From Candidatus Poribacteria bacterium (lineage in GTDB: Bacteria > Poribacteria > WGA-4E > WGA-3G), in the NCBI GenBank assembly GCA_963422705.1, contig OY730443.1, positions 2,270,694-2,334,693 of the forward strand: DNA of 64,000 nt, in the 5' to 3' direction. The position numbers and the translations under genes are program-made. This document shows, one piece after another, positions 1-64,000 of the stretch. The notes under the pieces are model-generated. The model saw nothing but the letters and a program-made list of their open reading frames with translations. It was not told the DNA's origin and did no database searches. Positions within the stretch are counted from its first letter, which is position 1, and each line of letters opens with the position of its first letter.

Positions 1-80
1 AAATTCCGTTTCTCTAAAGAGCTACGTTATACCTGCTTAACAAGTTGAGCGGATGTTTAAGACATCCCGCTAGAAAATCC

Positions 81-1772
81 TTAAGGAAGGCGAATCTCAT
101 CAACCAGAGCTTGCACCTCGTCCGGTGGGGGTGATGTGAAGGCTGAAACCGCAATGGCAACGATGAAGTTTAGCACCATTCCGAGGGTGCCGATGCCTTC
201 CGGTGAGATTCCCCACCACCAATTCTCAGGTGTATTTACTTCCGGGTTGATAAAATAGATGATGTACGCGCTGGTGAAAGTGATACCGACAATCATGCCG
301 CTGACAGCGCCGGCCTTGTTCATGCGTTTCGAAAAGATGCCCATGACAATAGCCGGAAAGAATGAACTTGCTGCGAGCCCAAATGCGAAAGCGACAACTT
401 GCCCAACAAACCCAGGCGGATTTATCCCAAAATATCCGGCAATGCAGACAGCAATACCTGCTGCAATTCGTGCCGCCATTAATTCCTGATTGTCACTCAA
501 ATCTCGGAGAATGGCGCCTTTAAGAAGATCATGGGCAACAGCCGTAGAGATTACCAGTAATAAGCCAGCGGCTGTGGATAAGGCTGCTGCTAAACCGCCC
601 GCAGCAACTAACCCAACAACCCAATTCGGAAGTTTCGCAATTTCAGGGTTCGCTAATACCATAATGTCCGGGTCAATTGTCAATTCATTCTCGACATCTG
701 ATTTCGGGCCACGGTATTGAATCGCGCCATCACGATTCTTATCTTCAAATTTTATTAATCCTGTCGCTTCCCAATTCTTAAACCATTCAGGAACATTTTC
801 ATACTTAACATCAGATAATATACCGTTTTGTTCATATTGCACTGTTTTGAGAAGGTTCGTGCGGGCGAAAACAGCCACGGCGGGTGCAGTGGTGTAAAGA
901 ATTGCAATAAAGAGCAGTGCCCATCCTGCGGAGATTCGCGCCTCGGATGCTTTTCGTACGGTGTAGAACCGGATAATAACGTGTGGCAGCCCCGCCGTCC
1001 CTAACATCAACGCAGCGGTGATGAAAAACACATCAATCGTTGCCTTGCTACCATCCGTGTAACGATTAAAACCGAGCGCCTCGTTTAATCCGTTAAGTCT
1101 ATCCAAAAGGTACGTCCCGGAACCATCTGCAACCTTTGCTACCAGTCCCATCTGCGGAATCGCGTTGTTGGTAATCAGCAGAGAAATAAAGATGGCGGGC
1201 ACCAGATATGCAAAAATCAGGACGCAGTATTGCGCGACTTGTGTATAAGTAATCCCTTTCATTCCACCAAGTACGGCGTAAAAGAACACAATCCCCATAC
1301 CGATTAGTACACCGGTTGTAATATCAACATTCAGAAATCGAGAAAAGACAATACCGACACCGCGCATCTGTCCAGCCACGTAGGTGAACGAGACAAAGAT
1401 AGCACACACGACAGCGACAACCCGGGCCAACTGAGAATAATACCTATCGCCAACAAAATCAGGCACGGTATATTTTCCAAATTTCCGGAGGTACGGTGCC
1501 AGCAGCAGTGCTAGCAGAACGTACCCGCCTGTCCACCCAAGCAGATAGACGGAACCATCGCGCCCCATAAAGGAGATAAGCCCGGCCATCGAGATAAATG
1601 AGGCAGCACTCATCCAATCTGCCGCTGTTGCCATCCCGTTTACAATTGGATGCACATTACTCCCGGCAATGTAGAAATCCCCCGTTGAACGCGCCTTTGA
1701 CCAAAGTGCAACTCCAATATATAACACGAAGGAGATTGCCACCATCACGAATGTCCAAGCTTGTACGTTCAT
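81..1772 (-). CDS. Sodium:solute symporter family (SSF) transporter, ActP/PutP-like
   Basis: 563-aa multi-TM ORF. N-terminus (DFYIAGSNVHPIVNGMATAADWMSAASFISMAG) matches the SSF signature of cation/acetate symporters. The start overlaps a small upstream membrane ORF, as in yjcH-actP operons. Confidence 0.8.
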   Translation of the reverse strand: MNVQAWTFVMVAISFVLYIGVALWSKARSTGDFYIAGSNVHPIVNGMATAADWMSAASFISMAGLISFMGRDGSVYLLGWTGGYVLLALLLAPYLRKFGKYTVPDFVGDRYYSQLARVVAVVCAIFVSFTYVAGQMRGVGIVFSRFLNVDITTGVLIGMGIVFFYAVLGGMKGITYTQVAQYCVLIFAYLVPAIFISLLITNNAIPQMGLVAKVADGSGTYLLDRLNGLNEALGFNRYTDGSKATIDVFFITAALMLGTAGLPHVIIRFYTVRKASEARISAGWALLFIAILYTTAPAVAVFARTNLLKTVQYEQNGILSDVKYENVPEWFKNWEATGLIKFEDKNRDGAIQYRGPKSDVENELTIDPDIMVLANPEIAKLPNWVVGLVAAGGLAAALSTAAGLLLVISTAVAHDLLKGAILRDLSDNQELMAARIAAGIAVCIAGYFGINPPGFVGQVVAFAFGLAASSFFPAIVMGIFSKRMNKAGAVSGMIVGITFTSAYIIYFINPEVNTPENWWWGISPEGIGTLGMVLNFIVAIAVSAFTSPPPDEVQALVDEIRLP

Positions 1773-2050
1773 GCTGACTCCTTTTCGCCCGATGCTTCTG
1801 TTTTCCAGTACTTCTTTTCTAAGCGGTTCATCAGCGCGGCATAGACAAAAATGAGCTCAACGAAAATCCAGATTGATGCCTGTTGCGCAAAGTAGAAGCC
1901 GATACGGTACCCACCGATTTGAATTTTGTCTAACTGTTCAACGAAAACAATTGAGCAGAGATACGAAGTGATAAACCAGATTCCGAGTAAAATCGCAAGG
2001 TATTGTAGATTCTTCCGCCAGTACACGCGATTTTTATCCGTTGTCTCCAT
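1769..2050 (-). CDS. Small membrane protein (DUF485/DUF4212-like symporter-associated subunit)
   Basis: 93-aa two-TM ORF. Its stop overlaps the symporter start, the classic pairing with SSF transporters. Confidence 0.5.
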   Translation of the reverse strand: METTDKNRVYWRKNLQYLAILLGIWFITSYLCSIVFVEQLDKIQIGGYRIGFYFAQQASIWIFVELIFVYAALMNRLEKKYWKTEASGEKESA

Positions 2051-2106
2051 AACTTGTCCCCCTGATTGCTTTGCAAAAGATTCTCTGAAAAGCGAATTCC
2101 AATTAA

Positions 2107-2694
2107 TTAATAATTTTCCGGAAACATTACCCTTTCCACATGTTCAATCAGGATGTGCAGCACCTTAATATGGATTTCCTGAATTCTATCTGCCGTGTTA
2201 CCGGGGGCGATGAGGGAAACATCGCAGTGTTCCTTAAGGGTACCCCCATCCGCGCCGAGCAATCCAAAGACGGACATTCCGCGTGATTTCGCTGCCATCG
2301 CTGCCCGGACGACATTGACGGACATTCCGCTCGTTGAGAGTGCAACGAGCAAATCTCCTGGGTGTCCTAATGCCAACAGTGGACGTACGAAAACCTCCTC
2401 GAACCCAAAGTCATTAGCGGTGCAAGTGAGATGCCCCGCATCACTCAAGGCAATCACGGGAAGCGGAATGCGCTCATCACGAAACTTCCCGGTGCATTCT
2501 TCTGCAAAATGGATGGCGTCGCACAAACTTCCGCCGTTTCCACACGTGAAGATTCTGCCTTGACGCTCAAATACGTTTTGCATCAAGCCAACGCCCTCTG
2601 CAATTTTCCTAAGATTCTCCGGTGCTTGAAGAAATCTGTCGAGGACGTCACGGGTTTCTAAAAGGGAACGGTGGATGCTACAAAAAATGTCCAC
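2107..2694 (-). CDS. gmhA: SIS-domain sugar-phosphate isomerase (GmhA-like phosphoheptose isomerase)
   Basis: 195 aa. SIS motifs (GNGGS..., LLVALSTSGMSVNVVRAAMAAKSRGMSVFGL) typical of D-sedoheptulose-7-phosphate isomerase. Confidence 0.7.
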   Translation of the reverse strand: MDIFCSIHRSLLETRDVLDRFLQAPENLRKIAEGVGLMQNVFERQGRIFTCGNGGSLCDAIHFAEECTGKFRDERIPLPVIALSDAGHLTCTANDFGFEEVFVRPLLALGHPGDLLVALSTSGMSVNVVRAAMAAKSRGMSVFGLLGADGGTLKEHCDVSLIAPGNTADRIQEIHIKVLHILIEHVERVMFPENY

Positions 2695-2723
2695 GTTTTT
2701 TTCTCTATACGATGATAGGGGTT

Positions 2724-3761
2724 TCAGGCGGATTCGGATTCAACCTTTACAACGATTTTACCGAATTTCTCTCCTGTAAAAAGCGCGATAAAAGCCTTTG
2801 AGGCATTCTCCAAACCTTCTACAACGGTTTCTTCCCACTTCATTTTGCCTTCCGCAATCCACTGACGCATATCGCGATAAAATTCCGCATTTCGTCCCAG
2901 ATAATCAGTGACGATAAATCCTTCTAATCGTAAACGTTTGCCGATAGCGGTACTGAGATTCGAGGGGCCCGGGGTAGGTTCAATATCGTTATAGTGGGAA
3001 ATCATACCGCACAAGGCGATGCGCCCATGCATGTTCATAACAGAAAGTGCCGCCTCAAGGTGTTTGCCGCCCACATTTTCAAAGTAGACATCAAGTCCAT
3101 TTGGGCAATGCTGCCTCAGTTCAGCTGTTAAATTATCAACAGACTTATAGTTAAACGCTGCGTCAATGCCGGCTGTCTCTAGGAGCCAATTAACCTTCCG
3201 CTCTGAGCCTGCACTCCCTACCACGCGGCATCCCTTGATTTTGGCGATTTGACAAACAACTGAACCGACAGCACCAGCAGCCGCGGAAACGAAAACAGTC
3301 TCTCCCGCTTCAGGTTGTCCAATGTCCAGTAGCCCAAAGTAGCCAGTCCGTCCGGGCATCCCTACCGCGCCCAAAAACGACTGGATTGGGGCAATAGTCA
3401 AGTCAATCTTGGTTAAAGCTTCCGCAGGGGCAACGTAACTATCTCGCCACCCTAGCATCCCGGATACAGCGTCCCCCTTATGAAACGCCGCACTCTTTGA
3501 TTCCACAATCTTACCAACACAACGCCCTTCCAGCGGCTTACCCAGCTCAGCAGCCCGCATGACACCTCGCATGTAGGGGTCCACCGATGTATACAGATTT
3601 TGAACTAACACTTCACCTGCTTTCGGTTCACGGAGTGGTACTTCAACAAGTTCAAAATCACTTTCCTTGGGCATACCGACGATACGGTTCTTGAGATGAA
3701 TTTCTCGACTATTCAGCATTATCCCTCCTATGGATTTGAAATTTCCTCTTTTCCCAAACAA
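2724..3761 (-). CDS. NADP-dependent oxidoreductase, medium-chain dehydrogenase/reductase family (YncB/LTB4DH-like)
   Basis: 345 aa. Rossmann motif AAGAVGSVVCQIAKIKGCRVVGSAGS and MDR-like architecture. The true start is probably internal (MPKESDFELVEV). Confidence 0.75.
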   Translation of the reverse strand: MFGKRGNFKSIGGIMLNSREIHLKNRIVGMPKESDFELVEVPLREPKAGEVLVQNLYTSVDPYMRGVMRAAELGKPLEGRCVGKIVESKSAAFHKGDAVSGMLGWRDSYVAPAEALTKIDLTIAPIQSFLGAVGMPGRTGYFGLLDIGQPEAGETVFVSAAAGAVGSVVCQIAKIKGCRVVGSAGSERKVNWLLETAGIDAAFNYKSVDNLTAELRQHCPNGLDVYFENVGGKHLEAALSVMNMHGRIALCGMISHYNDIEPTPGPSNLSTAIGKRLRLEGFIVTDYLGRNAEFYRDMRQWIAEGKMKWEETVVEGLENASKAFIALFTGEKFGKIVVKVESESA

Positions 3762-3931
3762 TATGATAACATATATGAAAAAAAAGTCAATATCATTCCG
3801 TTTTCGACATTTTCGTGGGTTTGAATGGTTCCGCCGCGCCTTATTCCCTTCATTGATAGATTTTCAATAAGCTTGTATCATGTCATTCATGGGGAGCATT
3901 CCGTTAGCAAAGGTTTCAGCCTTGCGAACGA

Positions 3932-4822
3932 GTGCTTATCCTGAAAATCCTCATTCACATAATATGCATGAAAGGACTCGCCATGCGCATCGAAAAACCG
4001 AAGCAAAAATACGATGGATTAATCGCGGACGGTTACTGCGTCATCAAAGGCGTGTTACAGGAAGATATGCTGACGCGGCTTCAGGCCGTGACAGATTCCC
4101 TGCTTGACACACAAACCGAAGATGAACGCGCTGCCTACCGTTCATCAGGTAGTATGATTCGTGTGTCTGAACATCCACTGTTTGCTGAACTGGTAGCTTA
4201 TCCACGTGCGTTACAAACCTTAGATGCGTTAGGGTTTTTAAGGCCAAAATGGTCATCGGGGTACATCATCAGTAAACCCCCGCAGAGCCCACCGCTATTT
4301 TGGCATCAAGACTGGTGGGGCTGGGATGATGCGTGTAGCTATACCCCACTCCCACAACAACTGTTTCTGATGTATTATTTGGTTGAGACAACGCCGCATA
4401 ATGGGTGCCTCCGCGTGCTTAAAGGGACGCACGTCAAGCGGCATCCGATGCACGATATCCTGCCGGACGCGCACGGTGAAAACTTGCAGCGTGTCAACAA
4501 CCCAAGTCATCCCGCCTATCAGCGGTTGCCTGATGAGATTGATGTCCCTGTGCAAGCAGGTGATTTGGTTATCGGAGATTCGCGGCTGCTGCACGCATCA
4601 CACAGCAATCAGTCTAATGAACGTCGCACCGTGATTACGCTCTGGTACCATCCATTCTTTGCGCTTCTTCCGGCGCGTTTGCGCGCACAAATCTGTAGAC
4701 TCCGACAGGCGCGCGGCTGGGCAGCATCAGATGACGAGCGAATCGGACAATTGAACCCTGTCTATCAGGGTGATGTTAAACCGCAGGGATGGAATAGATT
4801 ACCTGGACATGAGTTAAGGTAA
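3932..4822 (+). CDS. Phytanoyl-CoA dioxygenase (PhyH) family Fe(II)/2OG oxygenase
   Basis: HQDWWGWDD and a downstream His, characteristic of the PhyH family. The start may be the internal MRIEKPKQ. Confidence 0.6.
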   Translation: MLILKILIHIICMKGLAMRIEKPKQKYDGLIADGYCVIKGVLQEDMLTRLQAVTDSLLDTQTEDERAAYRSSGSMIRVSEHPLFAELVAYPRALQTLDALGFLRPKWSSGYIISKPPQSPPLFWHQDWWGWDDACSYTPLPQQLFLMYYLVETTPHNGCLRVLKGTHVKRHPMHDILPDAHGENLQRVNNPSHPAYQRLPDEIDVPVQAGDLVIGDSRLLHASHSNQSNERRTVITLWYHPFFALLPARLRAQICRLRQARGWAASDDERIGQLNPVYQGDVKPQGWNRLPGHELR

Positions 4823-4881
4823 ATTCAATCACTTTTGACGTATCCCTGCTCACCCGGGGATAAACAAAGGGTTCAGAAGAG

Positions 4882-6315
4882 GTGAAAAGAATACCGATTA
4901 TGAGAAAAAAGAAACCCCACATTCTCCTCCTTATCAATGATGAGCACCGCCCAGATATATTACCAATTGAAGGGAATACCGCGATTCGGACTCCCACACT
5001 ATCTCGGTTTATGAATGAAGGAAACTACTTCCGCAATACCTACACCCCTTCACCAATCTGTGTCCCTGCCAGACAGAGTTTCCTTTCCGGGCTATACCCA
5101 CGCAACTGCGGTAGCCTCAACTTCGGTGACGCGATGCCGACAGAAGTTCGAACAATTCCTGGCCATTTGGGAAATTATGGGTACTACACCTGCTGCGCTG
5201 GCAAGATGCACTTTGTCGGGACAGATGTGATGCACGGATGGTATGAACGCATTGGACGCGATATTGTCGGGAATAATGGATACCCCTACGCCGCTGTTAA
5301 GGATGAACAGTACGCACGGATTGAACAGGAGCCGGGCACCGGGGCAAAGCAGAACAAGGTTATACAAGAAATCCGGGATGCACAACCCGGATTAGGACAC
5401 TGGATGCTACATGACCGGTACACGGTAGATGGTGCGCTCTTGTTTCTTGAAGAATATTTTGTGAATCCATCTTACGACAGGCCTCAGTCAAAACCACTCT
5501 GTCTCGCAGTCAGCCTCTGGGCGCCACACTATCCGTACCAGTGCCCACTCAATTTATTCAATTATTATATGCAGCGGGTGGAGCCGATTATTGAAGAGCC
5601 TAACGAGCAATTTGAATGTGCAGACTTTTTTAACGTGCGGGTTAACCAAGATGTTACGTACCGCCAAGCACACCGCGCGACTGCAGCATACTACGGAATG
5701 ATTGAGTGGATGGATGCGCAATTTGGACGCGTCATTGAGAAATTGGAACATTTGAATCTCCTTGATGATTTTATCGTGGTATTTCTATCGGACCACGGTG
5801 AGATGCTCGGCACAAAAGGGCTTTGGGAAAAACAGAGTTATTTTGACGCTTCAGCACGGGTACCCCTGTCCATCTGGTACCCTAAACGGTTCGGCAAAAA
5901 CGCAAGGTGCATCACGGAAAATGTCTCCTTAGTCGATGTGTTTCCCACCTTGTGCGAATTGGCAGAAATCCCAATACCTGACGAGCTTGATGGCTGTTCA
6001 CTCGTACCTTTGATTGAAGACACGGCAGACGACTGGCAAGATACGGTTTATAGTGAGCTCTGGGGAGCCCAAAACGGGCCATCTGTGATGGTAAAGCAGG
6101 GAACGCTAAAGTACTTCCGGTTTGATAACGGAAAAGGGTGGCCCGAACAACTCTTCGAACTGTCCGAAGACCCGGCAGAACGAAACAACCTAATTAATAA
6201 CCCTGTTTATGCAAACGCATTGGCAAATCTACGGGCCAAAGCCGACGCCTTACCATCACCACGACGGAAGAACGCGAACAACAGTTTTGTCGAACCACAT
6301 CGGGCAATCTTGTAG
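4882..6315 (+). CDS. Sulfatase (arylsulfatase family, formylglycine-dependent)
   Basis: 477 aa. C-x-P-x-R sulfatase signature (CVPARQSFLSGLYP) plus the N-terminal metal-binding region LLINDEHR. Confidence 0.85.
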   Translation: MKRIPIMRKKKPHILLLINDEHRPDILPIEGNTAIRTPTLSRFMNEGNYFRNTYTPSPICVPARQSFLSGLYPRNCGSLNFGDAMPTEVRTIPGHLGNYGYYTCCAGKMHFVGTDVMHGWYERIGRDIVGNNGYPYAAVKDEQYARIEQEPGTGAKQNKVIQEIRDAQPGLGHWMLHDRYTVDGALLFLEEYFVNPSYDRPQSKPLCLAVSLWAPHYPYQCPLNLFNYYMQRVEPIIEEPNEQFECADFFNVRVNQDVTYRQAHRATAAYYGMIEWMDAQFGRVIEKLEHLNLLDDFIVVFLSDHGEMLGTKGLWEKQSYFDASARVPLSIWYPKRFGKNARCITENVSLVDVFPTLCELAEIPIPDELDGCSLVPLIEDTADDWQDTVYSELWGAQNGPSVMVKQGTLKYFRFDNGKGWPEQLFELSEDPAERNNLINNPVYANALANLRAKADALPSPRRKNANNSFVEPHRAIL

Positions 6316-6420
6316 GGATACGGAAAATTCACAGATTGAACTTTAGGGAATACGACGGCCCTCACCGGTTAAGCCCCGGTTTTTGACTTTACATGAACCA
6401 GCCGCATCAGATAACCGTGC

Positions 6421-6975
6421 TCAAACGACTTCTGGTAAGTATTGAGATAATAATTTTTTAGCGTTTTCTTGTTGAACTGGTTGAAATTTATGCTGTTCAA
6501 GCCACCATGGGAATCTGTCCCCGGGTTTATGTACACCGAGAATATACGCCTCTTCGCCTAAACCGAGTTTATAATCCCCCTCTGCTTTCCATTGGAAGCC
6601 TGTTAGCTTTTTAAACCTTGTAAAATTTCCATAAACAGTGATGCCATTTTCACGGATTTCAAACCGGCGGTTGGCTGAGGACGCGGAAACCGCAGCGCAT
6701 GTGAGGCATATCAGTAACCCTGTCGGCGATGGAGTGTTCGAATCACTCAAAATTCTTGACAGGATTATTTCGATAACGGGAATTGCAACATAACCAACGG
6801 ACATAAAGAGAAAAAGAAGCTGATGAAATCGCGATTGGGGTAGGTGATACACAACCTGTCCCATTTTCTTTCGTTTCCAAAACAGGTAAAAACTACTAAT
6901 GGACAAAACCAAAATAAAATAACCGACAACAATTAGATGTTCAAATTTCATTAATCTTCGGGCATTCCTCCCCAT
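6421..6975 (-). CDS. Hypothetical membrane protein
   Basis: 184-aa ORF with 3-4 predicted TM helices and no recognisable family. Its start codon sits inside a 15-bp perfect inverted repeat. Confidence 0.35.
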   Translation of the reverse strand: MGRNARRLMKFEHLIVVGYFILVLSISSFYLFWKRKKMGQVVYHLPQSRFHQLLFLFMSVGYVAIPVIEIILSRILSDSNTPSPTGLLICLTCAAVSASSANRRFEIRENGITVYGNFTRFKKLTGFQWKAEGDYKLGLGEEAYILGVHKPGDRFPWWLEQHKFQPVQQENAKKLLSQYLPEVV

Positions 6976-7108
6976 CCTTTAGGTTGGGGAGGAATGCCCG
7001 CTCCTATAGTAAAAGTTGAGGCGTGTTAGCACGCGAAAATCAGAACGCTTCGCCCCTGTGGTTAATCGTTTGTTTCCCATACTGTATATCGAAAACAAAC
7101 CATTTGCG

Positions 7109-7759
7109 TTAACGCCAGCAAGAGCGTAGGGCGAAACCGCCGTTTCGGCGGGTTAAACCGTATTTGACATGATTAATCAATGTATTTTTGACTAAGCCTT
7201 GACCTAATACAGTGCCACCCACACGTGTGCGTTTACCACCTTTCGCTTCCTGTTGCCTATGGAGCTCTCTTCGCTTTATCGGTATCGGTGAAACACACAG
7301 GAAGTCCGTGGTATCAGGGACACCGGAACCGCCAACCGTGTGATACGCCAAGCACCAACTATCTACACAATGAGCGTCAAAGGTTTCTGATAACTTCTTT
7401 GAGGACTTCTTGAGACCTAACCTCTCTCGTATTTCTTTCGTCTCCCACCCTTGTAAAGTTAACAGTTCCCACCGTTTACGGATTTCGCGATAGAACCACT
7501 GTTTACCAACTTGAAGCGGACTAAAGGAGGTGTTCCACTTCTTCGCACCTTCTATTGTCCGTGCCTTAATATCCTCAACACAAACGTGGCTAACCGGATA
7601 CAGTTTGGACAACCAATCCAATATCCGAAGTTTCCAGTCCCATCTCCCACGCGTGCCAGCAGGGACGCGGGCTTTGTTCGCAAGACGGTTCGTCCGGTTC
7701 TTGCGATTCGGACATTTTCGTGAACGCCGACTTCTACGCAACTCTCGACGCTTCGCCAC
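7109..7759 (-). CDS. Arginine-rich RRXRR-like nuclease fragment (possible truncated IscB/IsrB/Cas9-type RuvC protein)
   Basis: 216 aa. Arg-rich bridge-helix-like N-terminus (KRRELRRSRRSRKCPNRKNRTNR), a RuvC-II-like LSKLYPVSHVCVEDIK and a RuvC-III-like FDAHCVDSWCLAYH. It starts on GTG directly after an in-frame stop, with no RuvC-I upstream. Its 3' end carries the 25-nt motif also inserted in tnpB#1. Confidence 0.3.
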   Translation of the reverse strand: MAKRRELRRSRRSRKCPNRKNRTNRLANKARVPAGTRGRWDWKLRILDWLSKLYPVSHVCVEDIKARTIEGAKKWNTSFSPLQVGKQWFYREIRKRWELLTLQGWETKEIRERLGLKKSSKKLSETFDAHCVDSWCLAYHTVGGSGVPDTTDFLCVSPIPIKRRELHRQQEAKGGKRTRVGGTVLGQGLVKNTLINHVKYGLTRRNGGFALRSCWR

Positions 7760-7958
7760 TTCCTTGATATTTTACTGTAGAAAATCGTTTAACTTGTGGA
7801 GTGAACGTTTGGCATACGCTTCGCACAAGCCCGATGCTTTAGCTTGGGGTTATTGACTGTTTGTTCGTCTATAGAGATGGTTCTAAATCCATGATTCCAG
7901 TGTAAGATTTCGGTGTTATGACATCATCGTGTATGCCGCGCCGGCGTTTTTGCCAAAG

Positions 7959-9719
7959 TTAAATCCGGAAAATCTCCCCTAACTTCCCACCAAGCACCCG
8001 CCCTGCGCCGAGTAGACATGTAATTAAAATTAACATCCCAACGACGCCCAAAGCACTTGCGGTATATGGCCCTTGGTCAGGGCGTTGTGAAAGTGCCCAA
8101 ATTGCTTTTGTAATCGGATAGTGCTCGTCACGCATTGCCAAGATTAGGCTATCGCTGACTTCTAGCATAGAGAAGGAAAATACCAGAATTGCCCCGGCAA
8201 GGATGTTGGCGATGACTAAGGGTAACGTGATTTTATATAAGGTACGCATCGGATTGGCGCCGATATTCTGTGAAGCCTCTTCATAGGTGACGCTTGTCTG
8301 CTGGAGTCCCGCGTAGATAGCGCGTAACATATACGGTAATCGCCGCACGGCATAACTGATAATCAGGAGGAATGTCGGGTTCTGCCGCGGGTCCAACACA
8401 GCAACGAATTCTTTAGGAAGATGCCGTAGGAGAAGCGTCGTATCTGCAAAACTGCCCAGGTACCCGAAGGCAATCGCAACGCCCGGTAGCGCTAATGGCA
8501 GCATTGCAATCGCATCTAATAGGTTTTGAAACGGGAGACGTTTCCGTGTCAGAAGATATGAGATGACAATTCCGATGATGAGTGCAATCAGCGTGCTGAA
8601 AATGCTGTATTTTAAGCTGTTGAGAATACTCGGTAACGTATCTGAATGTGTGAACGTTTCAGCATAATGTGCCAATGTCCACGATTGAGGGAGGACACTT
8701 AAACGCCACTGGCTTGCGTCTGGTGTTAAGGAAACGAGGATAACACTGATATGGGGTAGTAGCGCCATGAGCGTCAATCCACCAATAAAGAGATATATCA
8801 GGCTACGCATCGCCCAATTTGCATCCACCTCACGAGATGTGACGTGTCCGCGCCCGAGCATTTCATAGTGCTTACTGCCTGTCCACCGTTTGGAAACGTA
8901 GAAAGCAAGCGCAGTTAGCACGATAATTAAAACAACGAGTGCGTACCCCATGGGGTTCGCGTTTGCTTCGGTGACTTGCCGAAAAATTCGTACAGCAATG
9001 ACTTCATTGTAGTCAAAAATCAGCGGTGTGCCAAGGTCTGTGAATGCCCAAATAAAGACAAGAATTGCGCCTGCAAAATATCCGGGCATCATCAGGGGTA
9101 ATGTTATCCGGCGGAAGACTTGAAACCGCGATGCGCCCAGATTCTCCGCCGCTTCTTCTAAGCTCGGGTCGACGTTTGCCAATGCAGCGACAATATTTAG
9201 GTACATTATCGGGTACAGGTGTAACGTTGACAACAGCACGACTCCCCAAAACCCCCCTCCGAACCAGTCTATCGTCTCGGTTATGTCAATCACGTTAAGT
9301 TTAATCAAGAGCATGTTCACACTGCCGTACGAGCCGAAAAATTGTTTCATACCGATAGCCCCAACGAAGGGCGGCATAATCATCGGAATCAGGATAATGG
9401 AACCGAACATATCTCGCCCTGGATACCGGTAGCGGGTTAGGAAATATGCTAGGGGAAGGCTTACCGCGCTCGTGACAAGTGTTACCATCACACCAATTTT
9501 AAAACTATTGATAACCAGCGCCCGAATATTCGTGTCTGTCACCATCAATTTAAAGTACGTCAGATTGAAGCTATTCTCAATCCAGAAAGCTTCTTTGAAT
9601 ACGTAGAGGAGCGGGTATATGAGAAAGGCAACGAAGAATAGCAGTGTTAGTACGAAAATCGTACTAACTGATGGCGTTAAATCATATTTGCGACTGATTT
9701 TATTCATGAATAGCAGCAT
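7959..9719 (-). CDS. ABC transporter permease, fused two-domain type (Fe3+/thiamine FbpB/ThiP-like)
   Basis: 586 aa with ~12 TM helices and two EAA-like permease modules. Confidence 0.8.
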   Translation of the reverse strand: MLLFMNKISRKYDLTPSVSTIFVLTLLFFVAFLIYPLLYVFKEAFWIENSFNLTYFKLMVTDTNIRALVINSFKIGVMVTLVTSAVSLPLAYFLTRYRYPGRDMFGSIILIPMIMPPFVGAIGMKQFFGSYGSVNMLLIKLNVIDITETIDWFGGGFWGVVLLSTLHLYPIMYLNIVAALANVDPSLEEAAENLGASRFQVFRRITLPLMMPGYFAGAILVFIWAFTDLGTPLIFDYNEVIAVRIFRQVTEANANPMGYALVVLIIVLTALAFYVSKRWTGSKHYEMLGRGHVTSREVDANWAMRSLIYLFIGGLTLMALLPHISVILVSLTPDASQWRLSVLPQSWTLAHYAETFTHSDTLPSILNSLKYSIFSTLIALIIGIVISYLLTRKRLPFQNLLDAIAMLPLALPGVAIAFGYLGSFADTTLLLRHLPKEFVAVLDPRQNPTFLLIISYAVRRLPYMLRAIYAGLQQTSVTYEEASQNIGANPMRTLYKITLPLVIANILAGAILVFSFSMLEVSDSLILAMRDEHYPITKAIWALSQRPDQGPYTASALGVVGMLILITCLLGAGRVLGGKLGEIFRI

Positions 9720-9956
9720 TCTCTCTGAACTAAAATTTGCCTGGGGCGAGTTAGGCGTTTTTTCTGTGCAATTCTGCGGATTTAAAGTCTTTATGCAAAG
9801 ATGTTTGTTTGTGATTTACTGAATTATGATACCCCATCTTATGCAAAATTGCACACATTTTCGCTTGTGAAGGGACATCCTACCGATTTTTGTTGATACC
9901 GAATTGGGTTTTATGTGATAATAACGTCGTACTTAATCTCAAAGTCACATCTATTT

Positions 9957-9992
9957 ATTAAGTTCACGCTTGTTATTAAGTTCACGCTTGAA
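9957..9992. repeat. Perfect 18-bp tandem duplication (ttattaagttcacgcttg x2)
   Basis: Read directly from the sequence. Intergenic, between the ABC permease and the IS element. Confidence 0.7.
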
Positions 9993-10113
9993 AATCGCGT
10001 TTAGATATACTTTCTGGTGTCCCGTTTGCAAGGTGCGTCTTAACGCTCCCCGTCAAATCCCCATACTTTAGCTTGCGGGATGTAGACGGCGAAGTCCCAG
10101 ATAGAAAATATAG

Positions 10114-10142
10114 TTGACAATCTAATCATAATGTGGTATAAT
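10114..10142 (+). promoter_or_regulatory. Consensus sigma70-type promoter (TTGACA-N17-TGgTATAAT) upstream of tnpA
   Basis: TTGACA at 10114-10119, a 17-nt spacer, an extended -10 TGg, and TATAAT at 10137-10142. It lies about 25 bp upstream of the tnpA reading frame. Confidence 0.5.
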
Positions 10143-10161
10143 ATACTATACACTATAATAG

Positions 10162-10614
10162 AAAAGTAAGATATTATGCCTCTCAAAATCGCGAATAAGA
10201 AACGTAATTACAAGCAACAAGACAATCTATCGTTGTCAATATCACGTGATTTGGTGTACCAAGTATCGTCGTAAGGTTTTGGATGCACAGATACAAGGAC
10301 GCCTGAAACAACTCATACGAGAAAAACAGGACGCGTCTGAATATCAAATCTGCGAGGGTGAAACTCACCCTGAACCTGTCCATTTGCTAATAGAAATACC
10401 GCCAATACATGCTATTGATAAAATCGTTGGCAAAATCAAAGGTTATACCGCGGCAAGCATGTTGCTTGCTACCTTTAAAGTTTTGCGAGAAGAATATCCG
10501 TGCCTGAAAAGTCGTTTGCCGTCTTTATGGACACGTTCAAAGTTTGTCAGTTCCTGTGGTGGCGTAACGCTCCAAGTCATCAAGGACTATATTGAAGCGC
10601 AAAGTGGACAATGA
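10162..10614 (+). CDS. tnpA: IS200/IS605 family transposase TnpA (Y1 HUH)
   Basis: TSNKTIYRCQYHVIWCTKYRRKVL matches the conserved TnpA N-terminus, and the HUH motif VHLLIEIPP is present. There is no in-frame ATG; the called start is GTG 10246, and an upstream ATG at 10176 is in a different frame. Confidence 0.75.
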   Translation, partial: KSKILCLSKSRIRNVITSNKTIYRCQYHVIWCTKYRRKVLDAQIQGRLKQLIREKQDASEYQICEGETHPEPVHLLIEIPPIHAIDKIVGKIKGYTAASMLLATFKVLREEYPCLKSRLPSLWTRSKFVSSCGGVTLQVIKDYIEAQSGQ

Positions 10615-11842
10615 GAAAAACCAGCAAGTTCAAACTTCAAAGTCAATCGAACATCGTCAAAATCGGCAATATGCTTGACGATATGTGGCAGATACACCAG
10701 CAATTCATGCTTTTACAGCGTAGGTTTTAAGGTGATGATAAGTTGCATGAGAAATCTCCGACGAGATTATTAAGGGATTGTCAAAAACAGCAGAAGCTCA
10801 ACCGACTAAGCACGACGAAAAATCGCATGTTCGGCTTTCAACCTGCCCGCATCTCGCATCAACAAACATATTGTGAAACTCAAGAAGCGCACAAAACCAC
10901 ATTGGGCAGACTTGCCGAGTCAAGTTGTGCAAGACGTTGTTCTGCGATATGGCAAATCACAAGACGCATTTTTCAAAAACATAGAAAACCGCAAAGCAGG
11001 TAAGACAAGACGTAAAGTCGGTAAACCGAAAATCAAACCGAGACACAAATACAACTCTATGACTTTCACACAAGCAGGCTACATACTTGAAAAAAATCGC
11101 ATCAAAATCAACTGTATAGATACGTGGTTCTCCTTCCACAAACACCGTGAAATCAACGGGACAATCAAGACGATAACACTCAAACGGGACAGGTGCGGTG
11201 ATTATTGGATATGCTTTTCGTGCGCGAATGTTGACGATTCCGAACCGAAACTCAAGACGAGTAAGAGCGCCGGGTTTGATTACGGAAACAAAACATTCCT
11301 TACAAGCGACGAAGGCAACAAGATAGAATCTCCGCAGTTTTTCAAACACTCCCTGAAAACGTTGCGATGCCTGAGCAAAGCCCTGAGTCGTAAAGTCAAA
11401 GGTTCTAACACCTATTATCGTGCGTGTCGTGCTTTGGCGAGACATCACAGAAAAGTCGCGCGCCAAAGAGAAGATTGGCAGTGGAAACTTGCCACCAAAC
11501 TTTGCACGGCGTTTGATATACTCTGTTTTGAAACACTGAATCTTGAGCGTAGGGCGAAACCGCCGTTTCGACGGTATGAAACGCCTCTGGGGCCGCAAAG
11601 TCTCTGAACACGCTTTCTATCAGTTCATACAGATATTGGAACAGAAGTGTGCAAAGCACGGTAAAAAACTTTTTTCTATCCGTCAGTGGACAGCAACAAC
11701 AAAACCATGCAGTGATTGCGGATACCATAATCAAGAACTCTCTCTTTCTGATAGACAGTGGACTTGTCCCGACTGTGGTTCTCATCACGATAGAGACGTC
11801 AACGCTGCTATCAATATCAAACGGGCAGGCTTGGCTGCCTAA
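10611..11842 (+). pseudogene. tnpB: tnpB (IS605 OrfB, RuvC-like RNA-guided nuclease), disrupted
   Basis: The N-terminus (MRKTSKFKLQSQSNIVKIGNMLDDMWQIH) is homologous to the second TnpB in this window. The frame is broken by the ~82-bp repeat element at 10744-10825 and by a 25-nt insertion (gcgtagggcgaaaccgccgtttcga, ~11546-11571). The C-terminal Zn-finger and RuvC-III (CSDCG..CPDCG..DRDVNAAINI) are in a third frame (11543-11842). Confidence 0.8.
10744..10825 (+). repeat. ~82-bp repeat-family element (single copy) inserted in tnpB
   Basis: Consensus TTGCATGAGAAATCTCCGACGAGATTA...CAAAAACAGCAGAAG...CACGACGAAAAA. Other members are at 13233, 13796-14002, 15632-15875 and 57219. Confidence 0.75.
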
Positions 11843-11946
11843 AGTGGAGCGACAATGAGACGGGGTTTCTCTCAGAGAAAAGCGCCGTCGCTACGAAGCA
11901 CAAGCCCCTACCTTCAGGTAGTGGGTACCTATGACAGGCACAATTT

Positions 11947-13143
11947 ATGGCAACAGTAAAACTGGAAAACATTACAAAACGTTTTGATGACGTCATCGCA
12001 TTAGACAATATCACTTTTGATGTCCACGATAAGGAATTCTTTGTGCTACTTGGCCAGACGGGTGCTGGAAAAACGACAATGCTCCGCTGTATCGCCGGTT
12101 TGGATAAGCCTGAAGAAGGGAGTATCTATTTAAATGATGTGTGCGTCAACGACAAAACGCCTGCAGCCCGGGATGTCGCATTTGTCTTTCAATCGCATAT
12201 TCTGTATCCTCACCTCACCGTTTACGACAATATGGCGTTTCCGCTGCATCCGCGTAAACTTCCGATTGAGGAAATTGACCGGCGCGTCAAAGACATTGCG
12301 GGGATGCTCCACATTGAGCATCTTCTGAGGCGCATGCCGGGGCAGCTGAGTGGCGGTGAAACTCAACGTGTCGGGTTAGGACGGGCGATGGTGCGCCGGC
12401 CACAACTCTTTCTGATGGATGAACCCATCTCTAACCTCGATGCAAAACTAAGGGTGGAAATGCGGGGCGAAATCCGCTGGAGGCAACGTGCACTCAAAAC
12501 AACAACCTTCTACGTCACGCACGAGCAGATTGAAGCGATGTCTATGGCAGACAGAATCGCTGTTCTTGAAGCAGGAAAAATCCAGCAATTGGGCACACCT
12601 TCTGATATTTATAACCATCCTGCCACCCTATTCGTTGCGAATTTTATTGGCAGTCCCAGCATGAACTGCATCCCGTGTGAAATTTCTAGCAGCAACGCCC
12701 AGCTCCAATTCACGCTAATGGCGGCACCCTTTCAACGTACACAAAATTCAAGTTCCAGGGGTTCTGAGAAAAATGCCGGTAAACTCAGCAGAAATCTAGC
12801 CGCCTCTTCAGTAACAATTCAGGATGTACGCATCACTAAAGCGTTTCACGAAGTTGCCGAAAACCGTTCGGCTATTTTGGGGGTGCACCCTGAAGATGTC
12901 ATTGTCAGTCATCAGCTGATACCGAATGCGTTTCAAACGGAAGTCTATAGTGTCGAACCACTTGGTGCCGAGACGATAGTTGAGTTAACACTCGGAACGG
13001 ATGCGACTGGTGCGCACACGACTCTCAAATCCAGGGCAGCTCCTAATTTTCAGACGCAAATTGGGGAATCCCTCTACGTCACGTTTGTTCCTGAACGGCT
13101 ACACTTCTTTGATAAAACCACGGGCGAAGCGATTTGGACCTAG
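11947..13143 (+). CDS. ABC transporter ATP-binding protein, MalK/UgpC/PotA type with C-terminal TOBE-like domain
   Basis: Walker A GQTGAGKTT, ABC signature LSGGETQRV, Walker B LFLMDEP. 398 aa. Confidence 0.85.
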   Translation: MATVKLENITKRFDDVIALDNITFDVHDKEFFVLLGQTGAGKTTMLRCIAGLDKPEEGSIYLNDVCVNDKTPAARDVAFVFQSHILYPHLTVYDNMAFPLHPRKLPIEEIDRRVKDIAGMLHIEHLLRRMPGQLSGGETQRVGLGRAMVRRPQLFLMDEPISNLDAKLRVEMRGEIRWRQRALKTTTFYVTHEQIEAMSMADRIAVLEAGKIQQLGTPSDIYNHPATLFVANFIGSPSMNCIPCEISSSNAQLQFTLMAAPFQRTQNSSSRGSEKNAGKLSRNLAASSVTIQDVRITKAFHEVAENRSAILGVHPEDVIVSHQLIPNAFQTEVYSVEPLGAETIVELTLGTDATGAHTTLKSRAAPNFQTQIGESLYVTFVPERLHFFDKTTGEAIWT

Positions 13144-13232
13144 TCCAATTGTTGTGTCTGCAGTAATTCGCCCGGAATGCTCTTTTTAAATACCGAGAAA
13201 AATGAACTTGTATGAGAAATATCCGAAATAAG

Positions 13233-13313
13233 TTGCAGGAGAAATCTCCGACGATATTACCCATGGCTTGTCAAAAACAGCAGAAGATGAACGCACTGCA
13301 CCCGACGAAAATA
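13233..13313 (+). repeat. ~80-bp repeat-family element (single copy)
   Basis: GTTGCAGGAGAAATCTCCGACGATATTACCCATGGCTTGTCAAAAACAGCAGAAGATGAACGCACTGCACCCGACGAAAA; same family as the copy at 10744. Confidence 0.7.
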
Positions 13314-13670
13314 TGAGTTGGCAATTGAAACTCTTTAACGCAACACCCAAATTTGTCAAGCGCATCGGCTGCAATCTGCTAAGGTATCTTGGCTATAAAC
13401 CGGATGTATGGTTAGAAAACTTTCTCAAAAAGCATAAAGATTGACAACCGTAAGGGTAACGCGCTATATCTGCCCTATATCTCATACGATAAAGGAGTTG
13501 ATACGTGAAAGGCGGAGATATTCTTATTGAATGTTTGAAGGGACAGGGCATCACGGCGGTTTTCGGGATGCCTGACACCCAAAACATCCACATCTACGAT
13601 GCGCTCCTACGACGTGCTACAGGAAAGAGTGCTAATGAACTAGGAAATTCATCAGCACTCTTTTTTGGTA

Positions 13671-13743
13671 CTCCCCCAGACGGACTCGAACCGCCGACAC
13701 GATGGTTAACAGCCATCTGCTCTACCGACTGAGCTATGGGGGA
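13671..13743 (-). tRNA. tRNA-Asn (anticodon GTT)
   Basis: Reverse complement reads TCCCCCATAGCTCAGTCGGTAGAGCAGATGGCTGTTAACCATCGTGTCGGCGGTTCGAGTCCGTCTGGGGGAG. It has a 7-bp acceptor stem, a D-arm, a T-arm GGTTCGAGTCC, and an anticodon loop CTGTTAA. No CCA is encoded. Confidence 0.85.
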
Positions 13744-13795
13744 TTGTGCAAAGTAATTATACACGATTGTAACCCGAATTGCAAATTAAAATTTC

Positions 13796-14002
13796 ACTTT
13801 TTCGTCGGGTGCGGTGCGTTCATCTTCTGCTGTTTTTTCACAATCCGTGGATAATATCGTTTTTTCGTCGGGTGCAATACGCTGCGCTTCTGCTGTTTTT
13901 GACAATCCGTGGATAATATCGTTTTTTCGTCGGGTTCAGTATGCTGCGCTTCTGCTGTTTTTCACAAGCCGTGGGTAATATCGTCGGAGATTTCTCATGC
14001 AA
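13796..14002 (-). repeat. Tandem array of three ~61-80-bp repeat-family units (inverse orientation)
   Basis: Three contiguous units (tttttcgtcgggtgc...ctgctgttttt(c/g)acaa(t/g)ccgtgg(a/g)taatatcg). The array terminates in tcggagatttctcatgcaa. Not CRISPR-like: there are no spacers. Confidence 0.75.
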
Positions 14003-14043
14003 CTTAATTATAAGGGGCACGAATTTTCGCATAGGCACGGTTT

Positions 14044-16641
14044 TTATTTTTCCCAAGAAAAAACCTGCATTTGAGCAGTCTCAATCCACTTTACCACAAT
14101 ACTTCGCGCGGGAATGGTGACATCTTCATGGTTAAACAAATCTCTCCGGAAATTCGCAAAGATTTCAACAGTATCTGCAAACGCTGTTCGCTGGATTTGC
14201 TTATCCTCAGTGAGCCATTCAAAATCCGTCATCGCCTGTCCCCCAATCTGTCGATGCAACGGTGAAAAGAACTCATAGTGTCGCTTTATCCAGGCTTTAT
14301 GCTTTGAAAATTCTGCCATATTCAGATGGTACAACGGTGGAACATTGTATAGCAATTCCAGCAGAGACAAGGTTTCCGTGACGTTTTTGAATTTTAGCGT
14401 ACCGGAATGCCAATGATTTGTCGTCACCACGGAATCGTGAAACACAATTTGGTAAAGTGGTAACCGGAAGCGCGGTTCGAAATAGAGATACAAGTAGCGT
14501 GGTTTGAGAGGCACCTGCTTTATATGAATCGCCGGGGCCTCGGGGGGCCAGTATCCACCTATGTAGTATGGCGATGTTTTTGTCGTCATGTCTGCATCAC
14601 CCCACCCGATGACAGGTGTCATTATCCCGTGTGCAAAATGAAGCGTCGCCGCGGCATAGGCAGCACCCCCTTCTGAACCGACAACGGTGTGGTGTCTATC
14701 CCGAATCCACGCGATACGTGCGAGTCGCGCCTTCATATCATCTAACTGTGTTGCAGGGTGCAATGGTGAATAATCGTCAAAAAGCTCGCCGTAGGCATCG
14801 CAATCAATGAACCACGAATTGAAGCCTACCGGCATCTGTGCGACGATATTGTTAACCCGGTTTTCAACATGCGGGCGCGCAGCGAGCGGACTTAAGTGAT
14901 ACCCCTTCTTTTTAAACCCTCTATTCTTTGTGCCGTCTGCGTTGATAATGGCACCACCCTCATAAAGCAAATGGTCAAACTGTGCGGTTTCCCAGCTATC
15001 TTTTTCGTCCGGATGATGGATGCTATGGTATGAGTCATAAGGCCCAATCAAATAGCCGAGCGCTTTTGCCTTCGCGACGGCAGTAGGGTGCCGAAACCCG
15101 TCCTGCCACGAATCAACACCCAGCCAGAGTCTGTCAAGTCCATTTTCTGCGAACCGTTCCAACAGTTTTACAGAGAGCCCGTCTCCCCATACATCGGGAT
15201 GCAGTAGCATATCTGAAAACACAGCGTAAAACAGAAGACTGTTCCGCCGGTAAATCTCTGAAAGTGATAGCGTGGACTGATTTCGCGAGAGCAACCGCTC
15301 CGTTTCAGGGTTCAGAAGAATCCCTGTCCAAGCAGGTGGATTGTAAAAATTCGGCGCCTCAAGTTGTTCACTTATCGCACGGCTGACAACCCGCTGGTTG
15401 TATTTTGATACGTGTGATGACTGAGCAATCTCTTGGACGGTTTCCTTTGCTTCCGCGTTGAGTTGTGAAAAAATATATGTCTCGGCAGTCTCCTGTATCC
15501 TTTCATCGGGAACGTGACTGAGTTTTGAGGCGAACGCCTTCCAGTCCGTTATATCGTGTCGCCCGAGCAGATTGCTACCCCAGAGATAGATATGCGCAGC
15601 GCCCAGTAATTTCTCTACCTCAGCCACCTGTTTTTCGTCGTGTGTAGAACGCTTTTTCGTCGTGTGTAGCGCGTTCAGCTTCTGCTGATTTTGTGACTCA
15701 TGGGATAATCTCGTCGGAGATTTCTGATGCAACTTATTTTTGTCGTGTGTAGCGCGTTCAATTTCTGCTGATTTTTGTGACTCATGGGATAATCTCGTTT
15801 TTTCGTCGTGTGTAGCGCGTTCAGCTTCTGCTGATTTTTGTGACTCCTGGGATAATCTCGTCGGAGATTTCTTATCCAGGTTCATTTTAACCTTTTCAAC
15901 AAATGAGACAAATTCACCGTTCTGCTTCAACCACCGCCTGTAAGTCTTCGCGGGTGTAACAGGGGAGCCCCCGCCGAGTGAGATACGCACGCCGTATCTT
16001 TTCCGTACCCAATTCGGCGTGAAGGCATGTGATACCCGCATTCCTAATCCAAATTCTGCCACTGTGTCGAATGTCAATCGGTTATTGAACGGATTTGTTA
16101 AAATATAGGTAAGGTTCCATTCTCCAAAATCTAAACCCCAAAATGGCATTGAGAGCCCCGAGGTTGTGTTTATCGCCCCCTGTTCGCGCAAGAAATCCTG
16201 CCAAAGCTTATCATCTACTGGGACGTAGCTGCCCTCGAAAAATGGGAAGATGTATCCCTGAAGCGATGAAGTACCTTGAATCAGGGGCCATGTCAAATTG
16301 CCGGATGCTTCTGAAACGAATTCAACGGAGAGCACATCTCCAATTAATTCAGCCCGCACGCTGAAGAAAGATTTAGGCAGTTTCCAATTGACTAGGTTAT
16401 CTCCTTGGACAAGTGCCATAACGTTTCCAAGCCCCGGCTGCCCTTGTGAAATTCGGAACGCAGTTCTCCCTTTTTGCTGTGCAAGCACTTCAAGCGATTG
16501 GGTAGCAATTTCAACGCGCCATATATCGTTCGTCAGCGTCACGATTTCAGGTGGATTGCTCAAAGCGATTTTATTCAATAGAACCACCGCGAGGCAGAAG
16601 ACATAAAGTGGGATTCTCTTCATGCAGCCAACTGCTCCCAC
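14044..16641 (-). CDS. Secreted glycoside-hydrolase-like protein (signal peptide) with an in-frame repeat-derived insert
   Basis: 865 aa. N-terminal signal peptide MKRIPLYVFCLAVVLL. The C-terminal half resembles carbohydrate-active TIM-barrel enzymes (DCDAYGELFDDY, GSEGG). The central segment KSPTRLSQESQKSAEAERATHDEK... is encoded by the 15632-15875 repeat array. Confidence 0.45.
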   Translation of the reverse strand: MGAVGCMKRIPLYVFCLAVVLLNKIALSNPPEIVTLTNDIWRVEIATQSLEVLAQQKGRTAFRISQGQPGLGNVMALVQGDNLVNWKLPKSFFSVRAELIGDVLSVEFVSEASGNLTWPLIQGTSSLQGYIFPFFEGSYVPVDDKLWQDFLREQGAINTTSGLSMPFWGLDFGEWNLTYILTNPFNNRLTFDTVAEFGLGMRVSHAFTPNWVRKRYGVRISLGGGSPVTPAKTYRRWLKQNGEFVSFVEKVKMNLDKKSPTRLSQESQKSAEAERATHDEKTRLSHESQKSAEIERATHDKNKLHQKSPTRLSHESQNQQKLNALHTTKKRSTHDEKQVAEVEKLLGAAHIYLWGSNLLGRHDITDWKAFASKLSHVPDERIQETAETYIFSQLNAEAKETVQEIAQSSHVSKYNQRVVSRAISEQLEAPNFYNPPAWTGILLNPETERLLSRNQSTLSLSEIYRRNSLLFYAVFSDMLLHPDVWGDGLSVKLLERFAENGLDRLWLGVDSWQDGFRHPTAVAKAKALGYLIGPYDSYHSIHHPDEKDSWETAQFDHLLYEGGAIINADGTKNRGFKKKGYHLSPLAARPHVENRVNNIVAQMPVGFNSWFIDCDAYGELFDDYSPLHPATQLDDMKARLARIAWIRDRHHTVVGSEGGAAYAAATLHFAHGIMTPVIGWGDADMTTKTSPYYIGGYWPPEAPAIHIKQVPLKPRYLYLYFEPRFRLPLYQIVFHDSVVTTNHWHSGTLKFKNVTETLSLLELLYNVPPLYHLNMAEFSKHKAWIKRHYEFFSPLHRQIGGQAMTDFEWLTEDKQIQRTAFADTVEIFANFRRDLFNHEDVTIPARSIVVKWIETAQMQVFSWEK
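15632..15875 (-). repeat. Tandem array (about 3.3 units) of the ~63-80-bp repeat family, embedded in-frame in a CDS
   Basis: Units: cgtcgtgtgtagcgcgttcagcttctgctgattttgtgactcatgggataatctcg(tcggagatttctgatgcaac). Same family as the copies at 10744, 13233, 13796 and 57219. Confidence 0.75.
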
Positions 16642-17378
16642 AATGCCCGATAATAGTTCATCACCCGCACCGGTTCGGAACTGCCGGCGATTTCAGCGAG
16701 ACAGTAACCTGAGTATCCGGATTCCCTCAGTAAGGTGAACAACTGCCGCCAGGGGTATTCCGGACGGTGTAATTCAGTGATATGTACCAATCCGATTCGT
16801 CCCTTTACAAAACTGAAATTGTTGAGAATTGAGCCGTTTTCGACTTCTCCAAAGTTAGAATTCCAGCAGACAGAGACGTTCTCATGTTCCGCTATATCAA
16901 TAATCGTGCGAATATGTGGCAATTCCGATGTTCCGCCCCCGTGTACCTCTAAGCGAATTTCCACGCCAAGGTTTGCTGCGAACTCACCGCATTCCCGCAA
17001 AGCCCGTCCAATTTGTTCCAGCGTTTTTTCCACAGGCACCTCTGCGAGTAGTCCATTTGGTCGGACTTTCACGCCGGGGGCGCCGACATCCGCTGCTAAT
17101 TGGGAATAAGCCTTCGTTCCTTCTATATTCTGACGGACAACTCCCGGTTCCACCGCATGATAGTCAAACGCGGAACCTAAGCCCGCGATTTCAATTGGCG
17201 AGTCGGCGAACTGTTGTTTTACAGTCGCCCGTTCACTTTCCGAAAGCGACACTTCCACCCCATGCGCATGGGTTGTCCGTAGCTCAACACCCTCAAAACC
17301 CGTTTCCACACACCGTTCAATGATTGTGGAAACCTCCCAATCTTTCGCCATATTATAGGTAACCAAACCGAGCTTCAT
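16620..17378 (-). CDS. Sugar phosphate isomerase/epimerase, xylose isomerase-like TIM barrel family
   Basis: 252 aa. Divalent-metal-binding TIM-barrel pattern (EVSTIIERCVETGFEGVEL ... VHITELH) typical of the AP-endonuclease-2/xylose-isomerase-like family. Confidence 0.7.
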   Translation of the reverse strand: MKLGLVTYNMAKDWEVSTIIERCVETGFEGVELRTTHAHGVEVSLSESERATVKQQFADSPIEIAGLGSAFDYHAVEPGVVRQNIEGTKAYSQLAADVGAPGVKVRPNGLLAEVPVEKTLEQIGRALRECGEFAANLGVEIRLEVHGGGTSELPHIRTIIDIAEHENVSVCWNSNFGEVENGSILNNFSFVKGRIGLVHITELHRPEYPWRQLFTLLRESGYSGYCLAEIAGSSEPVRVMNYYRALWEQLAA

Positions 17379-17646
17379 AAAATATCTCCTGATTCAAAAA
17401 ATTGTAAGACTGAAAAAGAAAAGGAGGCATTTCCCCTTTTGCGAGTGGTGGGTTTCTGACGTGGTAATTCTATTTCCTCTATATTAAATTATCCTCACTT
17501 AACCCATTTTTGCGTTGCCTTGTCCCCGCTTTTCTGCTATACTTAATCCTACCATACCCAGAATACACTTTCAACTCACCATGATTTATTGGGACATCCA
17601 AGACTGCTTGACAGGGTACAAGCATGACAAAAAGGAGAACACGGCG

Positions 17647-18477
17647 ATGGCATACGTACTTGAGGACGAATTCGGCGACATTATCGGAAAAGCGAGACGC
17701 GGCCAGAACCTGAATCTCGCGCAAACGGCCGCTGCAGCTGGAATTACCGAATCTCAACTTTCCCGGATGGAGCAGTATACCTTAAAACCGACGGAATCAC
17801 AAGTTTCTGAACTCGCAAAAGCCCTTAATTTAAACGCGGCAAAACTGATAGATATTGCCACCGAAACCTGGCAACCCGCTCTCACGGAATCTCCTTATCA
17901 AGGTGACAACTGTGAGGTGATAACGGTGAGCGCCCCCGTCGGCGGGTGGCCCGTCAATGCCTATATTTTAATTTGCAATGCCACATCGGCATCGGCGATT
18001 ATTGACACTGCAGCGCATCCGAATCTTATTCTTGAGCAGTTAGCCGCCCGCAGTCTCAATCCAACCGCCATTCTTTTGACGCACGCTCATCGGGACCACG
18101 CCGATGGATTACCACAACTCCAAGAAATGACTGGGGCGCCGAGCTATATCCACAAAAATGAACCTAACCCCCGAAGCAGCCAGAAAATCAGAGAAGTTGA
18201 ACATGGGGATGTGCTGACAGTCGGGGAGCTGATTGTCACCGTAGTCAACACACCTGGACATACCCCTGGCGGGTGCAGTTTTCTGACAAAAAACGTTGGA
18301 TTCGTGGGGGATGCTATTTTTGCGGGTTCTGTTGGCGGGCCGAATACCTCTTATGAAGCCGAAATAAACAGCGTCCGGAATCACCTACTCTCTCTGCCGG
18401 ATGATGTGAGGTTATTTCCCGGGCACGGCCCGGCTAGCACCGTTGGTGAAGAGAAAGCACATAACCCATTTTTCTAA
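17647..18477 (+). CDS. HTH (XRE-type) domain fused to an MBL-fold metallo-hydrolase
   Basis: The N-terminal HTH (RRGQNLNLAQTAAAAGITESQLSRMEQ) is followed by the MBL signature HAHRDHADG and downstream His/Asp ligands. The start is set at the internal ATG (MAYVLEDEF) of ORF 17515-18477. Confidence 0.65.
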   Translation: MAYVLEDEFGDIIGKARRGQNLNLAQTAAAAGITESQLSRMEQYTLKPTESQVSELAKALNLNAAKLIDIATETWQPALTESPYQGDNCEVITVSAPVGGWPVNAYILICNATSASAIIDTAAHPNLILEQLAARSLNPTAILLTHAHRDHADGLPQLQEMTGAPSYIHKNEPNPRSSQKIREVEHGDVLTVGELIVTVVNTPGHTPGGCSFLTKNVGFVGDAIFAGSVGGPNTSYEAEINSVRNHLLSLPDDVRLFPGHGPASTVGEEKAHNPFF

Positions 18478-18488
18478 TTTCAGGGTGT

Positions 18489-19592
18489 GTGCCTGCCTCA
18501 CGCGCTATTTTTCGAGGCATGTCAAGTTCTCGCGGCAATCAAACCGTCGCACTAAAGAGGGTTGAGTCATTGCTCGCTTATATAATCCAACGGTTTCTCT
18601 CCATGGGGGTATCGCTTTTAGGCGTATCGCTGCTAGTTTTTTTTATGGTGCATCTCATTCCGGGAGATGCTGCACTCGCCATTTTGGGGGAACGCGCCAC
18701 CGAAGCGGCACTCACCGAACTCCGAAAAGAGATAGGGCTTGATAAACCGCTTTATCAACAATACGCAAAATTTTTATCAGATATTGCACGTCTTGATTTA
18801 GGACGTTCATTTAAAACGAAGCAACCTGTCGTTCAGGAAATCAGACGTTACTTCCCCGCCACGGTGGAATTAACCTTTACCGCGATGGCATTTTCAATTC
18901 TGTTCGGTGTCAGTGCAGGAATCATCGCCGCTGTGCACCGTGGAAAGTTTTGGGACTACTTCTCCATGTCCACGTCCCTTGCAGGCATCTCCATGCCGAT
19001 TTTCTGGTTGGGTTTGATGTTGATTCTGCTCTTTTCTTACCTGTGGCCAGTTCTTCCAAGTACACAACGATTAGATTCAATCTTAGATTTAGAGATTCAA
19101 AAACGTTCCGGCTTTTACCTGATTGATACGCTTCTTGCTGGCAACTTTGCTGCGTTTCGAAACGCGGTTGCGCATCTCATTCTACCGGCAATTACCTTAG
19201 GCACAATCCCCTTGGCGATGATTGCGCGTATGACGCGTTCCAGTCTCCTCGAAGTGCTCAATCAACCCTATATCACCACGGCGTACGCGAAAGGGTTACC
19301 CCGTTGGCGGGTGCTCTGCAAACACGCGATGAAAAATAGTATGGTGCCTATCCTTACCATCATCGGCCTCGAATTCGGTTATTTAATGGGCGGCGCGATT
19401 TTGACGGAATACATCTTCTCTTGGCCCGGGCTCGGTTCGTGGCTCCGCGATGCCGTCGAATCCCGCGACATTCGCCCTATCCAAGGTGGCGTCCTCTTCG
19501 TCGCTACCATATTTATGTTAGTGAACCTTGTGGTGGACATGCTTTACGCTTACTTTGAACCGCGCATTCGGATTGGAGACGATGCCACATGA
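18489..19592 (+). CDS. ABC transporter permease, DppB/OppB family
   Basis: Six TM helices and an EAA loop region; LAYIIQRFL is a DppB-type N-terminus. The true start is probably downstream of 18489. Confidence 0.8.
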   Translation: MPASRAIFRGMSSSRGNQTVALKRVESLLAYIIQRFLSMGVSLLGVSLLVFFMVHLIPGDAALAILGERATEAALTELRKEIGLDKPLYQQYAKFLSDIARLDLGRSFKTKQPVVQEIRRYFPATVELTFTAMAFSILFGVSAGIIAAVHRGKFWDYFSMSTSLAGISMPIFWLGLMLILLFSYLWPVLPSTQRLDSILDLEIQKRSGFYLIDTLLAGNFAAFRNAVAHLILPAITLGTIPLAMIARMTRSSLLEVLNQPYITTAYAKGLPRWRVLCKHAMKNSMVPILTIIGLEFGYLMGGAILTEYIFSWPGLGSWLRDAVESRDIRPIQGGVLFVATIFMLVNLVVDMLYAYFEPRIRIGDDAT

Positions 19593-20437
19593 ACGGGCGT
19601 GCGCCTATCACCCACCAAGCATTGGGTAAATTATCCCATCACCCTTCTGCCTTGATTGGGGCATCAATCATTCTATTTTTCGTGATTGTAGCTATCTTTG
19701 CCCCGTTAATTGCAACCCACGACGCGCGGCAGGCGAACGTAATTGAACGGCTTCAGCGAAGTTCGACTAAGCACTATCTCGGCACGGACGGTGTCGGACG
19801 TGACTTGTTCAGCCGAATCGTCCACGGCACCCGCATTTCACTTAAGGTAGGTTTCATCGCGACGGCTTTTTCGCTCGGGTTTGGCACTGTTTTCGGTGCA
19901 ATTGCTGGGTACTACGGCGGCTGGTTTGACAACATCATCATGCGTATGATGGATATCATGCTAGTTATGCCTAGCATTTTGCTTGCCATGGTTATTGTTA
20001 CAATTCTTGGGCAGAGCCTTACTAATGCGATTATCGCGGTTTCGATTGTCTATATACCGCAGTACGCGCGCATCTTGCGCGCATCTGTCCTCAAGGTTCG
20101 CCAACTCGACTATGTCATGGCAGCAAAGGTAATCGGTGCAAGCGACTTACGAATTCTGATAGGAACCGTCCTGCCTAACTGTATTGCTCCGTTGATTGTG
20201 CAAGCGACGCTCGGCATCGGTGCTGCGATTTTAGATGCTGCGGGGCTTAGCTTCCTCGGGCTCGGCGCCGAAATCGGGGAACCGGAATGGGGCGCGATGC
20301 TCCACGAAAACCGTAATTTTATTCGACGCGCCCCACTTACCGTTGCCGTACCGGGGGGTGCGATTTTTCTTGTCGTCTTGGCATTTAACCTCCTCGGCGA
20401 TGCGCTACGTGACGCGTTGGACCCGCAGATAGATTAA
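19589..20437 (+). CDS. ABC transporter permease, DppC/OppC family
   Basis: 282 aa. N-terminal periplasmic stretch, then TM helices; its start overlaps the upstream stop (ATGA). Confidence 0.8.
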   Translation: MNGRAPITHQALGKLSHHPSALIGASIILFFVIVAIFAPLIATHDARQANVIERLQRSSTKHYLGTDGVGRDLFSRIVHGTRISLKVGFIATAFSLGFGTVFGAIAGYYGGWFDNIIMRMMDIMLVMPSILLAMVIVTILGQSLTNAIIAVSIVYIPQYARILRASVLKVRQLDYVMAAKVIGASDLRILIGTVLPNCIAPLIVQATLGIGAAILDAAGLSFLGLGAEIGEPEWGAMLHENRNFIRRAPLTVAVPGGAIFLVVLAFNLLGDALRDALDPQID

Positions 20438-20469
20438 TTGTGAAAAAATGTTGACATCAAACCGGTTCG

Positions 20470-20691
20470 GACTTATAATTTAGGTACAGTTAAAAGCTAA
20501 AATCACTTTGTGAGATAGAAAGGCCATCCGCTATTACAGAGGACTTTTGCTTTAGTGATAGCACCCACACGCTAAAGCGTGGGGCTTCGGTTTCATAGCA
20601 ACTGCGTTTTCTCATAGAGTCAACCGTCTTACTGTCGCTCCACCAGCGGGCATTTTCCCTGTATCCTTCAAAGTGGATACAAGGCATATCG
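20470..20691 (-). ncRNA. Candidate omega/reRNA scaffold of the TnpB element
   Basis: Immediately 3' of tnpB and dense in hairpins (cacgctaaagcgtg, gtatccttcaaagtggatac, gtggtgtgaaccacag). The placement matches known TnpB guide-RNA loci. Inference only. Confidence 0.3.
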
Positions 20692-21838
20692 TTAGGTAAC
20701 GGCTATCCCTGCCCGCAATATGTTTCGCGCAGCGTTTATATCCCTATTGTGGTGTGAACCACAGTCGGGGCATGTAATAAGCCTGTCCTTCAATGTTAGG
20801 CTTTCGTTATGAAAACCGCAATCGCTACACGGTTTTGTTGTGGCAGTCCATTGTCCGACTTGTTTCATCATACGCTTATGTTTACTACATTTATACTTCA
20901 ATATCTCAACAAATTGATAAAAAGCGAGTTCCGAGACTTTACGCCCCCACAGGCGTTTCATGCCATCAAGGTTCAATGTCTCAAGGACAAAGGCAAGAAA
21001 ACTTTTTACAAAGTTCACTTGCCAGTTGCCAGTGAAAGTCTTTGCGTTGGTTGCTAATTTTCCGATACAGGTGTGCAAGTTGCCTGACACACCGCCACCA
21101 ACGGTTAGAACCTTTTTGCTTACCATTCAATGCTTTGTTGAGAGTCCGAAGTTTGTTCAAGGAGTGTTTCAAAGGGTGCGGGTGGTGTCTTTTCTCACCC
21201 GTGCTAAGAGTCAAGTAAGCAGATGAGAGTCCGACGTCTGCCCCAACGCTTTCACCTGTTGTCGGCAGCGTCTTAAAATCGGTGTCATCCGTTATGATGT
21301 AAAGCCAATAGTCGCCACAAGTATCACGTTTGATGGTGATACGACGGAGAGTCCCATGCCACGGGCGGTGCTTATGAAACGTAGTTGGCACTTTATCAAA
21401 TCGCCACGTCCCTTTATCCCACTGACGAAAGGTGAGTGTGATACAGTTATTAATCAGTTTAAATCCAGTTTGTTTCAGCGTGATAGACTTAAACTTATGC
21501 TCCGGTTTGATATGGGGGTTACCTCCCCGTTTATTAAAGAACCTTTGATACGCATTATCAATTCGTTCCAACTCTGCTTGGATGGCTTGGCTTGGCAACA
21601 CCTTCCAATGGGGATGTGTGGTTCGTTTCAATATGCAGGCATGTCGACACATTGCAGCGTAGTTGGCATACGGCAAGCCATCTTTATACCGGTGACGCTG
21701 CCACTTATGGAAATACACATGCACCTGCCACATATCGTCAAGCAGGTTGCCAAGACGTATCGTATTCGATTGATTGCCAATTTTATATTGATAGGTTTTC
21801 ATGGGATATCGTGTATCGCGCCTTTTACCTGCAATCAA
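20692..21838 (-). pseudogene. tnpB: tnpB (IS605 OrfB), apparently frameshifted
   Basis: Two overlapping ORFs (20981-21838 and 20692-21126) together give a complete TnpB: N-terminus MKTYQYKIGNQSN..., C-terminus CSDCG...CPDCGSHHNRDINAARNI. The frameshift is near 21010-21030. It may be authentic or a sequencing error. Confidence 0.7.
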
Positions 21839-22014
21839 TTCTTGTTAGGGACAGACACGCCTCGCAGCGGGCTTGATTGTGTCCCTAACGCGATAGTATC
21901 ATCATACCACACTTTGACGGCAGTGTCATTTTTATTTCACAGGGATTACCCCTTTAGCGGGCTTATATCCCAAAGCGAAAGCGGTGGGCAAAACAAACGA
22001 ATGCCCGTAAACTT

Positions 22015-22494
22015 ATGAACATTTTAGTGATTCATGGCCCAAATCTGCATCTATTAGGGAAACGCCAACCAGAAATTTATGGGTATCGAACGTTGAAAGA
22101 TATCAACGCTGGACTTGATAGACAAGCGGCTGCTTCGCCGGCCGATGTTATTTTGAAAATCCTTCAATCTAATCACGAAGGAGAGATTGTCTCAATTATC
22201 GGAAGCCACATCAATTGGGCCGACGGCATCTTGATTAACCCCGCAGCTTACACACACACAAGCATTGCCATTCGCGATGCCCTCTCCACCGTGGCGTTAC
22301 CTGTGATTGAAGTTCATCTGTCCAATATCTATGCCCGGGAAACATTCCGGCATCATTCCTATATTTCTGCTGTTGCTGTAGGTGTCATTGGGGGATTTGG
22401 GGCACAGAGTTATACACTCGCGCTTGATGCGATGATTCGGCTATTGCAAACAGACGACGCAACGGAGATAAGCGAAACTCACATCCGGAGTTAA
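22015..22494 (+). CDS. aroQ: Type II 3-dehydroquinate dehydratase
   Basis: MNILVIHGPNLHLLGKRQPEIYG ... HLSNIYARE is diagnostic of AroQ. Confidence 0.9.
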   Translation: MNILVIHGPNLHLLGKRQPEIYGYRTLKDINAGLDRQAAASPADVILKILQSNHEGEIVSIIGSHINWADGILINPAAYTHTSIAIRDALSTVALPVIEVHLSNIYARETFRHHSYISAVAVGVIGGFGAQSYTLALDAMIRLLQTDDATEISETHIRS

Positions 22495-22505
22495 GGGAAT
22501 TTATT

Positions 22506-23654
22506 ATGTCACAAAACCGTTTTATTCCGTTCAGTCGTCCGTGGATTGATGAGACTGAAATCGATGCTGTCACTGCTGTCCTCGCCTCGAAATGGATTAG
22601 CACGGGTACGAAGGTGCGCGAATTTGAAAGTGCTTTTGCCGAATACATCGGTGTCAAACATGCCATCGCAGTGAGCTCTTGTACCGCCGCCTTGCATCTC
22701 AGTCTCGTCGCCACCGGAATCGGAAATGGCGATGAAGTCATTACAACCCCATACACCTTCACAGCGACAGCTGAAGCGATTCGATACGTCGGCGCAAAAC
22801 CTGTTTTTGTTGATGTTGATGAGTGCAGGTTGAATATTGATATCGCTAATATTGAACAAGCAATTACACCGGATACGAAAGCGATACTCCCTGTGCATAT
22901 CGCCGGTTACCCGTGTGATATGGATGCCCTCCGCGATATCTGTCGACACCACAATCTGATTCTCATTGATGATGCTGCCCATGCGATTCCCGCGAAATAT
23001 AAGGGGCATTACATCGGTACCCTTGCAGATGTCTCAGCTTTCAGTTTCTATGCGAATAAAAATCTAACGACTGCGGAAGGCGGTATGATGACTACCAACA
23101 GCGACACGCTTGCGGAACGTTGCCGCCCAATGCGGCTGCACGGTATTAATGCGGATGCCTGGCGCCGCCAATCTCAACGGAGTATTTGGCGTTACGACAT
23201 TACAACCGAAGGGTACAAATACAATATGAGTGATATTCAAGCGGCGATGGGGTTGTGTCAACTTCTCAAACTCAATAAACAGCACATGCGCCGTCGAGAA
23301 TACGCCAGCATCTACCAAACGGAACTCGCAAAACTCCCTGAAATTCGGATACCCCCGTCGCCGCCTCCAGAAATCGGAACGCATGCCTGGCACCTCTACA
23401 TCATTCAACTCGAGACAGGCAACCGCGATGAATTTATCAATACCCTCCGCCAGCAAAATATCGAGTGTAGCGTTCATTATATCCCATTGCACCTCTTCGA
23501 GTTTTATCAGAATCAGTACGGGTATTGCCAGGGCGATTTCCCAAATGCTGAAGCTGCTTTTAAACGCGTTGTCAGCCTACCGCTTCACCCCGGTTTAACC
23601 GAAGAGGACGTGTATACCGTAATTGACGCTATCCGAAAATTCTTTCATAAATGA
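22506..23654 (+). CDS. DegT/DnrJ/EryC1/StrS-family PLP-dependent sugar aminotransferase
   Basis: 382 aa. ISTGTKVREFE ... SFYANKNLTTAEGGMM (PLP-Lys region), typical of the family. Confidence 0.85.
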   Translation: MSQNRFIPFSRPWIDETEIDAVTAVLASKWISTGTKVREFESAFAEYIGVKHAIAVSSCTAALHLSLVATGIGNGDEVITTPYTFTATAEAIRYVGAKPVFVDVDECRLNIDIANIEQAITPDTKAILPVHIAGYPCDMDALRDICRHHNLILIDDAAHAIPAKYKGHYIGTLADVSAFSFYANKNLTTAEGGMMTTNSDTLAERCRPMRLHGINADAWRRQSQRSIWRYDITTEGYKYNMSDIQAAMGLCQLLKLNKQHMRRREYASIYQTELAKLPEIRIPPSPPPEIGTHAWHLYIIQLETGNRDEFINTLRQQNIECSVHYIPLHLFEFYQNQYGYCQGDFPNAEAAFKRVVSLPLHPGLTEEDVYTVIDAIRKFFHK

Positions 23655-23709
23655 CATCTTTTTGTATCGCACGCAATTTAAGTTCCCAGAGAAAATCCGG
23701 CTTAACACC

Positions 23710-24303
23710 ATGAAAAATCCGCTTCAATCCGACAAAAGACTCCTCCAAATTATACCCAACGAAGTCTGTTTTTCATGCGATGTCTGTTGTCGGTTTTTGG
23801 AAGTGGACAGCCCGCTCGCCCCAATTTTTACCGAATCAGAGACGGAAGCTGTTCTCTCCCAGGGCGTTAATCCGTCACAATTTTTGCGGCAGCCGGATGG
23901 AAAAAGCCATCAGATTCGGTTAAAACCTTACAAAGACTTCTACATCTGCCCCTTTTTTGCGCCTGTAACGGGCCACTGTACCATCTACGCCAGTCGCCCG
24001 CTTGATTGCCAGCTCTACCCTTTTGCCTTGATGTTCAACGAAGATAGAAGCGAAGTTGTTATTGGTGTGGATACCCTTTGTCCTTTTGGCGAAACGCATC
24101 TCAAAACAGAAGTGTTTCAGAAACAGATTCGCCATCTCATTGATTACGTTGAATCCGAAACCGTTGCGACACAGATTGCTTCTAACTGGAGCCTTATTGG
24201 AGATTACCAAGATACCGTGGAAATTGTCCATATTTTAAAAAACGCTGTTAAAGTACATCGGAACCTAAAACCGCATGCAACTTCGTCTACTAACTCTCGG
24301 TGA
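23710..24303 (+). CDS. Cys-rich YkgJ/UPF0153-like putative Fe-S or Zn-binding protein
   Basis: CxxCxxCC-type cluster (FSCDVCCRF) plus a second Cys cluster (CPFFAPVTGHCTIYASRPLDCQLYPF). The internal ATG (MKNPLQS) is the likely start of ORF 23623-24303. Confidence 0.45.
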   Translation: MKNPLQSDKRLLQIIPNEVCFSCDVCCRFLEVDSPLAPIFTESETEAVLSQGVNPSQFLRQPDGKSHQIRLKPYKDFYICPFFAPVTGHCTIYASRPLDCQLYPFALMFNEDRSEVVIGVDTLCPFGETHLKTEVFQKQIRHLIDYVESETVATQIASNWSLIGDYQDTVEIVHILKNAVKVHRNLKPHATSSTNSR

Positions 24304-25273
24304 CAAATCACTGTTTGATGAACATGCCGTTCAGATGAATGTAGAACTTTCCAGTTATGCGTTCGCACCAATCTACATCTGGCGTGACAATTTTGAGTTT
24401 TATTGGGCACAACGAGATAACTATTTCTGTCTATTTGCGAAGCAAAACGATGACTATTTCATGCCACTGCCCCCATTAGGCAGACACCCCTCGAAAAATC
24501 GAGATGTCGCAGATGCTGCCTACCGGAAAGTTGTTCGCGAGGCATACCGGTTTATGCTTGAAACAAATCGCAATGCACATATCGCCCGGATAGAAAATGT
24601 GACACGCGAGATGCTCCCCGTTTTCGGTATCACGCAGGATTTTGGAACAGGCTCACCTCAAAATAACGGGTTTCGTGCCAATTTCAAAGAGAACGAGTAC
24701 CTATATCGGACGGAAGCGCTTGCTCAATTAAAGGGAAATCGTTACAAGAGCAAGCGGCATGCCTACAACGTTTTTCGCGCAAATTATCCGTTAGCAGAAT
24801 TCAGAACGTATTGTTCCACCAACCTCGCTGAGTGTTTCGCTTTATACGATATATGGCATGCAGAACGAACCGAACGATATGATGATGTGGTTTACCGGAC
24901 GATGCTTCAGCATTCTCGCGCCGCCCACAGAATCGGTATCGCGCATGCCGAAGCTTTGGGACTGATTGGCAGCGTTGTCTACATCAATCGCGAGCTCAAG
25001 GGGTATCTCTTTGCATATCCACTGACTCAAGAGATATTCTGTGTGATGTTTGAAGTAGCGGAGCTGAAGATAAAGGGACTTGCGCAGTTTCTCTATCGAG
25101 AATTCGCCCGATGCTTTCAGACGCAGAGATATCAACAACATCTCTCCTTAACCGGTGCCGCCCCCAAATGGATTAACGCGATGGGGGATTCCGGGTTAGA
25201 AAACCTAAAGCGTGTCAAGCGTTCATATCATCCCACACACCTGATTCCGTCCTATAACGTTTCCATGCCTTGA
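24275..25273 (+). CDS. Hypothetical protein, DUF2156-like (acyltransferase fold)
   Basis: 332 aa. Weak resemblance to the MprF C-terminal/DUF2156 fold (YAFAPIYIWRDNFEFYWAQ...). Low-confidence call. Confidence 0.3.
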   Translation: MQLRLLTLGDKSLFDEHAVQMNVELSSYAFAPIYIWRDNFEFYWAQRDNYFCLFAKQNDDYFMPLPPLGRHPSKNRDVADAAYRKVVREAYRFMLETNRNAHIARIENVTREMLPVFGITQDFGTGSPQNNGFRANFKENEYLYRTEALAQLKGNRYKSKRHAYNVFRANYPLAEFRTYCSTNLAECFALYDIWHAERTERYDDVVYRTMLQHSRAAHRIGIAHAEALGLIGSVVYINRELKGYLFAYPLTQEIFCVMFEVAELKIKGLAQFLYREFARCFQTQRYQQHLSLTGAAPKWINAMGDSGLENLKRVKRSYHPTHLIPSYNVSMP

Positions 25274-25336
25274 GTCGAATCAGAAGCTATCCGTTAGGAG
25301 TTGTTCGTTTAAAAAGCAATCGCATCTAAATAGACT

Positions 25337-26095
25337 ATGAACCCAGCTCTAATTTTTCTCAACGGATATTATGACGCGAGGTACCTCAATTTTTATCGAC
25401 AAGAAATTGAGGAGGCTGAGGCGAAGCACCTACCGCTCATCTGTGCTGACGGCGGGTTGCGCATTTTTCACCAATTAAATCAGAGATATGGCATTCATCT
25501 TACGCCTGATATCCTCATCGGGGATTTGGATTCCGTGGATGCATTGGACACGGATATTGCGAAACATATCGTTCAGGAATGGATTGGACAGACAGATAAG
25601 GATTATACCGACGGCCAGCTAGCTGTCGTCTACGCCATAGAACAGTACGATTGCCAGCATATTATCATTTATGGCGGCTTACCGCGGCCGGGGCAGTATG
25701 AGACAGAACAGTTTCTTGGAAACTTAAAGTTGATGCGTTTTGGCGAGAATAGGATGAACCTTTGTAATAAATCACGAGCCGGTGCCGGAAAAGTATACAG
25801 AGCGGAGATGCGAGATGCGCGACAAACGATTCACTATGTGGTATCACAATTGCGGTTAATCCGAAAAAACAGCGGGTTGCAGCGCGTCTCCCTCATCGCA
25901 GAAGAGCCAGGCGTGGTGGTAGAAAACAGCGAAAACTTGCGCTGGAACCTCGCGTCAATGCACGTTGATGCGGTACAAATCAATACACTTCGTAACGAAT
26001 TCGTCACAGACAAAAAATGTGCCATGCTGCAACTAGCTGAAGGTTCTGCCCCGGTTTACGTGATTCACAACTGGTATGATTTAGCTGTCTGCTAA
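25337..26095 (+). CDS. Thiamine pyrophosphokinase-like protein
   Basis: ICADGGLRIF ... ILIGDLDSVD resembles the TPK catalytic GDxDS motif. The C-terminal extension is unusual. Confidence 0.45.
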   Translation: MNPALIFLNGYYDARYLNFYRQEIEEAEAKHLPLICADGGLRIFHQLNQRYGIHLTPDILIGDLDSVDALDTDIAKHIVQEWIGQTDKDYTDGQLAVVYAIEQYDCQHIIIYGGLPRPGQYETEQFLGNLKLMRFGENRMNLCNKSRAGAGKVYRAEMRDARQTIHYVVSQLRLIRKNSGLQRVSLIAEEPGVVVENSENLRWNLASMHVDAVQINTLRNEFVTDKKCAMLQLAEGSAPVYVIHNWYDLAVC

Positions 26096-27043
26096 TACCG
26101 AAGTGAGGGTTGCAGTATCCAAATTACCGCCGCTCATTACCATGACGACATTCTTCCCTGCAAGCCGCCCGTTCAGTTTATGGGCTGCCGCTATCGGCGC
26201 TGCCCCGGCACCTTCTGCCAGGTGATGCGTCCATCGTAAGGCGAGTCGGATACCGTCACGAATTTCGGCCTCGCTGAGTAAAACAATGTCGTTAATTCCA
26301 TCTTTGATGATGGAAAAGGGCAATCTAAATGGTACCCGCGTTGCAAGCCCATCCGCGACGGTATTGCAGGAATCGGTTTCTATAGGTTTCCCCGCCTTCC
26401 AAGAGAGATAGACAGCCGCAGCGTTTTCGGCTTGCACGCCGATAACAGAAACATTGGGATTAATTGCCTTCGCTACGGTAATTGCCCCACAACACCCACT
26501 TCCGCCACCGATAGGGACAATAATCGCATCGACATGCGGTTGTTCCTCAAAAATCTCAACGGAATAGGTACCAACGCCGTGAAAAAGTGCAGGTTCAAGA
26601 CACGGATGCACATAATATAGCCCGCGTTCTGCCTGAAGTGTCTCACATAATTCGCGCGCCTCGTCAAAATCAGCGCCGTGTTCAATGATTTCAGCCCCGT
26701 AAGCCCGCATCGCACTATTTTTTTCCGGATTGTTCCCATGTGGAACGACGACAGTTGTTTTGAGCCCAAACGCTTTTCCCGCATAAGCGATAGACTGCCC
26801 GTGATTGCCGCGGGTTGCCGTAACAACCCCTAACTTTCGTTGTTCCGCCGGCAAAAGCGACATGAAATTTAAGCCGCCTCGCACCTTAAAACAGCCTGTC
26901 GGTAGGTGATTTTCGTGCTTGATATAGGCTTCAAAACCGAGGCGCTTTGATAATTCAGGATAATGGATTAGCGGCGTCGGTTTTAAAAACTTGCCAACAA
27001 CTGCCCTTGCCGAAATAATGCCTTGAAATGTAACAGGTGTCAT
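26081..27043 (-). CDS. Threonine dehydratase / serine-threonine ammonia-lyase (PLP fold type II)
   Basis: PLP-Lys motif CFKVRGG, and a Gly-rich GGGSGCCG loop. The start is taken at the internal Met (MTPVTFQ) of ORF 26081-27211. Confidence 0.8.
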   Translation of the reverse strand: MTPVTFQGIISARAVVGKFLKPTPLIHYPELSKRLGFEAYIKHENHLPTGCFKVRGGLNFMSLLPAEQRKLGVVTATRGNHGQSIAYAGKAFGLKTTVVVPHGNNPEKNSAMRAYGAEIIEHGADFDEARELCETLQAERGLYYVHPCLEPALFHGVGTYSVEIFEEQPHVDAIIVPIGGGSGCCGAITVAKAINPNVSVIGVQAENAAAVYLSWKAGKPIETDSCNTVADGLATRVPFRLPFSIIKDGINDIVLLSEAEIRDGIRLALRWTHHLAEGAGAAPIAAAHKLNGRLAGKNVVMVMSGGNLDTATLTSVLADS

Positions 27044-27524
27044 ATAGACTCCAAATCGATTTTGTTCCGCCTGAAAAATGTGTGTGTGGAGCAGAATAGC
27101 AAATACCCCGCTACGATGGCTCTTCTCTTGGATGCTTGCACCCAACGCCTCGGCAAATTCACGAAAATGTCGAAACCGCGAACGGATTTTAGAAGAGAAC
27201 ACTTTCAACAAGCTAAACGGGCGGCTATCTCCTATCGCCAGGAGAGGGCTACGATTTTACCCGTTTGCCGGGACAGAGGGCATCCATTGCAGGGGCACAG
27301 ATAATTAATGATAGGCTTGACTGACTATAAATGCCCTATACGCCAAAAATAGGCGCTTGCAAATAAAAAAATATGTGCTAATATTATAACCGATTCCAGT
27401 CAGTATCTCAATTGATACAGAAAAGCCAGAGCTGTTGAGTTGCTCCAATAGACTGCTATTCGCAATGCCCATCTCAAATACATAGGTGAACATAAGGCGA
27501 GTATTTTGGGTTAGTAACATTTAG

Positions 27525-28481
27525 ATGAAAGGAACTCACATGACATATCAATGGCAATCCACCCACGTAGAGATTCCCGATACCGATGAGCTGATTGAAG
27601 CCTGTTATGATAACGGCTGGACAGATGGACTTCCCGTCGTACCGCCTACCCCCGCGCGCGTTGAGAAAATGCTCAGCGGTACAGCCCGGCGCCCTGCGGA
27701 ACTTATTGCCCCCATACCCCCAAAATGGGGTAGAGCAACTGTTGAAAAAGTAGCAATTAACGCCGTCATGGCAGGATGCCGCCCGGACTATTTACCAATT
27801 GTCCTCAAAGCAGTAGAGGCGATATCGGCAGACGAGTTCAATCTCCATGGGGTGCAGGTGACGACATCACATGTCGCCCCGATGCTTATTATTAATGGCC
27901 CTCTCCGGAAATCATTAGACATTAACCACGGTTTTAACCTCTTCGGGCAAGGATGGCGCGCGAATGCCACTATTGGACGTGCTGTTAGACTCGTCTGCAC
28001 GAATATCGGTGGCGCATTGCCCGGTGAACTCGACAGGGCCGCTTTTGGGCACCCCGGGAAATATACATGCTGTATTGCTGAAAATGAAGACGACAGTCCG
28101 TGGCTCCCTTTACATGTTGAACGCGGTTTTCAAGAAGAGGACAGCACCGTGACAGTCTTCGCAAGCGCCGGGCCACAAAGCATCAACGAACACGGTAGTA
28201 ATACCGCAGAAGGGATTCTCAACACGATTTGTCACAACTTAATCGCACCGGGCAACAGTGGCGGCCAAACCTTGCTCGTCGTCGGGATTGAACACGCCAA
28301 AACAATATCCGCCGATGGGTTTGGCAAAAACGACGCGCGACGTTATATTGCAGAACAGACACAACACTACAAGACTGAAGATTTATTGATGATGGTAGCA
28401 GGCGGGCCGGCAGGGCGATGGACTATCCTGGTACAAGGATGGGGCTCACCGACTTCGAAGGCTGTCACCTTGGCCCTATAG
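27525..28481 (+). CDS. Conserved hypothetical protein
   Basis: 318-aa ORF with good coding statistics and no confident family assignment. Confidence 0.35.
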   Translation: MKGTHMTYQWQSTHVEIPDTDELIEACYDNGWTDGLPVVPPTPARVEKMLSGTARRPAELIAPIPPKWGRATVEKVAINAVMAGCRPDYLPIVLKAVEAISADEFNLHGVQVTTSHVAPMLIINGPLRKSLDINHGFNLFGQGWRANATIGRAVRLVCTNIGGALPGELDRAAFGHPGKYTCCIAENEDDSPWLPLHVERGFQEEDSTVTVFASAGPQSINEHGSNTAEGILNTICHNLIAPGNSGGQTLLVVGIEHAKTISADGFGKNDARRYIAEQTQHYKTEDLLMMVAGGPAGRWTILVQGWGSPTSKAVTLAL

Positions 28482-28521
28482 AAACCGCTTTTAACTGGTG
28501 TTACCTAATCTCACATTTTTC

Positions 28522-28550
28522 TTGCAAATCGGCAGAAATTATAGTATACT
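28522..28550 (+). promoter_or_regulatory. Candidate sigma70 promoter (TTGCAA-N17-TATACT)
   Basis: TTGCAA at 28522-28527, a 17-nt spacer, TATACT at 28545-28550. It is ~65 bp upstream of the CBS-domain gene. Confidence 0.35.
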
Positions 28551-28616
28551 TAAGATAATGAGTACGCTCATAACCTATCCGCTTCATTAAACGTTAAATT
28601 TTAAGGAATTCACGCG

Positions 28617-29054
28617 ATGGACGCGCGAACGTTGTCACTACCGATTAGCACAATCAATTATAACCAACCTATCACTGTACAAGTTGGCGCCCCTGTTTCA
28701 GATGTCATCGCCACAATGCAGGAGGAAGGGTTTGGGTGTATTCTCGTCGTTGACGATTCCCAGCGATTGAACGGCATTGTGACAGAACGTGACTTGCTTG
28801 TTCATATTGTCGGCGGGCGGTTAGTCCCTGAAGAAACCGCCGTTGAAACCGTCATGACAGATGCCCCAGAGGCGCTCCGTGCCAGTGACTCGATTGCGTT
28901 TGCCTTAAACCTCATGCACCTTGGACATTTTAGGCACGTGCCCCTCTGCGTCTGGGATGAACAGGGTGATGCCTATCCCGTCGGATTAATTTCGACGCGT
29001 GATATTTTAAATCACGTCGCGATATTTATAGAGAATAAAGCACCGGGGAGGTAG
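28617..29054 (+). CDS. CBS-domain pair protein
   Basis: 145 aa with two CBS motifs (GCILVVDDSQRLNGIVTERDL; LISTRDILNH). Confidence 0.75.
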   Translation: MDARTLSLPISTINYNQPITVQVGAPVSDVIATMQEEGFGCILVVDDSQRLNGIVTERDLLVHIVGGRLVPEETAVETVMTDAPEALRASDSIAFALNLMHLGHFRHVPLCVWDEQGDAYPVGLISTRDILNHVAIFIENKAPGR

Positions 29055-29056
29055 CC

Positions 29057-29593
29057 ATGCTGTACGATGTAGCCATTGATGAAGAATTAGAACAGATGGA
29101 GCAGGATGTGGCACTCAAAGCCTCGAACACGCTTGAAATTCAAATCCCGCTTCGGGCACTGATGCGCCCGGTTGTTACAATTGCCCTCGGCTGTAGTATA
29201 CAAGATGCAATAGACATCTTTCTCGAGCATAAAGTTGGAGCTGCCCCGGTTGTCGATGCGCATCGGCGGCTCTGTGGTATTTTTAGTGAACGTGACGTGC
29301 TCCGTGAAATTCTCAACAAATCTGTTGGAAACCTTGAGAAAATTAGCGTTGAACAGTTCATGATAGCCAATCCTGAAACAGCGCATGCCGAGGATTTGTT
29401 GGATACCGCGATTCTCTACATGGCGCGTGGCGGTTACCGGCATCTGCCGATTGTCAATGAACTGCATCAGCCCGTCGGCATGGTATCGATTCGCGATGTC
29501 ATTTCCCATCTTGTTGATAGTTTTCCACAGGAAGTCTTAACGCTACCGCCCAGGCCCGTTCGAGATGCAATGAAAGCCCGCGAGGGGGCTTGA
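29057..29593 (+). CDS. CBS-domain pair protein
   Basis: 178 aa with a CBS pair (GAAPVVDAHRRLCGIFSERDVL; MVSIRDVISHL). Confidence 0.75.
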   Translation: MLYDVAIDEELEQMEQDVALKASNTLEIQIPLRALMRPVVTIALGCSIQDAIDIFLEHKVGAAPVVDAHRRLCGIFSERDVLREILNKSVGNLEKISVEQFMIANPETAHAEDLLDTAILYMARGGYRHLPIVNELHQPVGMVSIRDVISHLVDSFPQEVLTLPPRPVRDAMKAREGA

Positions 29594-29634
29594 AATGTAA
29601 TTTTACCCCCGTTCTACGGAAGGAACCGATTGTG

Positions 29635-31470
29635 ATGCGTAAGTCTGTATCGCAAATTGAGGAAGCGACTATCCTGTTTGCTGGAGACTCCGGCGACGGC
29701 TCCCAAACAATTGGCGCTCAAATGACAGAGACGACGGCCCTCATTGGCAATGATGTTGCTACCTTGCCAGATTACCCCGCTGAAATCCGGGCGCCCGCCG
29801 GCTCTTTGGCAGGCGTTTCCGGATTTCAACTCCACTTTTCAAGCGAGCAGATTCACACCCCCGGAGACAGGTGCGACGTGCTTGTCGCTATGAATCCCGC
29901 CGCCTTAAAAGTCCAGCTTGATAAACTCAAACCTAACGGCATTCTTATTGTGAATTCGGATAATTTCACTCGCCGAAATTTGAGACTGGCGGGCTACGAT
30001 AATAATCCGCTTGAAAATGATTCCCTCACAAAATATCAGCTTTTCCCCACCGACTTAACAGGGCTCACCCGAAAATCACTCGAAACAACACAACTCTCTG
30101 TCGCCGAAATCGACCGGTGCAAAAACTTTTTTACCCTCGGCATGATTCTGTGGCTCTATAACCGCTCCTTGGAATATACCATGAAGTGGATTAAAACAAA
30201 ATTTGCCACAAAGCCGCAGTATATTGAGGCAAATATTCTTGCGCTTCGCGCCGGAAACGTTTACGCCGAGGCCACCGAGCAGTTTGCCACTTCATACGAG
30301 GTAAAACCTGCCGCCTTTTCACAAGGAACTTATCGAAATATTGAGGGCAACATGGCAACCGTGCTGGGCTTAGTTGCCGCTTCACATCAAGCGCGCTTAC
30401 CGCTTGTTTACGGCAGTTATCCAATCACACCCGCAAGCGATATTCTGCACGGACTCGCGCAATACCGCAATTTTGGCGTCGTAACGATGCAGATGGAAGA
30501 TGAAATCGCCGCCGTCGGCGTCGCAATCGGCGCCGCATTTAGCGGGGCACTCGGCATCACAGGCAGTAGCGGGCCCGGGCTCGCTCTCAAATCCGAGGCT
30601 ATTAATCTCGCGATGATAGCTGAACTCCCCCTCGTTATATGCAATATACAAAGAGCCGGGCCCTCAACCGGAATGCCCACAAAAACTGAACAGTCCGACT
30701 TGTTGCAAATGCTTTATGGACGAAATGGCGAATCCCCGGTGCCTATCCTCGCACCCATGCGCCCTTATGACTGTTTCGATACCGTTTACGAAGCATGCCG
30801 AATCGCCGTTAAATACAGAACACCCGTCATCTTTCTTTCTGACCTCTATATCGCACTCGGCGCCGAGCCCTGGAAAATACCAAAAATCGCCGAATTGCCT
30901 CATATTGAACCGAACTTTGTTGAGCCCGAGACGGTTTTGAATGGGTTTGAACCGTACTTGAGGAACCCTCAAACCCTCGCACGCCCCTGGGCAAAACCCG
31001 GAACACCCGGACTAGAACACCGAATTGGGGGACTTGAAAAATCAGACGTTACCGGGAATGTCAGTTATGATGCCGAAAACCATGAAAAAATGGTCAATAT
31101 CAGAGCCAAAAAGGTTGCCGGGATTGCTACCGATATCCCTAGCACTGAGCTCTTTGGGCCGGCTGAAGGGGAACTCCTCGTCCTCGGATGGGGAAGCACA
31201 TACGGCGCCATCCGAACCGCTGTCGAAAATTGTCTTGAAGCAGGACAGGACGTCGCCCATGTACACCTACGATATCTCAACCCGTTGCCAACCGATTTAG
31301 GCGATATCCTGAGTAGGTTCAAGAAGGTTCTAATGCCCGAATTAAATAGCGGACAACTTCGCCAATTAATTCGGAGCACCTATTTAGTCGACGCTATCGG
31401 CTTTAATAAAATTCAAGGACAGCCTTTCCACGTTTCTGAACTGGAAACGAAAATTAACAATTTGATTTAG
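29635..31470 (+). CDS. korA: 2-oxoacid:ferredoxin oxidoreductase, alpha (gamma-alpha fused) subunit
   Basis: N-terminus ILFAGDSGDGSQTIG (gamma-like) and a central PFOR alpha domain (GSYPITPASDILH). The ORF is open from TTG 29590; the ATG at 29635 is used. Confidence 0.85.
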   Translation: MRKSVSQIEEATILFAGDSGDGSQTIGAQMTETTALIGNDVATLPDYPAEIRAPAGSLAGVSGFQLHFSSEQIHTPGDRCDVLVAMNPAALKVQLDKLKPNGILIVNSDNFTRRNLRLAGYDNNPLENDSLTKYQLFPTDLTGLTRKSLETTQLSVAEIDRCKNFFTLGMILWLYNRSLEYTMKWIKTKFATKPQYIEANILALRAGNVYAEATEQFATSYEVKPAAFSQGTYRNIEGNMATVLGLVAASHQARLPLVYGSYPITPASDILHGLAQYRNFGVVTMQMEDEIAAVGVAIGAAFSGALGITGSSGPGLALKSEAINLAMIAELPLVICNIQRAGPSTGMPTKTEQSDLLQMLYGRNGESPVPILAPMRPYDCFDTVYEACRIAVKYRTPVIFLSDLYIALGAEPWKIPKIAELPHIEPNFVEPETVLNGFEPYLRNPQTLARPWAKPGTPGLEHRIGGLEKSDVTGNVSYDAENHEKMVNIRAKKVAGIATDIPSTELFGPAEGELLVLGWGSTYGAIRTAVENCLEAGQDVAHVHLRYLNPLPTDLGDILSRFKKVLMPELNSGQLRQLIRSTYLVDAIGFNKIQGQPFHVSELETKINNLI

Positions 31471-31547
31471 CGCGACGGATATGAATTGAGAACCCAAACC
31501 GCCTTGACAATAACCATTTTTTTTCAGAAAAATAGACGGACAAAAAA

Positions 31548-32582
31548 ATGAAAAATAGACACACTGCACGCATACCGAAAAGCGCGCCCACCCAAAAAGA
31601 CTTTAAATCGGACCAGGATGTCCGATGGTGCCCAGGCTGTGGGGATTACTCTATCTTAGCGCAGACACAACGCATTATGCCCGAACTCGGAATTCCGAGA
31701 GAAAATATCGTCTTTATCTCCGGAATCGGGTGCTCAAGCCGATTCCCTTACTATATGAACACCTACGGCTTTCACACGATTCACGGAAGAGCACCAACGA
31801 TAGCCTCCGGCGTCAAAATCGCTAATCCGGAACTCTCCATTTGGGTGATTACCGGCGATGGCGACGCGCTTTCAATCGGTGGAAATCATTTTATCCATTT
31901 GATGCGCCGAAATTTCGATATGAACGTACTCCTCTTTAACAACCGTATCTACGGGTTGACAAAGGGACAGTATTCGCCGACATCAGAGCAGGGGAAAATG
32001 ACGAAGTCTACACCGCTCGGCTCATTAGAAGCGCCCTTTAACCCGATTAGCCTCGCTTTGGCTTCCGGGGCAGCATTTGTCGCGCGTTCACTCGACAGGG
32101 ACCCGAATCATCTCCGCACTATCATTAAAGAGGCACATCAACATAAAGGTACCTCCTTTATTGAAATCTACCAAGACTGCCATGTTTTTAACAAGAATGC
32201 TTTTGAACAATACACCGACAAAGCAACGAAGGCTGAAAACACGGTATTTCTTGAACATGGCGAACCGCTGATTTTTGGAAATGGGCGCAATAAAGGTATC
32301 CGCTTAAACGGATTCCAACCTGAAGTTGTTGAAATCACAAACGATGCAAACAGCGAGCTCATCGTCCATGATAGGTACGCCGAGAATACGACGTTGGCAA
32401 ACTTCCTCGCACGCATGAGTGATACCGCCGGCATGCCGCATCCAATCGGTATCTTCCGCAGCGTCGAACAGCCGTGTTACGAGGACTTGATGGCAGAGCA
32501 GATTCAGGTTGCAAAACAACGCATGGGCGAAGCTAACCTCGAGACGCTCTTAAATGCAGGGGAAACCTGGGCCGTGGAATAA
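31548..32582 (+). CDS. korB: 2-oxoacid:ferredoxin oxidoreductase, beta subunit (TPP-binding)
   Basis: WCPGCGD and GIGCSS TPP/Fe-S motifs, and GDGD. Confidence 0.9.
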   Translation: MKNRHTARIPKSAPTQKDFKSDQDVRWCPGCGDYSILAQTQRIMPELGIPRENIVFISGIGCSSRFPYYMNTYGFHTIHGRAPTIASGVKIANPELSIWVITGDGDALSIGGNHFIHLMRRNFDMNVLLFNNRIYGLTKGQYSPTSEQGKMTKSTPLGSLEAPFNPISLALASGAAFVARSLDRDPNHLRTIIKEAHQHKGTSFIEIYQDCHVFNKNAFEQYTDKATKAENTVFLEHGEPLIFGNGRNKGIRLNGFQPEVVEITNDANSELIVHDRYAENTTLANFLARMSDTAGMPHPIGIFRSVEQPCYEDLMAEQIQVAKQRMGEANLETLLNAGETWAVE

Positions 32583-32701
32583 CAGAATAGCTGGCGGTTA
32601 CCCTTGCTAACAATAAGGGTTACGCCAATTCTACGCCCACCGAAACGCCAGCATCCGGACAGGCACACGCGCCTGAAACGCCTGAAGGAACGCAGCGAAT
32701 C

Positions 32702-35700
32702 ATGTCACATCATAAACCTCCTTTTAAGTCCAACATACGCGATAACCACTCCCGCGGAACTGTCGGAAACTTCCTCGACAACGAAATTAAAAAAGGTTCT
32801 AAACTCTCAATCGTCTCCGCATACTTTACAATTTACGCCTTCAATGCACTCAAAGATAGACTGAACGGAATCTCGGAACTCCGATTTCTGTTAGGGCAAC
32901 CCGACTTTATCACCGGTATGTCCCCAGGTGAATCCCAAGAAAAAGCCTTCCATATTCTAGACAGCGGCTTGCACCTTAACCAGCAGCTCCAACAAAAATC
33001 AGTCGCCAACGCATGTGCACAATGGATAAAAGAGAAGGTAGAAATCAAGAGCGCACGGCAATCAAATCTACTCCATGGCAAGATGTATTATATTGAAACC
33101 AACGGTGCGCAAAAAGCGATTATGGGGAGCTCCAATTTTACCGTGCACGGACTCGGACTGAGCCCACGGGCAAATAATATTGAACTCAATTTTGTCGTCG
33201 ATAATGACACCGACAGACAAGAAATCAAAAAATGGTTTGATGATATCTGGAACGAAAAAAAATTGTCACAGATGTTAAGGAAGATGTACTCGCCGAACTC
33301 AACCGGCTCGGAAAAGATTACGCCCCTGAGTTCATCTATTTTAAGACACTCTATGAACTGTTCAGGGATGAAATCGAATCAAGAAGAGATGGCGAACAGC
33401 AACTAGAAGATATGCATCTGTATGATACCCAGATTTGGGACGCGTTATATGGCTTTCAGAAGGACGGCGCCAAAAGCGTCATCGCCCGCCTTTTAAGACA
33501 CAACGGATGCATTTTGGCCGATAGCGTCGGACTCGGCAAAACTTATACTGCACTCGCCGTTATCAAATTTTTTGAACTGAGAAATGAGCGCATCCTTGTT
33601 TTATGCCCAAAAAAACTCAACAACAACTGGGGTAAATATTTAGCGCATACCGCCCAAAAGGACAACCCTTTTCCTAACGATAGGTTCGGTTATACCCTCT
33701 TATCACATACAGACCTTTCCCGTAGCAGCGGCAAAGCCGGCGATATTAACCTGGAAAATTTCAACTGGCGCAATTTTGATATGGTGCTAATTGACGAATC
33801 GCACAACTTCCGAAACGATACGAAACCTATCCGGGATGACGCAGGCAATATCATCCGGCATAGCCGATATACACGCCTCTTGCATGAAATTATCAAGGCA
33901 GGCACAAAAACGAAAGTACTCATGCTTTCCGCAACGCCCGTTAACACATCACTCATTGACCTCCGCAATCAAATTTACCTCATCACAGAGCAGCGCGAGG
34001 ACGCCTTCAACGACAGTTTGGGCATCCAGAACATCGGAACACTGCTACGACAGGCGCAAACGGAATTTAAAGCATGGGAGGAAAAAGAACCTAAACAGGG
34101 AAAAAGAGATAAATCAGAACTATTAAAAACATTGGGCACCGATTTTTTTACATTGCTGGGGGGCATCTCTATTGCACGGGCGCGACGCCATATTGAGAAG
34201 TTTTATGCCGACGAAATACACCGAATCGGGCCATTTCCAAAACAACTCAAACCCGAGAATTGCCACCCTAAGACGGACTTGGAAGGGAAACTTTCTTATG
34301 AAGATTTAACGGTGCTAATCGAGGACTTCTCATTATCTATCTATCGCCCTTCTAGTTACGTCATCAGTGAAACCGCGAAAAAACGGTTGGAACAGGAAAA
34401 AAAGAGATACCGTTTTAATCAGGTGGACAGGGAACGATTTCTTATCGGTATGATGCGGACGAATTTTCTCAAGCGCTTGGAAAGCTCCGCACACTCCCTC
34501 ACAAAAACGCTTGAACGGACAATCGGAAAAATTGATGATATGGTGGAGAGGATAGAACGATTCGAAAAAAAACGCGACAGCCTCCATACACACGCTGATA
34601 TACTGCCCGATGATGACGATGATGATGATGATTTTTTCGTCAATCGCGCACGCAACCCCTATCACCTACGAGAACTGGATTGCACACGATGGAAAATAGA
34701 ACTTAGAAAGGATAAAGAGAGCTTAACCGCAGCATTGAGCAAAGTCAACGTCATCACACCCGAACGGGATGGAAAACTCAAGCAAATCAAGGCACAGATT
34801 AAAGAAAAAGCACAATACTCAACGGTTGATAAGGACGGAAAAGTTAACCGGAAATTGCTAGTTTTCACGACGTTCAAAGATACTGCACTCTATCTTTATC
34901 AAAATCTCGAACCGCTTGCATCGAAACTCGGTATCAACACCGGATTCGTTGCCGGGACGGAAACGCGTACCACTTACGGCAAAAATAATTTTGACGCTAT
35001 CCTCGCCAATTTCGCCCCCCTGGCGCAGAAACGGGGAAAGAACATAAAAGACGAGGCAGAGGACACAAAAGAAGAAATCGATTTACTCATCGCTACCGAC
35101 TGCATCTCCGAAGGACAAAATCTACAGGACTGCGACACTGTATTGAACTATGACATCCACTGGAACCCAGTGCGTATCATACAACGGTTTGGGCGCATCG
35201 ACAGAATCGGAAGCCGAAATACCGCCGTACGGATGATTAACTACTGGCCCACCGAAGATATGGAAGTCTACCTCCGGTTGCAAAGCCGCGTCGAATCACG
35301 AATGGCGCTCGCTGATACAGTCGCCAGTGGCGACGACGACGTGCTCAATGAAATTACTTACGAACAAGCACAAATGGAACTCAACTTCCGGGAACAGCAA
35401 TTGCAGCAATTGCGCCAAGAGGTTCTCGACTTGGATGACATCTCCGATGGCGTCGTCATGAGCGATTTTACCCTCGATTATTTCTTCGTGCAATTGTTGA
35501 AGTATCTCGAAAAAAATAGGGAACAACTAGAAACTACACCGAAAGGGGCATACGCCATCACCGAAAACAGGGATAACCCTTTGGAAACCGACGTCATCTT
35601 TTTTCTCCGACAAATCAATGCAACGACGGATAAATACGCCAAAGTCGCAAGCCCAATTCATCCCTATTCCGCTGTTTACATTCGTGGTAACGGCGACATT

Positions 35701-36015
35701 CAATACGGATGCGCAAACGCAAAACAGGCACTGGAGCTCTTTGAAGCCCACGCTGTGGGTAATGACAAACCGCTGCGAAAACTGTGTCGCCAATTTGAGA
35801 AAGAGACGCAAAATGGCAAAGATATGGAACGTTACAACAAGCTGTTGAAAACGGTTATCGCGCACATCACCAAGACACATACAACCACACAGATAAAAAA
35901 TATGGGAATTCATGGCACCCGCAGCTTTAAACTGACACCCGCGTCTCAAAAACCGAAAGATGATAACGATTTTGAACTGGTAACGTGGCTCATTATTACA
36001 AAACCACTCTCATAA
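32702..36015 (+). CDS. PLD-like (HKD) nuclease domain fused to SNF2-family helicase, interrupted by a frameshift in an A8 tract
   Basis: Segment 1 (32702-33406) carries a single HKD-type motif LHGKMYYIETNGAQKAIMGSSNFT. The reading frame continues without stops in the +2 frame from the A8 run (33255-33262) into segment 2 (33412-36015). Segment 2 has SNF2 motifs I (ADSVGLGKT), II (LIDESHNF), III (LSATPVNT) and VI (QRFGRIDRIGS). Together they would give a ~1100-aa fusion protein. Confidence 0.8.
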
Positions 36016-36051
36016 AACCAATGCCAAAAACAGCGCAAAAATAGGAACATC

Positions 36052-36393
36052 ATGGCACATAAAAATCAATTATTTGAAAGTCGAACCGAATTTATCGCCA
36101 CACGCGGCGTTAAGGAATACCGCGAGACAATACCCACCTGGGTAACTGCAGACGATGTCGTCTTGGAAATCGGATGCGAATGGGGGACAACCACAACTGG
36201 ATACTATCGCACTCCTCACATCGTATTCAACCGTCATGCGCCCCGAGGCAATCATCGTGAAAAGCGGCGCTTTAAAACGGTTTGTCTCACACTGCACCGC
36301 TTGGCGTTCCGCCCAAAAGCAATAACAGGTGACATCAGCAATTTCTTCACCTTCCCAAATCTAAATCGGATACCCACAGCTACACCCCAATGA
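36052..36393 (+). pseudogene. Small SAM-MTase-fold gene, copy with ~200-bp internal deletion
   Basis: The first 49 codons are identical to the intact 156-aa copy at 40193-40663. After ...GTTTT the sequence jumps to the 3' portion of the gene in another frame. Confidence 0.7.
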
Positions 36394-39300
36394 ACAAAGA
36401 ACACATCAGAAACGCACTCGCCGACATCCCCACAGGCACTCTTGTCCAAACCGCAAAAGCCCTCCTCGCGACGTTGGGATACCGCAGCGAGCGGAACCTG
36501 GAACTCTCCGGAACCGTGGACGACTTTATCGAGAATTTCCCCACACGGGGACAAGAGGACAAAAAAGAACCTACCAAAACCGAACAGACATTTTGTAACA
36601 CCGTTGAATCCATCTATGTCGTCTTTCAAATCACAGAAAATGAAGTCAATCCTCAAGCCCAACAGACAGTTGATTTTGCTGAAAAAAGTCTCGCCGAAAG
36701 TTTCTGCTTTTTCGCCGCCGATTTGAAAGAGAAGCCCACATCCCGCAGCCGCTACGCCGAATTGACACGCGAAATCAATAAGCGGCTCTCTATCCCGGCG
36801 GTGGCGCTCTTTCGCACCGGGAACCGGTTGACAATTGGGGTTGCAGGACGCCGGCAACACCGCCGGAAATCGGGGCGCGATGTCATAGAACGGGTGACGC
36901 TCATCAAGGACATTCGCCTCGAAAATCCGCACCGGGCACACCTTGATATCTTGGCAGAACTCGCCCTCGGAGAATGCATGCAATGGATGGATGCCCACAA
37001 AAAACAGAGAAGCTTTGACGAACTCCTCGACACCTGGCTCGCTAAACTCGACACTGAAGAACTCAATAAGCAGTTCTACCGGAGGTTATTCGCATGGTTT
37101 GAATGGGCAATCTCCGAGGCGACGTTCCCAAAAAACGAAAAGAAAATCTTAAAGCCCGAAGAACACGTGATACGACTCATCACACGCATCCTGTTTATCT
37201 GGTTCTTGAAGGAGCAGGGACTGGTTGCCGATGCACTTTTCAATCAAACACAAATCCCTTCCCTTCTAAAAGATGACGATTTCGATAACGGAAGCTCCTA
37301 CTATCGGGCCGTGCTACAAAATCTGTTTTTTGCTACACTGAACACCGAGATAAAGCAACGCGGTTTTAGCAGCAATACACCTACCGGGCATCGCGACTTC
37401 TCGCGTTACCGCTACGCAGCGGAAATACGCGCCCCTGAGAAACTGGTGGAACTCTTCGCGCAAACCCCCTTTGTCAATGGGGGACTGTTTGAGTGTCTCG
37501 ATAGCGAGGAAGCAGCGATGCACGGCGGATACCGCATCGACTGTTTCTCTGATAAACACGGCAAAAAATTGTGCTTCCCCAACCGCCTCTTTTTTGATAA
37601 ACACTGTGGACTCTTCCCCCTCCTCAATCACTACAAATTCACCATAGAAGAGAATATCCCGGTAGAACAAGAAGTCGCCTTGGAACCAGAATTGCTCGGG
37701 AAGGTGTTTGAAAACCTGCTGGCGGCTTACAATCCGGAGACGGGTACGACGGCGCGTAAAGGGACAGGCTCCTACTACACGCCGCGCGTCGTCGTCGACT
37801 ATATGATAGACGAGATAGTGGTTGCAACCCTGGTAGAAAAGTGTCAGCCGTCCGATGGGGACGCGACACTCTGGGAAGAACGCCTGCGCTACCTATTGGA
37901 TTATGGGCAGACGTTTGACGATGCAAATGAATGGTTTGATGCCCCGGAAACCGACGCGATTGTGCGCACAATTTCGGAGCTGAAAATTCTGGAACCGGCC
38001 GTCGGTTCCGGGGCTTTTCCGCGCGCGATGCTCCGAAAACTCACGCTTGCCCTCCGCCGACTCGATTCGGCAAATCAACGATGGCAGCAGCTGCAAAGAA
38101 GACGCGCCGCACAGAGAGCGGAAGATGCCTTTGAAACCGACGATGACGAAGCGCGACGCGAAGAACTCATTGAAATTGATGAGACGTTCAGACGTTACCG
38201 GGATTCCGACTTCGGCAGGAAGTTATACCTCATTCAGAATAACCTTTTCGGGGTGGACATCCAACCCATAGCCTGCCAAATTACCAAGCTCCGCTTCTTT
38301 ATCTCCCTCGCTATTGAGCAGAAACCGGCGCGGCATCTCGATAATTTCGGGTTCAAACCACTCCCAAACCTCGAGACGCGGTTTCTTGCCGCGAATACCC
38401 TTGTCCGGCTGCAAGGGCAACCCGAATTCGTAACAGTCCATATCCAAGCGTTAGAGCGGCAACTCCGCGAGAATCGCGAACGGCACTTCCACGCCACCAC
38501 CCGTCAGCAAAAGCTTGACTGTATTAGCAACGACAAAGCCATCCGCACAGAATTAGCCGCGGCATTAGAGGAACTCGGTTTCTTTGCACGGGACGCCCAA
38601 AACATCGCGCACTGGAACCCTTACCAGCAGAACGAGAATGCCGACTGGTTCGAACCGGAATGGATGTTCGGGATTAACGACGGGTTTGATATCGTGATGG
38701 GGAACCCGCCATATATTTCAGTTACGAAGATTCCTGCCCCGTTGAGGGATTACCTATTCGAAAACTATCAAACCTGTATAAAGAGAACAGATATCTATAT
38801 CGCGTTCCTCGAAAGAGCCCTTTCCATTCTACAGCCGAACGGGATGATGTGTTTTATTCTCTCGTCGGCGTTTGCGAAACAGAAATATGGCGAAAAGATG
38901 CGCAGACGCCTCATAGAAAATCACGCCATCCGCGACATTGTGGATGCGAGCCGTTATCGGATTTTTGAGAATGCGGCAGTACATAACATCGTTTTGCTGG
39001 TAGGCAATCAAAAAACAGATGTCGAAACGCGAATCCGATTGCATACCAGCAACGCGGATTTTGAGACACCGGGTGAGTGCGCATTTTCTATCAAGCAAGA
39101 CGATTTTGCGGAACTGAAAGATGCCCGCCTTGAAACCGCTCCGAATATTCGTGAAAGTCTCAGGGTGAAAAAGAGGATATGGGAGCGCGCGGTGCGTTTC
39201 GATAAGATTTGCCTTGTCGCTTACGGCGCCAGGCTCAATTCCCCTTTAGCGGGAAAAAGAAAACAGGATTACATCAGCGAAGCCCGTCTTGCAGGGCGCA

Positions 39301-39890
39301 AACGGTTTTGTGAAGGAAGAGACATTCGGCGTTATACGTTTTCTCAAACCGGATGGTTACGCTACTCGCCGAATGAACACTACAACCCGATGTTTCCAGA
39401 ACTTTTTGAAACCGAAAAGTTGATGTTTGCCCGTATTGTGAATGAGCGGTTGCGATTTGCTTATGACGCCGAACGGTTCTACAATTGCAATACGGTTATA
39501 AACTGTGTTCGCTTAGATTTACTTTCCGGTGCCTCCCATATCACCGCCCGCCGCGCAACGCAATCTGCTGATAACAAATTCGCGAAGCGGTATGATTACA
39601 AATTTCTGTTGGGCGCTTTAAATTCTGGTGTCACAAATTGGTATTTCCGCAGTTTCTTAAGCACAGGTTTAGATTGTTACCCGGATGATGTAAAAGAGTT
39701 GCCTATCCCAAAAATGTCGCGTCAGCAGCAACAACCGATTATTGGGTTGACATCTCAAATTCTCGCGGCGAAAGCGAGGGATTCGGAGGCGGACGTCTCC
39801 GCTCTTGAAGCGGAGATTGACAGGCTGCTCTGCGCTTTCTACAAGCTTACCGCGGAGGAGATGCGTATCCTGGAGCATGGGCGGGGATGA
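36390..39890 (+). CDS. Eco57I/PglX/DrmMI-like gamma-class N6-adenine DNA methyltransferase with C-terminal TaqI_C-type target-recognition region (paralog 1 of 3)
   Basis: 1166 aa. Motif X GSYYTP, motif I ILEPAVGSGAFP, motif IV GNPPYI. The C-terminal tail LPIPKMSRQQQQPIIG...EIDRLLCAFYKLTAEEMRILE matches the conserved end of Type IIG/PglX enzymes. No PD-(D/E)xK motif was recognised in the long N-terminal domain. Confidence 0.85.
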   Translation: MNKEHIRNALADIPTGTLVQTAKALLATLGYRSERNLELSGTVDDFIENFPTRGQEDKKEPTKTEQTFCNTVESIYVVFQITENEVNPQAQQTVDFAEKSLAESFCFFAADLKEKPTSRSRYAELTREINKRLSIPAVALFRTGNRLTIGVAGRRQHRRKSGRDVIERVTLIKDIRLENPHRAHLDILAELALGECMQWMDAHKKQRSFDELLDTWLAKLDTEELNKQFYRRLFAWFEWAISEATFPKNEKKILKPEEHVIRLITRILFIWFLKEQGLVADALFNQTQIPSLLKDDDFDNGSSYYRAVLQNLFFATLNTEIKQRGFSSNTPTGHRDFSRYRYAAEIRAPEKLVELFAQTPFVNGGLFECLDSEEAAMHGGYRIDCFSDKHGKKLCFPNRLFFDKHCGLFPLLNHYKFTIEENIPVEQEVALEPELLGKVFENLLAAYNPETGTTARKGTGSYYTPRVVVDYMIDEIVVATLVEKCQPSDGDATLWEERLRYLLDYGQTFDDANEWFDAPETDAIVRTISELKILEPAVGSGAFPRAMLRKLTLALRRLDSANQRWQQLQRRRAAQRAEDAFETDDDEARREELIEIDETFRRYRDSDFGRKLYLIQNNLFGVDIQPIACQITKLRFFISLAIEQKPARHLDNFGFKPLPNLETRFLAANTLVRLQGQPEFVTVHIQALERQLRENRERHFHATTRQQKLDCISNDKAIRTELAAALEELGFFARDAQNIAHWNPYQQNENADWFEPEWMFGINDGFDIVMGNPPYISVTKIPAPLRDYLFENYQTCIKRTDIYIAFLERALSILQPNGMMCFILSSAFAKQKYGEKMRRRLIENHAIRDIVDASRYRIFENAAVHNIVLLVGNQKTDVETRIRLHTSNADFETPGECAFSIKQDDFAELKDARLETAPNIRESLRVKKRIWERAVRFDKICLVAYGARLNSPLAGKRKQDYISEARLAGRKRFCEGRDIRRYTFSQTGWLRYSPNEHYNPMFPELFETEKLMFARIVNERLRFAYDAERFYNCNTVINCVRLDLLSGASHITARRATQSADNKFAKRYDYKFLLGALNSGVTNWYFRSFLSTGLDCYPDDVKELPIPKMSRQQQQPIIGLTSQILAAKARDSEADVSALEAEIDRLLCAFYKLTAEEMRILEHGRG

Positions 39891-39930
39891 ATTCTCTGAA
39901 TTTCTGGTTATCGGGTTTCTAATCACATTA

Positions 39931-40192
39931 AAAATAAGGAACAACTAGAAGCTACACCGAAAGGGGCATACGCCATCACCGAAAACAGGGATAACCCTTT
40001 GGAAACCGACGTCATCTTTTTTCTCCGACACAGATAAAAAATATGGGAATTCATGGCACGCGCAGCTTTAAACTGACACCCGCGTTTCAAAAACCGAAAG
40101 ATGATAACGATTTTGAACTGGTAACGTGGCTCATTATTACAAAACCACCCTCATAAAACCAATGCCAAAAACAGCGCAAAAATAGGAACATC
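39931..40192 (+). other. Rearranged partial duplicate of the SNF2 helicase 3' coding end (junction relic of repeat unit 2)
   Basis: Matches 35516-35612 and 35878-36050 with the intervening ~270 bp deleted. Confidence 0.8.
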
Positions 40193-40663
40193 ATGGCACA
40201 TAAAAATCAATTATTTGAAGGTCGAACCGAATTTATCGCCACGCGCGGCGTTAAGGAATACCGCGAGACAATACCCACCTGGGTAACTGCAGACGATGTC
40301 GTCTTGGAAATCGGATGCGAATGGGGGACAACCACAACACTAATCGCCCCGCACTGCCAGAAAGTCATCGCGACTGATATCAGCACCAAATGTATTCACC
40401 GTGCACGAGAAATGTACCCTCAACTTCAATTTGAACTGCTTGACGGTTTTGATATCAGGGCAGCGCTTGAACTTGGTGAACCGTTTAGCAAAATCTACAT
40501 CGATATTTCGGGGCTGTCAGGCTACAACTCACTGCTGGATACTATCGCACTCCTCACATCGTATGCAACCGTCATGCGCCCCGAGGCAATCATCGTGAAA
40601 AGCGGCGCTTTAAAACGGTTTGTCTCACACTGCACCGCTTGGCGTTCCGCCCAAAAGCAATAA
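40193..40663 (+). CDS. Small class-I SAM-dependent methyltransferase-fold protein (156 aa)
   Basis: Motif I-like VLEIGCEWGTTT, acidic beta-2 end VIATDIS, then LQFELLDGFD and IYIDIS. A minimal Rossmann MTase core; function unknown. Confidence 0.4.
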   Translation: MAHKNQLFEGRTEFIATRGVKEYRETIPTWVTADDVVLEIGCEWGTTTTLIAPHCQKVIATDISTKCIHRAREMYPQLQFELLDGFDIRAALELGEPFSKIYIDISGLSGYNSLLDTIALLTSYATVMRPEAIIVKSGALKRFVSHCTAWRSAQKQ

Positions 40664-40727
40664 CAGGTGACATCAGCAATTTCTTCACCTTCCCAAATCT
40701 AAGTCGGATACCTACAGCTACACCCCA

Positions 40728-43700
40728 ATGAACAAAGAACACATCAGAAACGCACTCGCCGACATCCCAACAGGCAATCTTGTCCAAACCGCAAAAGCCC
40801 TCCTCGCGACGATGGGATACCGCAGCGAGCGGAACCTGGAACTCTCCGGAACCGTGGACGACTTTATCGAGAATTTCCCCACACGGGGACAAGAGGACAA
40901 AAAAGAACCTACCAAAACCGAACAGACATTTCGTAACACCGTTGAATCCATCTATGTCGTCTTTCAAATCACAGAAAATGAAATCAATCCTCAAGCCCAA
41001 CAGACAGTTGATTTTGCTGAAAAAAGTCTCGCCGAAAGTTTCTGCTTTTTCGCCGCCGATTTGAAAGAGAAGCCTACCTCCCGCAGCCGCTACGCCGAAT
41101 TGACACGGGAAATCAATAAGCGACTCTCTATCCCGGCGGTGGTGCTCTTTCGCACCGGGAACCGGTTGACAATTGGGGTTGCAGGACGCCGGCAACACCG
41201 CCGGAAATCGGGGCGCGATGTCATAGAACGGGTGACGCTCATCAAGGACATTCGCCTCGAAAATCCGCACCGGGCACACCTTGATATCTTGGCAGAACTC
41301 GCCCTCGGAGAATGCATGCAATGGATGGATGCCCACAAAAAACAGAGAAGCTTTGACGAACTCCTCGACACCTGGCTCGCTAAACTCGACACTGAAGAAC
41401 TCAATAAGCAGTTCTACCGGAGGTTATTCGCATGGTTTGAATGGGCAATCTCCGAGGCGACGTTCCCAAAAAACGAAAAGAAAATCTTAAAGCCCGAAGA
41501 ACACGTGATACGACTCATCACACGCATCCTGTTTATCTGGTTCTTGAAGGAGCAGGGACTGGTTGCCGATGCACTTTTCAATCAAACACAAATCCCTTCC
41601 CTTCTAAAAGATGACGATTTCGATAACGGAAGCTCCTACTATCGGGCCGTGCTACAAAATCTGTTTTTTGCTACACTGAACACCGAGATAAAGCAACGCG
41701 GTTTTAGCAGCAATACACCTACCGGGCATCGCGACTTCTCGCGTTACCGCTACGCAGCGGAAATACGCGCCCCTGAGAAACTGGTGGAACTCTTCGCGCA
41801 AACCCCCTTTGTCAATGGGGGACTGTTTGAGTGTCTCGATAGCGAGGAAGCAGCGATGCACGGCGGATACCGCATCGACTGTTTCTCTGATAAACACGGC
41901 AAAAAATTGTGCTTCCCCAACCGCCTCTTTTTTGATAAACACTGTGGACTCTTCCCCCTCCTCAATCACTACAAATTCACCATAGAAGAGAATATCCCGG
42001 TAGAACAAGAAGTCGCCTTGGAACCAGAATTGCTCGGGAAGGTGTTTGAAAACCTGCTGGCGGCTTACAATCCGGAGACGGGTACGACGGCGCGTAAAGG
42101 GACAGGCTCCTACTACACGCCGCGCGTCGTCGTCGACTATATGATAGACGAGATAGTGGTTGCAACCCTGGTAGAAAAGTGTCAGCCGTCCGATGGGGAC
42201 GCGACACTCTGGGAAGAACGCCTGCGCTACCTATTGGATTATGGGCAGACGTTTGACGATGCAAATGAATGGTTTGATGCCCCGGAAACCGACGCGATTG
42301 TGCGCACAATTTCGGAGCTGAAAATTCTGGAACCGGCCGTCGGTTCCGGGGCTTTTCCGCTCGCGATGCTCCGAAAACTCACGCTTGCCCTCCGCCGACT
42401 CGATTCGGCAAATCAACGATGGCAGCAGCTGCAAAGAAGACGCGCCGCACAGAGAGCGGAAGATGCCTTTGAAACCGACGATGACGAAGCGCGACGCGAA
42501 GAACTCATTGAAATTGATGAGACGTTCAGACGTTACCGGGATTCCGACTTCGGCAGGAAGTTATACCTCATTCAGAATAACCTTTTCGGGGTGGACATCC
42601 AACCCATAGCCTGCCAAATTACCAAGCTCCGCTTCTTTATCTCCCTCGCTATTGAGCAGAAACCGGCGCGGCATCTCGATAATTTCGGGTTCAAACCACT
42701 CCCAAACCTCGAGACGCGGTTTCTTGCCGCGAATACCCTTGTCCGGCTGCAAGGGCAACCCGAATTCGTAACAGTCCATATCCAAGCGTTAGAGCGGCAA
42801 CTCCGCGAGAATCGCGAACGGCACTTCCACGCCACCACCCGTCAGCAAAAGCTTGACTGTATTAGCAACGACAAAGCCATCCGCACAGAATTAGCCGCGG
42901 CATTAGAGGAACTCGGTTTCTTTGCACGGGACGCCCAAAACATCGCGCACTGGAACCCTTACCAGCAGAACGAGAATGCCGACTGGTTCGAACCGGAATG
43001 GATGTTCGGGATTAACGACGGGTTTGATATCGTGATGGGGAACCCGCCATATATTTCAGTTACGAAGATTCCTGCCCCGTTGAGGGATTACCTATTCGAA
43101 AACTATCAAACCTGTATAAAGAGAACAGATATCTATATCGCGTTCCTCGAAAGAGCCCTCTCCATTCTACAGCCGAACGGGATGATGTGTTTTATTCTCT
43201 CGTCGGCGTTTGCGAAACAGAAATATGGCGAAAAGATGCGCAGACGCCTCATAGAAAATCACGCCATCCGCGACATTGTGGATGCAAGCCGTTATCGGAT
43301 TTTTGAGAATGCGGCAGTACATAACATCGTTTTGCTGGTAGGCAATCAAAAAACAGATGTCGAAACGCGAATCCGATTGCATACCAGCAACGCGGATTTT
43401 GAGACACCGGGTGAGTGCGCATTTTCTATCAAGCAAGACGATTTTGCGGAACTGAAAGATGCCCGCCTTGAAACCGCTCCGAATATTCGTGAAAGTCTCA
43501 GGGTGAAAAAGAGGATATGGGAGCGCGCGGTGCGTTTCGATAAGATTTGCCTTGTCGCTTACGGCGCCAGGCTCAATTCCCCTTCAGCGGGAAAAAGAAA
43601 ACAGGATTACATCAGCGATGTCCGTCTTCCACGAGGTAAACGGTTTTGTGAAGGAAGAGACATTCGGCGTTATACGTTTTCTCAAACCGGATGGTTACGC

Positions 43701-44228
43701 TACTCGCCGAATGAACACTACAACTCGATGTTTCCAGAACTTTTTGAAACCGAAAAGTTGATGTTTCTCGGGATTGTAAAAGAGGGGTTGCGATGTGCTT
43801 ATGACGCCGAACGGTTCTACAATTGCAGCACGGTTATAAACTGTGTTCGCTTAGATTTACTTTCCGGTGCCTCTCATATCACAGCCCGCCGCGCAACGCA
43901 ATCTGCTGATAACAAATTCGTGAAGCGGTATGATTACAAATTTCTGTTGGGCGTTTTAAATTCTGGCGTCACAAATTGGTATTTCCGCAGCTTTTTAAGC
44001 GAGGGGTTACATTGTCACCCAAATGATGTAAAAGAGTTGCCTATTCCAAAAATGCCGCGCCAGCAGCAGCAACCGATTATTGGGTTGACATCTCACATTC
44101 TCGCGGCGAAAGCGGAGGATTCGGAGGCGGACGTCTCCGCTCTTGAAGCGGAGATTGACAGGCTGCTCTGCGCTTTCTACAACTTTACGCCGGAGGAGAT
44201 GCGTATCCTGGAGTGTAGGTGGGGATAA
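40728..44228 (+). CDS. Eco57I/PglX/DrmMI-like N6-adenine DNA methyltransferase (paralog 2, TRD variant)
   Basis: 1166 aa with the same motifs as paralog 1. Near-identical to paralog 1 except for clustered substitutions in the C-terminal ~250 aa (DVRLPRG, LGIVKEGLRC, SEGLHCHPND, YNFTPEEMRILECRWG). Confidence 0.85.
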   Translation: MNKEHIRNALADIPTGNLVQTAKALLATMGYRSERNLELSGTVDDFIENFPTRGQEDKKEPTKTEQTFRNTVESIYVVFQITENEINPQAQQTVDFAEKSLAESFCFFAADLKEKPTSRSRYAELTREINKRLSIPAVVLFRTGNRLTIGVAGRRQHRRKSGRDVIERVTLIKDIRLENPHRAHLDILAELALGECMQWMDAHKKQRSFDELLDTWLAKLDTEELNKQFYRRLFAWFEWAISEATFPKNEKKILKPEEHVIRLITRILFIWFLKEQGLVADALFNQTQIPSLLKDDDFDNGSSYYRAVLQNLFFATLNTEIKQRGFSSNTPTGHRDFSRYRYAAEIRAPEKLVELFAQTPFVNGGLFECLDSEEAAMHGGYRIDCFSDKHGKKLCFPNRLFFDKHCGLFPLLNHYKFTIEENIPVEQEVALEPELLGKVFENLLAAYNPETGTTARKGTGSYYTPRVVVDYMIDEIVVATLVEKCQPSDGDATLWEERLRYLLDYGQTFDDANEWFDAPETDAIVRTISELKILEPAVGSGAFPLAMLRKLTLALRRLDSANQRWQQLQRRRAAQRAEDAFETDDDEARREELIEIDETFRRYRDSDFGRKLYLIQNNLFGVDIQPIACQITKLRFFISLAIEQKPARHLDNFGFKPLPNLETRFLAANTLVRLQGQPEFVTVHIQALERQLRENRERHFHATTRQQKLDCISNDKAIRTELAAALEELGFFARDAQNIAHWNPYQQNENADWFEPEWMFGINDGFDIVMGNPPYISVTKIPAPLRDYLFENYQTCIKRTDIYIAFLERALSILQPNGMMCFILSSAFAKQKYGEKMRRRLIENHAIRDIVDASRYRIFENAAVHNIVLLVGNQKTDVETRIRLHTSNADFETPGECAFSIKQDDFAELKDARLETAPNIRESLRVKKRIWERAVRFDKICLVAYGARLNSPSAGKRKQDYISDVRLPRGKRFCEGRDIRRYTFSQTGWLRYSPNEHYNSMFPELFETEKLMFLGIVKEGLRCAYDAERFYNCSTVINCVRLDLLSGASHITARRATQSADNKFVKRYDYKFLLGVLNSGVTNWYFRSFLSEGLHCHPNDVKELPIPKMPRQQQQPIIGLTSHILAAKAEDSEADVSALEAEIDRLLCAFYNFTPEEMRILECRWG

Positions 44229-44268
44229 ATTCTCTGAATTTCTGGTTATCGGGTTTCTAATCGCATTG

Positions 44269-47200
44269 TGAAACGCGGGGTAACAAATTTTTTGTATGCG
44301 TGCATAAAAACTCGGTAAAAGATTAGCGGGACTACTATGTGAAAAGCGGCGCTTTAAAACTGTTTGTCTCACACTGCAATCTAAGTCGGATACCCACAGC
44401 TACACCCCAATGAACAAAGAACACATCAGAAACGCACTCGCCGACATCCCCACAGGCACTCTTGTCCAAACCGCAAAAGCCCTCCTCGCGACGTTGGGAT
44501 ACCGCAGCGAGCGGAACCTGGAACTCTCCGGAACCGTGGACGACTTTATCGAGAATTTCCCCACACGGGGACAAGAGGACAAAAAAGAACCTACTAAAAC
44601 CGAACAGACATTTCGTAACACCGTTGAATCCATCTATGTCGTCTTTCAAATCACAGAAAATGAAGTCAATCCTCAAGCCCAACAGACAGTTGATTTTGCT
44701 GAAAAAAGTCTCGCCGAAAGTTTCTGCTTTTTCGCCGCCGATTTGAAAGAGAAGCCCACATCCCGCAGCCGCTACGCCGAATTGACACGCGAAATCAATA
44801 AGCGGCTCTCTATCCCGGCGGTGGCGCTCTTTCGCACCGGGAACCGGTTGACAATTGGGTTTGCAGGACGCCGGCAACACCGCCGGAAATCGGGGCTCGA
44901 TGTCATAGAACGGGTGACGCTCATCAAGGACATTCGCCTCGAAAATCCGCACCGCGCACACCTTGATATCTTGGCAGAACTCGCCCTGGGAGAATGCCTG
45001 CAATGGATGGATGCCCACAAAAAACAGAGAAACTTTGACGGACTCCTCGACACCTGGTTCGCTAAACTCGACACCGAAGAACTCAATAAGCAGTTCTACC
45101 GGAGGTTATTCGCATGGTTTGAATGGGCAATCTCCGAGGCGACGTTCCCAAAAAACGAAAAGAAAATCTTAAAGCCAGAAGAACACGTGATACGATTCAT
45201 TACACGCATCCTGTTTATCTGGTTCTTGAAGGAGCAGGGACTGGTTGCCGACGCACTTTTCAATCAAACACAAATCCCTTCCCTTCTAAAAGATGACGAT
45301 TTCGATAACGGAAGCTCCTACTATCGGGCCGTGCTACAAAATCTGTTTTTCGCTACACTGAACACCGAGATAACGCGGCGCGGTTTTAGCAGCAATACAC
45401 CTACCGGGCATCGCGACTTCTCGCGTTACCGCTACGCAGCGGAGATACGCGCCCCTGAGAAACTGTTGGAACTCTTCGCGCAAACCCCCTTTGTCAATGG
45501 CGGACTGTTTGAGTGTCTCGATAGCGAGGAGGCAGCGATGCACGGCGGATACCGCATCGACTGTTTCTCTGATAAACACGGCAAAAAATTGTGCTTCCCC
45601 AACCGTCTCTTTTTTGATAAACACCGCGGACTCTTCCCCCTCCTCAATCACTACAAATTCACCATAGAAGAGAATACCCCGGTAGAACAAGAAGTCGCCT
45701 TGGAACCAGAATTGCTCGGGAAGGTGTTTGAAAACCTGCTGGCGGCTTACAACCCGGAAACGGGTACGACGGCGCGTAAAGGGACAGGCTCCTACTACAC
45801 GCCGCGCGTCATCGTCGACTATATGATAGACGAGATAGTGGTTGCAACCCTGGTAGAAAAGTGTCAGCCGTCCGATGGGGACGCGACACTCTGGGAAGAA
45901 CGCCTTCGCTACCTATTGGATTATGGGCAGACGTTTGACGATGCAAATGAATGGTTTGATGCACCGGAAACTGACGCGATTGTGCGCACAATTTCGGAGC
46001 TGAAAATTCTGGAACCGGCCGTCGGTTCCGGGGCTTTTCCGCGCGCGATGCTCCGAAAACTCACGCTTGCCCTCCGCCGACTCGATTCGGCAAATCAACG
46101 ATGGCAGCAGCTGCAAAGGAGACGCGCCGCACAGAGAGCAGAAGATGCCTTTGAAACCGACGATGACGAAGCGCGACGCGAAGAACTCATTGAAATTGAT
46201 GAGACGTTCAGACGTTACCGGGATTCCGACTTCGGCAGGAAGTTATACCTCATTCAGAATAACCTTTTCGGGGTGGACATCCAACCCATAGCCTGCCAAA
46301 TTACCAAGCTCCGCTTCTTTATCTCCCTCGCTATTGAGCAGAAACCGGCGCGGCATCTCGATAATTTCGGGTTCAAACCGCTCCCAAACCTCGAGACGCG
46401 GTTTCTTGCCGCGAATACCCTCGTCGGGCTGCAAGGGCAACCCGAATTAGTAACAGTCCATGTCCAAGCGTTAGAGCGGCAACTCCGCGAGAATCGCGAA
46501 CGGCACTTCCACGCCACCACCCGTCAGCAAAAGCTTGACTGTATTAGCAACGACAAAGCCATCCGCACAGAATTAGCCGCGGCATTAGAGGAACTCGGGT
46601 TCTCTGCACGTAACGCCGAAAACATCGCGCACTGGAACCCTTACGAGCAGAACGAGAACGCCGACTGGTTCGAACCGGAATGGATGTTCGGGATTAACGA
46701 TGGTTTTGATATCGTGATGGGGAACCCGCCATATATTTCAGTTACGAAGATTCCTGCCCCGTTGAGGGATTACCTATTCGAAAACTATCAAACCTGTATC
46801 AGGAGAACAGATATCTATATCGCGTTCCTCGAAAGAGCCCTCTCCATTCTACAGCCGAACGGGATGATGTGTTTTATTCTCTCGTCGGCGTTTGCGAAAC
46901 AGAAATATGGCGAAAAGATGCGCAGACGCCTCATAGAAAATCACGCCATCCGCGACATTGTGGATGCAAGCCGTTATCGGATTTTTGAGAATGCGGCAGT
47001 ACATAACATCGTTTTGCTGGTAGGCAATCAAAAAACAGATGTCGAAACGCAAATCCGATTGCATACCAGCAACGCGGATTTTGAGACACCGGGTGAATGC
47101 GCATTTTCTATCAAGCAAGACGTTTTTGCGGAACTGAAAGATGCCCGCCTTGAAACCGCTCCGAATATTCGTGAAAGTCTCAGGGTGAAAAAGAGGATAT

Positions 47201-47950
47201 GGGAGCGCGCGGTGCGTTTCGATAAGATTTGCCTTGTCGCTTACGGCGCCAGGCTCAATTCCCCTTCAGCGGGAAAAAGAAAACAGGATTACATCAGCGA
47301 AGCCCGTCTTGCAGGGCGCAAACGGTTTTGTGAAGGAAGAGACATTCGGCGTTATACGTTTTCTCAAACCGGATGGTTACGCTACTCGCCGAATGAACAC
47401 TACAACCCGATGTTTCCAGAACTTTTTGAAACCGAAAAGTTGATGTTTACCTGTATTGTGAATGAGCGGTTGCGATTTGCTTATGACGCCGAACGGTTCT
47501 ACAATTCCCACACGGTTATAAACTGTGTTCGCTTAGATTTACTTTCCGGTGCCTCCCATATCACCGCCCGCCGCGCAACGCAATCTGCTGATAACAAATT
47601 CGCGAAGCGGTATGATTACAAATTTCTGTTGGGCGTTTTAAATTCTGGCGTCACAAATTGGTATTTCCGCAGTTTCTTAAGCACAGGTTTAAATTGTTAC
47701 CCGGATGATGTAAAAGAGTTGCCTATCCCAAAAATGTCGCGCCAGCAGCAACAACCGATTATTGGGTTGACATCTCAAATTCTCGCGGCGAAAGCGGAGG
47801 ATTCGGAGGCGGACGTCTCCGCTCTTGAAGCGGAGATTGACAGGCTGCTCTGCGCTTTCTACAAGCTTACCGCGGAGGAGATGAGTATCCTGGAGCATGG
47901 GCGGGGATGAATTCTCTGAATTTCTGGTTATCAGGTTTCTAATCACATTG
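44269..47950 (+). repeat. Tandem repeat unit 3 (~3.7 kb)
   Basis: Only the last ~35 bp of the small gene remain upstream of paralog 3. Confidence 0.8.
44410..47910 (+). CDS. Eco57I/PglX/DrmMI-like N6-adenine DNA methyltransferase (paralog 3)
   Basis: 1166 aa and overall the most divergent copy, with substitutions scattered along its length. Its TRD patches resemble paralog 1. Confidence 0.85.
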   Translation: MNKEHIRNALADIPTGTLVQTAKALLATLGYRSERNLELSGTVDDFIENFPTRGQEDKKEPTKTEQTFRNTVESIYVVFQITENEVNPQAQQTVDFAEKSLAESFCFFAADLKEKPTSRSRYAELTREINKRLSIPAVALFRTGNRLTIGFAGRRQHRRKSGLDVIERVTLIKDIRLENPHRAHLDILAELALGECLQWMDAHKKQRNFDGLLDTWFAKLDTEELNKQFYRRLFAWFEWAISEATFPKNEKKILKPEEHVIRFITRILFIWFLKEQGLVADALFNQTQIPSLLKDDDFDNGSSYYRAVLQNLFFATLNTEITRRGFSSNTPTGHRDFSRYRYAAEIRAPEKLLELFAQTPFVNGGLFECLDSEEAAMHGGYRIDCFSDKHGKKLCFPNRLFFDKHRGLFPLLNHYKFTIEENTPVEQEVALEPELLGKVFENLLAAYNPETGTTARKGTGSYYTPRVIVDYMIDEIVVATLVEKCQPSDGDATLWEERLRYLLDYGQTFDDANEWFDAPETDAIVRTISELKILEPAVGSGAFPRAMLRKLTLALRRLDSANQRWQQLQRRRAAQRAEDAFETDDDEARREELIEIDETFRRYRDSDFGRKLYLIQNNLFGVDIQPIACQITKLRFFISLAIEQKPARHLDNFGFKPLPNLETRFLAANTLVGLQGQPELVTVHVQALERQLRENRERHFHATTRQQKLDCISNDKAIRTELAAALEELGFSARNAENIAHWNPYEQNENADWFEPEWMFGINDGFDIVMGNPPYISVTKIPAPLRDYLFENYQTCIRRTDIYIAFLERALSILQPNGMMCFILSSAFAKQKYGEKMRRRLIENHAIRDIVDASRYRIFENAAVHNIVLLVGNQKTDVETQIRLHTSNADFETPGECAFSIKQDVFAELKDARLETAPNIRESLRVKKRIWERAVRFDKICLVAYGARLNSPSAGKRKQDYISEARLAGRKRFCEGRDIRRYTFSQTGWLRYSPNEHYNPMFPELFETEKLMFTCIVNERLRFAYDAERFYNSHTVINCVRLDLLSGASHITARRATQSADNKFAKRYDYKFLLGVLNSGVTNWYFRSFLSTGLNCYPDDVKELPIPKMSRQQQQPIIGLTSQILAAKAEDSEADVSALEAEIDRLLCAFYKLTAEEMSILEHGRG

Positions 47951-48072
47951 TGAATGGTTTTTTGGTACCTGATACCCTTCTTTTCTGTGTTGCGTTCAGA
48001 TGGCAATACCTCCCAAAAAGTTGTATATAACCGACATCCCCGGGTGTTGCACATCTAAAAGGAGTGTTTACA

Positions 48073-48954
48073 ATGTTAAAAGACTTATTTTCCAACCGCC
48101 TTTTTATCAGTGTGTTAGGACTCTTTATCTTCTGCGTTGTCGGCAGCCTGCTTTACATGCAGCATGTCGAGAAGCAACGAAAGCAGGAGGTGGCGGAGGC
48201 GCATGAACGCATCAACCAGTGGAATGCGTCTCGGGCGACATCCTCGCCCCCAACTGATACCGCGCAAGGCGGACACTTGCACGATGGCGCGGGACACGCC
48301 GAACCACATGCAGACACGAGCGTTTCACAGCGTTCCGAGGCGGAAAAAAAACCCGATGCGGAAGACATTGATTCTAAACGTGGTGTCTTGACAGAGGAGC
48401 AACGTACGGGATATCTCAAATATTTGGAAGAGCTGGGGCTGGAACCGCCGCCGAAAGGCTACAACTACGAATGGGATGCCGAGGGGAATGTCTCGCTCTA
48501 TGAGTATAATGTCCCGACGTTTGAAACGACATGGTCCGAAGAGTCTGAGCCTGGACGGGATTTTTACAAACTCACAGACGACGAATGGAGGCGGTATAGA
48601 GCCTTAGGGCATATCATCTCTCAAACCCCACTCCGAATTGAAGGAGAAGACTTAAAGCGGCTAGCTCGGGGAGAGCCGACACCAAAGGTGAACTACGCGC
48701 CCGGCGTTGTTGAGCTCGCGGAAGAGTGGCGAGATGAACTGTGGCAGAAAACCGCAGGCCCCAGCCCCAGTGTGTCTACCAGTGTCACTTGGAATAGAGA
48801 GCCCACTGAAAAAGAACTCAAAGACATAGCACGCCGGGAATATGAGTTACTCAAGGCGATGGAAAAACCGGAACGTCCGTCTCCGGGCCCTTGGGATGAA
48901 AACTTTATTGATGCCCTCGTCAAAGAACTTGGAGCAGAAGTACAAAGCAGATAA
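48073..48954 (+). CDS. Hypothetical membrane-anchored protein
   Basis: RBS AAAGGAG lies 8 nt upstream of the ATG at 48073. N-terminal TM helix and an acidic, Pro-rich extracytoplasmic region. Confidence 0.5.
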   Translation: MLKDLFSNRLFISVLGLFIFCVVGSLLYMQHVEKQRKQEVAEAHERINQWNASRATSSPPTDTAQGGHLHDGAGHAEPHADTSVSQRSEAEKKPDAEDIDSKRGVLTEEQRTGYLKYLEELGLEPPPKGYNYEWDAEGNVSLYEYNVPTFETTWSEESEPGRDFYKLTDDEWRRYRALGHIISQTPLRIEGEDLKRLARGEPTPKVNYAPGVVELAEEWRDELWQKTAGPSPSVSTSVTWNREPTEKELKDIARREYELLKAMEKPERPSPGPWDENFIDALVKELGAEVQSR

Positions 48955-48958
48955 ATTC

Positions 48959-49195
48959 ATGAAAACATTAACCCTAACCTTTTTCTTAACAATCGTCCTT
49001 CTCTTGTTGGCGGCCCCACTCTCTGATGGGCTTGAGACAGCTGGCGAAGCCACCTGCACTGGGAGTTGGTCCGGGACGACGGATTGGTGGTGGGAGTCTT
49101 CAGGTACCACAATCACAGAGAAGTGGGAATGGCGCGGACTCAACACGATGTATCCATATAGGGCAAAATCCGATAAAGAAACCAAACCTGAATAG
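48959..49195 (+). CDS. Small secreted Trp-rich protein
   Basis: Signal peptide MKTLTLTFFLTIVLLLLAAP. It starts 5 nt after the upstream stop and is followed by a terminator. Confidence 0.45.
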   Translation: MKTLTLTFFLTIVLLLLAAPLSDGLETAGEATCTGSWSGTTDWWWESSGTTITEKWEWRGLNTMYPYRAKSDKETKPE

Positions 49196-49219
49196 CGACA
49201 CTTTTTCTGTCAAACACAC

Positions 49220-49257
49220 GCGGGCACCCTCTCCACTGACAAGGTGCCCGCTTTTTT
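49220..49257 (+). terminator. Rho-independent terminator
   Basis: GCGGGCACC-N14-GGTGCCCGC followed by TTTTTT. Confidence 0.7.
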
Positions 49258-49502
49258 AGAAAGGCAGAAATCTTATTCTTTTGGGCTACCTACGACGCCT
49301 GTCTTCCACGAAGTAAACGGTTTTGTGAAGGAAAATGCATTGCGCGCTGTGCCCGTTTGTTACGGTAGTCAGATGCTTCGCGAAAACAGGGACATCCGTC
49401 CAACGTGAGATGCTGTCAGTCGGCGCGCATCGACATCAGAGCAAAGATTCGCAAGTTAGGCGGTGCCCGGCGGTTGAGCATCCGGTATTGCATGGCGAAA
49501 AA

Positions 49503-50273
49503 TTATGTTTTAATCACAAAGAATTTTTCCTCTTTAATCTGTTCTTCAGGAAATCGTGCGCGTGCCCAGATAGCCTTTGCATTCTCTATCATCTGCGGAT
49601 GTCCACATGCATAGACGACGGCGTTATTTGCATTAAAATCGTTGGCATCGCCATATTTCCGAATCACATCTTCAGCGCGTCCACTCTCCCCCGTCCATTC
49701 CGGTTCTTCCCAGGGGCGACTTACCGTGGGCACAAATGTGAACCAGTCTTCTTGTTCGGCGAGGGTGCTGAGTTCGTCCATGTAGTATCCAAGTTCCCAT
49801 GAATGGCTAGCGCCGACAATTGCGAGGATTTGATGGGGGCTGTTTTCGCCGCGTTCCTGCTCAATTTTTTGTGTGCGTGCGATGCTAATGTATGGTGCTG
49901 CGCCAGTGACAGTACCCGCCATCAGGTGCCGCGTCATTCCGGTTTCGGTGTCCAAAACAAATTTCCCGACGAGCTTTTCGCGGAAGAAGACACTATCGCC
50001 GAGGTTGAGCTCCCAAAAGCGTGGTGTGGTTTCGCCTTCTGGTACGAGTTCGACGAAAACTTCCATAAACGGTTCATGGGGTGAGGAAACAATGGAGTAT
50101 GGGCGTTGTACGATTTTTTCGCCGGCTTCAAAGCCGATAGTGGCGTATTGTCCTGCAATAAACGACAGGGTTTTCTCAGTACGAAACTTGAAGGCGGCTA
50201 AATCTTCGGAGAAGTCTTCGCGCTCAATGAGTTCCCCTTTACAATATCGCGCTCTTGCGCGTCTTCTTTGCAT
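49503..50273 (-). CDS. Ferredoxin-NADP+ reductase-family oxidoreductase (FAD/NAD(P)-binding)
   Basis: RPYSIVSSP (RxYS FAD-binding motif) and GTVTGAAPYISIA (NAD(P)-binding). Confidence 0.65.
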   Translation of the reverse strand: MQRRRARARYCKGELIEREDFSEDLAAFKFRTEKTLSFIAGQYATIGFEAGEKIVQRPYSIVSSPHEPFMEVFVELVPEGETTPRFWELNLGDSVFFREKLVGKFVLDTETGMTRHLMAGTVTGAAPYISIARTQKIEQERGENSPHQILAIVGASHSWELGYYMDELSTLAEQEDWFTFVPTVSRPWEEPEWTGESGRAEDVIRKYGDANDFNANNAVVYACGHPQMIENAKAIWARARFPEEQIKEEKFFVIKT

Positions 50274-50328
50274 AATAACTTCCTCTACAATATTGCGCTC
50301 TTGCGCGTCTTCTTTGCATAATAACTTG
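50241..50328. repeat. 46-bp tandem duplication spanning the start codon region of the FNR-like gene
   Basis: acaatat(c/t)gcgctcttgcgcgtcttctttgcataataactt x2. Confidence 0.7.
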
Positions 50329-50445
50329 CACTTTTTTCAGAACTTCGCGCCAAGAAGTTTTAGAACAGAAATCAAGAATTGATTGCATATCTGCATGCGT
50401 CTTGTTCATAATTATATCTGAAAACCGAATTTTTTGGTAACAAAA

Positions 50446-50489
50446 AAGGGAATTCTGTAGTAAATTAAAGGGAATTCTGTAGTAAATTG
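50446..50489. repeat. 22-bp tandem repeat (aagggaattctgtagtaaatt x2) in the divergent intergenic region
   Basis: Read directly from the sequence. Candidate operator or iteron. Confidence 0.6.
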
Positions 50490-50538
50490 CAAAAGAGCAT
50501 CCCGTTTTATTTTTAGTTAGGAGAAAAGGTTATAAATC

Positions 50539-51435
50539 ATGCGTCATTTTGAAGTGAAAGTGAATGCGAAAACACACTTAGTTGTTGAAAATGAGACTGG
50601 GCGGTGTTTAGGGGGCATCGGTTCTAATTTTTATCGCCCGTTTGTTTTTCCGTTCTACACCCCTGCTGGGCATACCGTGATTCAGGAGTTCGCGTTTGAT
50701 CATCCTTTTCATAACGGTATCTTTGTGGGGCAAGGCCCCGTCTCGGTAACTGACGAGCGTGAAACGCCGTCTGCTGCCTCCGGGGAGATAGGTTTGCCAA
50801 GGGCGGCGAACTTTTGGGCGTCGCCGCCGCGGCGTTCGTTTACAGACAAAATCTTCGCGAACCTCGGGCGGATGGATACTGAGAAAGCAATCGGCATCGT
50901 GCGCCACGCAGATGGTGTTAAATTCGTTCAGAAGGTTATCTGGCGTGATAAGGATGAGAACGCGCTAATCGATGAGATTCGCAGTGTAAATCTGTGGGCA
51001 CTCCGTGACGCGACAATCTGCGATGTGAGCAGCGAGAAAATAGCGACTTACGGCACCACAACCTATCCACAGACGAAGTATGGTAGCATCGGTATCCGGG
51101 TAGAACCGAGGTTGCTGCCGGTGATGGGCGGGACTGTTCTTGGCGACAATAACCGGGCTGGCAACGCCGATGTGGTTCATGAAAGCGATTCTGACTTTGT
51201 CGCGTATCAAAATCACCTCCCGGGGCACGGGGATTTCGGTGTCTTCATGACAATTCTGAACGAAGGGATTCGCGGCCCGTGGTTTATTCGGGATTACGGG
51301 ATGGCACTGTACAACCCTACGTGGCGTCAAACGATTTCGACAGCGGCCGGTGAGAGTTGGACAATCTCGCTTCGGGTTGTCGCGTATGATGGTGCCCTGA
51401 CTTCGGCACGAACGACGCGCTGGTGCCGGCCCTGA
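50539..51435 (+). CDS. Hypothetical protein, DUF6807/PmoA-like
   Basis: PAGHTVIQEFAFDHPFHNGIFVG resembles the DHxHHrGl motif of the PmoA-like family. Confidence 0.35.
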   Translation: MRHFEVKVNAKTHLVVENETGRCLGGIGSNFYRPFVFPFYTPAGHTVIQEFAFDHPFHNGIFVGQGPVSVTDERETPSAASGEIGLPRAANFWASPPRRSFTDKIFANLGRMDTEKAIGIVRHADGVKFVQKVIWRDKDENALIDEIRSVNLWALRDATICDVSSEKIATYGTTTYPQTKYGSIGIRVEPRLLPVMGGTVLGDNNRAGNADVVHESDSDFVAYQNHLPGHGDFGVFMTILNEGIRGPWFIRDYGMALYNPTWRQTISTAAGESWTISLRVVAYDGALTSARTTRWCRP

Positions 51436-51515
51436 TTTATGAAAGTGAACTGTGAAGCGGAATCTCAATGCAAGAAAATATTTTAGAACTCCGTGGGATA
51501 ACGAAGAAGTTTGGT
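51388..51515 (+). repeat. 128-bp direct repeat, left copy (3' end of upstream gene plus a truncated start of the ABC ATPase gene)
   Basis: Matches 54499-54626 with 3 mismatches. Confidence 0.85.
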
Positions 51516-52044
51516 ATCAGGAACGAAAAGCACTGACTGATGAATGTCTGGCATGATTCGACGAGCCTGATTCGCTTCAACCTGCTTTTTTTACTGTTTG
51601 TTTTCTATAAATGGTTGATAAATCCGTGAGAAAGTGTTAACATGTGAAGGTATGAAACACATCATAGACTTCATCGATGACTGCAAATTCTCTGCCAAAG
51701 GGTTTGAAAACCCGAAAGGAGCATTTACAATACTTTTGAAAATTTTACCTTCCGAACCTCAATGGGTTCTCGATGAGTGGGATGACAGCCAACCAGGAAC
51801 CTGGGATGACAGCCAACCATGAGCCATTGATGAGTTTCTCAACCTTCCATATGATAGAGGATTGCCAGGAACGCTACACTCCTTTGATTCGGTTTGCCAT
51901 CAAAGCCGTAATCCCAATCACTCCCGTTCGTGTCAAACAATCTCCTGTTCGGACGCGGACAGACTCGGACAAAGAAATACTTTCTTTATCCGAAGACACG
52001 CGGAAAGAATAACAACTGGATATATCCAACAAGGAGAAATCGAC

Positions 52045-52875
52045 ATGTTGAAAGCTTTGCGTCTAACCATTTTTGGGAACATACGGACATTTATAGTCTT
52101 CCTGGCTATATTTATCCCGACGTTCCTGTTAGTATACGGGCATCAGCAGGCAAAACAACGGCAAGAAAGACAAGCAAGCATCCCTGACGAATTGCAGCAA
52201 CTGGATGCGGAAGCCAAAGCCGAAGTGTTACGACGAAAAGTGGAAAAAGAAAAAACCGAACCCAGCACCCCAAGTCTGGAACTCACAGGTCAGGCTTCCC
52301 CTATAGAAGGGTTTCAGGAAAACACCCAACCGCCATCCACTGAAAATGTGGCGGATGTGGAACGCATCTCCTCGGGGCCCCACAAAGGCATGACGTTGCA
52401 AGAATCCTACGCAGCCTCGAGAAAAGAGCGCGCGGAGGCCAAGAATGCCGTTAGAAAGCACCACGAATGGCACCTGCAAGCGAAAGCGTTAGATAAAAAA
52501 CTGATAGCCGCTTCAAGGAAATCAAGAGCCATCGCCCGCGCAGTTCTTGCATCTGCGGATGCGGAACTCTCCGCTGTGCTGGATGTTTATGCGCTCATGT
52601 CCGATGAACAGCTCAAATATGCGAGGCAGGAAGCTTTGAAAACGCTGCCTGCCGACAAAGTCGAACGCTTTTTCAATGACTTAGCTAACCATAAAGCCAA
52701 CGACACCACAAAAACTCACGAACAGATTTCCCAAGATGCCAAAGACATCCTAAGGTCTCGAGAAGCTCGTAGGATTGCAAGCAGGGAAGTGGATGTGGAA
52801 TTTGAACAAATTCGGCAAGAGATAGCCGAACACAACCGTAACATGCCGCCTGACCCCTTTACGCAGCAACCATAA
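52045..52875 (+). CDS. Membrane-anchored coiled-coil protein
   Basis: RBS AGGAG upstream of the ATG at 52045. N-terminal TM helix, then a long charged helical region. Confidence 0.5.
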   Translation: MLKALRLTIFGNIRTFIVFLAIFIPTFLLVYGHQQAKQRQERQASIPDELQQLDAEAKAEVLRRKVEKEKTEPSTPSLELTGQASPIEGFQENTQPPSTENVADVERISSGPHKGMTLQESYAASRKERAEAKNAVRKHHEWHLQAKALDKKLIAASRKSRAIARAVLASADAELSAVLDVYALMSDEQLKYARQEALKTLPADKVERFFNDLANHKANDTTKTHEQISQDAKDILRSREARRIASREVDVEFEQIRQEIAEHNRNMPPDPFTQQP

Positions 52876-52920
52876 CGAAAGCGATAAGGGGGCGGCAACT
52901 CGAAATCGAGGTTTATTTTT

Positions 52921-53256
52921 TTGAAACGTTACAGAGCATTTACGTTTTTAGCGTCTATTTCCTTATTAGTCTGCTTAGTCTTTATAGGTATTGCACACGA
53001 AAGCGAAAGACACCGCTTACAGACAGAGGTGCAAATGGAAAAGAAAGATGTCGAGGATGCAAAGAAAGAGGTTAGGAAGCTTGAGGACAAAGGATACGCT
53101 CGGGCCATAGGTGATGGAATGACGACAGGCATGCTTACTGGTATCGGTGGTGGTATTGCCACGGGGGCACTTCTTGGTAACCTCCCGGCGGCCATTACAG
53201 GGGGTGCCAGTGGTGGCGTTGTTGGTGGCGTTGCTGGTAGTATTGCTGTGGTATGA
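52921..53256 (+). CDS. Glycine-zipper (2TM) small membrane protein
   Basis: GMTTGMLTGIGGGIATGALLGNLPAAITGGASGGVVGGVAGSIAVV; TTG start. Confidence 0.45.
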   Translation: MKRYRAFTFLASISLLVCLVFIGIAHESERHRLQTEVQMEKKDVEDAKKEVRKLEDKGYARAIGDGMTTGMLTGIGGGIATGALLGNLPAAITGGASGGVVGGVAGSIAVV

Positions 53257-53450
53257 ATCACTACAACAACCTCAAAGATGCGAGGGAGGATTTGGAGGAG
53301 GAAGAGGAAGAGTTAGAGCAGGCAGAGAGGGAATTAGAGGATTACGACTATGAGAATAGCGAGTATAAACAGAGTTGTTCCTCTTGCGGTGGCAGATGGA
53401 CATTCTCTACGTACGATGCCTACATGAACTTCTATCACGATCATCAGTAA
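53253..53450 (+). CDS. Small acidic protein with CxxC
   Basis: 65 aa, poly-Glu, CSSCGG. Overlaps the upstream stop. Confidence 0.35.
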   Translation: MNHYNNLKDAREDLEEEEEELEQAERELEDYDYENSEYKQSCSSCGGRWTFSTYDAYMNFYHDHQ

Positions 53451-53472
53451 AGTGCGTCCTTGACGACTTTTA

Positions 53473-54231
53473 GTGGATGCCACAGGGGTTCCTTGTCGTG
53501 TCCCTTTTTACTTTACCAAAGGGTTTGAAAACCCGAAAGGAGCATTTACAATCCTTTTGAAAAAGTTTTACCTTCCGATTGGTATTCTGATAGTTGCGCT
53601 CTGTGCAGTCGGTTTATTCTTGTTGCGTTCCGATGTGCCAGAGGAACCGATTGTGATTCACAAGCCGACAATCACGGAAACGCCATTAAAGGTTACCGCA
53701 GCAGAGGAAACCGCTCAAGAGAAATTTGATCGCGAGATGCGAGAAAAAATGGCTCTTAAGGAACAAGAAATCGCCAAATACAAGGAGAAAACCGCCAAAT
53801 ACAACGATGAAACCGCCAAATACAAGGAGAAAACCGCCAAATACAAGGAGAAAATCGCCAAATACAACGATAAAACCGCCAAATACAACGATAAAACCGC
53901 AGCCATTCGTGCTGAGTTTGAAGCACTCAAGGCGAAAGATGCTGAACGGACAGAATACCTTTCCCGTATTACAGAGAAGGGCAAAGAGTTTGTAGCTCAA
54001 TTCCCGGATATGCTGGAGATGACACCTGAAAAGTATCTTGCATTATCCGAAACGGAGCAGGAAAAATTCCTTTTGCGTTGCGTTGAATACGATTTATTGA
54101 TAGAAAATATTCAAGAAATAATCAATTCAATGCCTCAATGGATTCTCGATGAGTGCGATGACAGCCAACCAGGAGCCATTGATGAGTTTCTCAACCTTCC
54201 ATCGCTAACAGAATTATACGGGAGTCTATAA
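53473..54231 (+). CDS. Membrane-anchored protein with six AKY(K/N)(E/D)(K/E)T heptad repeats
   Basis: TM helix IGILIVALCAVGLFLL. The heptads are encoded by a 21-bp x6 tandem repeat. The true start is probably TTG near 53556, after the RBS AAAGGAG. Confidence 0.45.
   Translation: MDATGVPCRVPFYFTKGFENPKGAFTILLKKFYLPIGILIVALCAVGLFLLRSDVPEEPIVIHKPTITETPLKVTAAEETAQEKFDREMREKMALKEQEIAKYKEKTAKYNDETAKYKEKTAKYKEKIAKYNDKTAKYNDKTAAIRAEFEALKAKDAERTEYLSRITEKGKEFVAQFPDMLEMTPEKYLALSETEQEKFLLRCVEYDLLIENIQEIINSMPQWILDECDDSQPGAIDEFLNLPSLTELYGSL
53773..53898 (+). repeat. 21-bp x6 in-frame tandem repeat (gccaaatacaa(g/c)ga(g/t)(a/g)aaacc)
   Basis: Read directly from the sequence. Encodes the AKYKEKT/AKYNDKT heptads. 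Confidence 0.8.
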
Positions 54232-54233
54232 AC

Positions 54234-54443
54234 ATGAAAAATATCAATTTTGGAACACTCTTTTTAATACTTCTGTTAGTGGGCATTTTCTCGTTTGCAA
54301 TGGCAGCGGATAAAATTCAATGTATCCACTGCGGTAGCTGGGACATTCCTGGACAGCACGATTGCCCAGACGTTCAAAAAGCGACGAAGAAAGCCGAAGA
54401 AGCAAAGAAGAAAGCCGAAGAAGCAACGAAGGAAGCCGATTGA
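54234..54443 (+). CDS. Small secreted Lys/Glu-rich protein
   Basis: Signal peptide MKNINFGTLFLILLLVGIFSFAMA, a Cys pair, and KKAEEAKKKAEEA repeats. Confidence 0.4.
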   Translation: MKNINFGTLFLILLLVGIFSFAMAADKIQCIHCGSWDIPGQHDCPDVQKATKKAEEAKKKAEEATKEAD

Positions 54444-54498
54444 AAAAGACATGCGCCACTACGAAGCCTATCAGGTTATCTGCCTCGGTGAAGAGAGC

Positions 54499-54626
54499 GA
54501 TGGCGCCCTGACTTCGGCACGAACAACGCGCTGGTGCCGGCCCTGATTTATGAAAGTGAACTGTGAAGCGGAATCTCAATGCAAGAAAATATTTTAGAAC
54601 TCCGTGGCATAACGAAGAAGTTTGGT
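54499..54626 (+). repeat. 128-bp direct repeat, right copy
   Basis: Contains the functional start of the ABC ATPase gene (ATG 54579). Confidence 0.85.
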
Positions 54627-56138
54627 TCTCTGGTTGCGGTTGATAACGTGAATTTTGAGTTGAGAGAGGCCGAAATTCACGCGATTTTGGGTGAGAATGG
54701 CGCTGGAAAGTCAACGTTGATGAATCTGATTTATGGGCTTTATCAACCGTCGCGTGGTGACATCTATGTTTCCGGTGTCCGGCAAATTTTCCGTTCCCCG
54801 CGGGATGCGATTTCCACCGGCATCGGGATGGTGCATCAACACTTTATGCTGATTGAGAATTTGACTGTCGCCGAAAATATTGCGTTAAGCGTTAAGCCGT
54901 CGGCGCGCAGCCCCGCGAATCGTTTATCCGTCCTGCTAGAAAAATATCGCTTTAAGCATGCCGAGGCGGTGAAGACGACGGAAGCGCTTTCGGAACAATT
55001 TGGTCTTTCTGTGAATCCAAGCGCCGTCGTCAGGACGCTTTCTGTCGGGCTCAAGCAGCGCGTTGAAATCCTCAAGGCGCTTGCGATGGACGCGCGAACG
55101 CTTATACTTGATGAGCCGACGGCGGTGCTGAGTCCACAAGAAGTCGAAAGATTGTTCAGCATTCTGCACAACCTGAAAGCAAATGGCCGTTCTATTATCT
55201 TAATCAGCCATAAAATGAAAGAGGTTTTGCGGATGAGCGATAGGATTACGGTGCTGCGTCGGGGAAAAAATGTATATGTGGGTAAAACAGGGGAATTGAC
55301 AGCCCGTGAACTTGCGCGTGAGATGCTGGGTGAAGAGGTAACAGAGGTTGTTCGAGAAGCGCATTCTGCGACGACAGCGGGCGTGCTAACCATTACTCGC
55401 CTGTTCGTTCCGGGAAGTCGCGGCGAATTCGCCGTTGCCGGAGTCTCTCTGGAAACAAAACGCGGTGAAATTGTCGGGATAGCCGGCGTTGATGGCAATG
55501 GACAACGTGAATTGGCAGAGGCAATTATGGGGCTGCGAAAAAAGGCAGCCGGAACAATAGAGATATTAGGAACTGAACGGAAACGAACTAAAACCGTTCG
55601 TCTGCTCGGGGTAGGCTATATTCCGGAGGATAGGCAGACAACAGGTGTCATCCCTTCATTTTCAATTGCAGAGAACCTATTGCTGAGTGTCGCGCACTTA
55701 AAGAGACACAGTTGGTGTGGAATCCTGAGTGAGAAGCAGAAACGCGAAACGGCTGAACGTTTGATTGTAGACTATGATGTTCGTCCGCCTGCGATTCATG
55801 TAGCGGGCGCTACGCTTTCGGGTGGTAACCAGCAGAAAGTCGTGCTTGCCCGGGAATTGTTCCACGGTGAAGGAGCGGGGCCGGAGCTTCTCATCGCGGT
55901 TAACCCTACGCGTGGTTTGGATGTGAGCGCGACGAGCGATGTGCATCAGAATTTGCTGGCGCAACGTGAGAGAAACAAATCGGTACTGTTAATTTCAACA
56001 GAGTTAGACGAGGTGCTTCAGTTGAGCGACAGGCTCTATGTGATGTCCCAAGGAAGATTATATGAAGCAACGGAGCACCGTAACGATATAGGCGCGCTTG
56101 GCTTATTGATGACAGGAGAAACAGGTGCGGCTGTCTGA
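54579..56138 (+). CDS. ABC transporter ATP-binding protein with two NBDs (BMP/nucleoside or sugar-type)
   Basis: 519 aa. Two Walker A/ABC-signature sets: GENGAGKST with LSVGLKQRV, and GVDGNGQ with LSGGNQQKV. Confidence 0.85.
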   Translation: MQENILELRGITKKFGSLVAVDNVNFELREAEIHAILGENGAGKSTLMNLIYGLYQPSRGDIYVSGVRQIFRSPRDAISTGIGMVHQHFMLIENLTVAENIALSVKPSARSPANRLSVLLEKYRFKHAEAVKTTEALSEQFGLSVNPSAVVRTLSVGLKQRVEILKALAMDARTLILDEPTAVLSPQEVERLFSILHNLKANGRSIILISHKMKEVLRMSDRITVLRRGKNVYVGKTGELTARELAREMLGEEVTEVVREAHSATTAGVLTITRLFVPGSRGEFAVAGVSLETKRGEIVGIAGVDGNGQRELAEAIMGLRKKAAGTIEILGTERKRTKTVRLLGVGYIPEDRQTTGVIPSFSIAENLLLSVAHLKRHSWCGILSEKQKRETAERLIVDYDVRPPAIHVAGATLSGGNQQKVVLARELFHGEGAGPELLIAVNPTRGLDVSATSDVHQNLLAQRERNKSVLLISTELDEVLQLSDRLYVMSQGRLYEATEHRNDIGALGLLMTGETGAAV

Positions 56139-57216
56139 TTTGAGTGCTGTTAGCAAGATGTTTTCTAGTCCGAGATTCTTGAAATACTTAACGATGCCGG
56201 CCCTGATTCTGTTAAGCGCGTTTGCTACCAACGCCGTTATCATCATCGTGTGTGGGTATAACCCGTTATCTGCGTTTGCGGCGGCGATGGATGGTGCGTT
56301 CGGTAACGGGCGTAAACTAGGCGAGACATTAGTAAAAAGCACGCCGTTTCTGATGACGGGGCTTTCCGTTGTGGTTGCGTTTCGATGTGGTATCTGGAAT
56401 ATCGGCGCGGAGGGGCAGTTTCTGATTGGTGCCTTGGCCACGACGTGGTTTGGGACGCGCCTCGCGGCGCTGCTTCCTGCGACAGGGTGGGTGGCGGTGC
56501 CTCTCGGCCTGGCATTCGGCGCCATCGCAGGCGGCATCTGGGGGCTATTTCCGGCAATCTTAAAAGTAATCCGCGGTGTGAATGAAGTGATTAGTACGAT
56601 TATGTTAAATTATGTCGCGCTCTATTTGGTGAGCCTGATGGTGGATGGTGGCCCGCTCCAAGAGGTAACACAGCGCGGGCCGCAAAGCGACAGGTTATCG
56701 GAATGGGTATTTCTGCCCCGGCTTTTCCCCCCGCACCGCATCCATCTCGGTATTGTCATCGCGATTATTTTAGCAATTGTGCTGGCATTCGTCCTATTTC
56801 GGACAATCTATGGCTATCAACTCCGTGCTGTGGGTGAAGGTGAAGCGGCCGCGGAAGCAGCCGGTATTTCTATTTTTCAGAATACCCTCCGGGTTTTCTT
56901 CATCAGCGGGGCATTGGCAGGGTTAGGCGGCGCGATTGAATTGATGGCGCTGACACGCCGCCTCTTCCCAAATTTCTCACCCGGGTACGGCTACACCGCT
57001 ATTGCCGTGGCGCTGCTTGCGAAATTGCATCCCCTGTTAACAATTGGTTCCGCTTTTTTGTTTGGCACATTAACAACCGGCTCGTATGCGATGCAACGGG
57101 GCACCGGTATTTCCGACAAAGTCACGTTTGTGATGCAAGCGACGCTCCTTCTCTATGTGATTGGGTACAGTTCGATTAAAATGGATTTTTGGTCAAAAAT
57201 AAATACGAAAAGATGA
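56125..57216 (+). CDS. ABC transporter permease (BMP-family/branched-chain type)
   Basis: 363 aa, multi-TM. Its start overlaps the ATPase gene stop. Confidence 0.8.
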   Translation: MRLSDLSAVSKMFSSPRFLKYLTMPALILLSAFATNAVIIIVCGYNPLSAFAAAMDGAFGNGRKLGETLVKSTPFLMTGLSVVVAFRCGIWNIGAEGQFLIGALATTWFGTRLAALLPATGWVAVPLGLAFGAIAGGIWGLFPAILKVIRGVNEVISTIMLNYVALYLVSLMVDGGPLQEVTQRGPQSDRLSEWVFLPRLFPPHRIHLGIVIAIILAIVLAFVLFRTIYGYQLRAVGEGEAAAEAAGISIFQNTLRVFFISGALAGLGGAIELMALTRRLFPNFSPGYGYTAIAVALLAKLHPLLTIGSAFLFGTLTTGSYAMQRGTGISDKVTFVMQATLLLYVIGYSSIKMDFWSKINTKR

Positions 57217-57218
57217 AG

Positions 57219-57300
57219 TTGCATAAGAAATCTCCGACGAGATTTTCCCAGGCGTCACAAAAACAGAAGAAAATCAGCACACTGCACACGACGAAAACAA
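57219..57300 (+). repeat. ~82-bp repeat-family element occupying the intergenic space between the two permease genes
   Basis: GTTGCATAAGAAATCTCCGACGAGATTTTCCCAGGCGTCACAAAAACAGAAGAAAATCAGCACACTGCACACGACGAAAACAAG. It starts 2 nt after the upstream stop and ends at the next ATG. Confidence 0.75.
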
Positions 57301-57301
57301 G

Positions 57302-58234
57302 ATGTTTGAAGATATTCTTTCGGCGACAATTCGAGGTGCGACTCCGCTGCTGCTGGCAGCGTTAGGTGAAGTGATTTCACAGCGCGCCGGGGTTATTAAT
57401 ATCGGTATCGAAGGCATGATGCTTATCGGTGCGTTTTTTGGGATGGTAGGTTCTTTCACCGCGTCGGACTTGGGCATGCTTTCTCCGTGGATGGGGTTGC
57501 TCCTTGCGGGGTTAAGTGGTGTTGTTACAGCCTGCATCTTTGCGTTCGTGGCGATAAAACTTCGCGGTGACCAAGTGATTATCGGCACGGCGATGACACT
57601 GCTAGCCTTAGGATTGACAGAAGTCGTCTATCAGCGGCTTTTTGGTGTAACAGGTAGCGCGCTCCGGGTGCCTGCGTTCAAAACGTTAGAGATTCCGTTT
57701 CTGTCGGAGCTCCCGTTTGTAGGGGTTTCTCTATTTTCGCACAACATTCTCGTGTTCATGACGTTTTTGCTGGTTCCGTGCGTATATGTGTTTCTGTACC
57801 AGACGCGTGCGGGGCTGATGATTCGCGCGTGTGGAGAACATCCGAAGGCAGTTTCAGCCGTGGGTGGCAATGTCGTATTATTGCGAGCGGGGTGTCTCTT
57901 ATTTGCGGGGATGATGGCCGGGATGGCGGGTGGCTATCTTTCGTTAGCGGATGTGCCGTATTTTACCCCGGGGATGACGGTTGGGCGCGGGTTTATTGCG
58001 TTAGCGATTGTGATTTTTGGGAAGTGGCATCCTGTGAAAGCCTGTGGTGCGGCGTTACTCTTCGGACTTGGGAGTGCCCTGGATGTCCGCATTCAGGCGT
58101 TGGGTTGGCACATTCCGTACCAATTGTTATTGATGCTGCCTTATGTGTTGTGCTTAGGCGTGCTTGCGGGCTGCGTTGGACGCGCGGATGCGCCGCTCGC
58201 ACTAGGAAAACCGTATCCTAGCCCATCGGAATAA
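57302..58234 (+). CDS. ABC transporter permease (BMP-family/branched-chain type), second subunit
   Basis: 310 aa, multi-TM. Confidence 0.8.
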   Translation: MFEDILSATIRGATPLLLAALGEVISQRAGVINIGIEGMMLIGAFFGMVGSFTASDLGMLSPWMGLLLAGLSGVVTACIFAFVAIKLRGDQVIIGTAMTLLALGLTEVVYQRLFGVTGSALRVPAFKTLEIPFLSELPFVGVSLFSHNILVFMTFLLVPCVYVFLYQTRAGLMIRACGEHPKAVSAVGGNVVLLRAGCLLFAGMMAGMAGGYLSLADVPYFTPGMTVGRGFIALAIVIFGKWHPVKACGAALLFGLGSALDVRIQALGWHIPYQLLLMLPYVLCLGVLAGCVGRADAPLALGKPYPSPSE

Positions 58235-58289
58235 AACCCGCGGAAGTTGTGACATCTACTTGTGTGTTCATCAGCGCCCTCGTTACATC

Positions 58290-61200
58290 TTAGAATGCGT
58301 TTCCGAGCTGTACATAAAATCTATTTTGAGAAACGCCGGGGATGATGAATAAAGGGACTGCATAATCAACCCGGGCTGTGACGGGGCCGAGTGTTAAACG
58401 GAGCCCCGCACCTGCAGCGGCTGGCATCGGCGCTGCGGCAACGTCGTCTAAGGCGCCCCACACATTCCCCGTATCAAAGAAGACGGCACCCCCGAGTAGG
58501 ATACCAAACAGGTTATAGGGCGGAGAACGTAGTTCGGTGTTGAAGATGAGCCGGACATCGCCGCGATGTCTACCCGTCATATCAAGAGGCCCGAGGCCGC
58601 GTTCGGTATATCCACGAATCGTATTCATCCCGCCTGCCCAGAATCGCTCAAAGGAGATGAGGGCAGCCATGCGATTTAAACGCAACCCGTTCGTGATTCC
58701 GAATCGCACGGCTGTTGCCAAAACGGGCCCCCAAGTTCCCAGCCGTCGGTAATATCGGATGTCTGTTGTTGTTTTAACAAAACTCGTTTCACCGGCTAAA
58801 AATCCGCCTGCATATTCAAGTGTTACTTTGTTCAACATACCCGATGTTGGGTTAAGATATGGTGCACGGCTGTCATGTGTCCAGGTAAAGCGTAGACTGC
58901 TAACAGTTGTTTGTTGCACTTGTGCAATCGGCGGACGCGCGCTTTTGATATTTTCTCCCTCCAGTTGACGCAGATGCCGGTAATTGTACTGTAAATCGAG
59001 TTGATGCGTGTTGGCAAATTCCCTGCTCAGGATAAAGCTAGCTTGAAGTGCGCGCACGTTATCATCTTCCTCCAAATTCCTCCCGGAGAATTGTAAACTG
59101 CCGCGAATTCGCCGGAGCAGCCAGGGTTCCATAAGGGTTACGTCATAGAGATAGCCTCGCGTCCCTAACCTGCCACGTAAGTCTGCGCGGGCATTCCGTT
59201 TGAAAAGATTCCAGTGTCTTAATCCGAAGGCGAGGCGGAAACCGTCTAAAGAACTGTATCCGATACCGTTGCTATATGCGCCCGGCTTCTGTTTTTGAAG
59301 TTCAATGGCGATGTTGCGTGTTTTGAGTGCTGACGCTCTTACTGGCGTCCCCGCCTCATGCAATTTGGGTGCTACAGCGCCTCCGCGATTGAGCTGCTTT
59401 GCCTGAACGCGCTGAAAAATGCCTGTATTGTAAAGATTCTGTAGGGCTTGCTCCAATTTGGTAGGCGCGTAGCGTGTGCCTTCAAGGTGCTTGATTTCGC
59501 GGGTGAGGACGTGTTCTTTCACGTCCGAATCGCCTTCAAAACGGAATGTGCCGAAGTAAATTTGTTCACCTTCTGAAATATCACAATCGAGGATTCCGTG
59601 TTCAAAAACCTCAAGATGCGTTTCGCGTTGTGTGAGTGAGTACCGTGGATTCCCGCCTCTATCCCGAATGCTCCAAACTTCGCCTATTTTTAAGGCGATA
59701 AAGGTACCTGCAAGTGGTAAGTCGCGATTGACAAATTCCATTTGGAGATTTCCAGGAAGTCGCCCTTCATCAAGTGGTTTAGCAAAATTACCTTCAATCT
59801 GAAAAATAGGCGTTCTCGTTTGAGCGACATACCTCACTTCAACCGTCGCGTCAATGTAACCACGTTCATGATAGAATTTTTTGACGGAATTCTCGTAGGC
59901 TGTTCTTACAAACTTTACATTCGGTTGTGGTAACTGGAAATCGGAAGGGAGCTGCCGTAGCAGTCTATCCGTACTTAGCGTCTGATTCCCACTGAAACGA
60001 CATCGGTGTATGACTTCCTTGTAAGATTCGGTGATGGCAACGTGGATTGTGATTTCCCCCGTCAACTGTTTATCGGTATTTTCTTTATCTGGAATTGCGC
60101 TTATCCGAATAGAGGCGTAGTGATAGCCTGCTTTTTCATATAAAATTTCTAACCGTTGTTTATCTTTTTTTAGAAGTTGTTTATGAAAAAAACGTTTTTT
60201 TCCAAACAGCTTCGAACCCCTGCCGGTGGGCCGCAGTTCCATCTCACGCAATAACTGTTCGTTGGAAAAAACAGTGTTTCCGGAAAAGGTGTTCCGTGTG
60301 ACGACATAACGGATTCCGGGATTTATGATGAATTTAACGGCGCCTTGCCCTTTTATGGGGCCAAGAGAGTGTGGAACTTCGGACACGGTTGTGTCGACGT
60401 AACCGTTCTGTTCAAAATATCGAATTATGGATTGTCGCCACAAAAAAGGCGATGTCGCGGAGAAATTTGCCGATGCGATTAACCCGTCCTCATCAATCTT
60501 AATATCGGAAGGTGTGAACTCCAGCAACACCCGTTTACCTTCCTCGATGTAGAACGCGAGCACTCCTGTTTCCGGGTAAAATTTCGGTATGATGGTAGGC
60601 GTATAATAACGATTTTTCCGATACAGTTCTCTAATAGATTGGACATCGGTTTGGACGGCGGACTTTTGGTAGATATCATCAATTCCGAGGTAACAAACGG
60701 TTTTGATGCGGCCTGCGGACATAGCAGCATTTCCGCGAATGTGCAGTGCGGTGATACGCGAACGGGCGCCCAAGGTTATCTGATAGATTAACGTGATGGC
60801 TTTGTAACCATCAGGCGTGTCTGTGCGGTTTTGCGTTGCCGCCGCTTGTTGGGCCTCAACGGTATTCACTTTAAGATTCACATCCGCATCAAAATACCCA
60901 TGTTCAGCACAGACGGCTTTGATTTGGCCAACATCGTTTTCAGCAGATGCTGGGACGTACGCTTCTCCTCGTTTAGACTGAATTGTATTTCGGATAATCC
61001 CGCGCAACGCCGTCGTAACACCGTTCAGCTCAATTTCCTTGATGCGCGCCGCACTTGTTAGGTAAAATGCTAGGACAACGCCTTCAGACATAATTTGCGC
61101 GTAGCACTGGATTTGAGCATACGCTTGTGATTGGTAGAGCGCCTTCACTTCGCGTTGGATAGCGTACTGAGAAAATGACGTGCCGGTTTTTATAAAAGTC

Positions 61201-61664
61201 TGTTCTCTCAGCTGCTGCGCCCTAATTTCAGAAATAGGGACACCGTCAATGTGATATTCAATTTCCCGTATGATAAGATTTCCATATACAGTTTGGTGAA
61301 AATGACGCGGGGGGCGTGGTTGCCCGTTCTCGATGGCAGGCGTCTCATCCGGTGCACCGTCTTTTGTGATATCACTAGCGGTTTTCAATATCCCTTGGGT
61401 TTGGGATGAAATTTTCGAGAGCTTCCTGTAAACATGAGGCGCTTGTCGTCGTGTGTTGAACGCTGTTTGATTAACTTTGTTCATCGTGACAGAAAAGGGC
61501 TGTTGCAAGACTGCACCCGTCTGATGCAGGTGTCGTGTTTCCGCGCTATTGATGCTGTTTCCCCACGGCATGATGTAACAAAGCATCAGCGTGAATTTGA
61601 AAAATAGCCGCAAGTTCTTCAACAATAAGGTACGAGACACAGTTCGCTTTTCTAGTACTCGCAT
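58290..61664 (-). CDS. Omp85-family outer-membrane protein (BamA/TamA-like) with extended POTRA region
   Basis: 1124 aa. C-terminal beta-barrel ending ...RFYVQLGNAF, with the aromatic last residue typical of Omp85 barrels. Confidence 0.65.
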   Translation of the reverse strand: MRVLEKRTVSRTLLLKNLRLFFKFTLMLCYIMPWGNSINSAETRHLHQTGAVLQQPFSVTMNKVNQTAFNTRRQAPHVYRKLSKISSQTQGILKTASDITKDGAPDETPAIENGQPRPPRHFHQTVYGNLIIREIEYHIDGVPISEIRAQQLREQTFIKTGTSFSQYAIQREVKALYQSQAYAQIQCYAQIMSEGVVLAFYLTSAARIKEIELNGVTTALRGIIRNTIQSKRGEAYVPASAENDVGQIKAVCAEHGYFDADVNLKVNTVEAQQAAATQNRTDTPDGYKAITLIYQITLGARSRITALHIRGNAAMSAGRIKTVCYLGIDDIYQKSAVQTDVQSIRELYRKNRYYTPTIIPKFYPETGVLAFYIEEGKRVLLEFTPSDIKIDEDGLIASANFSATSPFLWRQSIIRYFEQNGYVDTTVSEVPHSLGPIKGQGAVKFIINPGIRYVVTRNTFSGNTVFSNEQLLREMELRPTGRGSKLFGKKRFFHKQLLKKDKQRLEILYEKAGYHYASIRISAIPDKENTDKQLTGEITIHVAITESYKEVIHRCRFSGNQTLSTDRLLRQLPSDFQLPQPNVKFVRTAYENSVKKFYHERGYIDATVEVRYVAQTRTPIFQIEGNFAKPLDEGRLPGNLQMEFVNRDLPLAGTFIALKIGEVWSIRDRGGNPRYSLTQRETHLEVFEHGILDCDISEGEQIYFGTFRFEGDSDVKEHVLTREIKHLEGTRYAPTKLEQALQNLYNTGIFQRVQAKQLNRGGAVAPKLHEAGTPVRASALKTRNIAIELQKQKPGAYSNGIGYSSLDGFRLAFGLRHWNLFKRNARADLRGRLGTRGYLYDVTLMEPWLLRRIRGSLQFSGRNLEEDDNVRALQASFILSREFANTHQLDLQYNYRHLRQLEGENIKSARPPIAQVQQTTVSSLRFTWTHDSRAPYLNPTSGMLNKVTLEYAGGFLAGETSFVKTTTDIRYYRRLGTWGPVLATAVRFGITNGLRLNRMAALISFERFWAGGMNTIRGYTERGLGPLDMTGRHRGDVRLIFNTELRSPPYNLFGILLGGAVFFDTGNVWGALDDVAAAPMPAAAGAGLRLTLGPVTARVDYAVPLFIIPGVSQNRFYVQLGNAF

Positions 61665-61665
61665 C

Positions 61666-64000
61666 CTAAAAACGTCCCTCTAGTTGAAAATCAATCCCGT
61701 ACCCGGCTTCCTCGTCGCGTTCAACTCTGATGGACATATTTTTCCCTAAAGGTAAAGGGTACTCAGCCCGAATGGGGCGTCCTTTCAAAAAAGGCGAGAT
61801 GGTAAAGGTAACGCCACTAAACGCCTGAGATAGAGAGAAGCGTTGTGTGAGCAGCACGATAACCTCCTCCGCTGTCGGCAGATATGTTGTGGAGGTATTC
61901 AGCGCCTCGACGCTCATGCGCGTGTTTGCATCATCCAATTTACCGGTATACGATACATTAACGAGGAGTTCTGCGGTACTGCCATCCCTAAGAGGCACGC
62001 CACGCAAGGGTTCCGTGATGTTAAGAGATATGTTGAGTTCCGGGTTAAAAGTAGCGGTGCTCTGATTATTGATATCCGAACCTTCAACAAATTCAAAAGG
62101 GTGTGTGAAGAGCCAGACGGTGCCCCTGAGGAATGACACGTTCCCTGTGAAAATCGGGCGCTGAATAGGACCGGTAAGGCGGCCTGCGCAAGAGATTTCG
62201 ATATCTGTCGGCCCACCGACAGAAGATAACACATGGAAGTTATCCGGAACGTTGAGCCCGATATCTAGCACGAAATCTCTCAAAATTGGATAATCTAGGG
62301 CTAATTCGGCTTCTGTTACTTCTGAAGAATCCGTAACCCAATCTCTAACAGTTTCCCAATTTGATTCATAATAGCCTGAGTGTACATGAATGTCGCCTGT
62401 CAGGTTCGGTTTGGCCAGCGTCCCTTTGAGGTGAAGCATCGGAGAAGCGATTACAACTTGATACTGTCCCTGTTGCTTAAAAACGCTTGTTTCCTGCTCC
62501 GCCCGCAAATCTATGGTAGATTGGGGTGGTAACTTCCAGATTCTCTCTCCTGCCGGTGAAATCAGGCTTCCGGTAACTGAGAAATCGCCACCGTTCAATG
62601 TACCTTTAAAGTCTGGTATGTCAACTTGTGTTTCTGACACCTCTAGGTGCCCCGTTGTTTTTATCAGCGAAATCCCGGACTGTGGCAGCTCAATTCCAAA
62701 GTCGTTGAAGCGCGCAGTCCCGTCGAGTTTGGGTGAATTGAGGTTCCCGAAAAGTGTGACATGGAGTGTCCCGTTGCCACTGATGGCACCGAGCCCGGGC
62801 ACAATAAATGCAAAAATGTCAGGATTTTCTACCGCAACATCAATTTGCCCGTTAAAATTTGTAGCGGCTATTAACGTATCTAAAGTAAGATGGGGTTCAC
62901 CAACACGCTCTTTCGCCCGTAAATTCTCCATAATTTTGGAGAATTCTAAAGGGAGAGTGAGCAAGAAAGTCAATTGATTCTCGCCGAGTGTCACCTGAAA
63001 AGGGCGCCGTGCTGAGATTTCCCATTCTCCATTTTCGTAACGGAGCCGTCCATTCACCTCCAGCGGAATGCCGTTCAATTCGATTCCATCGCGTTCTCTT
63101 CTATTTTTCGGTTTGTTACGTCTCACGGTAATTCTCGGATTTTCGACGGTTCCATCAATGTGTAAACTTCCGGACAAAGTTCCGTTCAATTCATATTCAG
63201 GGAGCAATTGGTGAGTGAGTGGGGCTACGTCAAAATTCTTTACCCGAACGGTGGTATCTAGTTCTCCATTTAGCTCCCATCGACTTTCCTCATCTGCACT
63301 GAAAACCGTGCTCACAAAATCGTTTGAATCCGCGGATGAAAGGGCTTTCTCAGAGGCTACCGGCCGCTGGATTGGAAATAGGCTATCCTCCGGTTCGATA
63401 TAGAAATCCTCAAAGTGGAATCCTTCAGCCAAGGCGATTACGCCTCGGTTGAGGCTAATTGAAATCGGGTATGTATTCCGGAAGTCGTACTGATGGTTGG
63501 CAAATGGGAGCACGAACGCCACCCGTGCTTGTTCTATTTCCAAAATTCCGGTTGCAACTTCTGCTGCGCCGCGCAGCGTTGGCATCTCTTGGATTTTTGG
63601 GATAGGTATAATCCCTGCAGGGATGACTTGTCCGTCCTGGGTATCGATAGGATTCAGGAAAAAGCTATCCAAGGGGATTACTAATTCCTGAAGCGTCGTT
63701 GTCAGTTTTCCTTCTGTTAAAAACCCGTCCCGGCTAAGCGGTTCGAAGAATTGCGGAAAAATTCCGTTCAGGTTTAATTCTTCAAGTTTCACCCCTGAGA
63801 GCTGAAATTTTTCTGGCGTTAAACCGTTCAAACTCAACTGGCCGCGTTCAAGCGTGCATATTCCGTCTCCGAGCTCGAATTGGAATTTCGTTATGTCAAT
63901 CAGTTCTTTCTGTGCTTTGAGTTGCAATGTGGCATTCCGGAGAGGTTCAGCAAAATCTTTCAGTCCGAGCAGGGATGCCTGCACGGAGAGACTCCCCTCT
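61666..64000 (-). CDS. TamB/AsmA-family (DUF490) protein, C-terminal part; gene continues beyond the window
   Basis: Large beta-rich ORF ending ...YGIDFQLEGRF, immediately upstream of the Omp85 gene. The ORF remains open to the window edge. Confidence 0.55.
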   Translation of the reverse strand, partial: EGSLSVQASLLGLKDFAEPLRNATLQLKAQKELIDITKFQFELGDGICTLERGQLSLNGLTPEKFQLSGVKLEELNLNGIFPQFFEPLSRDGFLTEGKLTTTLQELVIPLDSFFLNPIDTQDGQVIPAGIIPIPKIQEMPTLRGAAEVATGILEIEQARVAFVLPFANHQYDFRNTYPISISLNRGVIALAEGFHFEDFYIEPEDSLFPIQRPVASEKALSSADSNDFVSTVFSADEESRWELNGELDTTVRVKNFDVAPLTHQLLPEYELNGTLSGSLHIDGTVENPRITVRRNKPKNRRERDGIELNGIPLEVNGRLRYENGEWEISARRPFQVTLGENQLTFLLTLPLEFSKIMENLRAKERVGEPHLTLDTLIAATNFNGQIDVAVENPDIFAFIVPGLGAISGNGTLHVTLFGNLNSPKLDGTARFNDFGIELPQSGISLIKTTGHLEVSETQVDIPDFKGTLNGGDFSVTGSLISPAGERIWKLPPQSTIDLRAEQETSVFKQQGQYQVVIASPMLHLKGTLAKPNLTGDIHVHSGYYESNWETVRDWVTDSSEVTEAELALDYPILRDFVLDIGLNVPDNFHVLSSVGGPTDIEISCAGRLTGPIQRPIFTGNVSFLRGTVWLFTHPFEFVEGSDINNQSTATFNPELNISLNITEPLRGVPLRDGSTAELLVNVSYTGKLDDANTRMSVEALNTSTTYLPTAEEVIVLLTQRFSLSQAFSGVTFTISPFLKGRPIRAEYPLPLGKNMSIRVERDEEAGYGIDFQLEGRF

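What the first reader, a model, noticed from the sequence alone, without database searches (positions are those of the whole stretch)
10744..57300. Previously undescribed ~80-bp repeat family present as single copies and as tandem arrays, including one array inside a coding sequence
Members are at 10744-10825, 13233-13313, 13796-14002 (3 units, inverted), 15632-15875 (about 3 units) and 57219-57300. The consensus is TTGCATgAGAAATCTCCGACGAgATTAtCCcatGg(c/a)tgtCAAAAACAGCAGAAG...CgCtgCACacGACGAAAA, and it contains a small hairpin (AATCTC-cgac-GAGATT). One copy interrupts tnpB#1. One exactly fills the spacer between two permease genes, stop to ATG. One array is translated in-frame within the 865-aa secreted protein, adding SQESQKSAE(A/I)ERATHD repeats. 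It is not CRISPR (there are no spacers) and no terminal inverted repeats or target-site duplications are evident. It looks like a REP/MITE-like or minisatellite element that is tolerated in ORFs.
Basis: seen in the sequence. Interest (0 to 1): 0.6.

Follow-up and report, generated by a model that had tools for sequence, protein, structure and literature searches.

The report
Poribacterial cap–unit–tail interspersed repeat family
A real, apparently undescribed family of ~85-bp interspersed repeats in sponge-symbiont Poribacteria that sits mostly just in front of start codons, sometimes inside genes, and locally grows into 62–63-bp tandem arrays; it behaves like the MIRU and BOX repeats of other bacteria and shows no sign of belonging to a new class of system.

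Summary
Five loci carry the repeat: 6 matches to the 21-nt core against 0 expected. Two independent assemblies reproduce them.

The element has three parts:
- a 21–24-nt 5' cap, (AT[G])AAGTTGCATnAGAAATCTCCG;
- a 62–63-nt unit, ACGAGATT…ACGAAAAA, which alone is repeated in the arrays;
- an A-rich tail that ends the unit.

Evidence that it inserts:
- Array D is a 255-nt in-frame insertion that none of the 51 aligned homologues of the GH129 protein has; all 119 listed are 66–110 aa shorter.
- Copy A splits the tnpB gene of a lineage-specific IS605 element.
- Copy B is absent from two syntenic genomes.

Related subfamilies occur in at least three other Poribacteria assemblies. Only AAnCTCCGACGA(G) and the ACGAAAA-type tail are conserved.

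It has no terminal inverted repeats, clear target-site duplication, conserved RNA structure, Rfam match, sigma-70 promoter or similarity to the local IS ends.

All five window loci are co-oriented with the local genes. In 7 of about 28 copies the tail abuts the ATG of a real gene.

Best reading: a selfish, non-autonomous repeat of the MIRU/BOX/RPE kind, recognised through the invariant 12-mer by an unknown factor. The enzyme and the cause of the 3'-anchored arrays remain unresolved.

The parts
10740..10822 (+). Copy A: a single cap+unit element inserted in the N-terminal part of the tnpB#1 pseudogene of an IS200/IS605 element. The invariant core CTCCGACGAG lies at 10756-10765.
   Evidence: The three-frame translation shows tnpB broken as ...QRRF*GDDK | insert | IACSAFNLPAS...KPHW. 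The paralogue tnpB#2 (20981..21838 -) is continuous across this point. The frame change requires an insert of 82 or 85 nt.
13208..13229 (+). Possible body-less remnant (TTGTATGAGAAATATCCGAAAT = cap + CCG + tail) directly 5' of copy B. Alternatively it is native leader sequence, homologous to AATCTAAACGAAAT in L053.
   Evidence: AGAAATATCCGA is 92% identical to AGAAATCTCCGA, 25 nt apart.
13230..13312 (+). Copy B: a single element whose tail ...CGACGAAAAT is followed at once by the ATG (13313) of a conserved 43-aa ORF (13313-13444). That ORF lies upstream of a truncated TPP-enzyme gene.
   Evidence: The syntenic loci L053 and L054 have the small ORF but no element. The KSPTR frame of the element stops at a TGA overlapping that ATG (ATGA).
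13798..14005 (-). Array C. Cap 14005-13985; unit 1 13984-13923; unit 2 13922-13861; unit 3 13860-13798 (62, 62, 63 nt). It lies between the GH129 stop codon (14044) and the own promoter of tRNA-Asn (13671-13743 -).
   Evidence: (period 62, 3.0 copies, 88% matches). The tRNA promoter TTGCAA-17-TATAAT lies outside the array.
15631..15885 (-). Array D: a 255-nt in-frame insertion (85 codons, residues 268-352) in the 865-aa GH129 gene. Cap' 15885-15862 (ATGAACCTGGATAAGAAATCTCCG); unit 15861-15799; unit 15798-15736; second cap 15735-15715; unit 15714-15653; duplicated 22-nt tail 15652-15631.
   Evidence: The segment is absent from all 51 aligned homologues, and all 119 listed are only 755-799 aa. 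The empty site in L053/L054 reads GAAAAGATTAAG|CAGAC; the window reads GAAAAGGTTAAA|insert|CAGGTG. The Pfam GH129 domain is at 499-819. In the AF2 model the insert has pLDDT 29-45, between two confidently predicted domains.
57192..57212 (+). Possible degenerate older copy (GTCAAAAATAAATACGAAAAG = start of body + tail). It now encodes the non-conserved C-terminus (SKINTKR) of the upstream permease.
   Evidence: the orthologue's C-terminus diverges after FWS; 16-nt imperfect direct repeat ACGAAAAGATGAAGTT / ACGAAAACAAGATGTT, 86 nt apart.
57213..57301 (+). Copy E: a single element filling the spacer between two ABC permease genes. Its 5' ATGAAG supplies the upstream TGA stop (57214-57216). Its tail ...CGACGAAAACAAG ends at the downstream ATG (57302).
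   Evidence: The orthologous spacer in L055 carries a different subfamily of the same family at the same position.

Best explanation
This is a lineage-specific family of small, non-coding, non-autonomous interspersed repeats in sponge-associated Poribacteria. It is most likely selfish DNA that is, or recently was, mobile.

A full element is about 85 bp and has three parts:
- a 21-24-nt 5' cap;
- an invariant recognition block, AAnCTCCGACGA(G), spanning the junction of cap and unit;
- a variable body ending in an A-rich tail (ACGAAAA).

Shown here:
- It has entered unrelated sites: a glycosidase ORF, an IS-borne tnpB gene and intercistronic spacers. It did so without terminal inverted repeats or a clear target-site duplication, at A-rich positions.
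- Its tail often lies directly against a start codon.
- Once in place, the unit is amplified in situ into head-to-tail arrays that keep the exact 3' end.
- Units within an array are more alike (83-97%) than units at different loci (66-89%; 89% is B against C3, which lie 500 bp apart).

Inferred:
- An unidentified trans-acting protein recognises the invariant 12-mer and the tail.
- Copies persist where they are harmless. In the sense orientation the transcript is unstructured, poor in stop codons and ends in an A-rich leader that can stand in for the displaced upstream region.
- The antisense orientation carries terminator-like hairpin plus T-run signals and a Shine-Dalgarno (SD)+ATG look-alike, so it is purged from operons.
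- Inside the GH129 gene, selection kept the period at 63 nt (21 codons) against 62 nt in the non-coding array.
For: Reality and anatomy.

Filled versus empty sites:
- D is absent from all 51 aligned homologues and from the DNA of L053/L054; all 119 listed are 66-110 aa shorter.
- B is absent from L053/L054.
- A lies inside a tnpB whose paralogue lacks it. The IS itself is absent from the syntenic loci.

Family beyond the window:
- The exact 19-mer hits Poribacteria chromosomes OY282383.1 (6 loci) and OZ244048.1 (2 loci).
- Fuzzy scans find about 25 more copies in those 8-kb loci and in L055.
- A 20-copy alignment from four genomes has only AA.CTCCGACGA invariant.
- The syntenic 44 kb of L053/L054 and the loci L056-L058 have none.

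Not a structured RNA: single-copy folds have z between -1.2 and +1.5 on both strands. RNAalifold finds 3 pairs and no covariation. There are no Rfam hits even at E <= 10.

Not a sigma-70 promoter in the sense orientation. The antisense strand has terminator-like sites, TCAGC-TTCT-GCTGA followed by TTTTTG.

Orientation: 5 of 5 window loci are co-oriented with their genes although they lie on both DNA strands.

Start-codon adjacency: the tail is 0-4 nt from the ATG of a real gene in window B and E, L007-2764, L010(-)4653, L013-4893, L055-3833 and L012(-)6836. That is 7 of about 28 copies.

In-situ amplification: identity matrix.

Multi-copy in raw-read assembly: L059 breaks in the tail of B.
Against: - No mobilising enzyme or autonomous partner was found. 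The ends of the only IS in the neighbourhood are unrelated.
- Only five loci of the source genome could be examined, so the target preference and the absence of target-site duplications rest on two or three informative junctions. Runs of A make those junctions ambiguous by 1-3 nt.
- No strain-level polymorphism, in presence/absence or in array length, could be observed.
- The invariance of the 12-mer is partly due to ascertainment, because copies were found with that motif.
- The same permease spacer is occupied in the window and in L055. This could mean an old, functionally retained element rather than repeated insertion.
- Stop-codon depletion is only modest (P 0.02-0.17 per copy).
- In OY282383.1 about 30% of copies are antisense to their neighbouring genes.
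Confidence: 0.55

Rival explanations
1. It is a host-functional cis-element: a portable 5'-UTR or intercistronic leader. The invariant CTCCGACGAG block would be the binding site of a Poribacteria-specific regulator or RNA-binding or processing factor. The A-rich tail would serve as a translation-initiation region. Copies in ORFs and pseudogenes would be by-products.
For: - The 12-mer is invariant in 20 of 20 copies from four genomes while everything else diverges.
- The distance from the core to the 3' end is constant, 62-69 nt.
- The tail abuts start codons in 7 of about 28 copies.
- The permease-permease spacer is occupied at the same position in the window and in L055.
- The sense orientation is preferred.
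Against: - Copies sit in a dead tnpB and inside a glycosidase ORF.
- Arrays, truncated tails and body-less remnants look like decay and amplification, not regulation.
- Closely related genomes lack the element at the same genes without replacement.
- There is no promoter, no conserved RNA structure and no Rfam family.
- The downstream genes are functionally unrelated: der, ABC permeases, a 43-aa ORF and others.
Confidence: 0.2
2. It is a pure minisatellite spread by recombination. There would be no transposition: the sequence arose once and was propagated and homogenised by slippage, unequal crossing-over and gene conversion between microhomologies such as CGACGA and the runs of A.
For: - Units within an array are 83-97% identical.
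- There are short duplications of the tail alone: 22 nt in D, and 5 x 20 nt in L017.
- The motif CGACGA occurs in both the core and the tail.
- A body-less remnant lies next to B.
Against: - Slippage cannot place an 85-255-nt segment into unrelated sequence such as the GH129 gene or tnpB with no flanking homology.
- The unit-unit junction is GAAAAA|ACGAG, not the CGACGA|GATT expected from recombination on the shared hexamer.
- Three independent arrays are all anchored on the exact 3' end.
Confidence: 0.1
3. It is mobilised as single-stranded DNA by an HUH/Y1 enzyme of the IS200/IS605 TnpA or RAYT type. That would make it a palindrome-associated (PATE/REP-like) element.
For: - It has no terminal inverted repeats and no target-site duplication, and a small subterminal hairpin lies 13 nt from the 5' end.
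- The unit junction falls in the hairpin loop.
- An IS200-like Y1 transposase gene lies 128 nt upstream of copy A.
Against: - There is only one hairpin. It is 6 bp long, is weakened in B and C, and is lost in the AAACCTCCGACGAGATC subfamily with no compensatory change.
- No fixed tetra- or pentanucleotide lies 5' of the element.
- Copies lie on both strands within 600 bp and follow gene direction rather than replication direction.
- The ends of the local IS are unrelated.
Confidence: 0.08
4. It is an RNA-mediated, SINE-like retroelement. A transcript ending in the A-rich tail would be reverse-transcribed at A/T-rich nicks. 5'-truncated cDNAs added at an existing tail would give arrays anchored on the 3' end.
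For: - It has an A-rich 3' end.
- Insertions are at A-rich sites: GTTAAA|, the A-run before the tRNA promoter, and CGAAAT|.
- Arrays in three lineages keep the exact 3' end and start at different internal 5' points.
- Orientation follows transcription.
Against: - There are no target-site duplications.
- The tail is short and of fixed sequence (ACGAAAA), not a variable poly-A.
- All dispersed copies keep the full 5' cap.
- No reverse transcriptase was seen near any copy, and no precedent exists in bacteria.
- Units within arrays are most similar to their neighbours, which fits local duplication.
Confidence: 0.05

Closest known systems
MIRU (mycobacterial interspersed repetitive units; Supply et al. 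1997, as summarised in PMC12548453 and PMC3184786)
   Same: - Units are 40-100 bp and occur singly or as direct tandem arrays.
- They lie in intercistronic spacers of operons, in the same orientation as the genes.
- They are inserted at start codons.
- Filled and empty sites are seen between related genomes.
- They contain open frames that overlap neighbouring genes: ATGA overlaps occur at window B and E, L012 and L013.
   Different: - There is no sequence similarity, and the phylum and base composition differ (A-rich here, GC-rich in MIRU).
- No flanking 4-nt direct repeats were seen.
- A distinct 5' cap is present once per array.
- The -4 coupling geometry is not consistent across copies.
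- Copy-number polymorphism between strains could not be tested.
BOX elements of Streptococcus pneumoniae (boxA-boxB(n)-boxC; PMC3049150)
   Same: - It is a modular composite repeat in which one internal module varies in copy number.
- Large arrays can create or extend ORFs.
- Orientation-dependent effects are expected.
- Related families with different modules occur in related species.
   Different: - BOX has terminal inverted repeats (boxA and boxC pair), a stable predicted RNA fold and a separate 3' module.
- Here there is no terminal inverted repeat and no fold, and the repeated unit includes the 3' end itself.
RPE (Rickettsia palindromic elements; PMC10969869)
   Same: - A small repeat inserted in frame in a protein-coding gene adds a hydrophilic peptide segment compatible with the protein.
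- Here that is 85 aa between two predicted domains of a GH129 enzyme.
   Different: - RPEs are palindromic and are found in ORFs in about half of cases.
- Here there is only one intact ORF insertion in the sample. The element is not palindromic, and the encoded peptide is not conserved between subfamilies.
REP/BIME and MITEs in general
   Same: - They are short, non-coding, multi-copy and mostly intergenic.
- They cluster and nest with other small repeats, as seen in OY282383.1.
- Subfamilies are species-specific.
   Different: - This family has no extended palindrome, no GTAG-type 5' tetranucleotide, no terminal inverted repeats and no target-site duplication.
- No partner IS or RAYT was identified.

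Membership tests
MITE | Terminal inverted repeats | tested here: not met
   The only inverted repeat in each copy is the internal 6-7-bp AATCTC/GAGATT pair. The ends AAGTTGCAT... and ...CGACGAAAAA are not complementary.
MITE | Target-site duplication flanking the insertion | tested here: not met
   Site D: the empty site GTTAAG|CAG compared with GTTAAA|insert|CAGG shows at most 1-3 ambiguous A. Site A: the frame arithmetic leaves at most 1 nt duplicated. The 16-nt imperfect repeat at E looks like an older tail.
MITE | Ends shared with an autonomous IS in the same genome | tested here: inconclusive
   The ends of the IS200/IS605 copy in the window are unrelated. The rest of the 4.0-Mb genome could not be searched.
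MITE | Highly base-paired secondary structure | tested here: not met
   Fold z-scores lie between -1.2 and +1.5 on both strands. The consensus structure has 3 pairs at -1.1 kcal/mol.
REP/REPIN (RAYT-associated) | A 20-40-nt imperfect palindrome with a conserved 5' GTAG-type tetranucleotide, often in inverted doublets | tested here: not met
   There is no such palindrome. Head-to-head pairs do occur in OY282383.1 (L007 276/311; L010 3330/3426) but not in the window.
REP/REPIN (RAYT-associated) | A cognate RAYT gene in the genome | not testable with these tools
   Only 64 kb of the source genome is available. The one Y1 gene in the window (Pfam Y1_Tnp) belongs to an IS200/IS605 element.
MIRU-type intercistronic minisatellite | Units of 40-100 bp, single or in direct tandem arrays | tested here: met
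   Units are 62-63 bp and the full element is ~85 bp. The arrays have 3 and about 3.3 units.
MIRU-type intercistronic minisatellite | Located between co-transcribed genes, in the same orientation as the genes | tested here: met
   5 of 5 window loci are co-oriented. E lies between two permease genes of one ABC operon. About 70% of copies in the other genomes are in the sense orientation.
MIRU-type intercistronic minisatellite | Insertion at start codons, with an internal ORF overlapping the downstream start (-4) | tested here: inconclusive
   The tail lies 0-4 nt from the ATG of a real gene in 7 of about 28 copies. An ATGA overlap of an element frame with the gene start occurs at B, L012 and L013, but not at E, L055 or L010.
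MIRU-type intercistronic minisatellite | Filled and empty sites between related genomes | tested here: met
   Sites D and B are empty in L053/L054. D is absent from all 51 aligned homologues, and all 119 listed are 66-110 aa shorter.
MIRU-type intercistronic minisatellite | Tetranucleotide direct repeats at filled sites; variable copy number between strains | tested here: not met
   No 4-nt direct repeats are seen at A or D. Strain variation could not be tested: the only second assembly, L052, is identical.
BOX-type composite repeat | Three module types, A-B(n)-C, with A and C pairing as terminal inverted repeats | tested here: not met
   The architecture is cap-(unit)n. There is no separate 3' module and no pairing between the ends.
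IS200/IS605-derived PATE | Subterminal hairpins at both ends and a fixed 4-5-nt target 5' of the left end | tested here: not met
   There is a single 6-bp hairpin, not conserved between subfamilies. The left flanks differ: GATGAT, CGAAAT, ATAATT, GTTAAA, AAAAG.
CRISPR array | Direct repeats separated by unique spacers of similar length | tested here: not met
   Units abut head to tail with no spacers.
Any Rfam RNA family | Covariance-model match | tested here: not met
   Only tRNA-Asn is found at gathering threshold. Nothing overlaps the repeats at E <= 10 in 13150-16000.

The most novel reading that the evidence does not exclude
The most novel reading not excluded is that the family spreads by a directional, transcription-linked copying process. 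Candidates are an RNA intermediate copied by a reverse transcriptase primed on A/T-rich target DNA, or another end-anchored template-switching mechanism.

Four features would fit that reading:
- the absence of terminal inverted repeats and target-site duplications;
- the A-rich 3' end;
- the preference for A-rich sites next to start codons;
- arrays in three lineages that all keep the exact 3' end but begin at different internal 5' points.

If so, it would be a bacterial counterpart of a SINE.
Probability: 0.05. Interest if true: 0.85.

Novelty: new member of a known kind. Interest (0 to 1): 0.4.

Why it matters
- **For the source genomes.** Poribacteria are uncultured sponge symbionts whose complete genomes have only recently come from long reads. 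A catalogue of their small repeats is needed for correct gene calling: here the element creates an 85-aa protein insert, a new permease C-terminus and spurious small ORFs. It also explains why short-read assemblies break at these points.
- **For the biology of small repeats.** The family offers a second, phylogenetically remote example of the MIRU pattern: sense-oriented repeats parked at start codons that grow into tandem arrays. Its single invariant 12-mer is a concrete handle for finding whatever protein recognises or moves such elements.
- **As a marker.** If array length varies between strains, it would serve as a VNTR-type marker for symbiont populations.

Tried and rejected
**Searches and look-ups that gave little or nothing**
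- Metagenome scan with the 19-mer: 29 loci, almost all chance matches. Only four (L027/L028, L029/L048) scored above the rest in nhmmer, and their heads match but their bodies are unrelated.
- Viral contig scan: 0 hits.
- Peptide search with the 86-aa translation of array D: 21 candidates, none at E <= 10 (one search was a parameter error). In-frame copies in other proteins could therefore not be listed this way.
- Look-ups that found nothing: the 865-aa GTG-start version of the protein and the last gene of the window.
- Extending the window through its first gene gave only about 1 kb more.
- Literature searches for Poribacteria repeats or MITEs returned nothing relevant.

**Hypotheses tested and rejected**
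- Sigma-70 promoter (TTGCAT as the -35 element): no site passes the scan in the sense orientation. TTGCAT is absent from the OZ244048.1/L055 subfamily, and no -10 element is conserved.
- Structured RNA, ribozyme or riboswitch: rejected.
- SD-sequestering leader read from the opposite strand (GGAGATTTCTCATG): the ATG opens only 1-11 codons, and in the window it always lies antisense to the genes.
- Integron attC, Helitron/IS91-type ends and sigma-54 or ECF promoters: considered from memory only, and dropped because the terminal or spacing signatures do not fit the sequences.
- Protein-coding function of the KSPTR frame: differences between subfamilies change the amino acid, and subfamilies 2 and 3 carry stop codons in that frame.

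**Weak result**
- The AF2 model of the GH129 protein is poor overall (mean pLDDT 56). It is used only for the position of the insert between two confident domains.

Full report

Yes.
- The 21-nt core GAGAAATCTCCGACGAGATTA (up to 3 mismatches) occurs 6 times in the window against 0.00 expected from shuffles.
- The body motif GTCAAAAACAGCAGAAG and the tail GCACNCGACGAAAAA are also enriched.
- A profile built from five full copies finds nine units with E between 6e-25 and 2e-9, and nothing else in the 64 kb.
- Tandem Repeats Finder reports arrays of period 62 (13798-13984, 3.0 copies) and period 63 (15737-15861).
- A separate 4.5-kb contig (L052) is 100% identical over 13044-16898, covering B, C and D.
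- A Logan read assembly (L059) is identical from 11907 to 13301 and stops inside the tail of copy B, as a de Bruijn graph does at a multi-copy repeat.
- So the copies are not artefacts of one collapsed locus.

**2. Anatomy**

Reading all copies in one orientation shows a modular element.
- The 5' cap is (AT[G])AAGTTGCATnAGAAATCTCCG, 21-24 nt.
- The unit is ACGAGATTATCC...CAAAAACAGCAGAAG...GCACACGACGAAAAA, 62-63 nt.
- Single copies (A, B, E) are cap plus unit, about 85 nt.
- Array C is one cap plus three units.
- Array D is cap' + unit + unit + cap + unit + a 22-nt duplicate of the tail, 255 nt in all.
- The unit-unit junction is GAAAAA|ACGAGATT. It falls in the loop of the small hairpin AATCTC-CGAC-GAGATT.
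- That hairpin is the only inverted repeat in the element.
- There are no terminal inverted repeats.

**3. Context in the window**

- All five loci are co-oriented with the local genes, although A, B and E lie on the + strand and C and D on the - strand.
- A sits in the N-terminal part of a tnpB gene (Pfam OrfB_IS605), downstream of an IS200-like tnpA (Pfam Y1_Tnp).
  - The tnpB reading frame runs ...QRRF*GDDK, then the insert, then IACSAFNLPAS...KPHW.
  - The paralogue tnpB#2 is continuous across this point.
- B ends exactly at the ATG (13313) of a 43-aa ORF that is conserved in two related genomes.
- C lies between the stop codon of the GH129 gene and the own promoter (TTGCAA-17-TATAAT) of tRNA-Asn.
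- D is in frame in the 865-aa GH129 protein.
- E fills the spacer between two ABC permease genes. Its 5' ATGAAG provides the upstream TGA stop, and its tail ends 3 nt before the downstream ATG.

**4. Evidence that it inserts**

- A search with the 865-aa protein returned the same protein from a 4.0-Mb contig, plus 119 homologues of 755-799 aa, mostly unnamed and a few labelled Candidatus Poribacteria.
- Alignments with 7 and with 51 of them show that none carries the 85-residue segment.
- At the DNA level the syntenic loci L053 and L054 read GAAAAGATTAAG|CAGAC. The window reads GAAAAGGTTAAA|255 nt|CAGGTG.
- The same two loci keep the gene order around B and C but contain no copy of the family in 44 kb.
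- They also lack the IS605 copy that carries A. A therefore entered a lineage-specific IS.
- No duplication of flanking sequence is seen at D beyond 1-3 ambiguous A. The frame arithmetic at A allows at most 1 nt.

**5. How D is tolerated**

- The units in D are 63 nt (21 codons), against 62 nt in the non-coding array C.
- One unit that lost a base is followed by a 22-nt tail duplicate that restores the frame.
- The insert lies N-terminal of the Pfam GH129 domain, which spans residues 499-819.
- In an otherwise poor AF2 model (mean pLDDT 56), the insert has pLDDT 29-45. It sits between two confidently predicted parts, residues 30-240 and 360-480.

**6. The family outside the window**

- An exact 19-mer scan of one genome per species hit two Poribacteria chromosomes, OY282383.1 (6 loci) and OZ244048.1 (2 loci). 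The 14 other hits are about what chance predicts (my own estimate of about 13 for a 19-mer in 596 Gb).
- Fuzzy searches in those 8-kb loci found about 25 further copies, falling into at least three subfamilies.
- A 20-copy alignment from four genomes has a single invariant block, AA.CTCCGACGA. G and A are nearly invariant after it, and the tail is A-rich, of the ACGAAAA or ACAAAAA type. The bodies cannot be aligned between subfamilies.
- The distance from the core to the 3' end is nevertheless 62-69 nt everywhere.
- The hairpin is not maintained. The AAACCTCCGACGAGATC subfamily breaks it without compensation.
- RNAalifold keeps only CUC/GAG, with no covariation.
- Single copies fold no better than shuffled sequence on either strand.
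- Rfam has no match, even at E <= 10.

**7. Position relative to genes**

- In 7 of about 28 copies with a recognisable tail, the tail lies 0-4 nt from the ATG of a real gene. The seven are:
  - window B;
  - window E;
  - L007-2764 (243 aa);
  - L010(-)4653 (809 aa);
  - L013-4893 (der, 458 aa);
  - L055-3833 (permease, 308 aa);
  - L012(-)6836 (about 315 aa).
- By my rough estimate, a random position in a spacer of about 150 nt would do this about 3% of the time.
- The orthologous permease-permease spacer of L055 (84% protein identity) carries a copy of that genome's own subfamily at the same place. It also carries two and a bit reversed 67-nt units.
- L056 and L057 carry other repeats in that spacer.
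- In OY282383.1 about 70% of copies are in the sense orientation relative to their neighbours.

**8. Why orientation might matter**

- The sense strand has no sigma-70-like promoter.
- The antisense strand has terminator-like hairpin plus T-run sites inside the units, for example TCAGC-TTCT-GCTGA followed by TTTTTG.
- The antisense strand also reads GGAGATTTCTCATG, a good look-alike of a ribosome-binding site followed by a start codon.
- Selection against these signals inside operons is a sufficient explanation for the co-orientation. This is inferred, not shown.
- Orientation does not follow replication. Copies of both orientations lie within 600 bp of each other, on one side of the only GC-skew sign change in the window.

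**9. Arrays**

- Units within an array are 83-90% (C) and 94-97% (D) identical. Units at different loci are 66-81% identical, except B against C3 at 89%. This fits amplification in place.
- Arrays in three lineages all keep the exact 3' end of the element but start at different internal 5' points (for the last three):
  - window: GAAAAA|ACGAGATT;
  - OY282383.1: GACGAAAA|CCTCCGACGAG;
  - L055: ACGAAAAC|GGCTCAGGCGAGATTT, in 67-nt units;
  - L017: five tandem copies of the 20-nt tail alone.
- Three complete elements (B, D3, E) directly follow a tail or a tail-like CGAAA(A)N.
- Simple recombination on the shared CGACGA hexamer would give a different junction.
- I cannot explain this 3' anchoring. 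It is the one feature that hints at a directional copying process.

**10. Interpretation**

- The best-supported reading is a selfish, non-autonomous interspersed repeat. It inserts at A-rich sites, is recognised through the invariant 12-mer, and survives where it is harmless.
- I put this at about 0.55.
- The main rival is a host-functional portable leader or binding site (0.2). In its favour are the invariant block and the start-codon adjacency. Against it are the copies in a dead tnpB and inside an ORF, the decay products, and the absence of the element at the same genes in close relatives.
- The other rivals are recombination-only spread (0.1), HUH/ssDNA mobilisation (0.08) and an RNA-mediated mechanism (0.05). 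Their evidence is listed in the rival section.

**11. Comparison with known families**

- Functionally and positionally the closest are the mycobacterial MIRUs. These are 40-100-bp units, single or tandem, intercistronic and sense-oriented, inserted at start codons, with filled and empty sites between species (PMC12548453; PMC3184786).
- The modular, variable-copy architecture recalls pneumococcal BOX elements (PMC3049150).
- The in-frame ORF insertion recalls Rickettsia RPEs (PMC10969869).
- It fails the defining tests for MITE, REP/REPIN, BOX, IS200/IS605-derived PATE, CRISPR and every Rfam family (see the membership table).
- I therefore file it as a new member of the general kind 'small bacterial interspersed repeats of the MIRU type'. 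It is not a member of any named family.

**12. Verdict**

- It is a useful annotation-level discovery in an uncultured phylum, with one intriguing unexplained feature, the 3'-anchored arrays.
- Nothing here points to a new class of system.
- Interest: 0.4.

Noticed in passing
window 36390-47910 (repeat families D1-D3, D5, D8): Three tandem copies of an 1166-aa gene with Eco57I, N6_Mtase and TaqI_C domains (a type IIG restriction-modification enzyme), at 36390, 40728 and 44410. Long stretches are 97-99% identical, but some parts are only about 60% identical. This may reflect exchange or variation of the specificity domain.
   Followed up: partly
window 13505-13640, compared with L053 13798-15432 and L054 15277-16911: The TPP-dependent enzyme gene (544 aa in the related genomes) is cut down to about 47 codons and abuts the terminator of tRNA-Asn. 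The PhyH gene and a 115-aa ORF present in the syntenic loci are missing. This is a lineage-specific deletion or rearrangement between copies B and C, which are inverted relative to each other and 89% identical (B against C3).
   Followed up: partly
window 13313-13444: A 43-aa ORF (MSWQLKLFNATPKFVKRIGCNLLRYLGYKPDVWLENFLKKHKD) is conserved upstream of the TPP-enzyme gene in L053 and L054 (MNLRLRLFNLIPKFLKRVGCQ...). It is probably a real small gene or leader peptide.
   Followed up: partly
window 10246-11842: The IS200/IS605 copy is decayed. tnpB#1 has an in-frame stop, the repeat insertion and a frameshift near the C-terminus. The second tnpB (20692-21838, - strand) is also split into two ORFs. 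The ends and omega-RNA region of the IS were not analysed.
   Followed up: partly
L001, L007, L010, L017, L021 (OY282383.1): This genome is packed with other small repeats. One is a hairpin element (…CCCCGCAAAGCGGGG…) that is itself inserted inside copies of the family (L021 5755, L017 2537, L010(-)4653). Another is a conserved upstream extension, TTCTAGAGTG…CCTAATTAAG, in front of many caps.
   Followed up: no
L056 3600-3885; L057 3631-3841: The same permease-permease spacer in two other Poribacteria holds unrelated repeats, for example two ~120-nt tandem units in L056 ending at the ATG. This spacer is a general sink for repeats.
   Followed up: no
window 53768-53900, 51388-51515/54499-54626, 50236-50327: Other repeats unrelated to the finding: a 21-nt x 6.3 tandem repeat (AAACCGCCAAATACAACGAGA, whose period is a whole number of codons), a 128-nt pair 3.1 kb apart, and a 46-nt x 2 tandem repeat.
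   Followed up: no
window about 44000-48000: GC skew changes sign from negative to positive, with the cumulative minimum near 46 kb. This could be a replication origin or terminus, or an effect of gene orientation.
   Followed up: no

Follow-up and report, generated by a model that had tools for sequence, protein, structure and literature searches.

MANTIS, or BREX-related (BR) type-2 (Gao_RL; MtsA-D), pairs an HKD-helicase effector with an N6-adenine methylase (PMC12839542; bioRxiv 10.64898/2026.09.23.753747). The methylase provides both site recognition and self-marking, and hemimethylation of asymmetric sites is expected. The effector, MtsD, has an N-terminal HKD/PLD nuclease and an SF2 ATPase, is a dimer with one PLD site, and has been described as SauUSI-like; MtsA is a DUF499 AAA+ ATPase and MtsB a DUF3780 protein. 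Class 1 DISARM combines a SNF2 helicase (DrmD) and an Eco57I-like N6-adenine methylase (DrmMI) with an optional PLD nuclease (DrmC) and is defined by the pair DrmA and DrmB (DUF1998). In Type ISP (LlaGI/LlaBIII) and Type III enzymes, a methylase-recognition module specifies both modification and the action of a nuclease with an SF2 motor, and either half can be disrupted without loss of viability. Azaca (ZacABC) has its PLD nuclease and SNF2-like helicase as separate proteins alongside ZacA and is not known to include a methylase.

The pairing described here has been glimpsed before. Milman et al. 2023 (PMC9881135) mention it only in passing, in a table (Table 3) that includes Type II restriction-modification (RM) genes next to a PLD+SNF gene, and an HKD+Snf2 family (C3a139) was catalogued by Shah et al. 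2019 (PMC6546367). With these and the BR-type-2/MANTIS precedents, the original prediction that such an arrangement was not a described system is too strong.

Results

A split PLD-SNF2 gene precedes three methylase genes

The window is the whole 64-kb stretch of DNA that was analyzed. The locus and its downstream neighbor contain the following features.

32702..33406, +, PLD/HKD nuclease ORF, 234 aa (PLDc_2, 1.7e-11; PADLOC C3a139 "HKD+Snf2," positions 22-172)
33255..33262, +, A8 homopolymer (A_AAA_AAA in the PLD frame), the -1 frameshift site dividing PLD from SNF2
33263..36015, +, SNF2-family ATPase part of the split gene (SNF2-rel_dom, ResIII, Helicase_C)
35512..39929, +, repeat unit 1 (self-BLAST): last 500 bp of SNF2, 113-aa ORF, methylase A
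36052..36393, +, 113-aa ORF, derived from the 156-aa gene by deletion/frameshift
36390..39890, +, methylase A, 1166 aa (DUF4391-like N terminus, MmeI-like helical spacer, gamma-class N6-adenine methyltransferase, TaqI_C)
39930..44267, +, repeat unit 2: SNF2 3'-end pseudogene fragments, 156-aa gene, methylase B
40193..40663, +, 156-aa ORF with a class I SAM-dependent methyltransferase fold (Methyltransf_25, 3e-6)
40728..44228, +, methylase B, 1166 aa, with unique substitutions concentrated in the specificity domain
44339..47949, +, repeat unit 3: shortened spacer and methylase C
44410-47910, +, methylase C, 1166 aa
48064-48954, 296-aa ORF with a hydrophobic N terminus

The PLD ORF represents the 5' portion of what was ancestrally a single PLD-SNF2 gene. 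Its frame aligns to residues 1 to 193 of a fused homolog, its H125xK and GSSN motifs are intact, and it continues in an out-of-frame tail beyond 33262. The SNF2 ORF as listed starts at an ATG at 33412 (33412-36015, 867 aa), and homology begins already at the A-run. This part is 73% identical to residues 187 to 1096 of the fused L002 protein, retains the motifs GLGKT, DESH, SAT, and QRFGRIDR, and matches the PADLOC profiles C3a139 (9e-93, positions 209-945) and DrmD (4e-34). In relatives, PLD-SNF2 is a single protein of about 1095 aa, and nearly all homologs have the HKD nuclease fused to the motor. The predicted PLD-SNF2 fusion is thus found as one gene in relatives, whereas here the two parts lie in different frames.

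With one A added to the A8 run, the gene reads through as a 1104-aa ORF free of internal stops; it has no lesion other than the frameshift, and all catalytic motifs are intact. An independent Logan assembly (L086), which breaks at the repeat boundary, shows the identical A8 and frameshift. The run is short compared with phase variation tracts, and the RNA fold 3' of it is not unusual (z = -0.94). Because of this -1 frameshift, the restriction arm is probably off, or its expression only leaky through slippage. Domain content shows that the fused product consists of a SNF2-family ATPase preceded by an HKD/PLD nuclease that has a single HKD motif; by analogy with BfiI and MtsD, it would have to dimerize to form an active site. 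The PDB sequence matches of the motor are eukaryotic Snf2/CHD1L, Rad54-like proteins, and RapA, and SauUSI is not among them.

The methylase array is a recent and dynamic amplification

Each of the three 1166-aa ORFs contains Eco57I, N6_Mtase, and TaqI_C domains (Pfam) with intact YYTP, GSGAF, and NPPY motifs. This domain content shows that the product of the second gene (about 1160 aa) is the specificity and modification subunit. The best PADLOC match is REase_MTase_IIG (200 bits, 8.8e-60), ahead of PglX (68 bits) and DrmMI (48 bits, 1e-13); the PglX/DrmMI likeness originally proposed is present as weak matches, outscored by the Type IIG/IIL model.

The three copies share 96.9 to 98.2% DNA identity in a mosaic pattern. 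Copies A and B differ at 3 codons over residues 460 to 940 but at 40 (28 nonsynonymous) over residues 940 to 1166, and synonymous changes are at least as many as nonsynonymous ones outside the recognition domain. Since the copies differ chiefly in the recognition domain, divergence of specificity may have begun. The array is a recent tandem amplification with a gene conversion mosaic, not a set of old or diverged paralogs. The original prediction of three tandem paralogs was right in number, but the genes are 97 to 98% identical, lineage-specific duplicates of a gene that is single in the orthologous sister locus L087.

The amplified segment, about 4.4 kb, takes in the final 500 bp of gene 1 and then gene 2. 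Because the repeat unit starts inside the 3'-terminal part of SNF2, the spacer between methylases A and B holds fragments of SNF2 pseudogene sequence (39930-40031 and 40028-40153). In another sample, an independent contig (L001) carries at least 3 to 4 tandem copies with alleles differently reassorted, and copy number and allele combinations vary between samples. Assembly artifact as the source of the array is ruled out by the L001 array and the L086 assembly; the amplification is genuine and dynamic. In L087 the PLD-SNF2 gene is fused and the one methylase gene is frameshifted, a lesion that would be tolerable if the methylase subunit is needed for restriction. The presence of a disrupted gene in both the window locus and L087 fits decay and on/off switching equally.

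The PLD-SNF2 and methylase genes form a conserved module

Related loci number at least 584 in species-representative genomes; we compared the best 80, mostly from MAGs of sponge symbionts. In 55 of the 80, covering at least 8 phyla, the methylase gene is immediately preceded on the same strand by a fused PLD-SNF2 gene (Poribacteria, 21/37; Chloroflexota, 16/20; Latescibacterota, 4/5; Gammaproteobacteria, 6/6; Binatia and others), and in 30 of 56 loci the two genes are separated by less than 100 bp. The other 25 methylases have no PLD-SNF2 gene within 10 kb, and at least 2 of these genomes have one elsewhere. The pairing is also found on IMG/VR contigs. Clustering of all neighboring ORFs in the 80 loci revealed no further conserved partner. 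Judged from these neighborhoods, PLD-SNF2 plus methylase is a conserved module and no coincidence.

In L041 (Poribacteria), one PLD-SNF2 gene is followed by three intact methylase genes whose products are 54 to 64% identical over about 900 aa and have recognition domains unrelated to each other. Eight loci carry inverted partial recognition domain cassettes together with a tyrosine recombinase. From sequence comparison, diversification of the recognition domain is a trait of the family, in agreement with Milman et al. 2023 (PMC9881135). Some copies of the module adjoin FRG/TIR-TPR genes.

The methylase N terminus resembles DUF4391

No Pfam domain, including MmeI_N and nucleases, was found in residues 1 to 210 of the methylases. 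When this N-terminal domain was aligned to seven plasmid DUF4391 proteins with hhalign, the score was 40.4 (P = 2.3e-5; probability, 76%), against scores of 10 to 21 for 22 controls. Relatives recruited by the window domain match Pfam DUF4391 at subthreshold levels (P0464, 3.9e-6; P0416; P0390; the L067 protein). The methylase N terminus therefore appears to be a remote homolog of DUF4391.

On plasmids, a full-length PLD-SNF2 homolog of about 40% identity is followed immediately by a standalone DUF4391 gene (about 185 to 270 aa) in all seven records inspected, and in six the end of the helicase gene and the beginning of the DUF4391 gene abut or overlap. These plasmid clusters, for which we found no name in the literature, differ from the present module in that DUF4391 is not fused to the methylase, which is Mod-like and about 480 to 650 aa long, and in having a Res-like DEAD-box helicase; the window locus has no second helicase. 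In L067 and L068 a DUF4391-like domain is fused to a sigma-70 factor directly after PLD-SNF2, tblastn points to the same arrangement in L054 and L069, and sigma-70 fusions of such domains recur (P0373, P0409).

Discussion

We favor, at a probability of about 0.6, the reading that this locus carries one copy of a two-gene, ATP-dependent, RM-like module that is widespread but unnamed, works by DUF4391-like-domain recruitment, and here has its restriction arm off or leaky. The methylase would read a short asymmetric site and methylate one strand as a self mark. At an unmodified site, it would recruit or license the PLD-SNF2 motor-nuclease through the DUF4391-like domain, and the motor would then translocate along the DNA and cut. 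The logic of this scheme resembles that of Type III/ISP enzymes, class 1 DISARM, and MANTIS, and the module is best read as related to DISARM, MANTIS/BR-type-2, and Type ISP/III. With three intact methylases, the window copy is probably methylation proficient. Restriction, methylation, the target site, and physical coupling are predictions from sequence.

The likeness to MANTIS lies in the methylase and the HKD-motor effector with its single HKD motif. Unlike MANTIS, this locus and its relatives have neither MtsA nor MtsB, SauUSI is not among the PDB matches of the motor, and the 1166-aa methylase is of the MmeI/Eco57I-like kind and DUF4391-like at its N terminus. The resemblance to Type ISP and Type III is one of functional logic only, and it includes survival of damage to one half, as in the window and in L087. 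ISP is a single polypeptide whereas the module has two genes, the nuclease is HKD instead of Mrr or PD-(D/E)xK, the motor is of the SNF2 family, and the methylase is gamma class, in contrast to the beta-class Mod. Azaca profiles give weak, partial matches (ZacB, 8.8e-9; ZacC, 2.4e-22).

A class 1 DISARM or BREX-type system with the rest of its core encoded elsewhere in the genome is very improbable. The domain content does equal DrmD plus DrmC plus DrmMI, and there are weak profile matches to DrmD, DrmC (3.5e-5), DrmMI, and PglX. However, profile searches of the 64-kb window found no DrmA, DrmB, BrxC, PglZ, or DUF499, and none of these is among the conserved neighbors in the 80 loci; for the window, the absence of core genes effectively refutes this reading. 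The original prediction had described PLD, SNF2, and large N6-adenine methylases without the DISARM (DrmA/DrmB) or BREX (BrxC/PglZ/BrxL) core, and this description stands. PLD and SNF2 belong to one protein in the module, unlike in DISARM, and no curated family claims the locus: NCBIfam scores fall far below cutoffs for DrmD (140 versus 610 bits and 102 versus 950 bits), PglX (78 versus 500 bits), and phospholipD_antiphage (122 versus 1100 bits). It is also unlikely that the 1166-aa proteins are self-contained Type IIG/IIL enzymes (MmeI, DrdV, Eco57I, or Cj0031 type) with a divergent N-terminal nuclease and an unrelated PLD-SNF2 neighbor. The order of helical spacer, gamma-class methyltransferase, and C-terminal recognition domain is the same, recognition domains are swapped within both families, the top PADLOC match is of this type, 25 of 80 homologs are solitary, and Cj0031-type enzymes restrict phage alone (PMC4889913). 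The window copies even contain E85...D111-L-K113, but the E85...(D/E)111-x-K113 triad occurs in 22 of 59 linked and 3 of 25 solitary homologs and is thus missing in 37 and 22, respectively, and the methylases have no recognizable, conserved PD-(D/E)xK domain. Neither such a domain in the methylases nor DrmAB or BREX genes in the window, either of which would have told against the original prediction, turned up. Against a self-contained enzyme stand, in addition, the apparent homology of the N terminus to DUF4391, a dedicated plasmid neighbor of the same helicase family, and the usually tight coupling, in conserved order and strand, to a separate nuclease-motor gene.

Two further readings concern the state and purpose of the locus. 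Decay to a functionless remnant, with the array and fragments arising neutrally by unequal crossing-over as the system is being lost, would account for the frameshifts here and in L087, the SNF2 fragments and truncated 113-aa gene in the spacers, and the variation across samples. We consider it improbable, though slightly less so than the Type IIG alternative, since three 3.5-kb methylase ORFs keep every catalytic motif, synonymous changes predominate or are equal outside the recognition domain, the PLD-SNF2 frame has a single lesion, and L041 repeats the multi-methylase array with diverged, intact genes. Epigenetic or transcriptional regulation, in which a remodeler-like SNF2 ATPase and adenine methylases of defined site specificity act together, joined in some relatives by a sigma factor, and amplification alters the methylome, is about as doubtful as the Type IIG reading. 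The sigma-70 fusions, the site beside korAB, and the three intact methylases next to an apparently silent restriction arm would suit it. Regulation does not, however, explain a motor fused to an HKD nuclease in nearly all homologs or recognition domains that are swapped, recombinase shuffled, and multiplied as in phase-variable RM systems; scatter over unrelated phyla, plasmid relatives, viral contigs, and FRG/TIR-TPR neighbors fits mobile defense genes.

The small methyltransferase and the flanking genes

The small methyltransferase-fold protein of the original prediction is present as the 156-aa ORF. It belongs to a widely conserved family of about 155 aa, with more than 1,000 homologs at 65 to 88% identity. 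Its position is kept in L087, but it lies in unrelated contexts in L088 and L089, and the family is absent from the 80 related loci. The gene is therefore probably a passenger in the amplified unit. In the 113-aa ORF, residues 1 to 49 match the 156-aa protein and the frame changes thereafter.

Downstream, where the original prediction placed small secreted proteins, the 296-aa ORF has a hydrophobic N terminus but matches no family. All ORFs of at least 450 aa outside the locus in the 64-kb window have a housekeeping Pfam domain. As predicted, korAB lies 5' of the locus; Pfam identifies its products as subunits of the metabolic 2-oxoacid:ferredoxin oxidoreductase, not plasmid kor. The same korAB-adjoining chromosomal site is occupied by the module in three genomes (the window, L002, and L087), which suggests vertical retention.

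Organization of the locus

The locus lies in the chromosome, within a 4.0-Mb contig, and comprises the following open reading frames (ORFs) and flanking genes.

32702-33406, + strand: PLD/HKD ORF, 234 aa
33412-36015, + strand: SNF2-family ATPase ORF, 867 aa
36052-36393, + strand: 113-aa ORF, a deletion derivative of the 156-aa gene
36390-39890, + strand: methylase A, 1166 aa
40193-40663, + strand: 156-aa ORF, S-adenosylmethionine (SAM) methyltransferase, between A and B
40728-44228, + strand: methylase B, 1166 aa
44410-47910, + strand: methylase C, 1166 aa
Upstream flank: two CBS-domain genes and two subunits of 2-oxoacid:ferredoxin oxidoreductase
Downstream flank: a 296-aa ORF without annotation, an FNR-like reductase gene, and a DUF6807 gene

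The upstream genes that the original prediction named korAB are present, and their meaning is metabolic, since they encode the 2-oxoacid:ferredoxin oxidoreductase subunits. Outside the locus, all window ORFs of at least 450 aa carry housekeeping domains (symporter, ABC permease/ATPase, GH129, sulfatase, BamA, and TamB). Promoter and terminator scans of the locus gave counts equal to or below those of shuffled sequences, and exact-sequence look-ups with protein P0001 and the SNF2 ORF returned no match.

The PLD-SNF2 gene is frameshifted in the window

The locus had been described as encoding a PLD-SNF2 fusion. This holds for its relatives, in which the two domains form one protein, but in the window they lie in two frames. 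The fused homolog of a related locus (L002, 1096 aa) aligns with the window in two frames, with the switch at 33259-33280, within an A8 run at 33255-33262. Adding one A to this run yields an uninterrupted ORF of 1104 aa, in which the HKD motifs (H125xK...GSSN) and the SNF2 motifs (GLGKT, DESH, SAT, and QRFGRIDR) are intact. Among the best 120 of 8000 candidates scored, nearly all homologs are single PLD+SNF2 proteins of ~1085-1100 aa. A Logan assembly (L086, run ERR11641160) is 100% identical to the window over 8.9 kb, A8 run included, which shows that the frameshift recurs in a second assembly rather than being a chance error of one consensus sequence.

Programmed -1 ribosomal frameshifting at A_AAA_AAA was considered and rejected. 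The heptamer is in phase, but loss of one A from an A9 run would place it there automatically; RNA folding downstream is unremarkable (z = -0.94), and homologs are without the poly-A tract. Slippage on the A run is retained only as a possible source of leaky PLD-SNF2 expression.

The sole strong PADLOC match of the motor is profile C3a139, "HKD+Snf2" (9.2e-93), in which the SNF2 ORF covers positions 209-945 and the PLD ORF lies on positions 22-172. Shah et al. 2019 (PMC6546367) list this family among those sometimes encoded next to type III CRISPR loci.

The methylases are recent duplicates shaped by gene conversion

Each methylase contains Eco57I (3.7e-35), N6_Mtase, and TaqI_C (3.8e-10) domains, and the YYTP, GSGAF, and NPPY motifs are intact, in that order, in A, B, and C. 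The three tandem genes proposed in the original prediction are thus present, but they are recent duplicates, with 96.9-98.2% DNA identity, rather than diverged paralogs. The duplicated unit begins within the SNF2 gene, at 35512, and the spacer between A and B holds fragments of the SNF2 3' end. Copy A is identical to B over the central ~2.3 kb and matches C at both ends, a mosaic pattern characteristic of gene conversion. The comparison of A with B shows only 3 changed codons across residues 460-940 and 40 in the recognition domain (residues 940-1166), 28 of the latter nonsynonymous. Positions 49293-49341, 1.4 kb downstream of C, hold a 49-nt stretch with 86% identity (E = 2e-9) to 43616-43664, where the segment of copy B that encodes the recognition domain begins; this similarity may be fortuitous or may be left over from an older copy.

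The contig L001, derived from a separate sample and 99-100% identical to the window, carries at least three to four tandem copies in different allele combinations: an A-type 5' part with the C recognition domain, and a B-type 5' part with the A recognition domain. This contig (ENA ERZ25070844 ctg7049_1x_c; 14,452 bp; 1x coverage) consists of array units only, with both ends inside methylase copies. Since one methylase copy lies ahead of a complete SNF2 3' fragment, the array of that strain is longer than that of the window or is arranged differently. An assembly artifact as the source of the array is ruled out by these independent contigs, L001 and L086. The sister-genome ortholog (L087; 74-80% DNA identity, same flanks on both sides) contains a fused PLD-SNF2, the small methyltransferase, and a single methylase, indicating that the triplication is specific to the window's lineage. 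In a reversal of the situation in the window, the PLD-SNF2 of L087 is intact and its methylase (8566-12151) is split by a frameshift, with residues 1-288 and 302-1162 in different frames.

Targeted hypermutation, such as that by a diversity-generating retroelement, was also considered as a source of the differences among copies. Scans of the locus ORFs and of large window ORFs detected no reverse-transcriptase domain; the copies differ by substitutions of every type, with no adenine specificity, and the whole-gene mosaics point to gene conversion.

PLD-SNF2 and methylase form a conserved two-gene module

Scanning one genome per species returned at least 584 relatives of the methylase, and the best 80, almost all from sponge-associated metagenome-assembled genomes, were used for neighborhood analysis. 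A fused PLD-SNF2 gene lies upstream of the methylase on the same strand in 55 of the 80 loci, and the gap between the two genes is below 100 bp in 30 of 56. Such linked loci occur in Poribacteria, Chloroflexota, Latescibacterota, Gammaproteobacteria, Binatia, Acidobacteriota, Rhodothermales, and one deltaproteobacterium, and the pair is also found on four IMG/VR contigs. Clustering of all neighboring ORFs across the 80 loci yielded no third conserved partner, which defines the unit as a two-gene module. Single sponge-symbiont genomes can also carry two to five dispersed methylase paralogs, many without an adjacent PLD-SNF2 gene (OY282381.1, with loci L003, L057, L058, and L070; OZ240244.1; OZ242335.1; OZ242351.1; OZ241379.1; OZ241845.1).

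In another poribacterial locus (L041), one PLD-SNF2 gene is followed by three intact methylases that share 54-64% identity across ~900 residues and whose recognition domains are unrelated. This array indicates that one motor with several specificity subunits is a recurring design. Eight further loci (L046, L049, L059, L063, L067, L075, L077, and L082) contain part of a recognition-domain cassette in inverted orientation, with an adjacent tyrosine recombinase of the phage-integrase family, in most cases downstream of the methylase; where the repeat search was run, inverted repeats of 150-190 nt were found. The combination looks like a specificity shufflon. It matches the programmed inversion reported in "Type II RM genes with an adjacent PLD+SNF gene" by Milman et al. 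2023 (PMC9881135).

In ~25 of the 80 loci, a gene starting 10-300 bp past the methylase encodes an FRG-domain or TIR-like N terminus fused to a long TPR array (for example, L036:13740-15608, L015:13738-16368, and L002:17641-18324), suggesting a defense-island context in sponge symbionts.

The methylase N terminus is probably related to DUF4391

Residues 1-210 of the methylase match no Pfam family, and residues 200-460 weakly match the MmeI helical spacer. The AlphaFold models are confident in this region (pLDDT, 77.7 for residues 1-460 and 88.6 for residues 1-205). The proteins matched by the helical part of the N terminus are MmeI, PglX, and HsdM, and those matched by the N-terminal alpha/beta domain are ribokinase (6.5), DrdV (6.1), BpuSI (4.3), and RE-fold proteins (4.2-4.7).

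The original prediction would have been refuted had the 1166-aa proteins proved to be ordinary Type IIG enzymes with a recognizable PD-(D/E)xK nuclease domain. The methylase does combine a gamma-class N6-adenine methyltransferase and a C-terminal recognition domain in one polypeptide, as Type IIG/IIL enzymes do, and its best PADLOC matches are Type IIG profiles, so annotation pipelines are expected to label it Type IIG. A candidate E85...D111-x-K113 triad is present in the window copies; it is kept in 22 of 59 homologs with a PLD-SNF2 gene nearby and in 3 of 25 solitary ones. The invariant N-terminal residues are instead Q80, E85, R119, R127, K131, and R154/R155. On this pattern, the methylase N terminus has no recognizable, conserved PD-(D/E)xK endonuclease domain of the Type IIG/IIL kind, and the reading as an ordinary Type IIG enzyme is improbable.

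A different relationship emerged from the relatives. In L067 and L068, PLD-SNF2 is immediately followed by a gene for a ~540-aa protein with an N terminus homologous to that of the methylase and a sigma-70 C terminus, and the L067 protein matches Pfam DUF4391. Proteins joining a DUF4391-like domain to a complete sigma-70 (regions 1.2, 2, 3, and 4) are encoded at L067:6274-7893 and L068:6887-8536, are indicated by tblastn in L054 and L069, and recur as proteins P0373 and P0409.

Plasmids carry 118 PLD-SNF2 homologs, 111 of which cover at least 80% of the query, with ~39-40% identity among listed matches. In all seven plasmid records inspected, from bacteria and one archaeon (L084, L085, and L100-L104; Acinetobacter sp. 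NEB149, Listeria innocua, Acetobacter, Sulfitobacter, Desulforapulum, Methanomethylovorans, and Citrobacter), a standalone DUF4391 gene follows PLD-SNF2, and in six of them there is no gap between the helicase stop and the DUF4391 start, which overlap or abut. Each of the seven then encodes a Mod-like methylase, immediately or separated by one or two genes, and four have a DEAD/DEAH-box helicase annotated beyond it. Literature searches gave no name for this plasmid cluster and mentions of DUF4391 in unrelated work only; searches on DUF4391 and on sponge-symbiont Eco57I with SNF2 returned nothing relevant.

Profile-profile comparison (hhalign) of 53 methylase N termini with seven plasmid DUF4391 proteins gave P = 2.3e-5 and a score of 40.4 over 101 columns, compared with scores of 10-21 for reversed or column-shuffled controls. 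The window N-terminal domain retrieved 778 cluster representatives, and the domain was N-terminal in nearly all of the 150 listed. Some of these relatives match Pfam DUF4391: P0464 (3.9e-6; 27.4 bits against a cutoff of 29.9), P0416, and P0390. We put the probability at about 80-85% that the methylase N terminus is a DUF4391-family domain by remote homology, a dedicated partner of the PLD-SNF2 helicase family that is here fused to the methylase. In these terms, the locus shares with the unnamed PLD-SNF2/DUF4391 module a full-length HKD+Snf2 homolog and a DUF4391 domain directly downstream, in methylase-fused form.

Comparison with known defense systems

As originally predicted, the locus is without a DISARM or BREX core: DrmA, DrmB, BrxC, PglZ, and BrxL are absent from the window, and none is conserved in the 80 related loci. 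For DISARM, DrmA and DrmB (DUF1998) were absent from the locus ORFs, from window ORFs of at least 450 aa, and from the conserved neighbors of the 80 loci. The SNF2 protein misses the DrmD thresholds (NF038317, 140 bits against 610; NF038318, 102 against 950). The PADLOC DrmMI profile, which has no curated threshold, matches the methylase at 1e-13 (48 bits), much more weakly than the Type IIG profiles do (200 bits). For BREX, PglZ and BrxC/PglY, with BrxA/BrxB, are absent from the window and related loci, and the methylase misses the PglX thresholds (NF033452, 78 bits against 500; BREX-2, -5, and -6 PglX models, 34-49 against 400-900).

MANTIS (BR type 2) is the closest in working logic. Its effector MtsD is likewise an HKD-helicase fusion, and such an HKD-SF2 fusion is present in the relatives and in the restored frame, the window gene itself being frameshifted. 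However, no DUF499 AAA+ ATPase (MtsA) occurs in or near the locus or is conserved in related loci. No DUF3780 protein (MtsB) was found, and the small locus ORFs match only class I methyltransferase models or nothing. The PLD-SNF2 protein scores 122 bits against a threshold of 1100 for the NCBIfam model phospholipD_antiphage, which we take to represent the MANTIS-type effector. We infer a likeness in working logic to Type III/ISP, class 1 DISARM, and especially BR-type-2/MANTIS systems, and the module is predicted to belong to this known class of methylation-based motor-nuclease defenses. It is nevertheless not a member of Type III/ISP, DISARM, or BR-type-2/MANTIS; the missing DrmA/DrmB, PglZ/BrxC, DUF499, and DUF3780, together with the NCBIfam cutoffs, set it apart from DISARM, BREX, and MANTIS.

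Proposed mechanism and significance

The proposed mechanism goes beyond the direct observations, namely, the domain content, intact catalytic motifs, conserved operon-like pairing, recognition domains that are swapped, inverted, or multiplied, the frameshift, amplification, and gene conversion. The methylase-recognition subunit would recognize an asymmetric site and methylate one strand, in the manner of MmeI-like, PglX, and MtsC enzymes. At an unmodified site, it would engage a dimeric PLD-SNF2 through its DUF4391-like domain, each PLD-SNF2 chain having a single HKD motif like the chains of BfiI and MtsD; the motor would then translocate and the nuclease would cut. A need for the methylase subunit in restriction would explain the tolerance of a broken motor in the window and of a broken methylase in L087. 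The window instance is partly disabled, and its function is predicted from sequence. With three methylases left and the restriction arm presumably off, or leaky through A-run slippage, it would now act mostly as a methylation locus.

If this mechanism is correct, the module is a minimal ATP-dependent restriction-modification (RM)-like defense of two proteins, compared with four to six in DISARM, BREX-related systems, and MANTIS. DUF4391 would gain a role in linking a motor-nuclease to its specificity partner, and much of the abundance of "Eco57I-like methylase" and "SNF2 helicase" genes in the genomes of sponge symbionts would be explained by the module. The window would capture the evolution of RM specificity in progress, through amplification, gene conversion, and recognition-domain divergence, with the toxic restriction arm off. 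Intact homologs of the L002, L004, and L041 types are open to direct cloning.

The module is real, abundant, and unnamed, and it had already been noticed by Milman et al. 2023 (PMC9881135). As far as our searches show, three elements are new: the DUF4391 link joining the two-gene module of sponge symbionts to the four-gene plasmid cluster, the recurrent multi-methylase arrays behind one motor, and the window's snapshot of amplification and gene conversion with the nuclease off. A broader and more tentative idea, which we consider somewhat less probable than its opposite, is that HKD-SNF2 motor-nucleases are the hub of an uncharacterized immune family with DUF4391 as the universal coupling module. 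DUF4391 could then form part of MmeI-like methylase-recognition subunits, as in this locus and in hundreds of genomes of sponge symbionts, have a gene of its own next to Type III-like Mod/Res, as on plasmids of Listeria, Acinetobacter, Citrobacter, and a methanogen, or be fused to sigma-70. Methylase arrays on one motor would provide multispecific restriction, and new RM specificities would arise not only by recombinase-driven cassette inversion but also by amplification with gene conversion, a route that had gone unrecognized.

The small methyltransferase

The 156-aa methyltransferase is unlikely to be a component of the system: its family is conserved and occurs in unrelated contexts, and none of the 80 related loci contains it. 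The family has over 1000 matches at 65-88% identity. In two of the contigs carrying a homolog (L088 and L089), the gene adjoins a Transposase_20 fragment amid small same-strand genes (APH, acetyltransferase, and glyoxalase), a context that resembles a cassette array.

What the first reader, a model, noticed from the sequence alone, without database searches (positions are those of the whole stretch)
35513..47950. Architecture of the triplication: duplication began inside the helicase gene and each unit carries a different deletion
The repeat unit is [3' ~500 bp of the SNF2 gene]-[small MTase-fold gene]-[large MTase]. Unit 1 has the genuine helicase 3' end but a ~200-bp deletion in the small gene. 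Unit 2 (39931-40192) keeps a helicase-3' relic with a ~270-bp internal deletion and an intact small gene. Unit 3 has lost almost all of both. The units share >95% identity over ~3.5 kb, so unequal crossover can change copy number. In metagenomic assemblies such arrays often collapse, so copy number in the cell is uncertain.
Basis: seen in the sequence. Interest (0 to 1): 0.6.

Follow-up and report, generated by a model that had tools for sequence, protein, structure and literature searches.

The report
Triplicated methyltransferase gene in defence locus
A sponge-symbiont (Poribacteria-like) chromosome carries three intact, recombining tandem copies of the DNA methyltransferase gene of a nuclease-helicase-methylase defence system; the array is real and its recognition domains differ most, but it is a variant of known tandem-paralogue evolution, not a new kind of system.

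Summary
Three direct repeats (35512-39929, 39930-44267, 44268-47949) are 96.9-98.1% identical over about 3.6 kb. Each holds an intact 1166-aa Eco57I/TaqI_C-type N6-adenine methyltransferase gene. Unit 2 starts 504 bp before the helicase stop codon. The deletions measure 277 bp (helicase relic, unit 2) and 197 bp (small gene, unit 1).

The interpretation needs three corrections:
- Unit 3 is not a trimmed copy of the same unit. Its left junction keeps 5 bp more of the native flank plus 66 bp of unrelated filler, so it comes from a separate event, inferred to be older.
- The copies are mosaics. Informative sites form 32 runs, against 74.6±5.1 in shuffles. The central 2.3 kb is homogenised and the recognition-domain end is most divergent, which indicates gene conversion.
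- The small gene is a passenger, not a system component.

The syntenic locus of the closest relative has one copy. Another Poribacteria chromosome has an independent tandem with a helicase relic and unrelated recognition domains. A separate 1x contig shows other unit and block combinations.

In 26 of 26 relatives the PLD nuclease and SNF2 helicase are one fused gene. Here an A8 tract frameshift splits it.

Different specificities for the three copies are inferred, not shown. Moderate interest; new variant of a known kind.

The parts
32702..33406 (+). PLD (HKD) nuclease ORF, 234 aa. It is the 5' part of a PLD-SNF2 gene that is a single fused ORF in relatives.
   Evidence: Pfam PLDc_2 1.7e-11 and RE_NgoFVII 1.3e-9. 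Fused homologue residues 1-193 align to 32702-33280 in frame 2.
33255..33262 (+). A8 homopolymer tract where the reading frame shifts by -1. An A9 tract would restore the fused PLD-SNF2 ORF.
   Evidence: Sequence. The tblastn frame changes between 33259 and 33280. 26 of 26 related loci are fused. The tract is absent from all homologues. The same A8 is present in the Logan contig L050.
33412..36015 (+). SNF2-type helicase/translocase ORF, 867 aa from the first ATG. The frame is open from 33244.
   Evidence: Pfam Helicase_C, SNF2-rel_dom and ResIII. PADLOC C3a139 'HKD+Snf2' 9.2e-93.
35512..39929 (+). Repeat unit 1 (4418 bp): the genuine last 504 bp of the helicase gene, the small-gene pseudogene, and methyltransferase copy A.
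36052..36393 (+). Small class I SAM-MTase-fold gene with a 197-bp frameshifting deletion. A 113-aa ORF remains and overlaps the copy A start codon (ATGA).
   Evidence: tblastn: residues 1-49 match the intact copy and the rest is in another frame. Alignment.
36390..39890 (+). Methyltransferase copy A, 1166 aa (blocks alpha-I, alpha-II, A-type III).
   Evidence: Pfam Eco57I 3.7e-35, N6_Mtase and TaqI_C. Variable-site table.
39930..44267 (+). Repeat unit 2 (4338 bp): helicase 3' relic lacking 277 bp (39930-40156), intact small gene, and methyltransferase copy B.
40193..40663 (+). Intact small class I SAM-dependent methyltransferase-fold gene, 156 aa. It is a passenger in the helicase-MTase gap.
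   Evidence: Pfam Methyltransf_25. More than 1000 homologues at 65-88% identity. Housekeeping context in another genome of unidentified organism. Same position in the syntenic locus L023.
40728..44228 (+). Methyltransferase copy B, 1166 aa (blocks beta-I, alpha-II, B-type III). Its recognition-domain end is the most divergent.
44268..44377 (+). Unit 2/unit 3 junction: 5 bp of native distal flank (GTGAA), 66 bp of unique filler (44273-44338), then 39-40 bp of small-gene 3' remnant.
44378..47949 (+). Repeat unit 3 core: 32 bp of leader plus methyltransferase copy C (44410-47910, 1166 aa; blocks alpha-I, gamma-II, C-type III).
49293..49346 (+). 54-nt intergenic relic resembling the B-type version of the recognition-domain stretch (ORF nt about 2889-2942). 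Possibly a remnant of an older methyltransferase copy.
   Evidence: the repeat finder family D5. Alignment. 33 nt at 97% to 43624-43656.

Best explanation
SHOWN. The region is a real, lineage-specific tandem array of three intact paralogues of the methyltransferase (specificity-bearing) gene. The gene belongs to a chromosomal PLD(HKD)-SNF2-methyltransferase system of restriction-modification type. All close relatives are Candidatus Poribacteria, so the host is probably a sponge symbiont.

The array was built by at least two separate illegitimate duplications:
- One event produced copy C. Its junction is 44272|44273 and carries 66 bp of filler.
- The other event duplicated 35512-39929. It started 504 bp before the helicase stop codon and produced units 1 and 2.
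- Later deletions removed 277 bp of the redundant helicase relic in unit 2 and 197 bp of one copy of a passenger small gene in unit 1.
- That the copy C event is the older one is inferred from the junction logic, not shown.

The copies are mosaics of haplotype blocks. The central 2.3 kb of copies A and B is almost identical. The 5' block and especially the 3' block, which encodes the TaqI_C-type target recognition domain (TRD), are divergent.

INFERRED (mechanism of the mosaic). The copies have exchanged segments by gene conversion and unequal crossing-over. This matches the known behaviour of tandem paralogue clusters that recombine through a conserved central region.

INFERRED (function). 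The three enzymes share N-terminal and catalytic parts but differ at recognition-domain positions that are otherwise conserved or bimodal in the family. They therefore probably methylate different or overlapping sets of sites. If so, they give one nuclease-motor module several specificities.

In this genome the nuclease-motor gene is split by a -1 frameshift in an A8 tract. Restriction may therefore be off, reduced, or switchable, and the methyltransferases may currently act as orphan modification enzymes.
For: Repeats and intact ORFs.

Two different junctions.

Mosaic structure:
- Informative sites form 32 runs, against 74.6±5.1 in 10,000 shuffles (minimum 55).
- dS between A and B is 0.004 in block II, 0.053 in block I and 0.117 in block III.
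- The non-coding 5' parts of units 1 and 2 differ by 7 of 408 positions. The near-identity of block II therefore reflects homogenisation, not recency.

Selection:
- dN/dS is about 0.2 in blocks I and II and 0.5-0.96 in block III.
- Variant residues fall on family-conserved or bimodal positions: 1014/1015, 1033/1034, 1092/1095/1097/1099. Each copy has its own combination.

The recognition domain is the variable module across the family. The C-terminal part is 25-70% identical between homologues, against about 60% for the N-terminal part and core.

Ancestral single copy: the syntenic locus L023 reads CBS-PFOR-PLD/SNF2-small gene-one MTase-FNR-DUF6807.

Independent recurrence: L019 (Poribacteria chromosome OZ244042.1) has two tandem MTases.
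- They are separated by a relic of the last 141 bp of the helicase gene.
- The 5' 2.5 kb is 97% identical and the 1.1-1.2 kb recognition-domain parts are unrelated at DNA level.

Heterogeneity: L043 carries the same junction but other unit and block combinations.

System conservation: the PLD-SNF2-MTase order is present in about 30 loci.

Frameshift in the PLD-SNF2 gene.

Literature:
- A few residue changes re-programme specificity in MmeI-family enzymes (PMC2731914).
- Type II RM genes next to PLD+SNF helicase genes are known targets of specificity-switching inversions (PMC9881135).
- Tandem paralogue clusters recombine through a central conserved region (PMC2568036).
Against: - No methylome or biochemical data exist, so different specificities are not shown.
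- dN/dS of 0.5-0.96 in the recognition domain is equally compatible with relaxed constraint on redundant copies.
- Several substitutions hit nearly invariant residues (I1014, H1034, Y1097) and could be damaging rather than re-programming.
- With the nuclease-motor gene frameshifted, selection for defence specificity may be absent at present.
- L043 has 1x coverage and is flagged circular. Its two 'V' units are 100% identical, including an indel, and all its complete copies carry a 1-nt indel. Its copy order is therefore weak evidence.
- It may come from the same data set as the window.
- Part of the block divergence, notably B-type block III at 7.4%, may come from imported alleles rather than exchange within the array.
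Confidence: 0.7

Rival explanations
1. Neutral or dosage amplification. The array is a recent, unstable segmental amplification with no change of specificity. The recognition-domain differences reflect relaxed selection on redundant copies, possibly because restriction is already inactivated by the frameshift. The array will shrink again by recombination.
For: - Decay of the non-selected parts: 277-bp and 197-bp deletions, and loss of most of the unit 3 leader.
- dN/dS approaches 1 between A and C in block III.
- Substitutions fall at nearly invariant residues.
- The PLD-SNF2 gene is frameshifted.
- Tandem arrays are rare: two lineages among about 30 loci.
- The copies in L043 carry frameshifts.
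Against: - All three 3.5-kb ORFs are intact while flanking relics decayed.
- dN/dS is about 0.2 over 2.8 kb.
- Multi-allelic changes concentrate on positions that are bimodal in the family: 1015 R/N, 1092 D/E, 1095 H/N.
- L019 keeps two intact tandem copies with entirely different recognition domains. This shows that such arrays can hold distinct specificities.
Confidence: 0.25
2. Assembly artefact. The three copies are strain variants of a single-copy gene that the assembler laid out in tandem, or a mis-resolved repeat.
For: - The source is metagenomic.
- A leftover 1x contig with another arrangement exists.
- The block mosaic could in principle arise from mis-phasing.
Against: - Each unit has a structurally unique 5' part and two different junction sequences.
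- The array lies in a 4.0-Mb contig.
- The unit 1/unit 2 junction recurs in an independent contig.
- The Logan k-mer contig breaks exactly at the repeat entry.
- A chromosome-level relative shows the same architecture with an independent break point.
Confidence: 0.04
3. Allele capture. The array grew mainly by homologous or illegitimate integration of methyltransferase alleles from other strains, using the conserved helicase 3' end and gene body as anchors. In this view duplication of the resident gene played a smaller part.
For: - Synonymous divergence of B-type block III (0.117) is twice that of block I and 30 times that of block II.
- B carries E1092/H1095, like one family class, while C carries N1095, like the other.
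- The B-type patch recurs in the 54-nt relic at 49293-49346.
- The 66-bp filler at the unit 3 junction is of unknown origin.
- In L019 the two recognition domains are unrelated.
Against: - The 5' parts of units 1 and 2, including the passenger small gene and helicase relic, are 98% identical. They are clearly copies of the resident sequence.
- No integrase or mobile element lies at the locus.
- No donor allele was found in the collections searched.
Confidence: 0.15

Closest known systems
Type II RM (Cj0031-like, Type IIG) genes adjacent to a PLD + SNF-helicase gene, reported as targets of programmed inversions (Milman et al. 2023, PMC9881135); also PADLOC candidate 'C3a139 HKD+Snf2'
   Same: - Same gene set: an Eco57I-type N6-adenine methyltransferase with a C-terminal recognition domain next to a PLD-SNF2 protein.
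- The methyltransferase is the component whose specificity is diversified.
   Different: - Here variation comes from full-length direct-repeat paralogues and gene conversion. No inverted partial copies or invertase are involved: no inverted repeats were found in 30-52 kb.
- The PLD-SNF2 gene is frameshifted in this genome.
- No experimental data exist for either system.
Tandem paralogue clusters that recombine through a central conserved region (S. aureus lpl cluster; Tsuru & Kobayashi 2008, PMC2568036)
   Same: - The repeat unit is out of register with the ORFs.
- A conserved central segment has variable 5' and 3' ends that are shuffled.
- Arrangements differ between genomes.
   Different: - Only three copies.
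- The genes are DNA methyltransferases of a defence system, not lipoproteins.
- Between-genome evidence rests on one low-coverage contig.
MmeI-family Type IIL/IIG enzymes, whose specificity changes with a few recognition-domain residues (Morgan & Luyten 2009, PMC2731914; Callahan 2016, PMC4833311)
   Same: - A large single-chain gamma-class N6-adenine methyltransferase with a C-terminal recognition domain.
- Close paralogues differ at a handful of recognition-domain positions.
   Different: - No Pfam MmeI domains were hit for copy A.
- No recognisable N-terminal nuclease.
- Cleavage is presumably delegated to the separate PLD-SNF2 protein.
- The specificity-determining residues are not mapped in this family.
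Class 1 DISARM and BREX-related 'Type-2 BR' systems (PMC12839542)
   Same: They share a PLD/HKD nuclease, an SNF2 helicase and an N6-adenine methyltransferase as building blocks.
   Different: - DrmA/DrmB (DUF1998), the DUF499 ATPase and DUF3780 are absent from the locus.
- NCBIfam DrmD and PglX scores are far below their cut-offs.
CglI/NgoAVII-type ATP-dependent restriction systems (PLD nuclease + SF2 helicase-like ATPase + methyltransferase; own knowledge, not checked in a paper here)
   Same: A PLD nuclease of the NgoFVII type (Pfam RE_NgoFVII 1.3e-9) works with a helicase-like ATPase.
   Different: - In those systems the PLD protein carries its own DNA-binding domain and the methyltransferase is a small C5 enzyme.
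- Here the PLD part has no extra domain and the large methyltransferase carries the recognition domain.

Membership tests
Eco57I-type (gamma-class) N6-adenine DNA methyltransferase with TaqI_C recognition domain | Pfam Eco57I / N6_Mtase domain above the gathering score | tested here: met
   Eco57I 122 bits (cut-off 25.3); N6_Mtase 48.1 bits (cut-off 20.4)
Eco57I-type (gamma-class) N6-adenine DNA methyltransferase with TaqI_C recognition domain | SAM-binding motif I (xxGxGxF) and catalytic motif IV (NPPY), in that order | tested here: met
   'EPAVGSGAF' and 'GNPPYI' are read directly in the translation of copy A. Both are nearly invariant in the 34-sequence alignment.
Eco57I-type (gamma-class) N6-adenine DNA methyltransferase with TaqI_C recognition domain | C-terminal TaqI_C-type target recognition domain | tested here: met
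   TaqI_C 40.5 bits (cut-off 26.5), residues 973-1104
Type IIG bifunctional restriction-modification enzyme | N-terminal endonuclease domain in the same polypeptide | tested here: inconclusive
   - No Pfam hit in residues 1-460.
- AlphaFold model: pLDDT 74, with a beta-sheet core at 72-176.
- Foldseek against PDB gave nothing below E = 0.05.
PADLOC C3a139 'HKD+Snf2' / fused PLD-SNF2 effector | PLD and SNF2 domains in one polypeptide | tested here: not met
   The window gene is split by a -1 frameshift in an A8 tract at 33255-33262. It is fused in 26 of 26 related loci. The sequence match itself is strong (9.2e-93).
Class 1 DISARM | DrmA helicase and DrmB (DUF1998) core genes in the locus | tested here: not met
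   Pfam scans of all neighbouring ORFs from 26081 to 56138 show PFOR, CBS, PALP, ABC and DUF6807 only. DrmD NCBIfam score is 140 bits against a cut-off of 610.
BREX-related Type-2 BR system (PMC12839542) | DUF499 AAA+ ATPase and DUF3780 gene next to the MTase and HKD-SNF2 helicase | tested here: not met
   Neither family was hit in the locus or its flanks.
BREX (PglX methyltransferase) | PglX equivalog score, with PglZ and BrxC in the locus | tested here: not met
   BREX_1_MTaseX 77.9 bits against a cut-off of 500. No PglZ or BrxC nearby.
Tandem paralogue cluster with recombination through a conserved central region | Conserved centre, with incongruent relationships of the 5' and 3' variable parts | tested here: met
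   Block I groups A with C, block II groups A with B, and block III groups A with C, with B far away. Runs test: 32 runs against 74.6±5.1.
Tandem paralogue cluster with recombination through a conserved central region | Different arrangements of the same blocks in different genomes of the species | tested here: inconclusive
   L043 shows beta-I with A-type III, and alpha-I with C-type III, in another unit order. It is a 1x contig with indels and two identical units.
Phase-variable (contingency) restriction-modification locus | Simple-sequence tract inside the coding region whose length sets the reading frame | tested here: met
   The A8 tract at 33255-33262 is out of frame, and A9 would restore the fusion.
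Phase-variable (contingency) restriction-modification locus | Tract-length variation among cells or reads | not testable with these tools
   No reads are available. The only other assembly of this stretch (L050) also has A8.

The most novel reading that the evidence does not exclude
Direct-repeat arrays of full-length methyltransferase/specificity genes may be a recombination-driven way for sponge symbionts to multiply and reshuffle the specificities of a single PLD-SNF2 nuclease-motor.
- Copy number and recognition-domain combinations would differ between cells.
- The nuclease-motor itself would be switched by slippage in a poly-A tract.
- This would be a second route to variable restriction-modification specificity, besides invertase-driven shufflons.
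Probability: 0.2. Interest if true: 0.7.

Novelty: new variant of a known kind. Interest (0 to 1): 0.42.

Why it matters
Sponge symbionts are known for very large repertoires of restriction-modification genes, but how these repertoires diversify in place is poorly documented.

This locus gives a dated series in one chromosome:
- a single-copy ancestor, seen in the syntenic relative;
- two successive duplications with different junctions;
- trimming of redundant parts;
- gene conversion that keeps the catalytic body uniform while the recognition domain diverges.

A second species shows the same architecture with fully different recognition domains. If the three enzymes methylate different motifs, one nuclease-motor would be armed with several specificities by simple tandem duplication.

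Practical points:
- The array sits in a long-read assembly, so each copy can be matched to a 6mA motif from the kinetic or nanopore signal of the same data.
- It is also a concrete warning for annotation. The 'PLD' and 'SNF2' genes here are two halves of one frameshifted gene.

Tried and rejected
Searches that failed or were capped:
Other strains could therefore not be sampled there.
- Exact look-ups of copies A, B and C and of the helicase returned 'not on record', although the cluster table lists them on a 4.0-Mb contig. The source sample of the window could not be named.

Analyses that gave nothing useful:
- Promoter and terminator scans gave fewer sites than shuffles, so they say nothing about separate transcription of the copies.
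- The 66-bp filler at the unit 3 junction has no match in the window or in 42 loci.
- The downstream ORFs 48064-48954 and 49335-49802 are not silent recognition-domain cassettes. tblastn with the methyltransferase finds nothing there, and only a 54-nt relic exists.

System assignments rejected on missing core genes and sub-threshold scores:
- DISARM
- BREX
- Type-2 BR systems

Other:
- The L019 recognition domains were compared with all loci to find donors, and none was found.
- The first attempt at a family alignment timed out and was redone on the C-terminal part only.

Full report
**1. The observation**

Self-comparison of 33-50 kb confirms three direct repeats:

| Match | Identity | Length |
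|---|---|---|
| 36187-39929 = 40524-44267 | 98.13% | 3744 nt |
| 36358-39929 = 44378-47949 | 98.01% | 3572 nt |
| 40696-44272 = 44378-47954 | 96.87% | 3577 nt |
| 35887-36197 = 40028-40338 | 98.4% | 311 nt |
| 35512-35612 = 39930-40030 | 98.0% | 101 nt |

Each repeat holds an intact 1166-codon ORF: A at 36390-39890, B at 40728-44228 and C at 44410-47910.

A global alignment fixes the anatomy:
- Unit 1 is 35512-39929 (4418 bp) and unit 2 is 39930-44267 (4338 bp).
- Unit 2 lacks 277 bp of the helicase 3' end (35610-35886).
- Unit 1 lacks 197 bp of the small gene (equivalent to 40338-40534). This shifts the frame and leaves a 113-aa ORF that runs into the start codon of A.
- Unit 3 keeps only 39-40 bp of the small gene.

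**2. What the genes are**

- The large ORFs are gamma-class N6-adenine DNA methyltransferases. Pfam gives Eco57I 3.7e-35, N6_Mtase, and TaqI_C at residues 973-1104. Motifs 'EPAVGSGAF' and 'GNPPYI' are visible in the translation.
- PADLOC places them with Type IIG RE-MTases.
- The closest solved relatives by sequence are CamA, BseCI and TaqI, through the catalytic core only.
- Upstream lie a PLD (HKD) nuclease ORF (32702-33406) and an SNF2 helicase ORF (33412-36015). The helicase matches the PADLOC model 'HKD+Snf2' at 9.2e-93.
- The flanks are housekeeping genes: CBS, pyruvate:ferredoxin oxidoreductase, an FNR-like reductase, DUF6807, an ABC transporter and BamA. The system is therefore a small chromosomal island.

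**3. Relatives**

A scan of species-representative genomes returned 42 loci. Nearly all are Candidatus Poribacteria, and the best identity is 66-68%.

- The order PLD-SNF2-(gap)-methyltransferase recurs in about 30 of them.
- Across homologues the N-terminal part and the catalytic core stay near 60% identical. The C-terminal recognition part ranges from 25% to 70%. It is the variable module of the family.
- The closest relative with the small gene, L023 (OZ244048.1), is fully syntenic: CBS-PFOR-PLD/SNF2-small gene-one methyltransferase-FNR-DUF6807. A single copy is therefore the ancestral state and the triplication is lineage-specific.

**4. Two events, not one**

- The unit 1/unit 2 junction reads ...CTAATCACATT|AAAAATAAGGAAC. 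It joins the 3' flank of the methyltransferase to helicase codon 701.
- The unit 2/unit 3 junction is different. The 3' flank of B runs 5 bp further (GTGAA), exactly as the native distal flank does at 47950-47954.
- That flank is then joined to 66 bp found nowhere else in the window or in the loci.
- After the filler come a 39-40-bp small-gene remnant, a 62-bp gap and the 32-bp leader.

A tandem duplication of 35512-39929 placed upstream of an already existing unit 3 junction explains why unit 2, and not unit 1, is followed by GTGAA. On this reading the unit 3 event came first, and only the second event began inside the helicase gene. This order is an inference.

**5. Mosaic copies**

The 123 variable sites fall into blocks:
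- ORF nt -14 to 416: A equals C, and B differs.
- ORF nt 451 to 2714: A equals B (3 differences), and C differs at about 55 sites.
- ORF nt 2858 to 3536: B differs from A and C at about 40 sites. A and C differ at 12, and three sites are three-way.

Informative sites form 32 runs, against 74.6±5.1 (minimum 55) in 10,000 shuffles.

Synonymous divergence between A and B is 0.053 in block I, 0.004 in block II and 0.117 in block III. The non-coding 5' parts of units 1 and 2 differ by 7 of 408 positions. The near-identity of block II is therefore later homogenisation, not recency. The high synonymous divergence of block III suggests that one recognition-domain segment came from a more distant allele.

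dN/dS is about 0.2 in blocks I and II and 0.5-0.96 in block III.

**6. Where the recognition domains differ**

I compared the three copies with 94 homologues of the same recognition-domain type.
- The copies differ at positions that are otherwise nearly invariant: I1014, S1033, H1034, Y1097, N1099.
- They also differ at positions that are bimodal and co-varying in the family: 1015 R/N, 1092 D/E and 1095 H/N. Each copy has its own combination there: A is R-T-D, B is G-E-H and C is C-T-N.

In MmeI-family enzymes, a few such residues set single bases of the recognition sequence (PMC2731914). Different specificities for A, B and C are therefore plausible. They are not shown, and relaxed constraint would give a similar picture.

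**7. Independent evidence for the array and for rearrangement**

- All three proteins sit on one 4,001,648-bp contig.
- The 90%-identity cluster holds two further members on ENA contig ERZ25070844 ctg7049_1x_c (L043, 14,452 bp). The name format means coverage and circular/linear flag. It is confirmed by ctg565595_66x_c, a 5.59-Mb contig.
- L043 contains the following, in order:
  - the last 2122 nt of a methyltransferase, 100% identical to 37808-39929;
  - the same unit 1/unit 2 junction;
  - a unit with the complete helicase 3' end and the 197-bp-deleted small gene;
  - two unit 2-type units.
- Its copies combine the same blocks differently: alpha-I with C-type III, and beta-I with A-type III.
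- Caveats on L043:
  - coverage is 1x;
  - the ends overlap by 1359 nt, hence the 'circular' flag;
  - the two unit 2-type units are 100% identical, including a 1-nt deletion;
  - each complete copy has a 1-nt indel.
- L043 is therefore suggestive, not conclusive, evidence for heterogeneity.
- A Logan contig of run ERR11641160 (L050) is 100% identical to 22702-35563. It ends 30 nt after the last unit 1/unit 2 difference, as expected if the reads contain both contexts.

**8. A second, independent case**

In L019 (Poribacteria chromosome OZ244042.1) two methyltransferase genes stand in tandem. A relic of the last 141 bp of the helicase gene lies between them.
- 9791-12319 equals 13677-16208 at 97% identity.
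- The following 1.1-1.2 kb, which holds the recognition domain, is unrelated at DNA level.
- The last 125 bp match again at 90%.

The break point differs from the one in the window, so the event is independent. The outcome is a uniform 5' body with different recognition domains. This is the same pattern in a more advanced state.

**9. The small gene and the gap**

- The 156-aa class I methyltransferase-fold gene has more than 1000 homologues at 65-88% identity. In another genome, whose organism was not identified, it sits among housekeeping genes. It is a passenger.
- In other loci the helicase-methyltransferase gap holds Gp49/HI1420-type toxin-antitoxin pairs, a TnpB gene or a 1591-aa ORF. 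The gap is an insertion hot spot.

**10. The nuclease-motor gene is frameshifted**

- In 26 of 26 related loci, and in three further contigs, PLD and SNF2 form one ORF of about 1090-1100 aa.
- In the window, homologue residues 1-193 align in one frame (32702-33280) and residues 187-1096 in another (33259-36012).
- The switch lies in an A8 tract at 33255-33262. An A9 tract would restore 'WNEKKIVTDVKED'.
- The tract is unique to this lineage, and L050 shows the same A8.
- Both halves are otherwise intact.
- The state of restriction cannot be decided here: off, rescued by slippage, phase-variable, or working as two polypeptides.

**11. Comparison with known systems**

- The closest published context is the Cj0031-like Type II RM gene next to a PLD+SNF helicase gene, listed among targets of programmed inversions (PMC9881135). 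The gene set and the diversified component are the same. The mechanism differs: here there are direct full-length paralogues and no inverted repeats.
- The recombination pattern matches the tandem-paralogue model of Tsuru and Kobayashi (PMC2568036).
- DISARM, BREX and Type-2 BR systems share domains, but their core genes are absent and scores are far below the cut-offs.

**12. Verdict**

The array is real. It was built in at least two steps, is reshaped by recombination, and diverges most where DNA is recognised. Its functional meaning (several specificities, dosage, or decay) is open. I rate it a new variant of a known kind, with moderate interest.

Noticed in passing
window 33255-33262 (with 32702-36015): The PLD and SNF2 ORFs are two halves of a gene that is a single fused ORF in 26 of 26 related loci. 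Here they are split by a -1 frameshift in an A8 tract unique to this lineage, and A9 would restore the fusion. This could be a pseudogene, a phase-variable switch or a transcriptional-slippage site.
   Followed up: partly
window 49293-49346: A 54-nt intergenic stretch between convergent genes resembles the B-type version of the methyltransferase recognition-domain segment (33 nt at 97% to 43624-43656). It is perhaps a remnant of an older copy. There is no protein-level homology around it.
   Followed up: partly
L019 9791-17416 (OZ244042.1): An independent tandem of two methyltransferase genes, with a 141-bp helicase relic between them. The 5' 2.5 kb is 97% identical and the recognition-domain parts are unrelated. 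The same chromosome holds two further copies of the family without PLD-SNF2 (L027, L037).
   Followed up: partly
L043 (ENA ERZ25070844 ctg7049_1x_c), whole contig: A 1x-coverage contig flagged circular. Its ends overlap by 1359 nt, giving a 13,093-bp cycle of one unit 1-like and two identical unit 2-like units. It may be a single read from a longer array, a graph cycle or an excised circle.
   Followed up: partly
L028 7943-13480 (OZ246958.1): At the same chromosomal site (directly after the PFOR beta subunit) this genome has the methyltransferase but no PLD-SNF2 gene. It is apparently an orphan left after loss of the restriction module.
   Followed up: no
L002, L004, L007, L008, L015, L030 (about 9.0-9.95 kb); L029 8261-9473; L018 5058-9834: In relatives the gap between the helicase and methyltransferase genes is an insertion hot spot. 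It holds Gp49-like toxin plus HI1420-type antidote pairs, an IS605-family TnpB gene, or a 1591-aa ORF (unscanned; reads like a helicase).
   Followed up: partly
L031 11020-12177; L023 10849-10983: In L031 the methyltransferase gene is interrupted by about 1.15 kb at codon 342. In L023 there is a break of about 130 nt near codons 288-302. These may be insertions or frameshifts in otherwise conserved genes.
   Followed up: no
L002, L007, L010, L017, L021, L022, L024, L025, L030, L035, about 0.5-2 kb downstream of the methyltransferase: Many loci carry a gene with 102-bp (34-aa) internal tandem repeats just downstream. In L052 and L053 the corresponding product hits FRG plus many TPR families. 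The window lacks it.
   Followed up: no
window 50236-50327: Two tandem copies of a 46-nt sequence (96% identical). They overlap the start of the FNR-like reductase gene (minus strand; the ORF runs to 50273) and extend into the spacer before the DUF6807 gene.
   Followed up: no
window 48064-49195: Two ORFs with no family hit lie between the array and the FNR-like gene: a 296-aa ORF with an N-terminal hydrophobic segment, and a 117-aa ORF. The syntenic relative L023 has about 3.2 kb of other sequence there.
   Followed up: no
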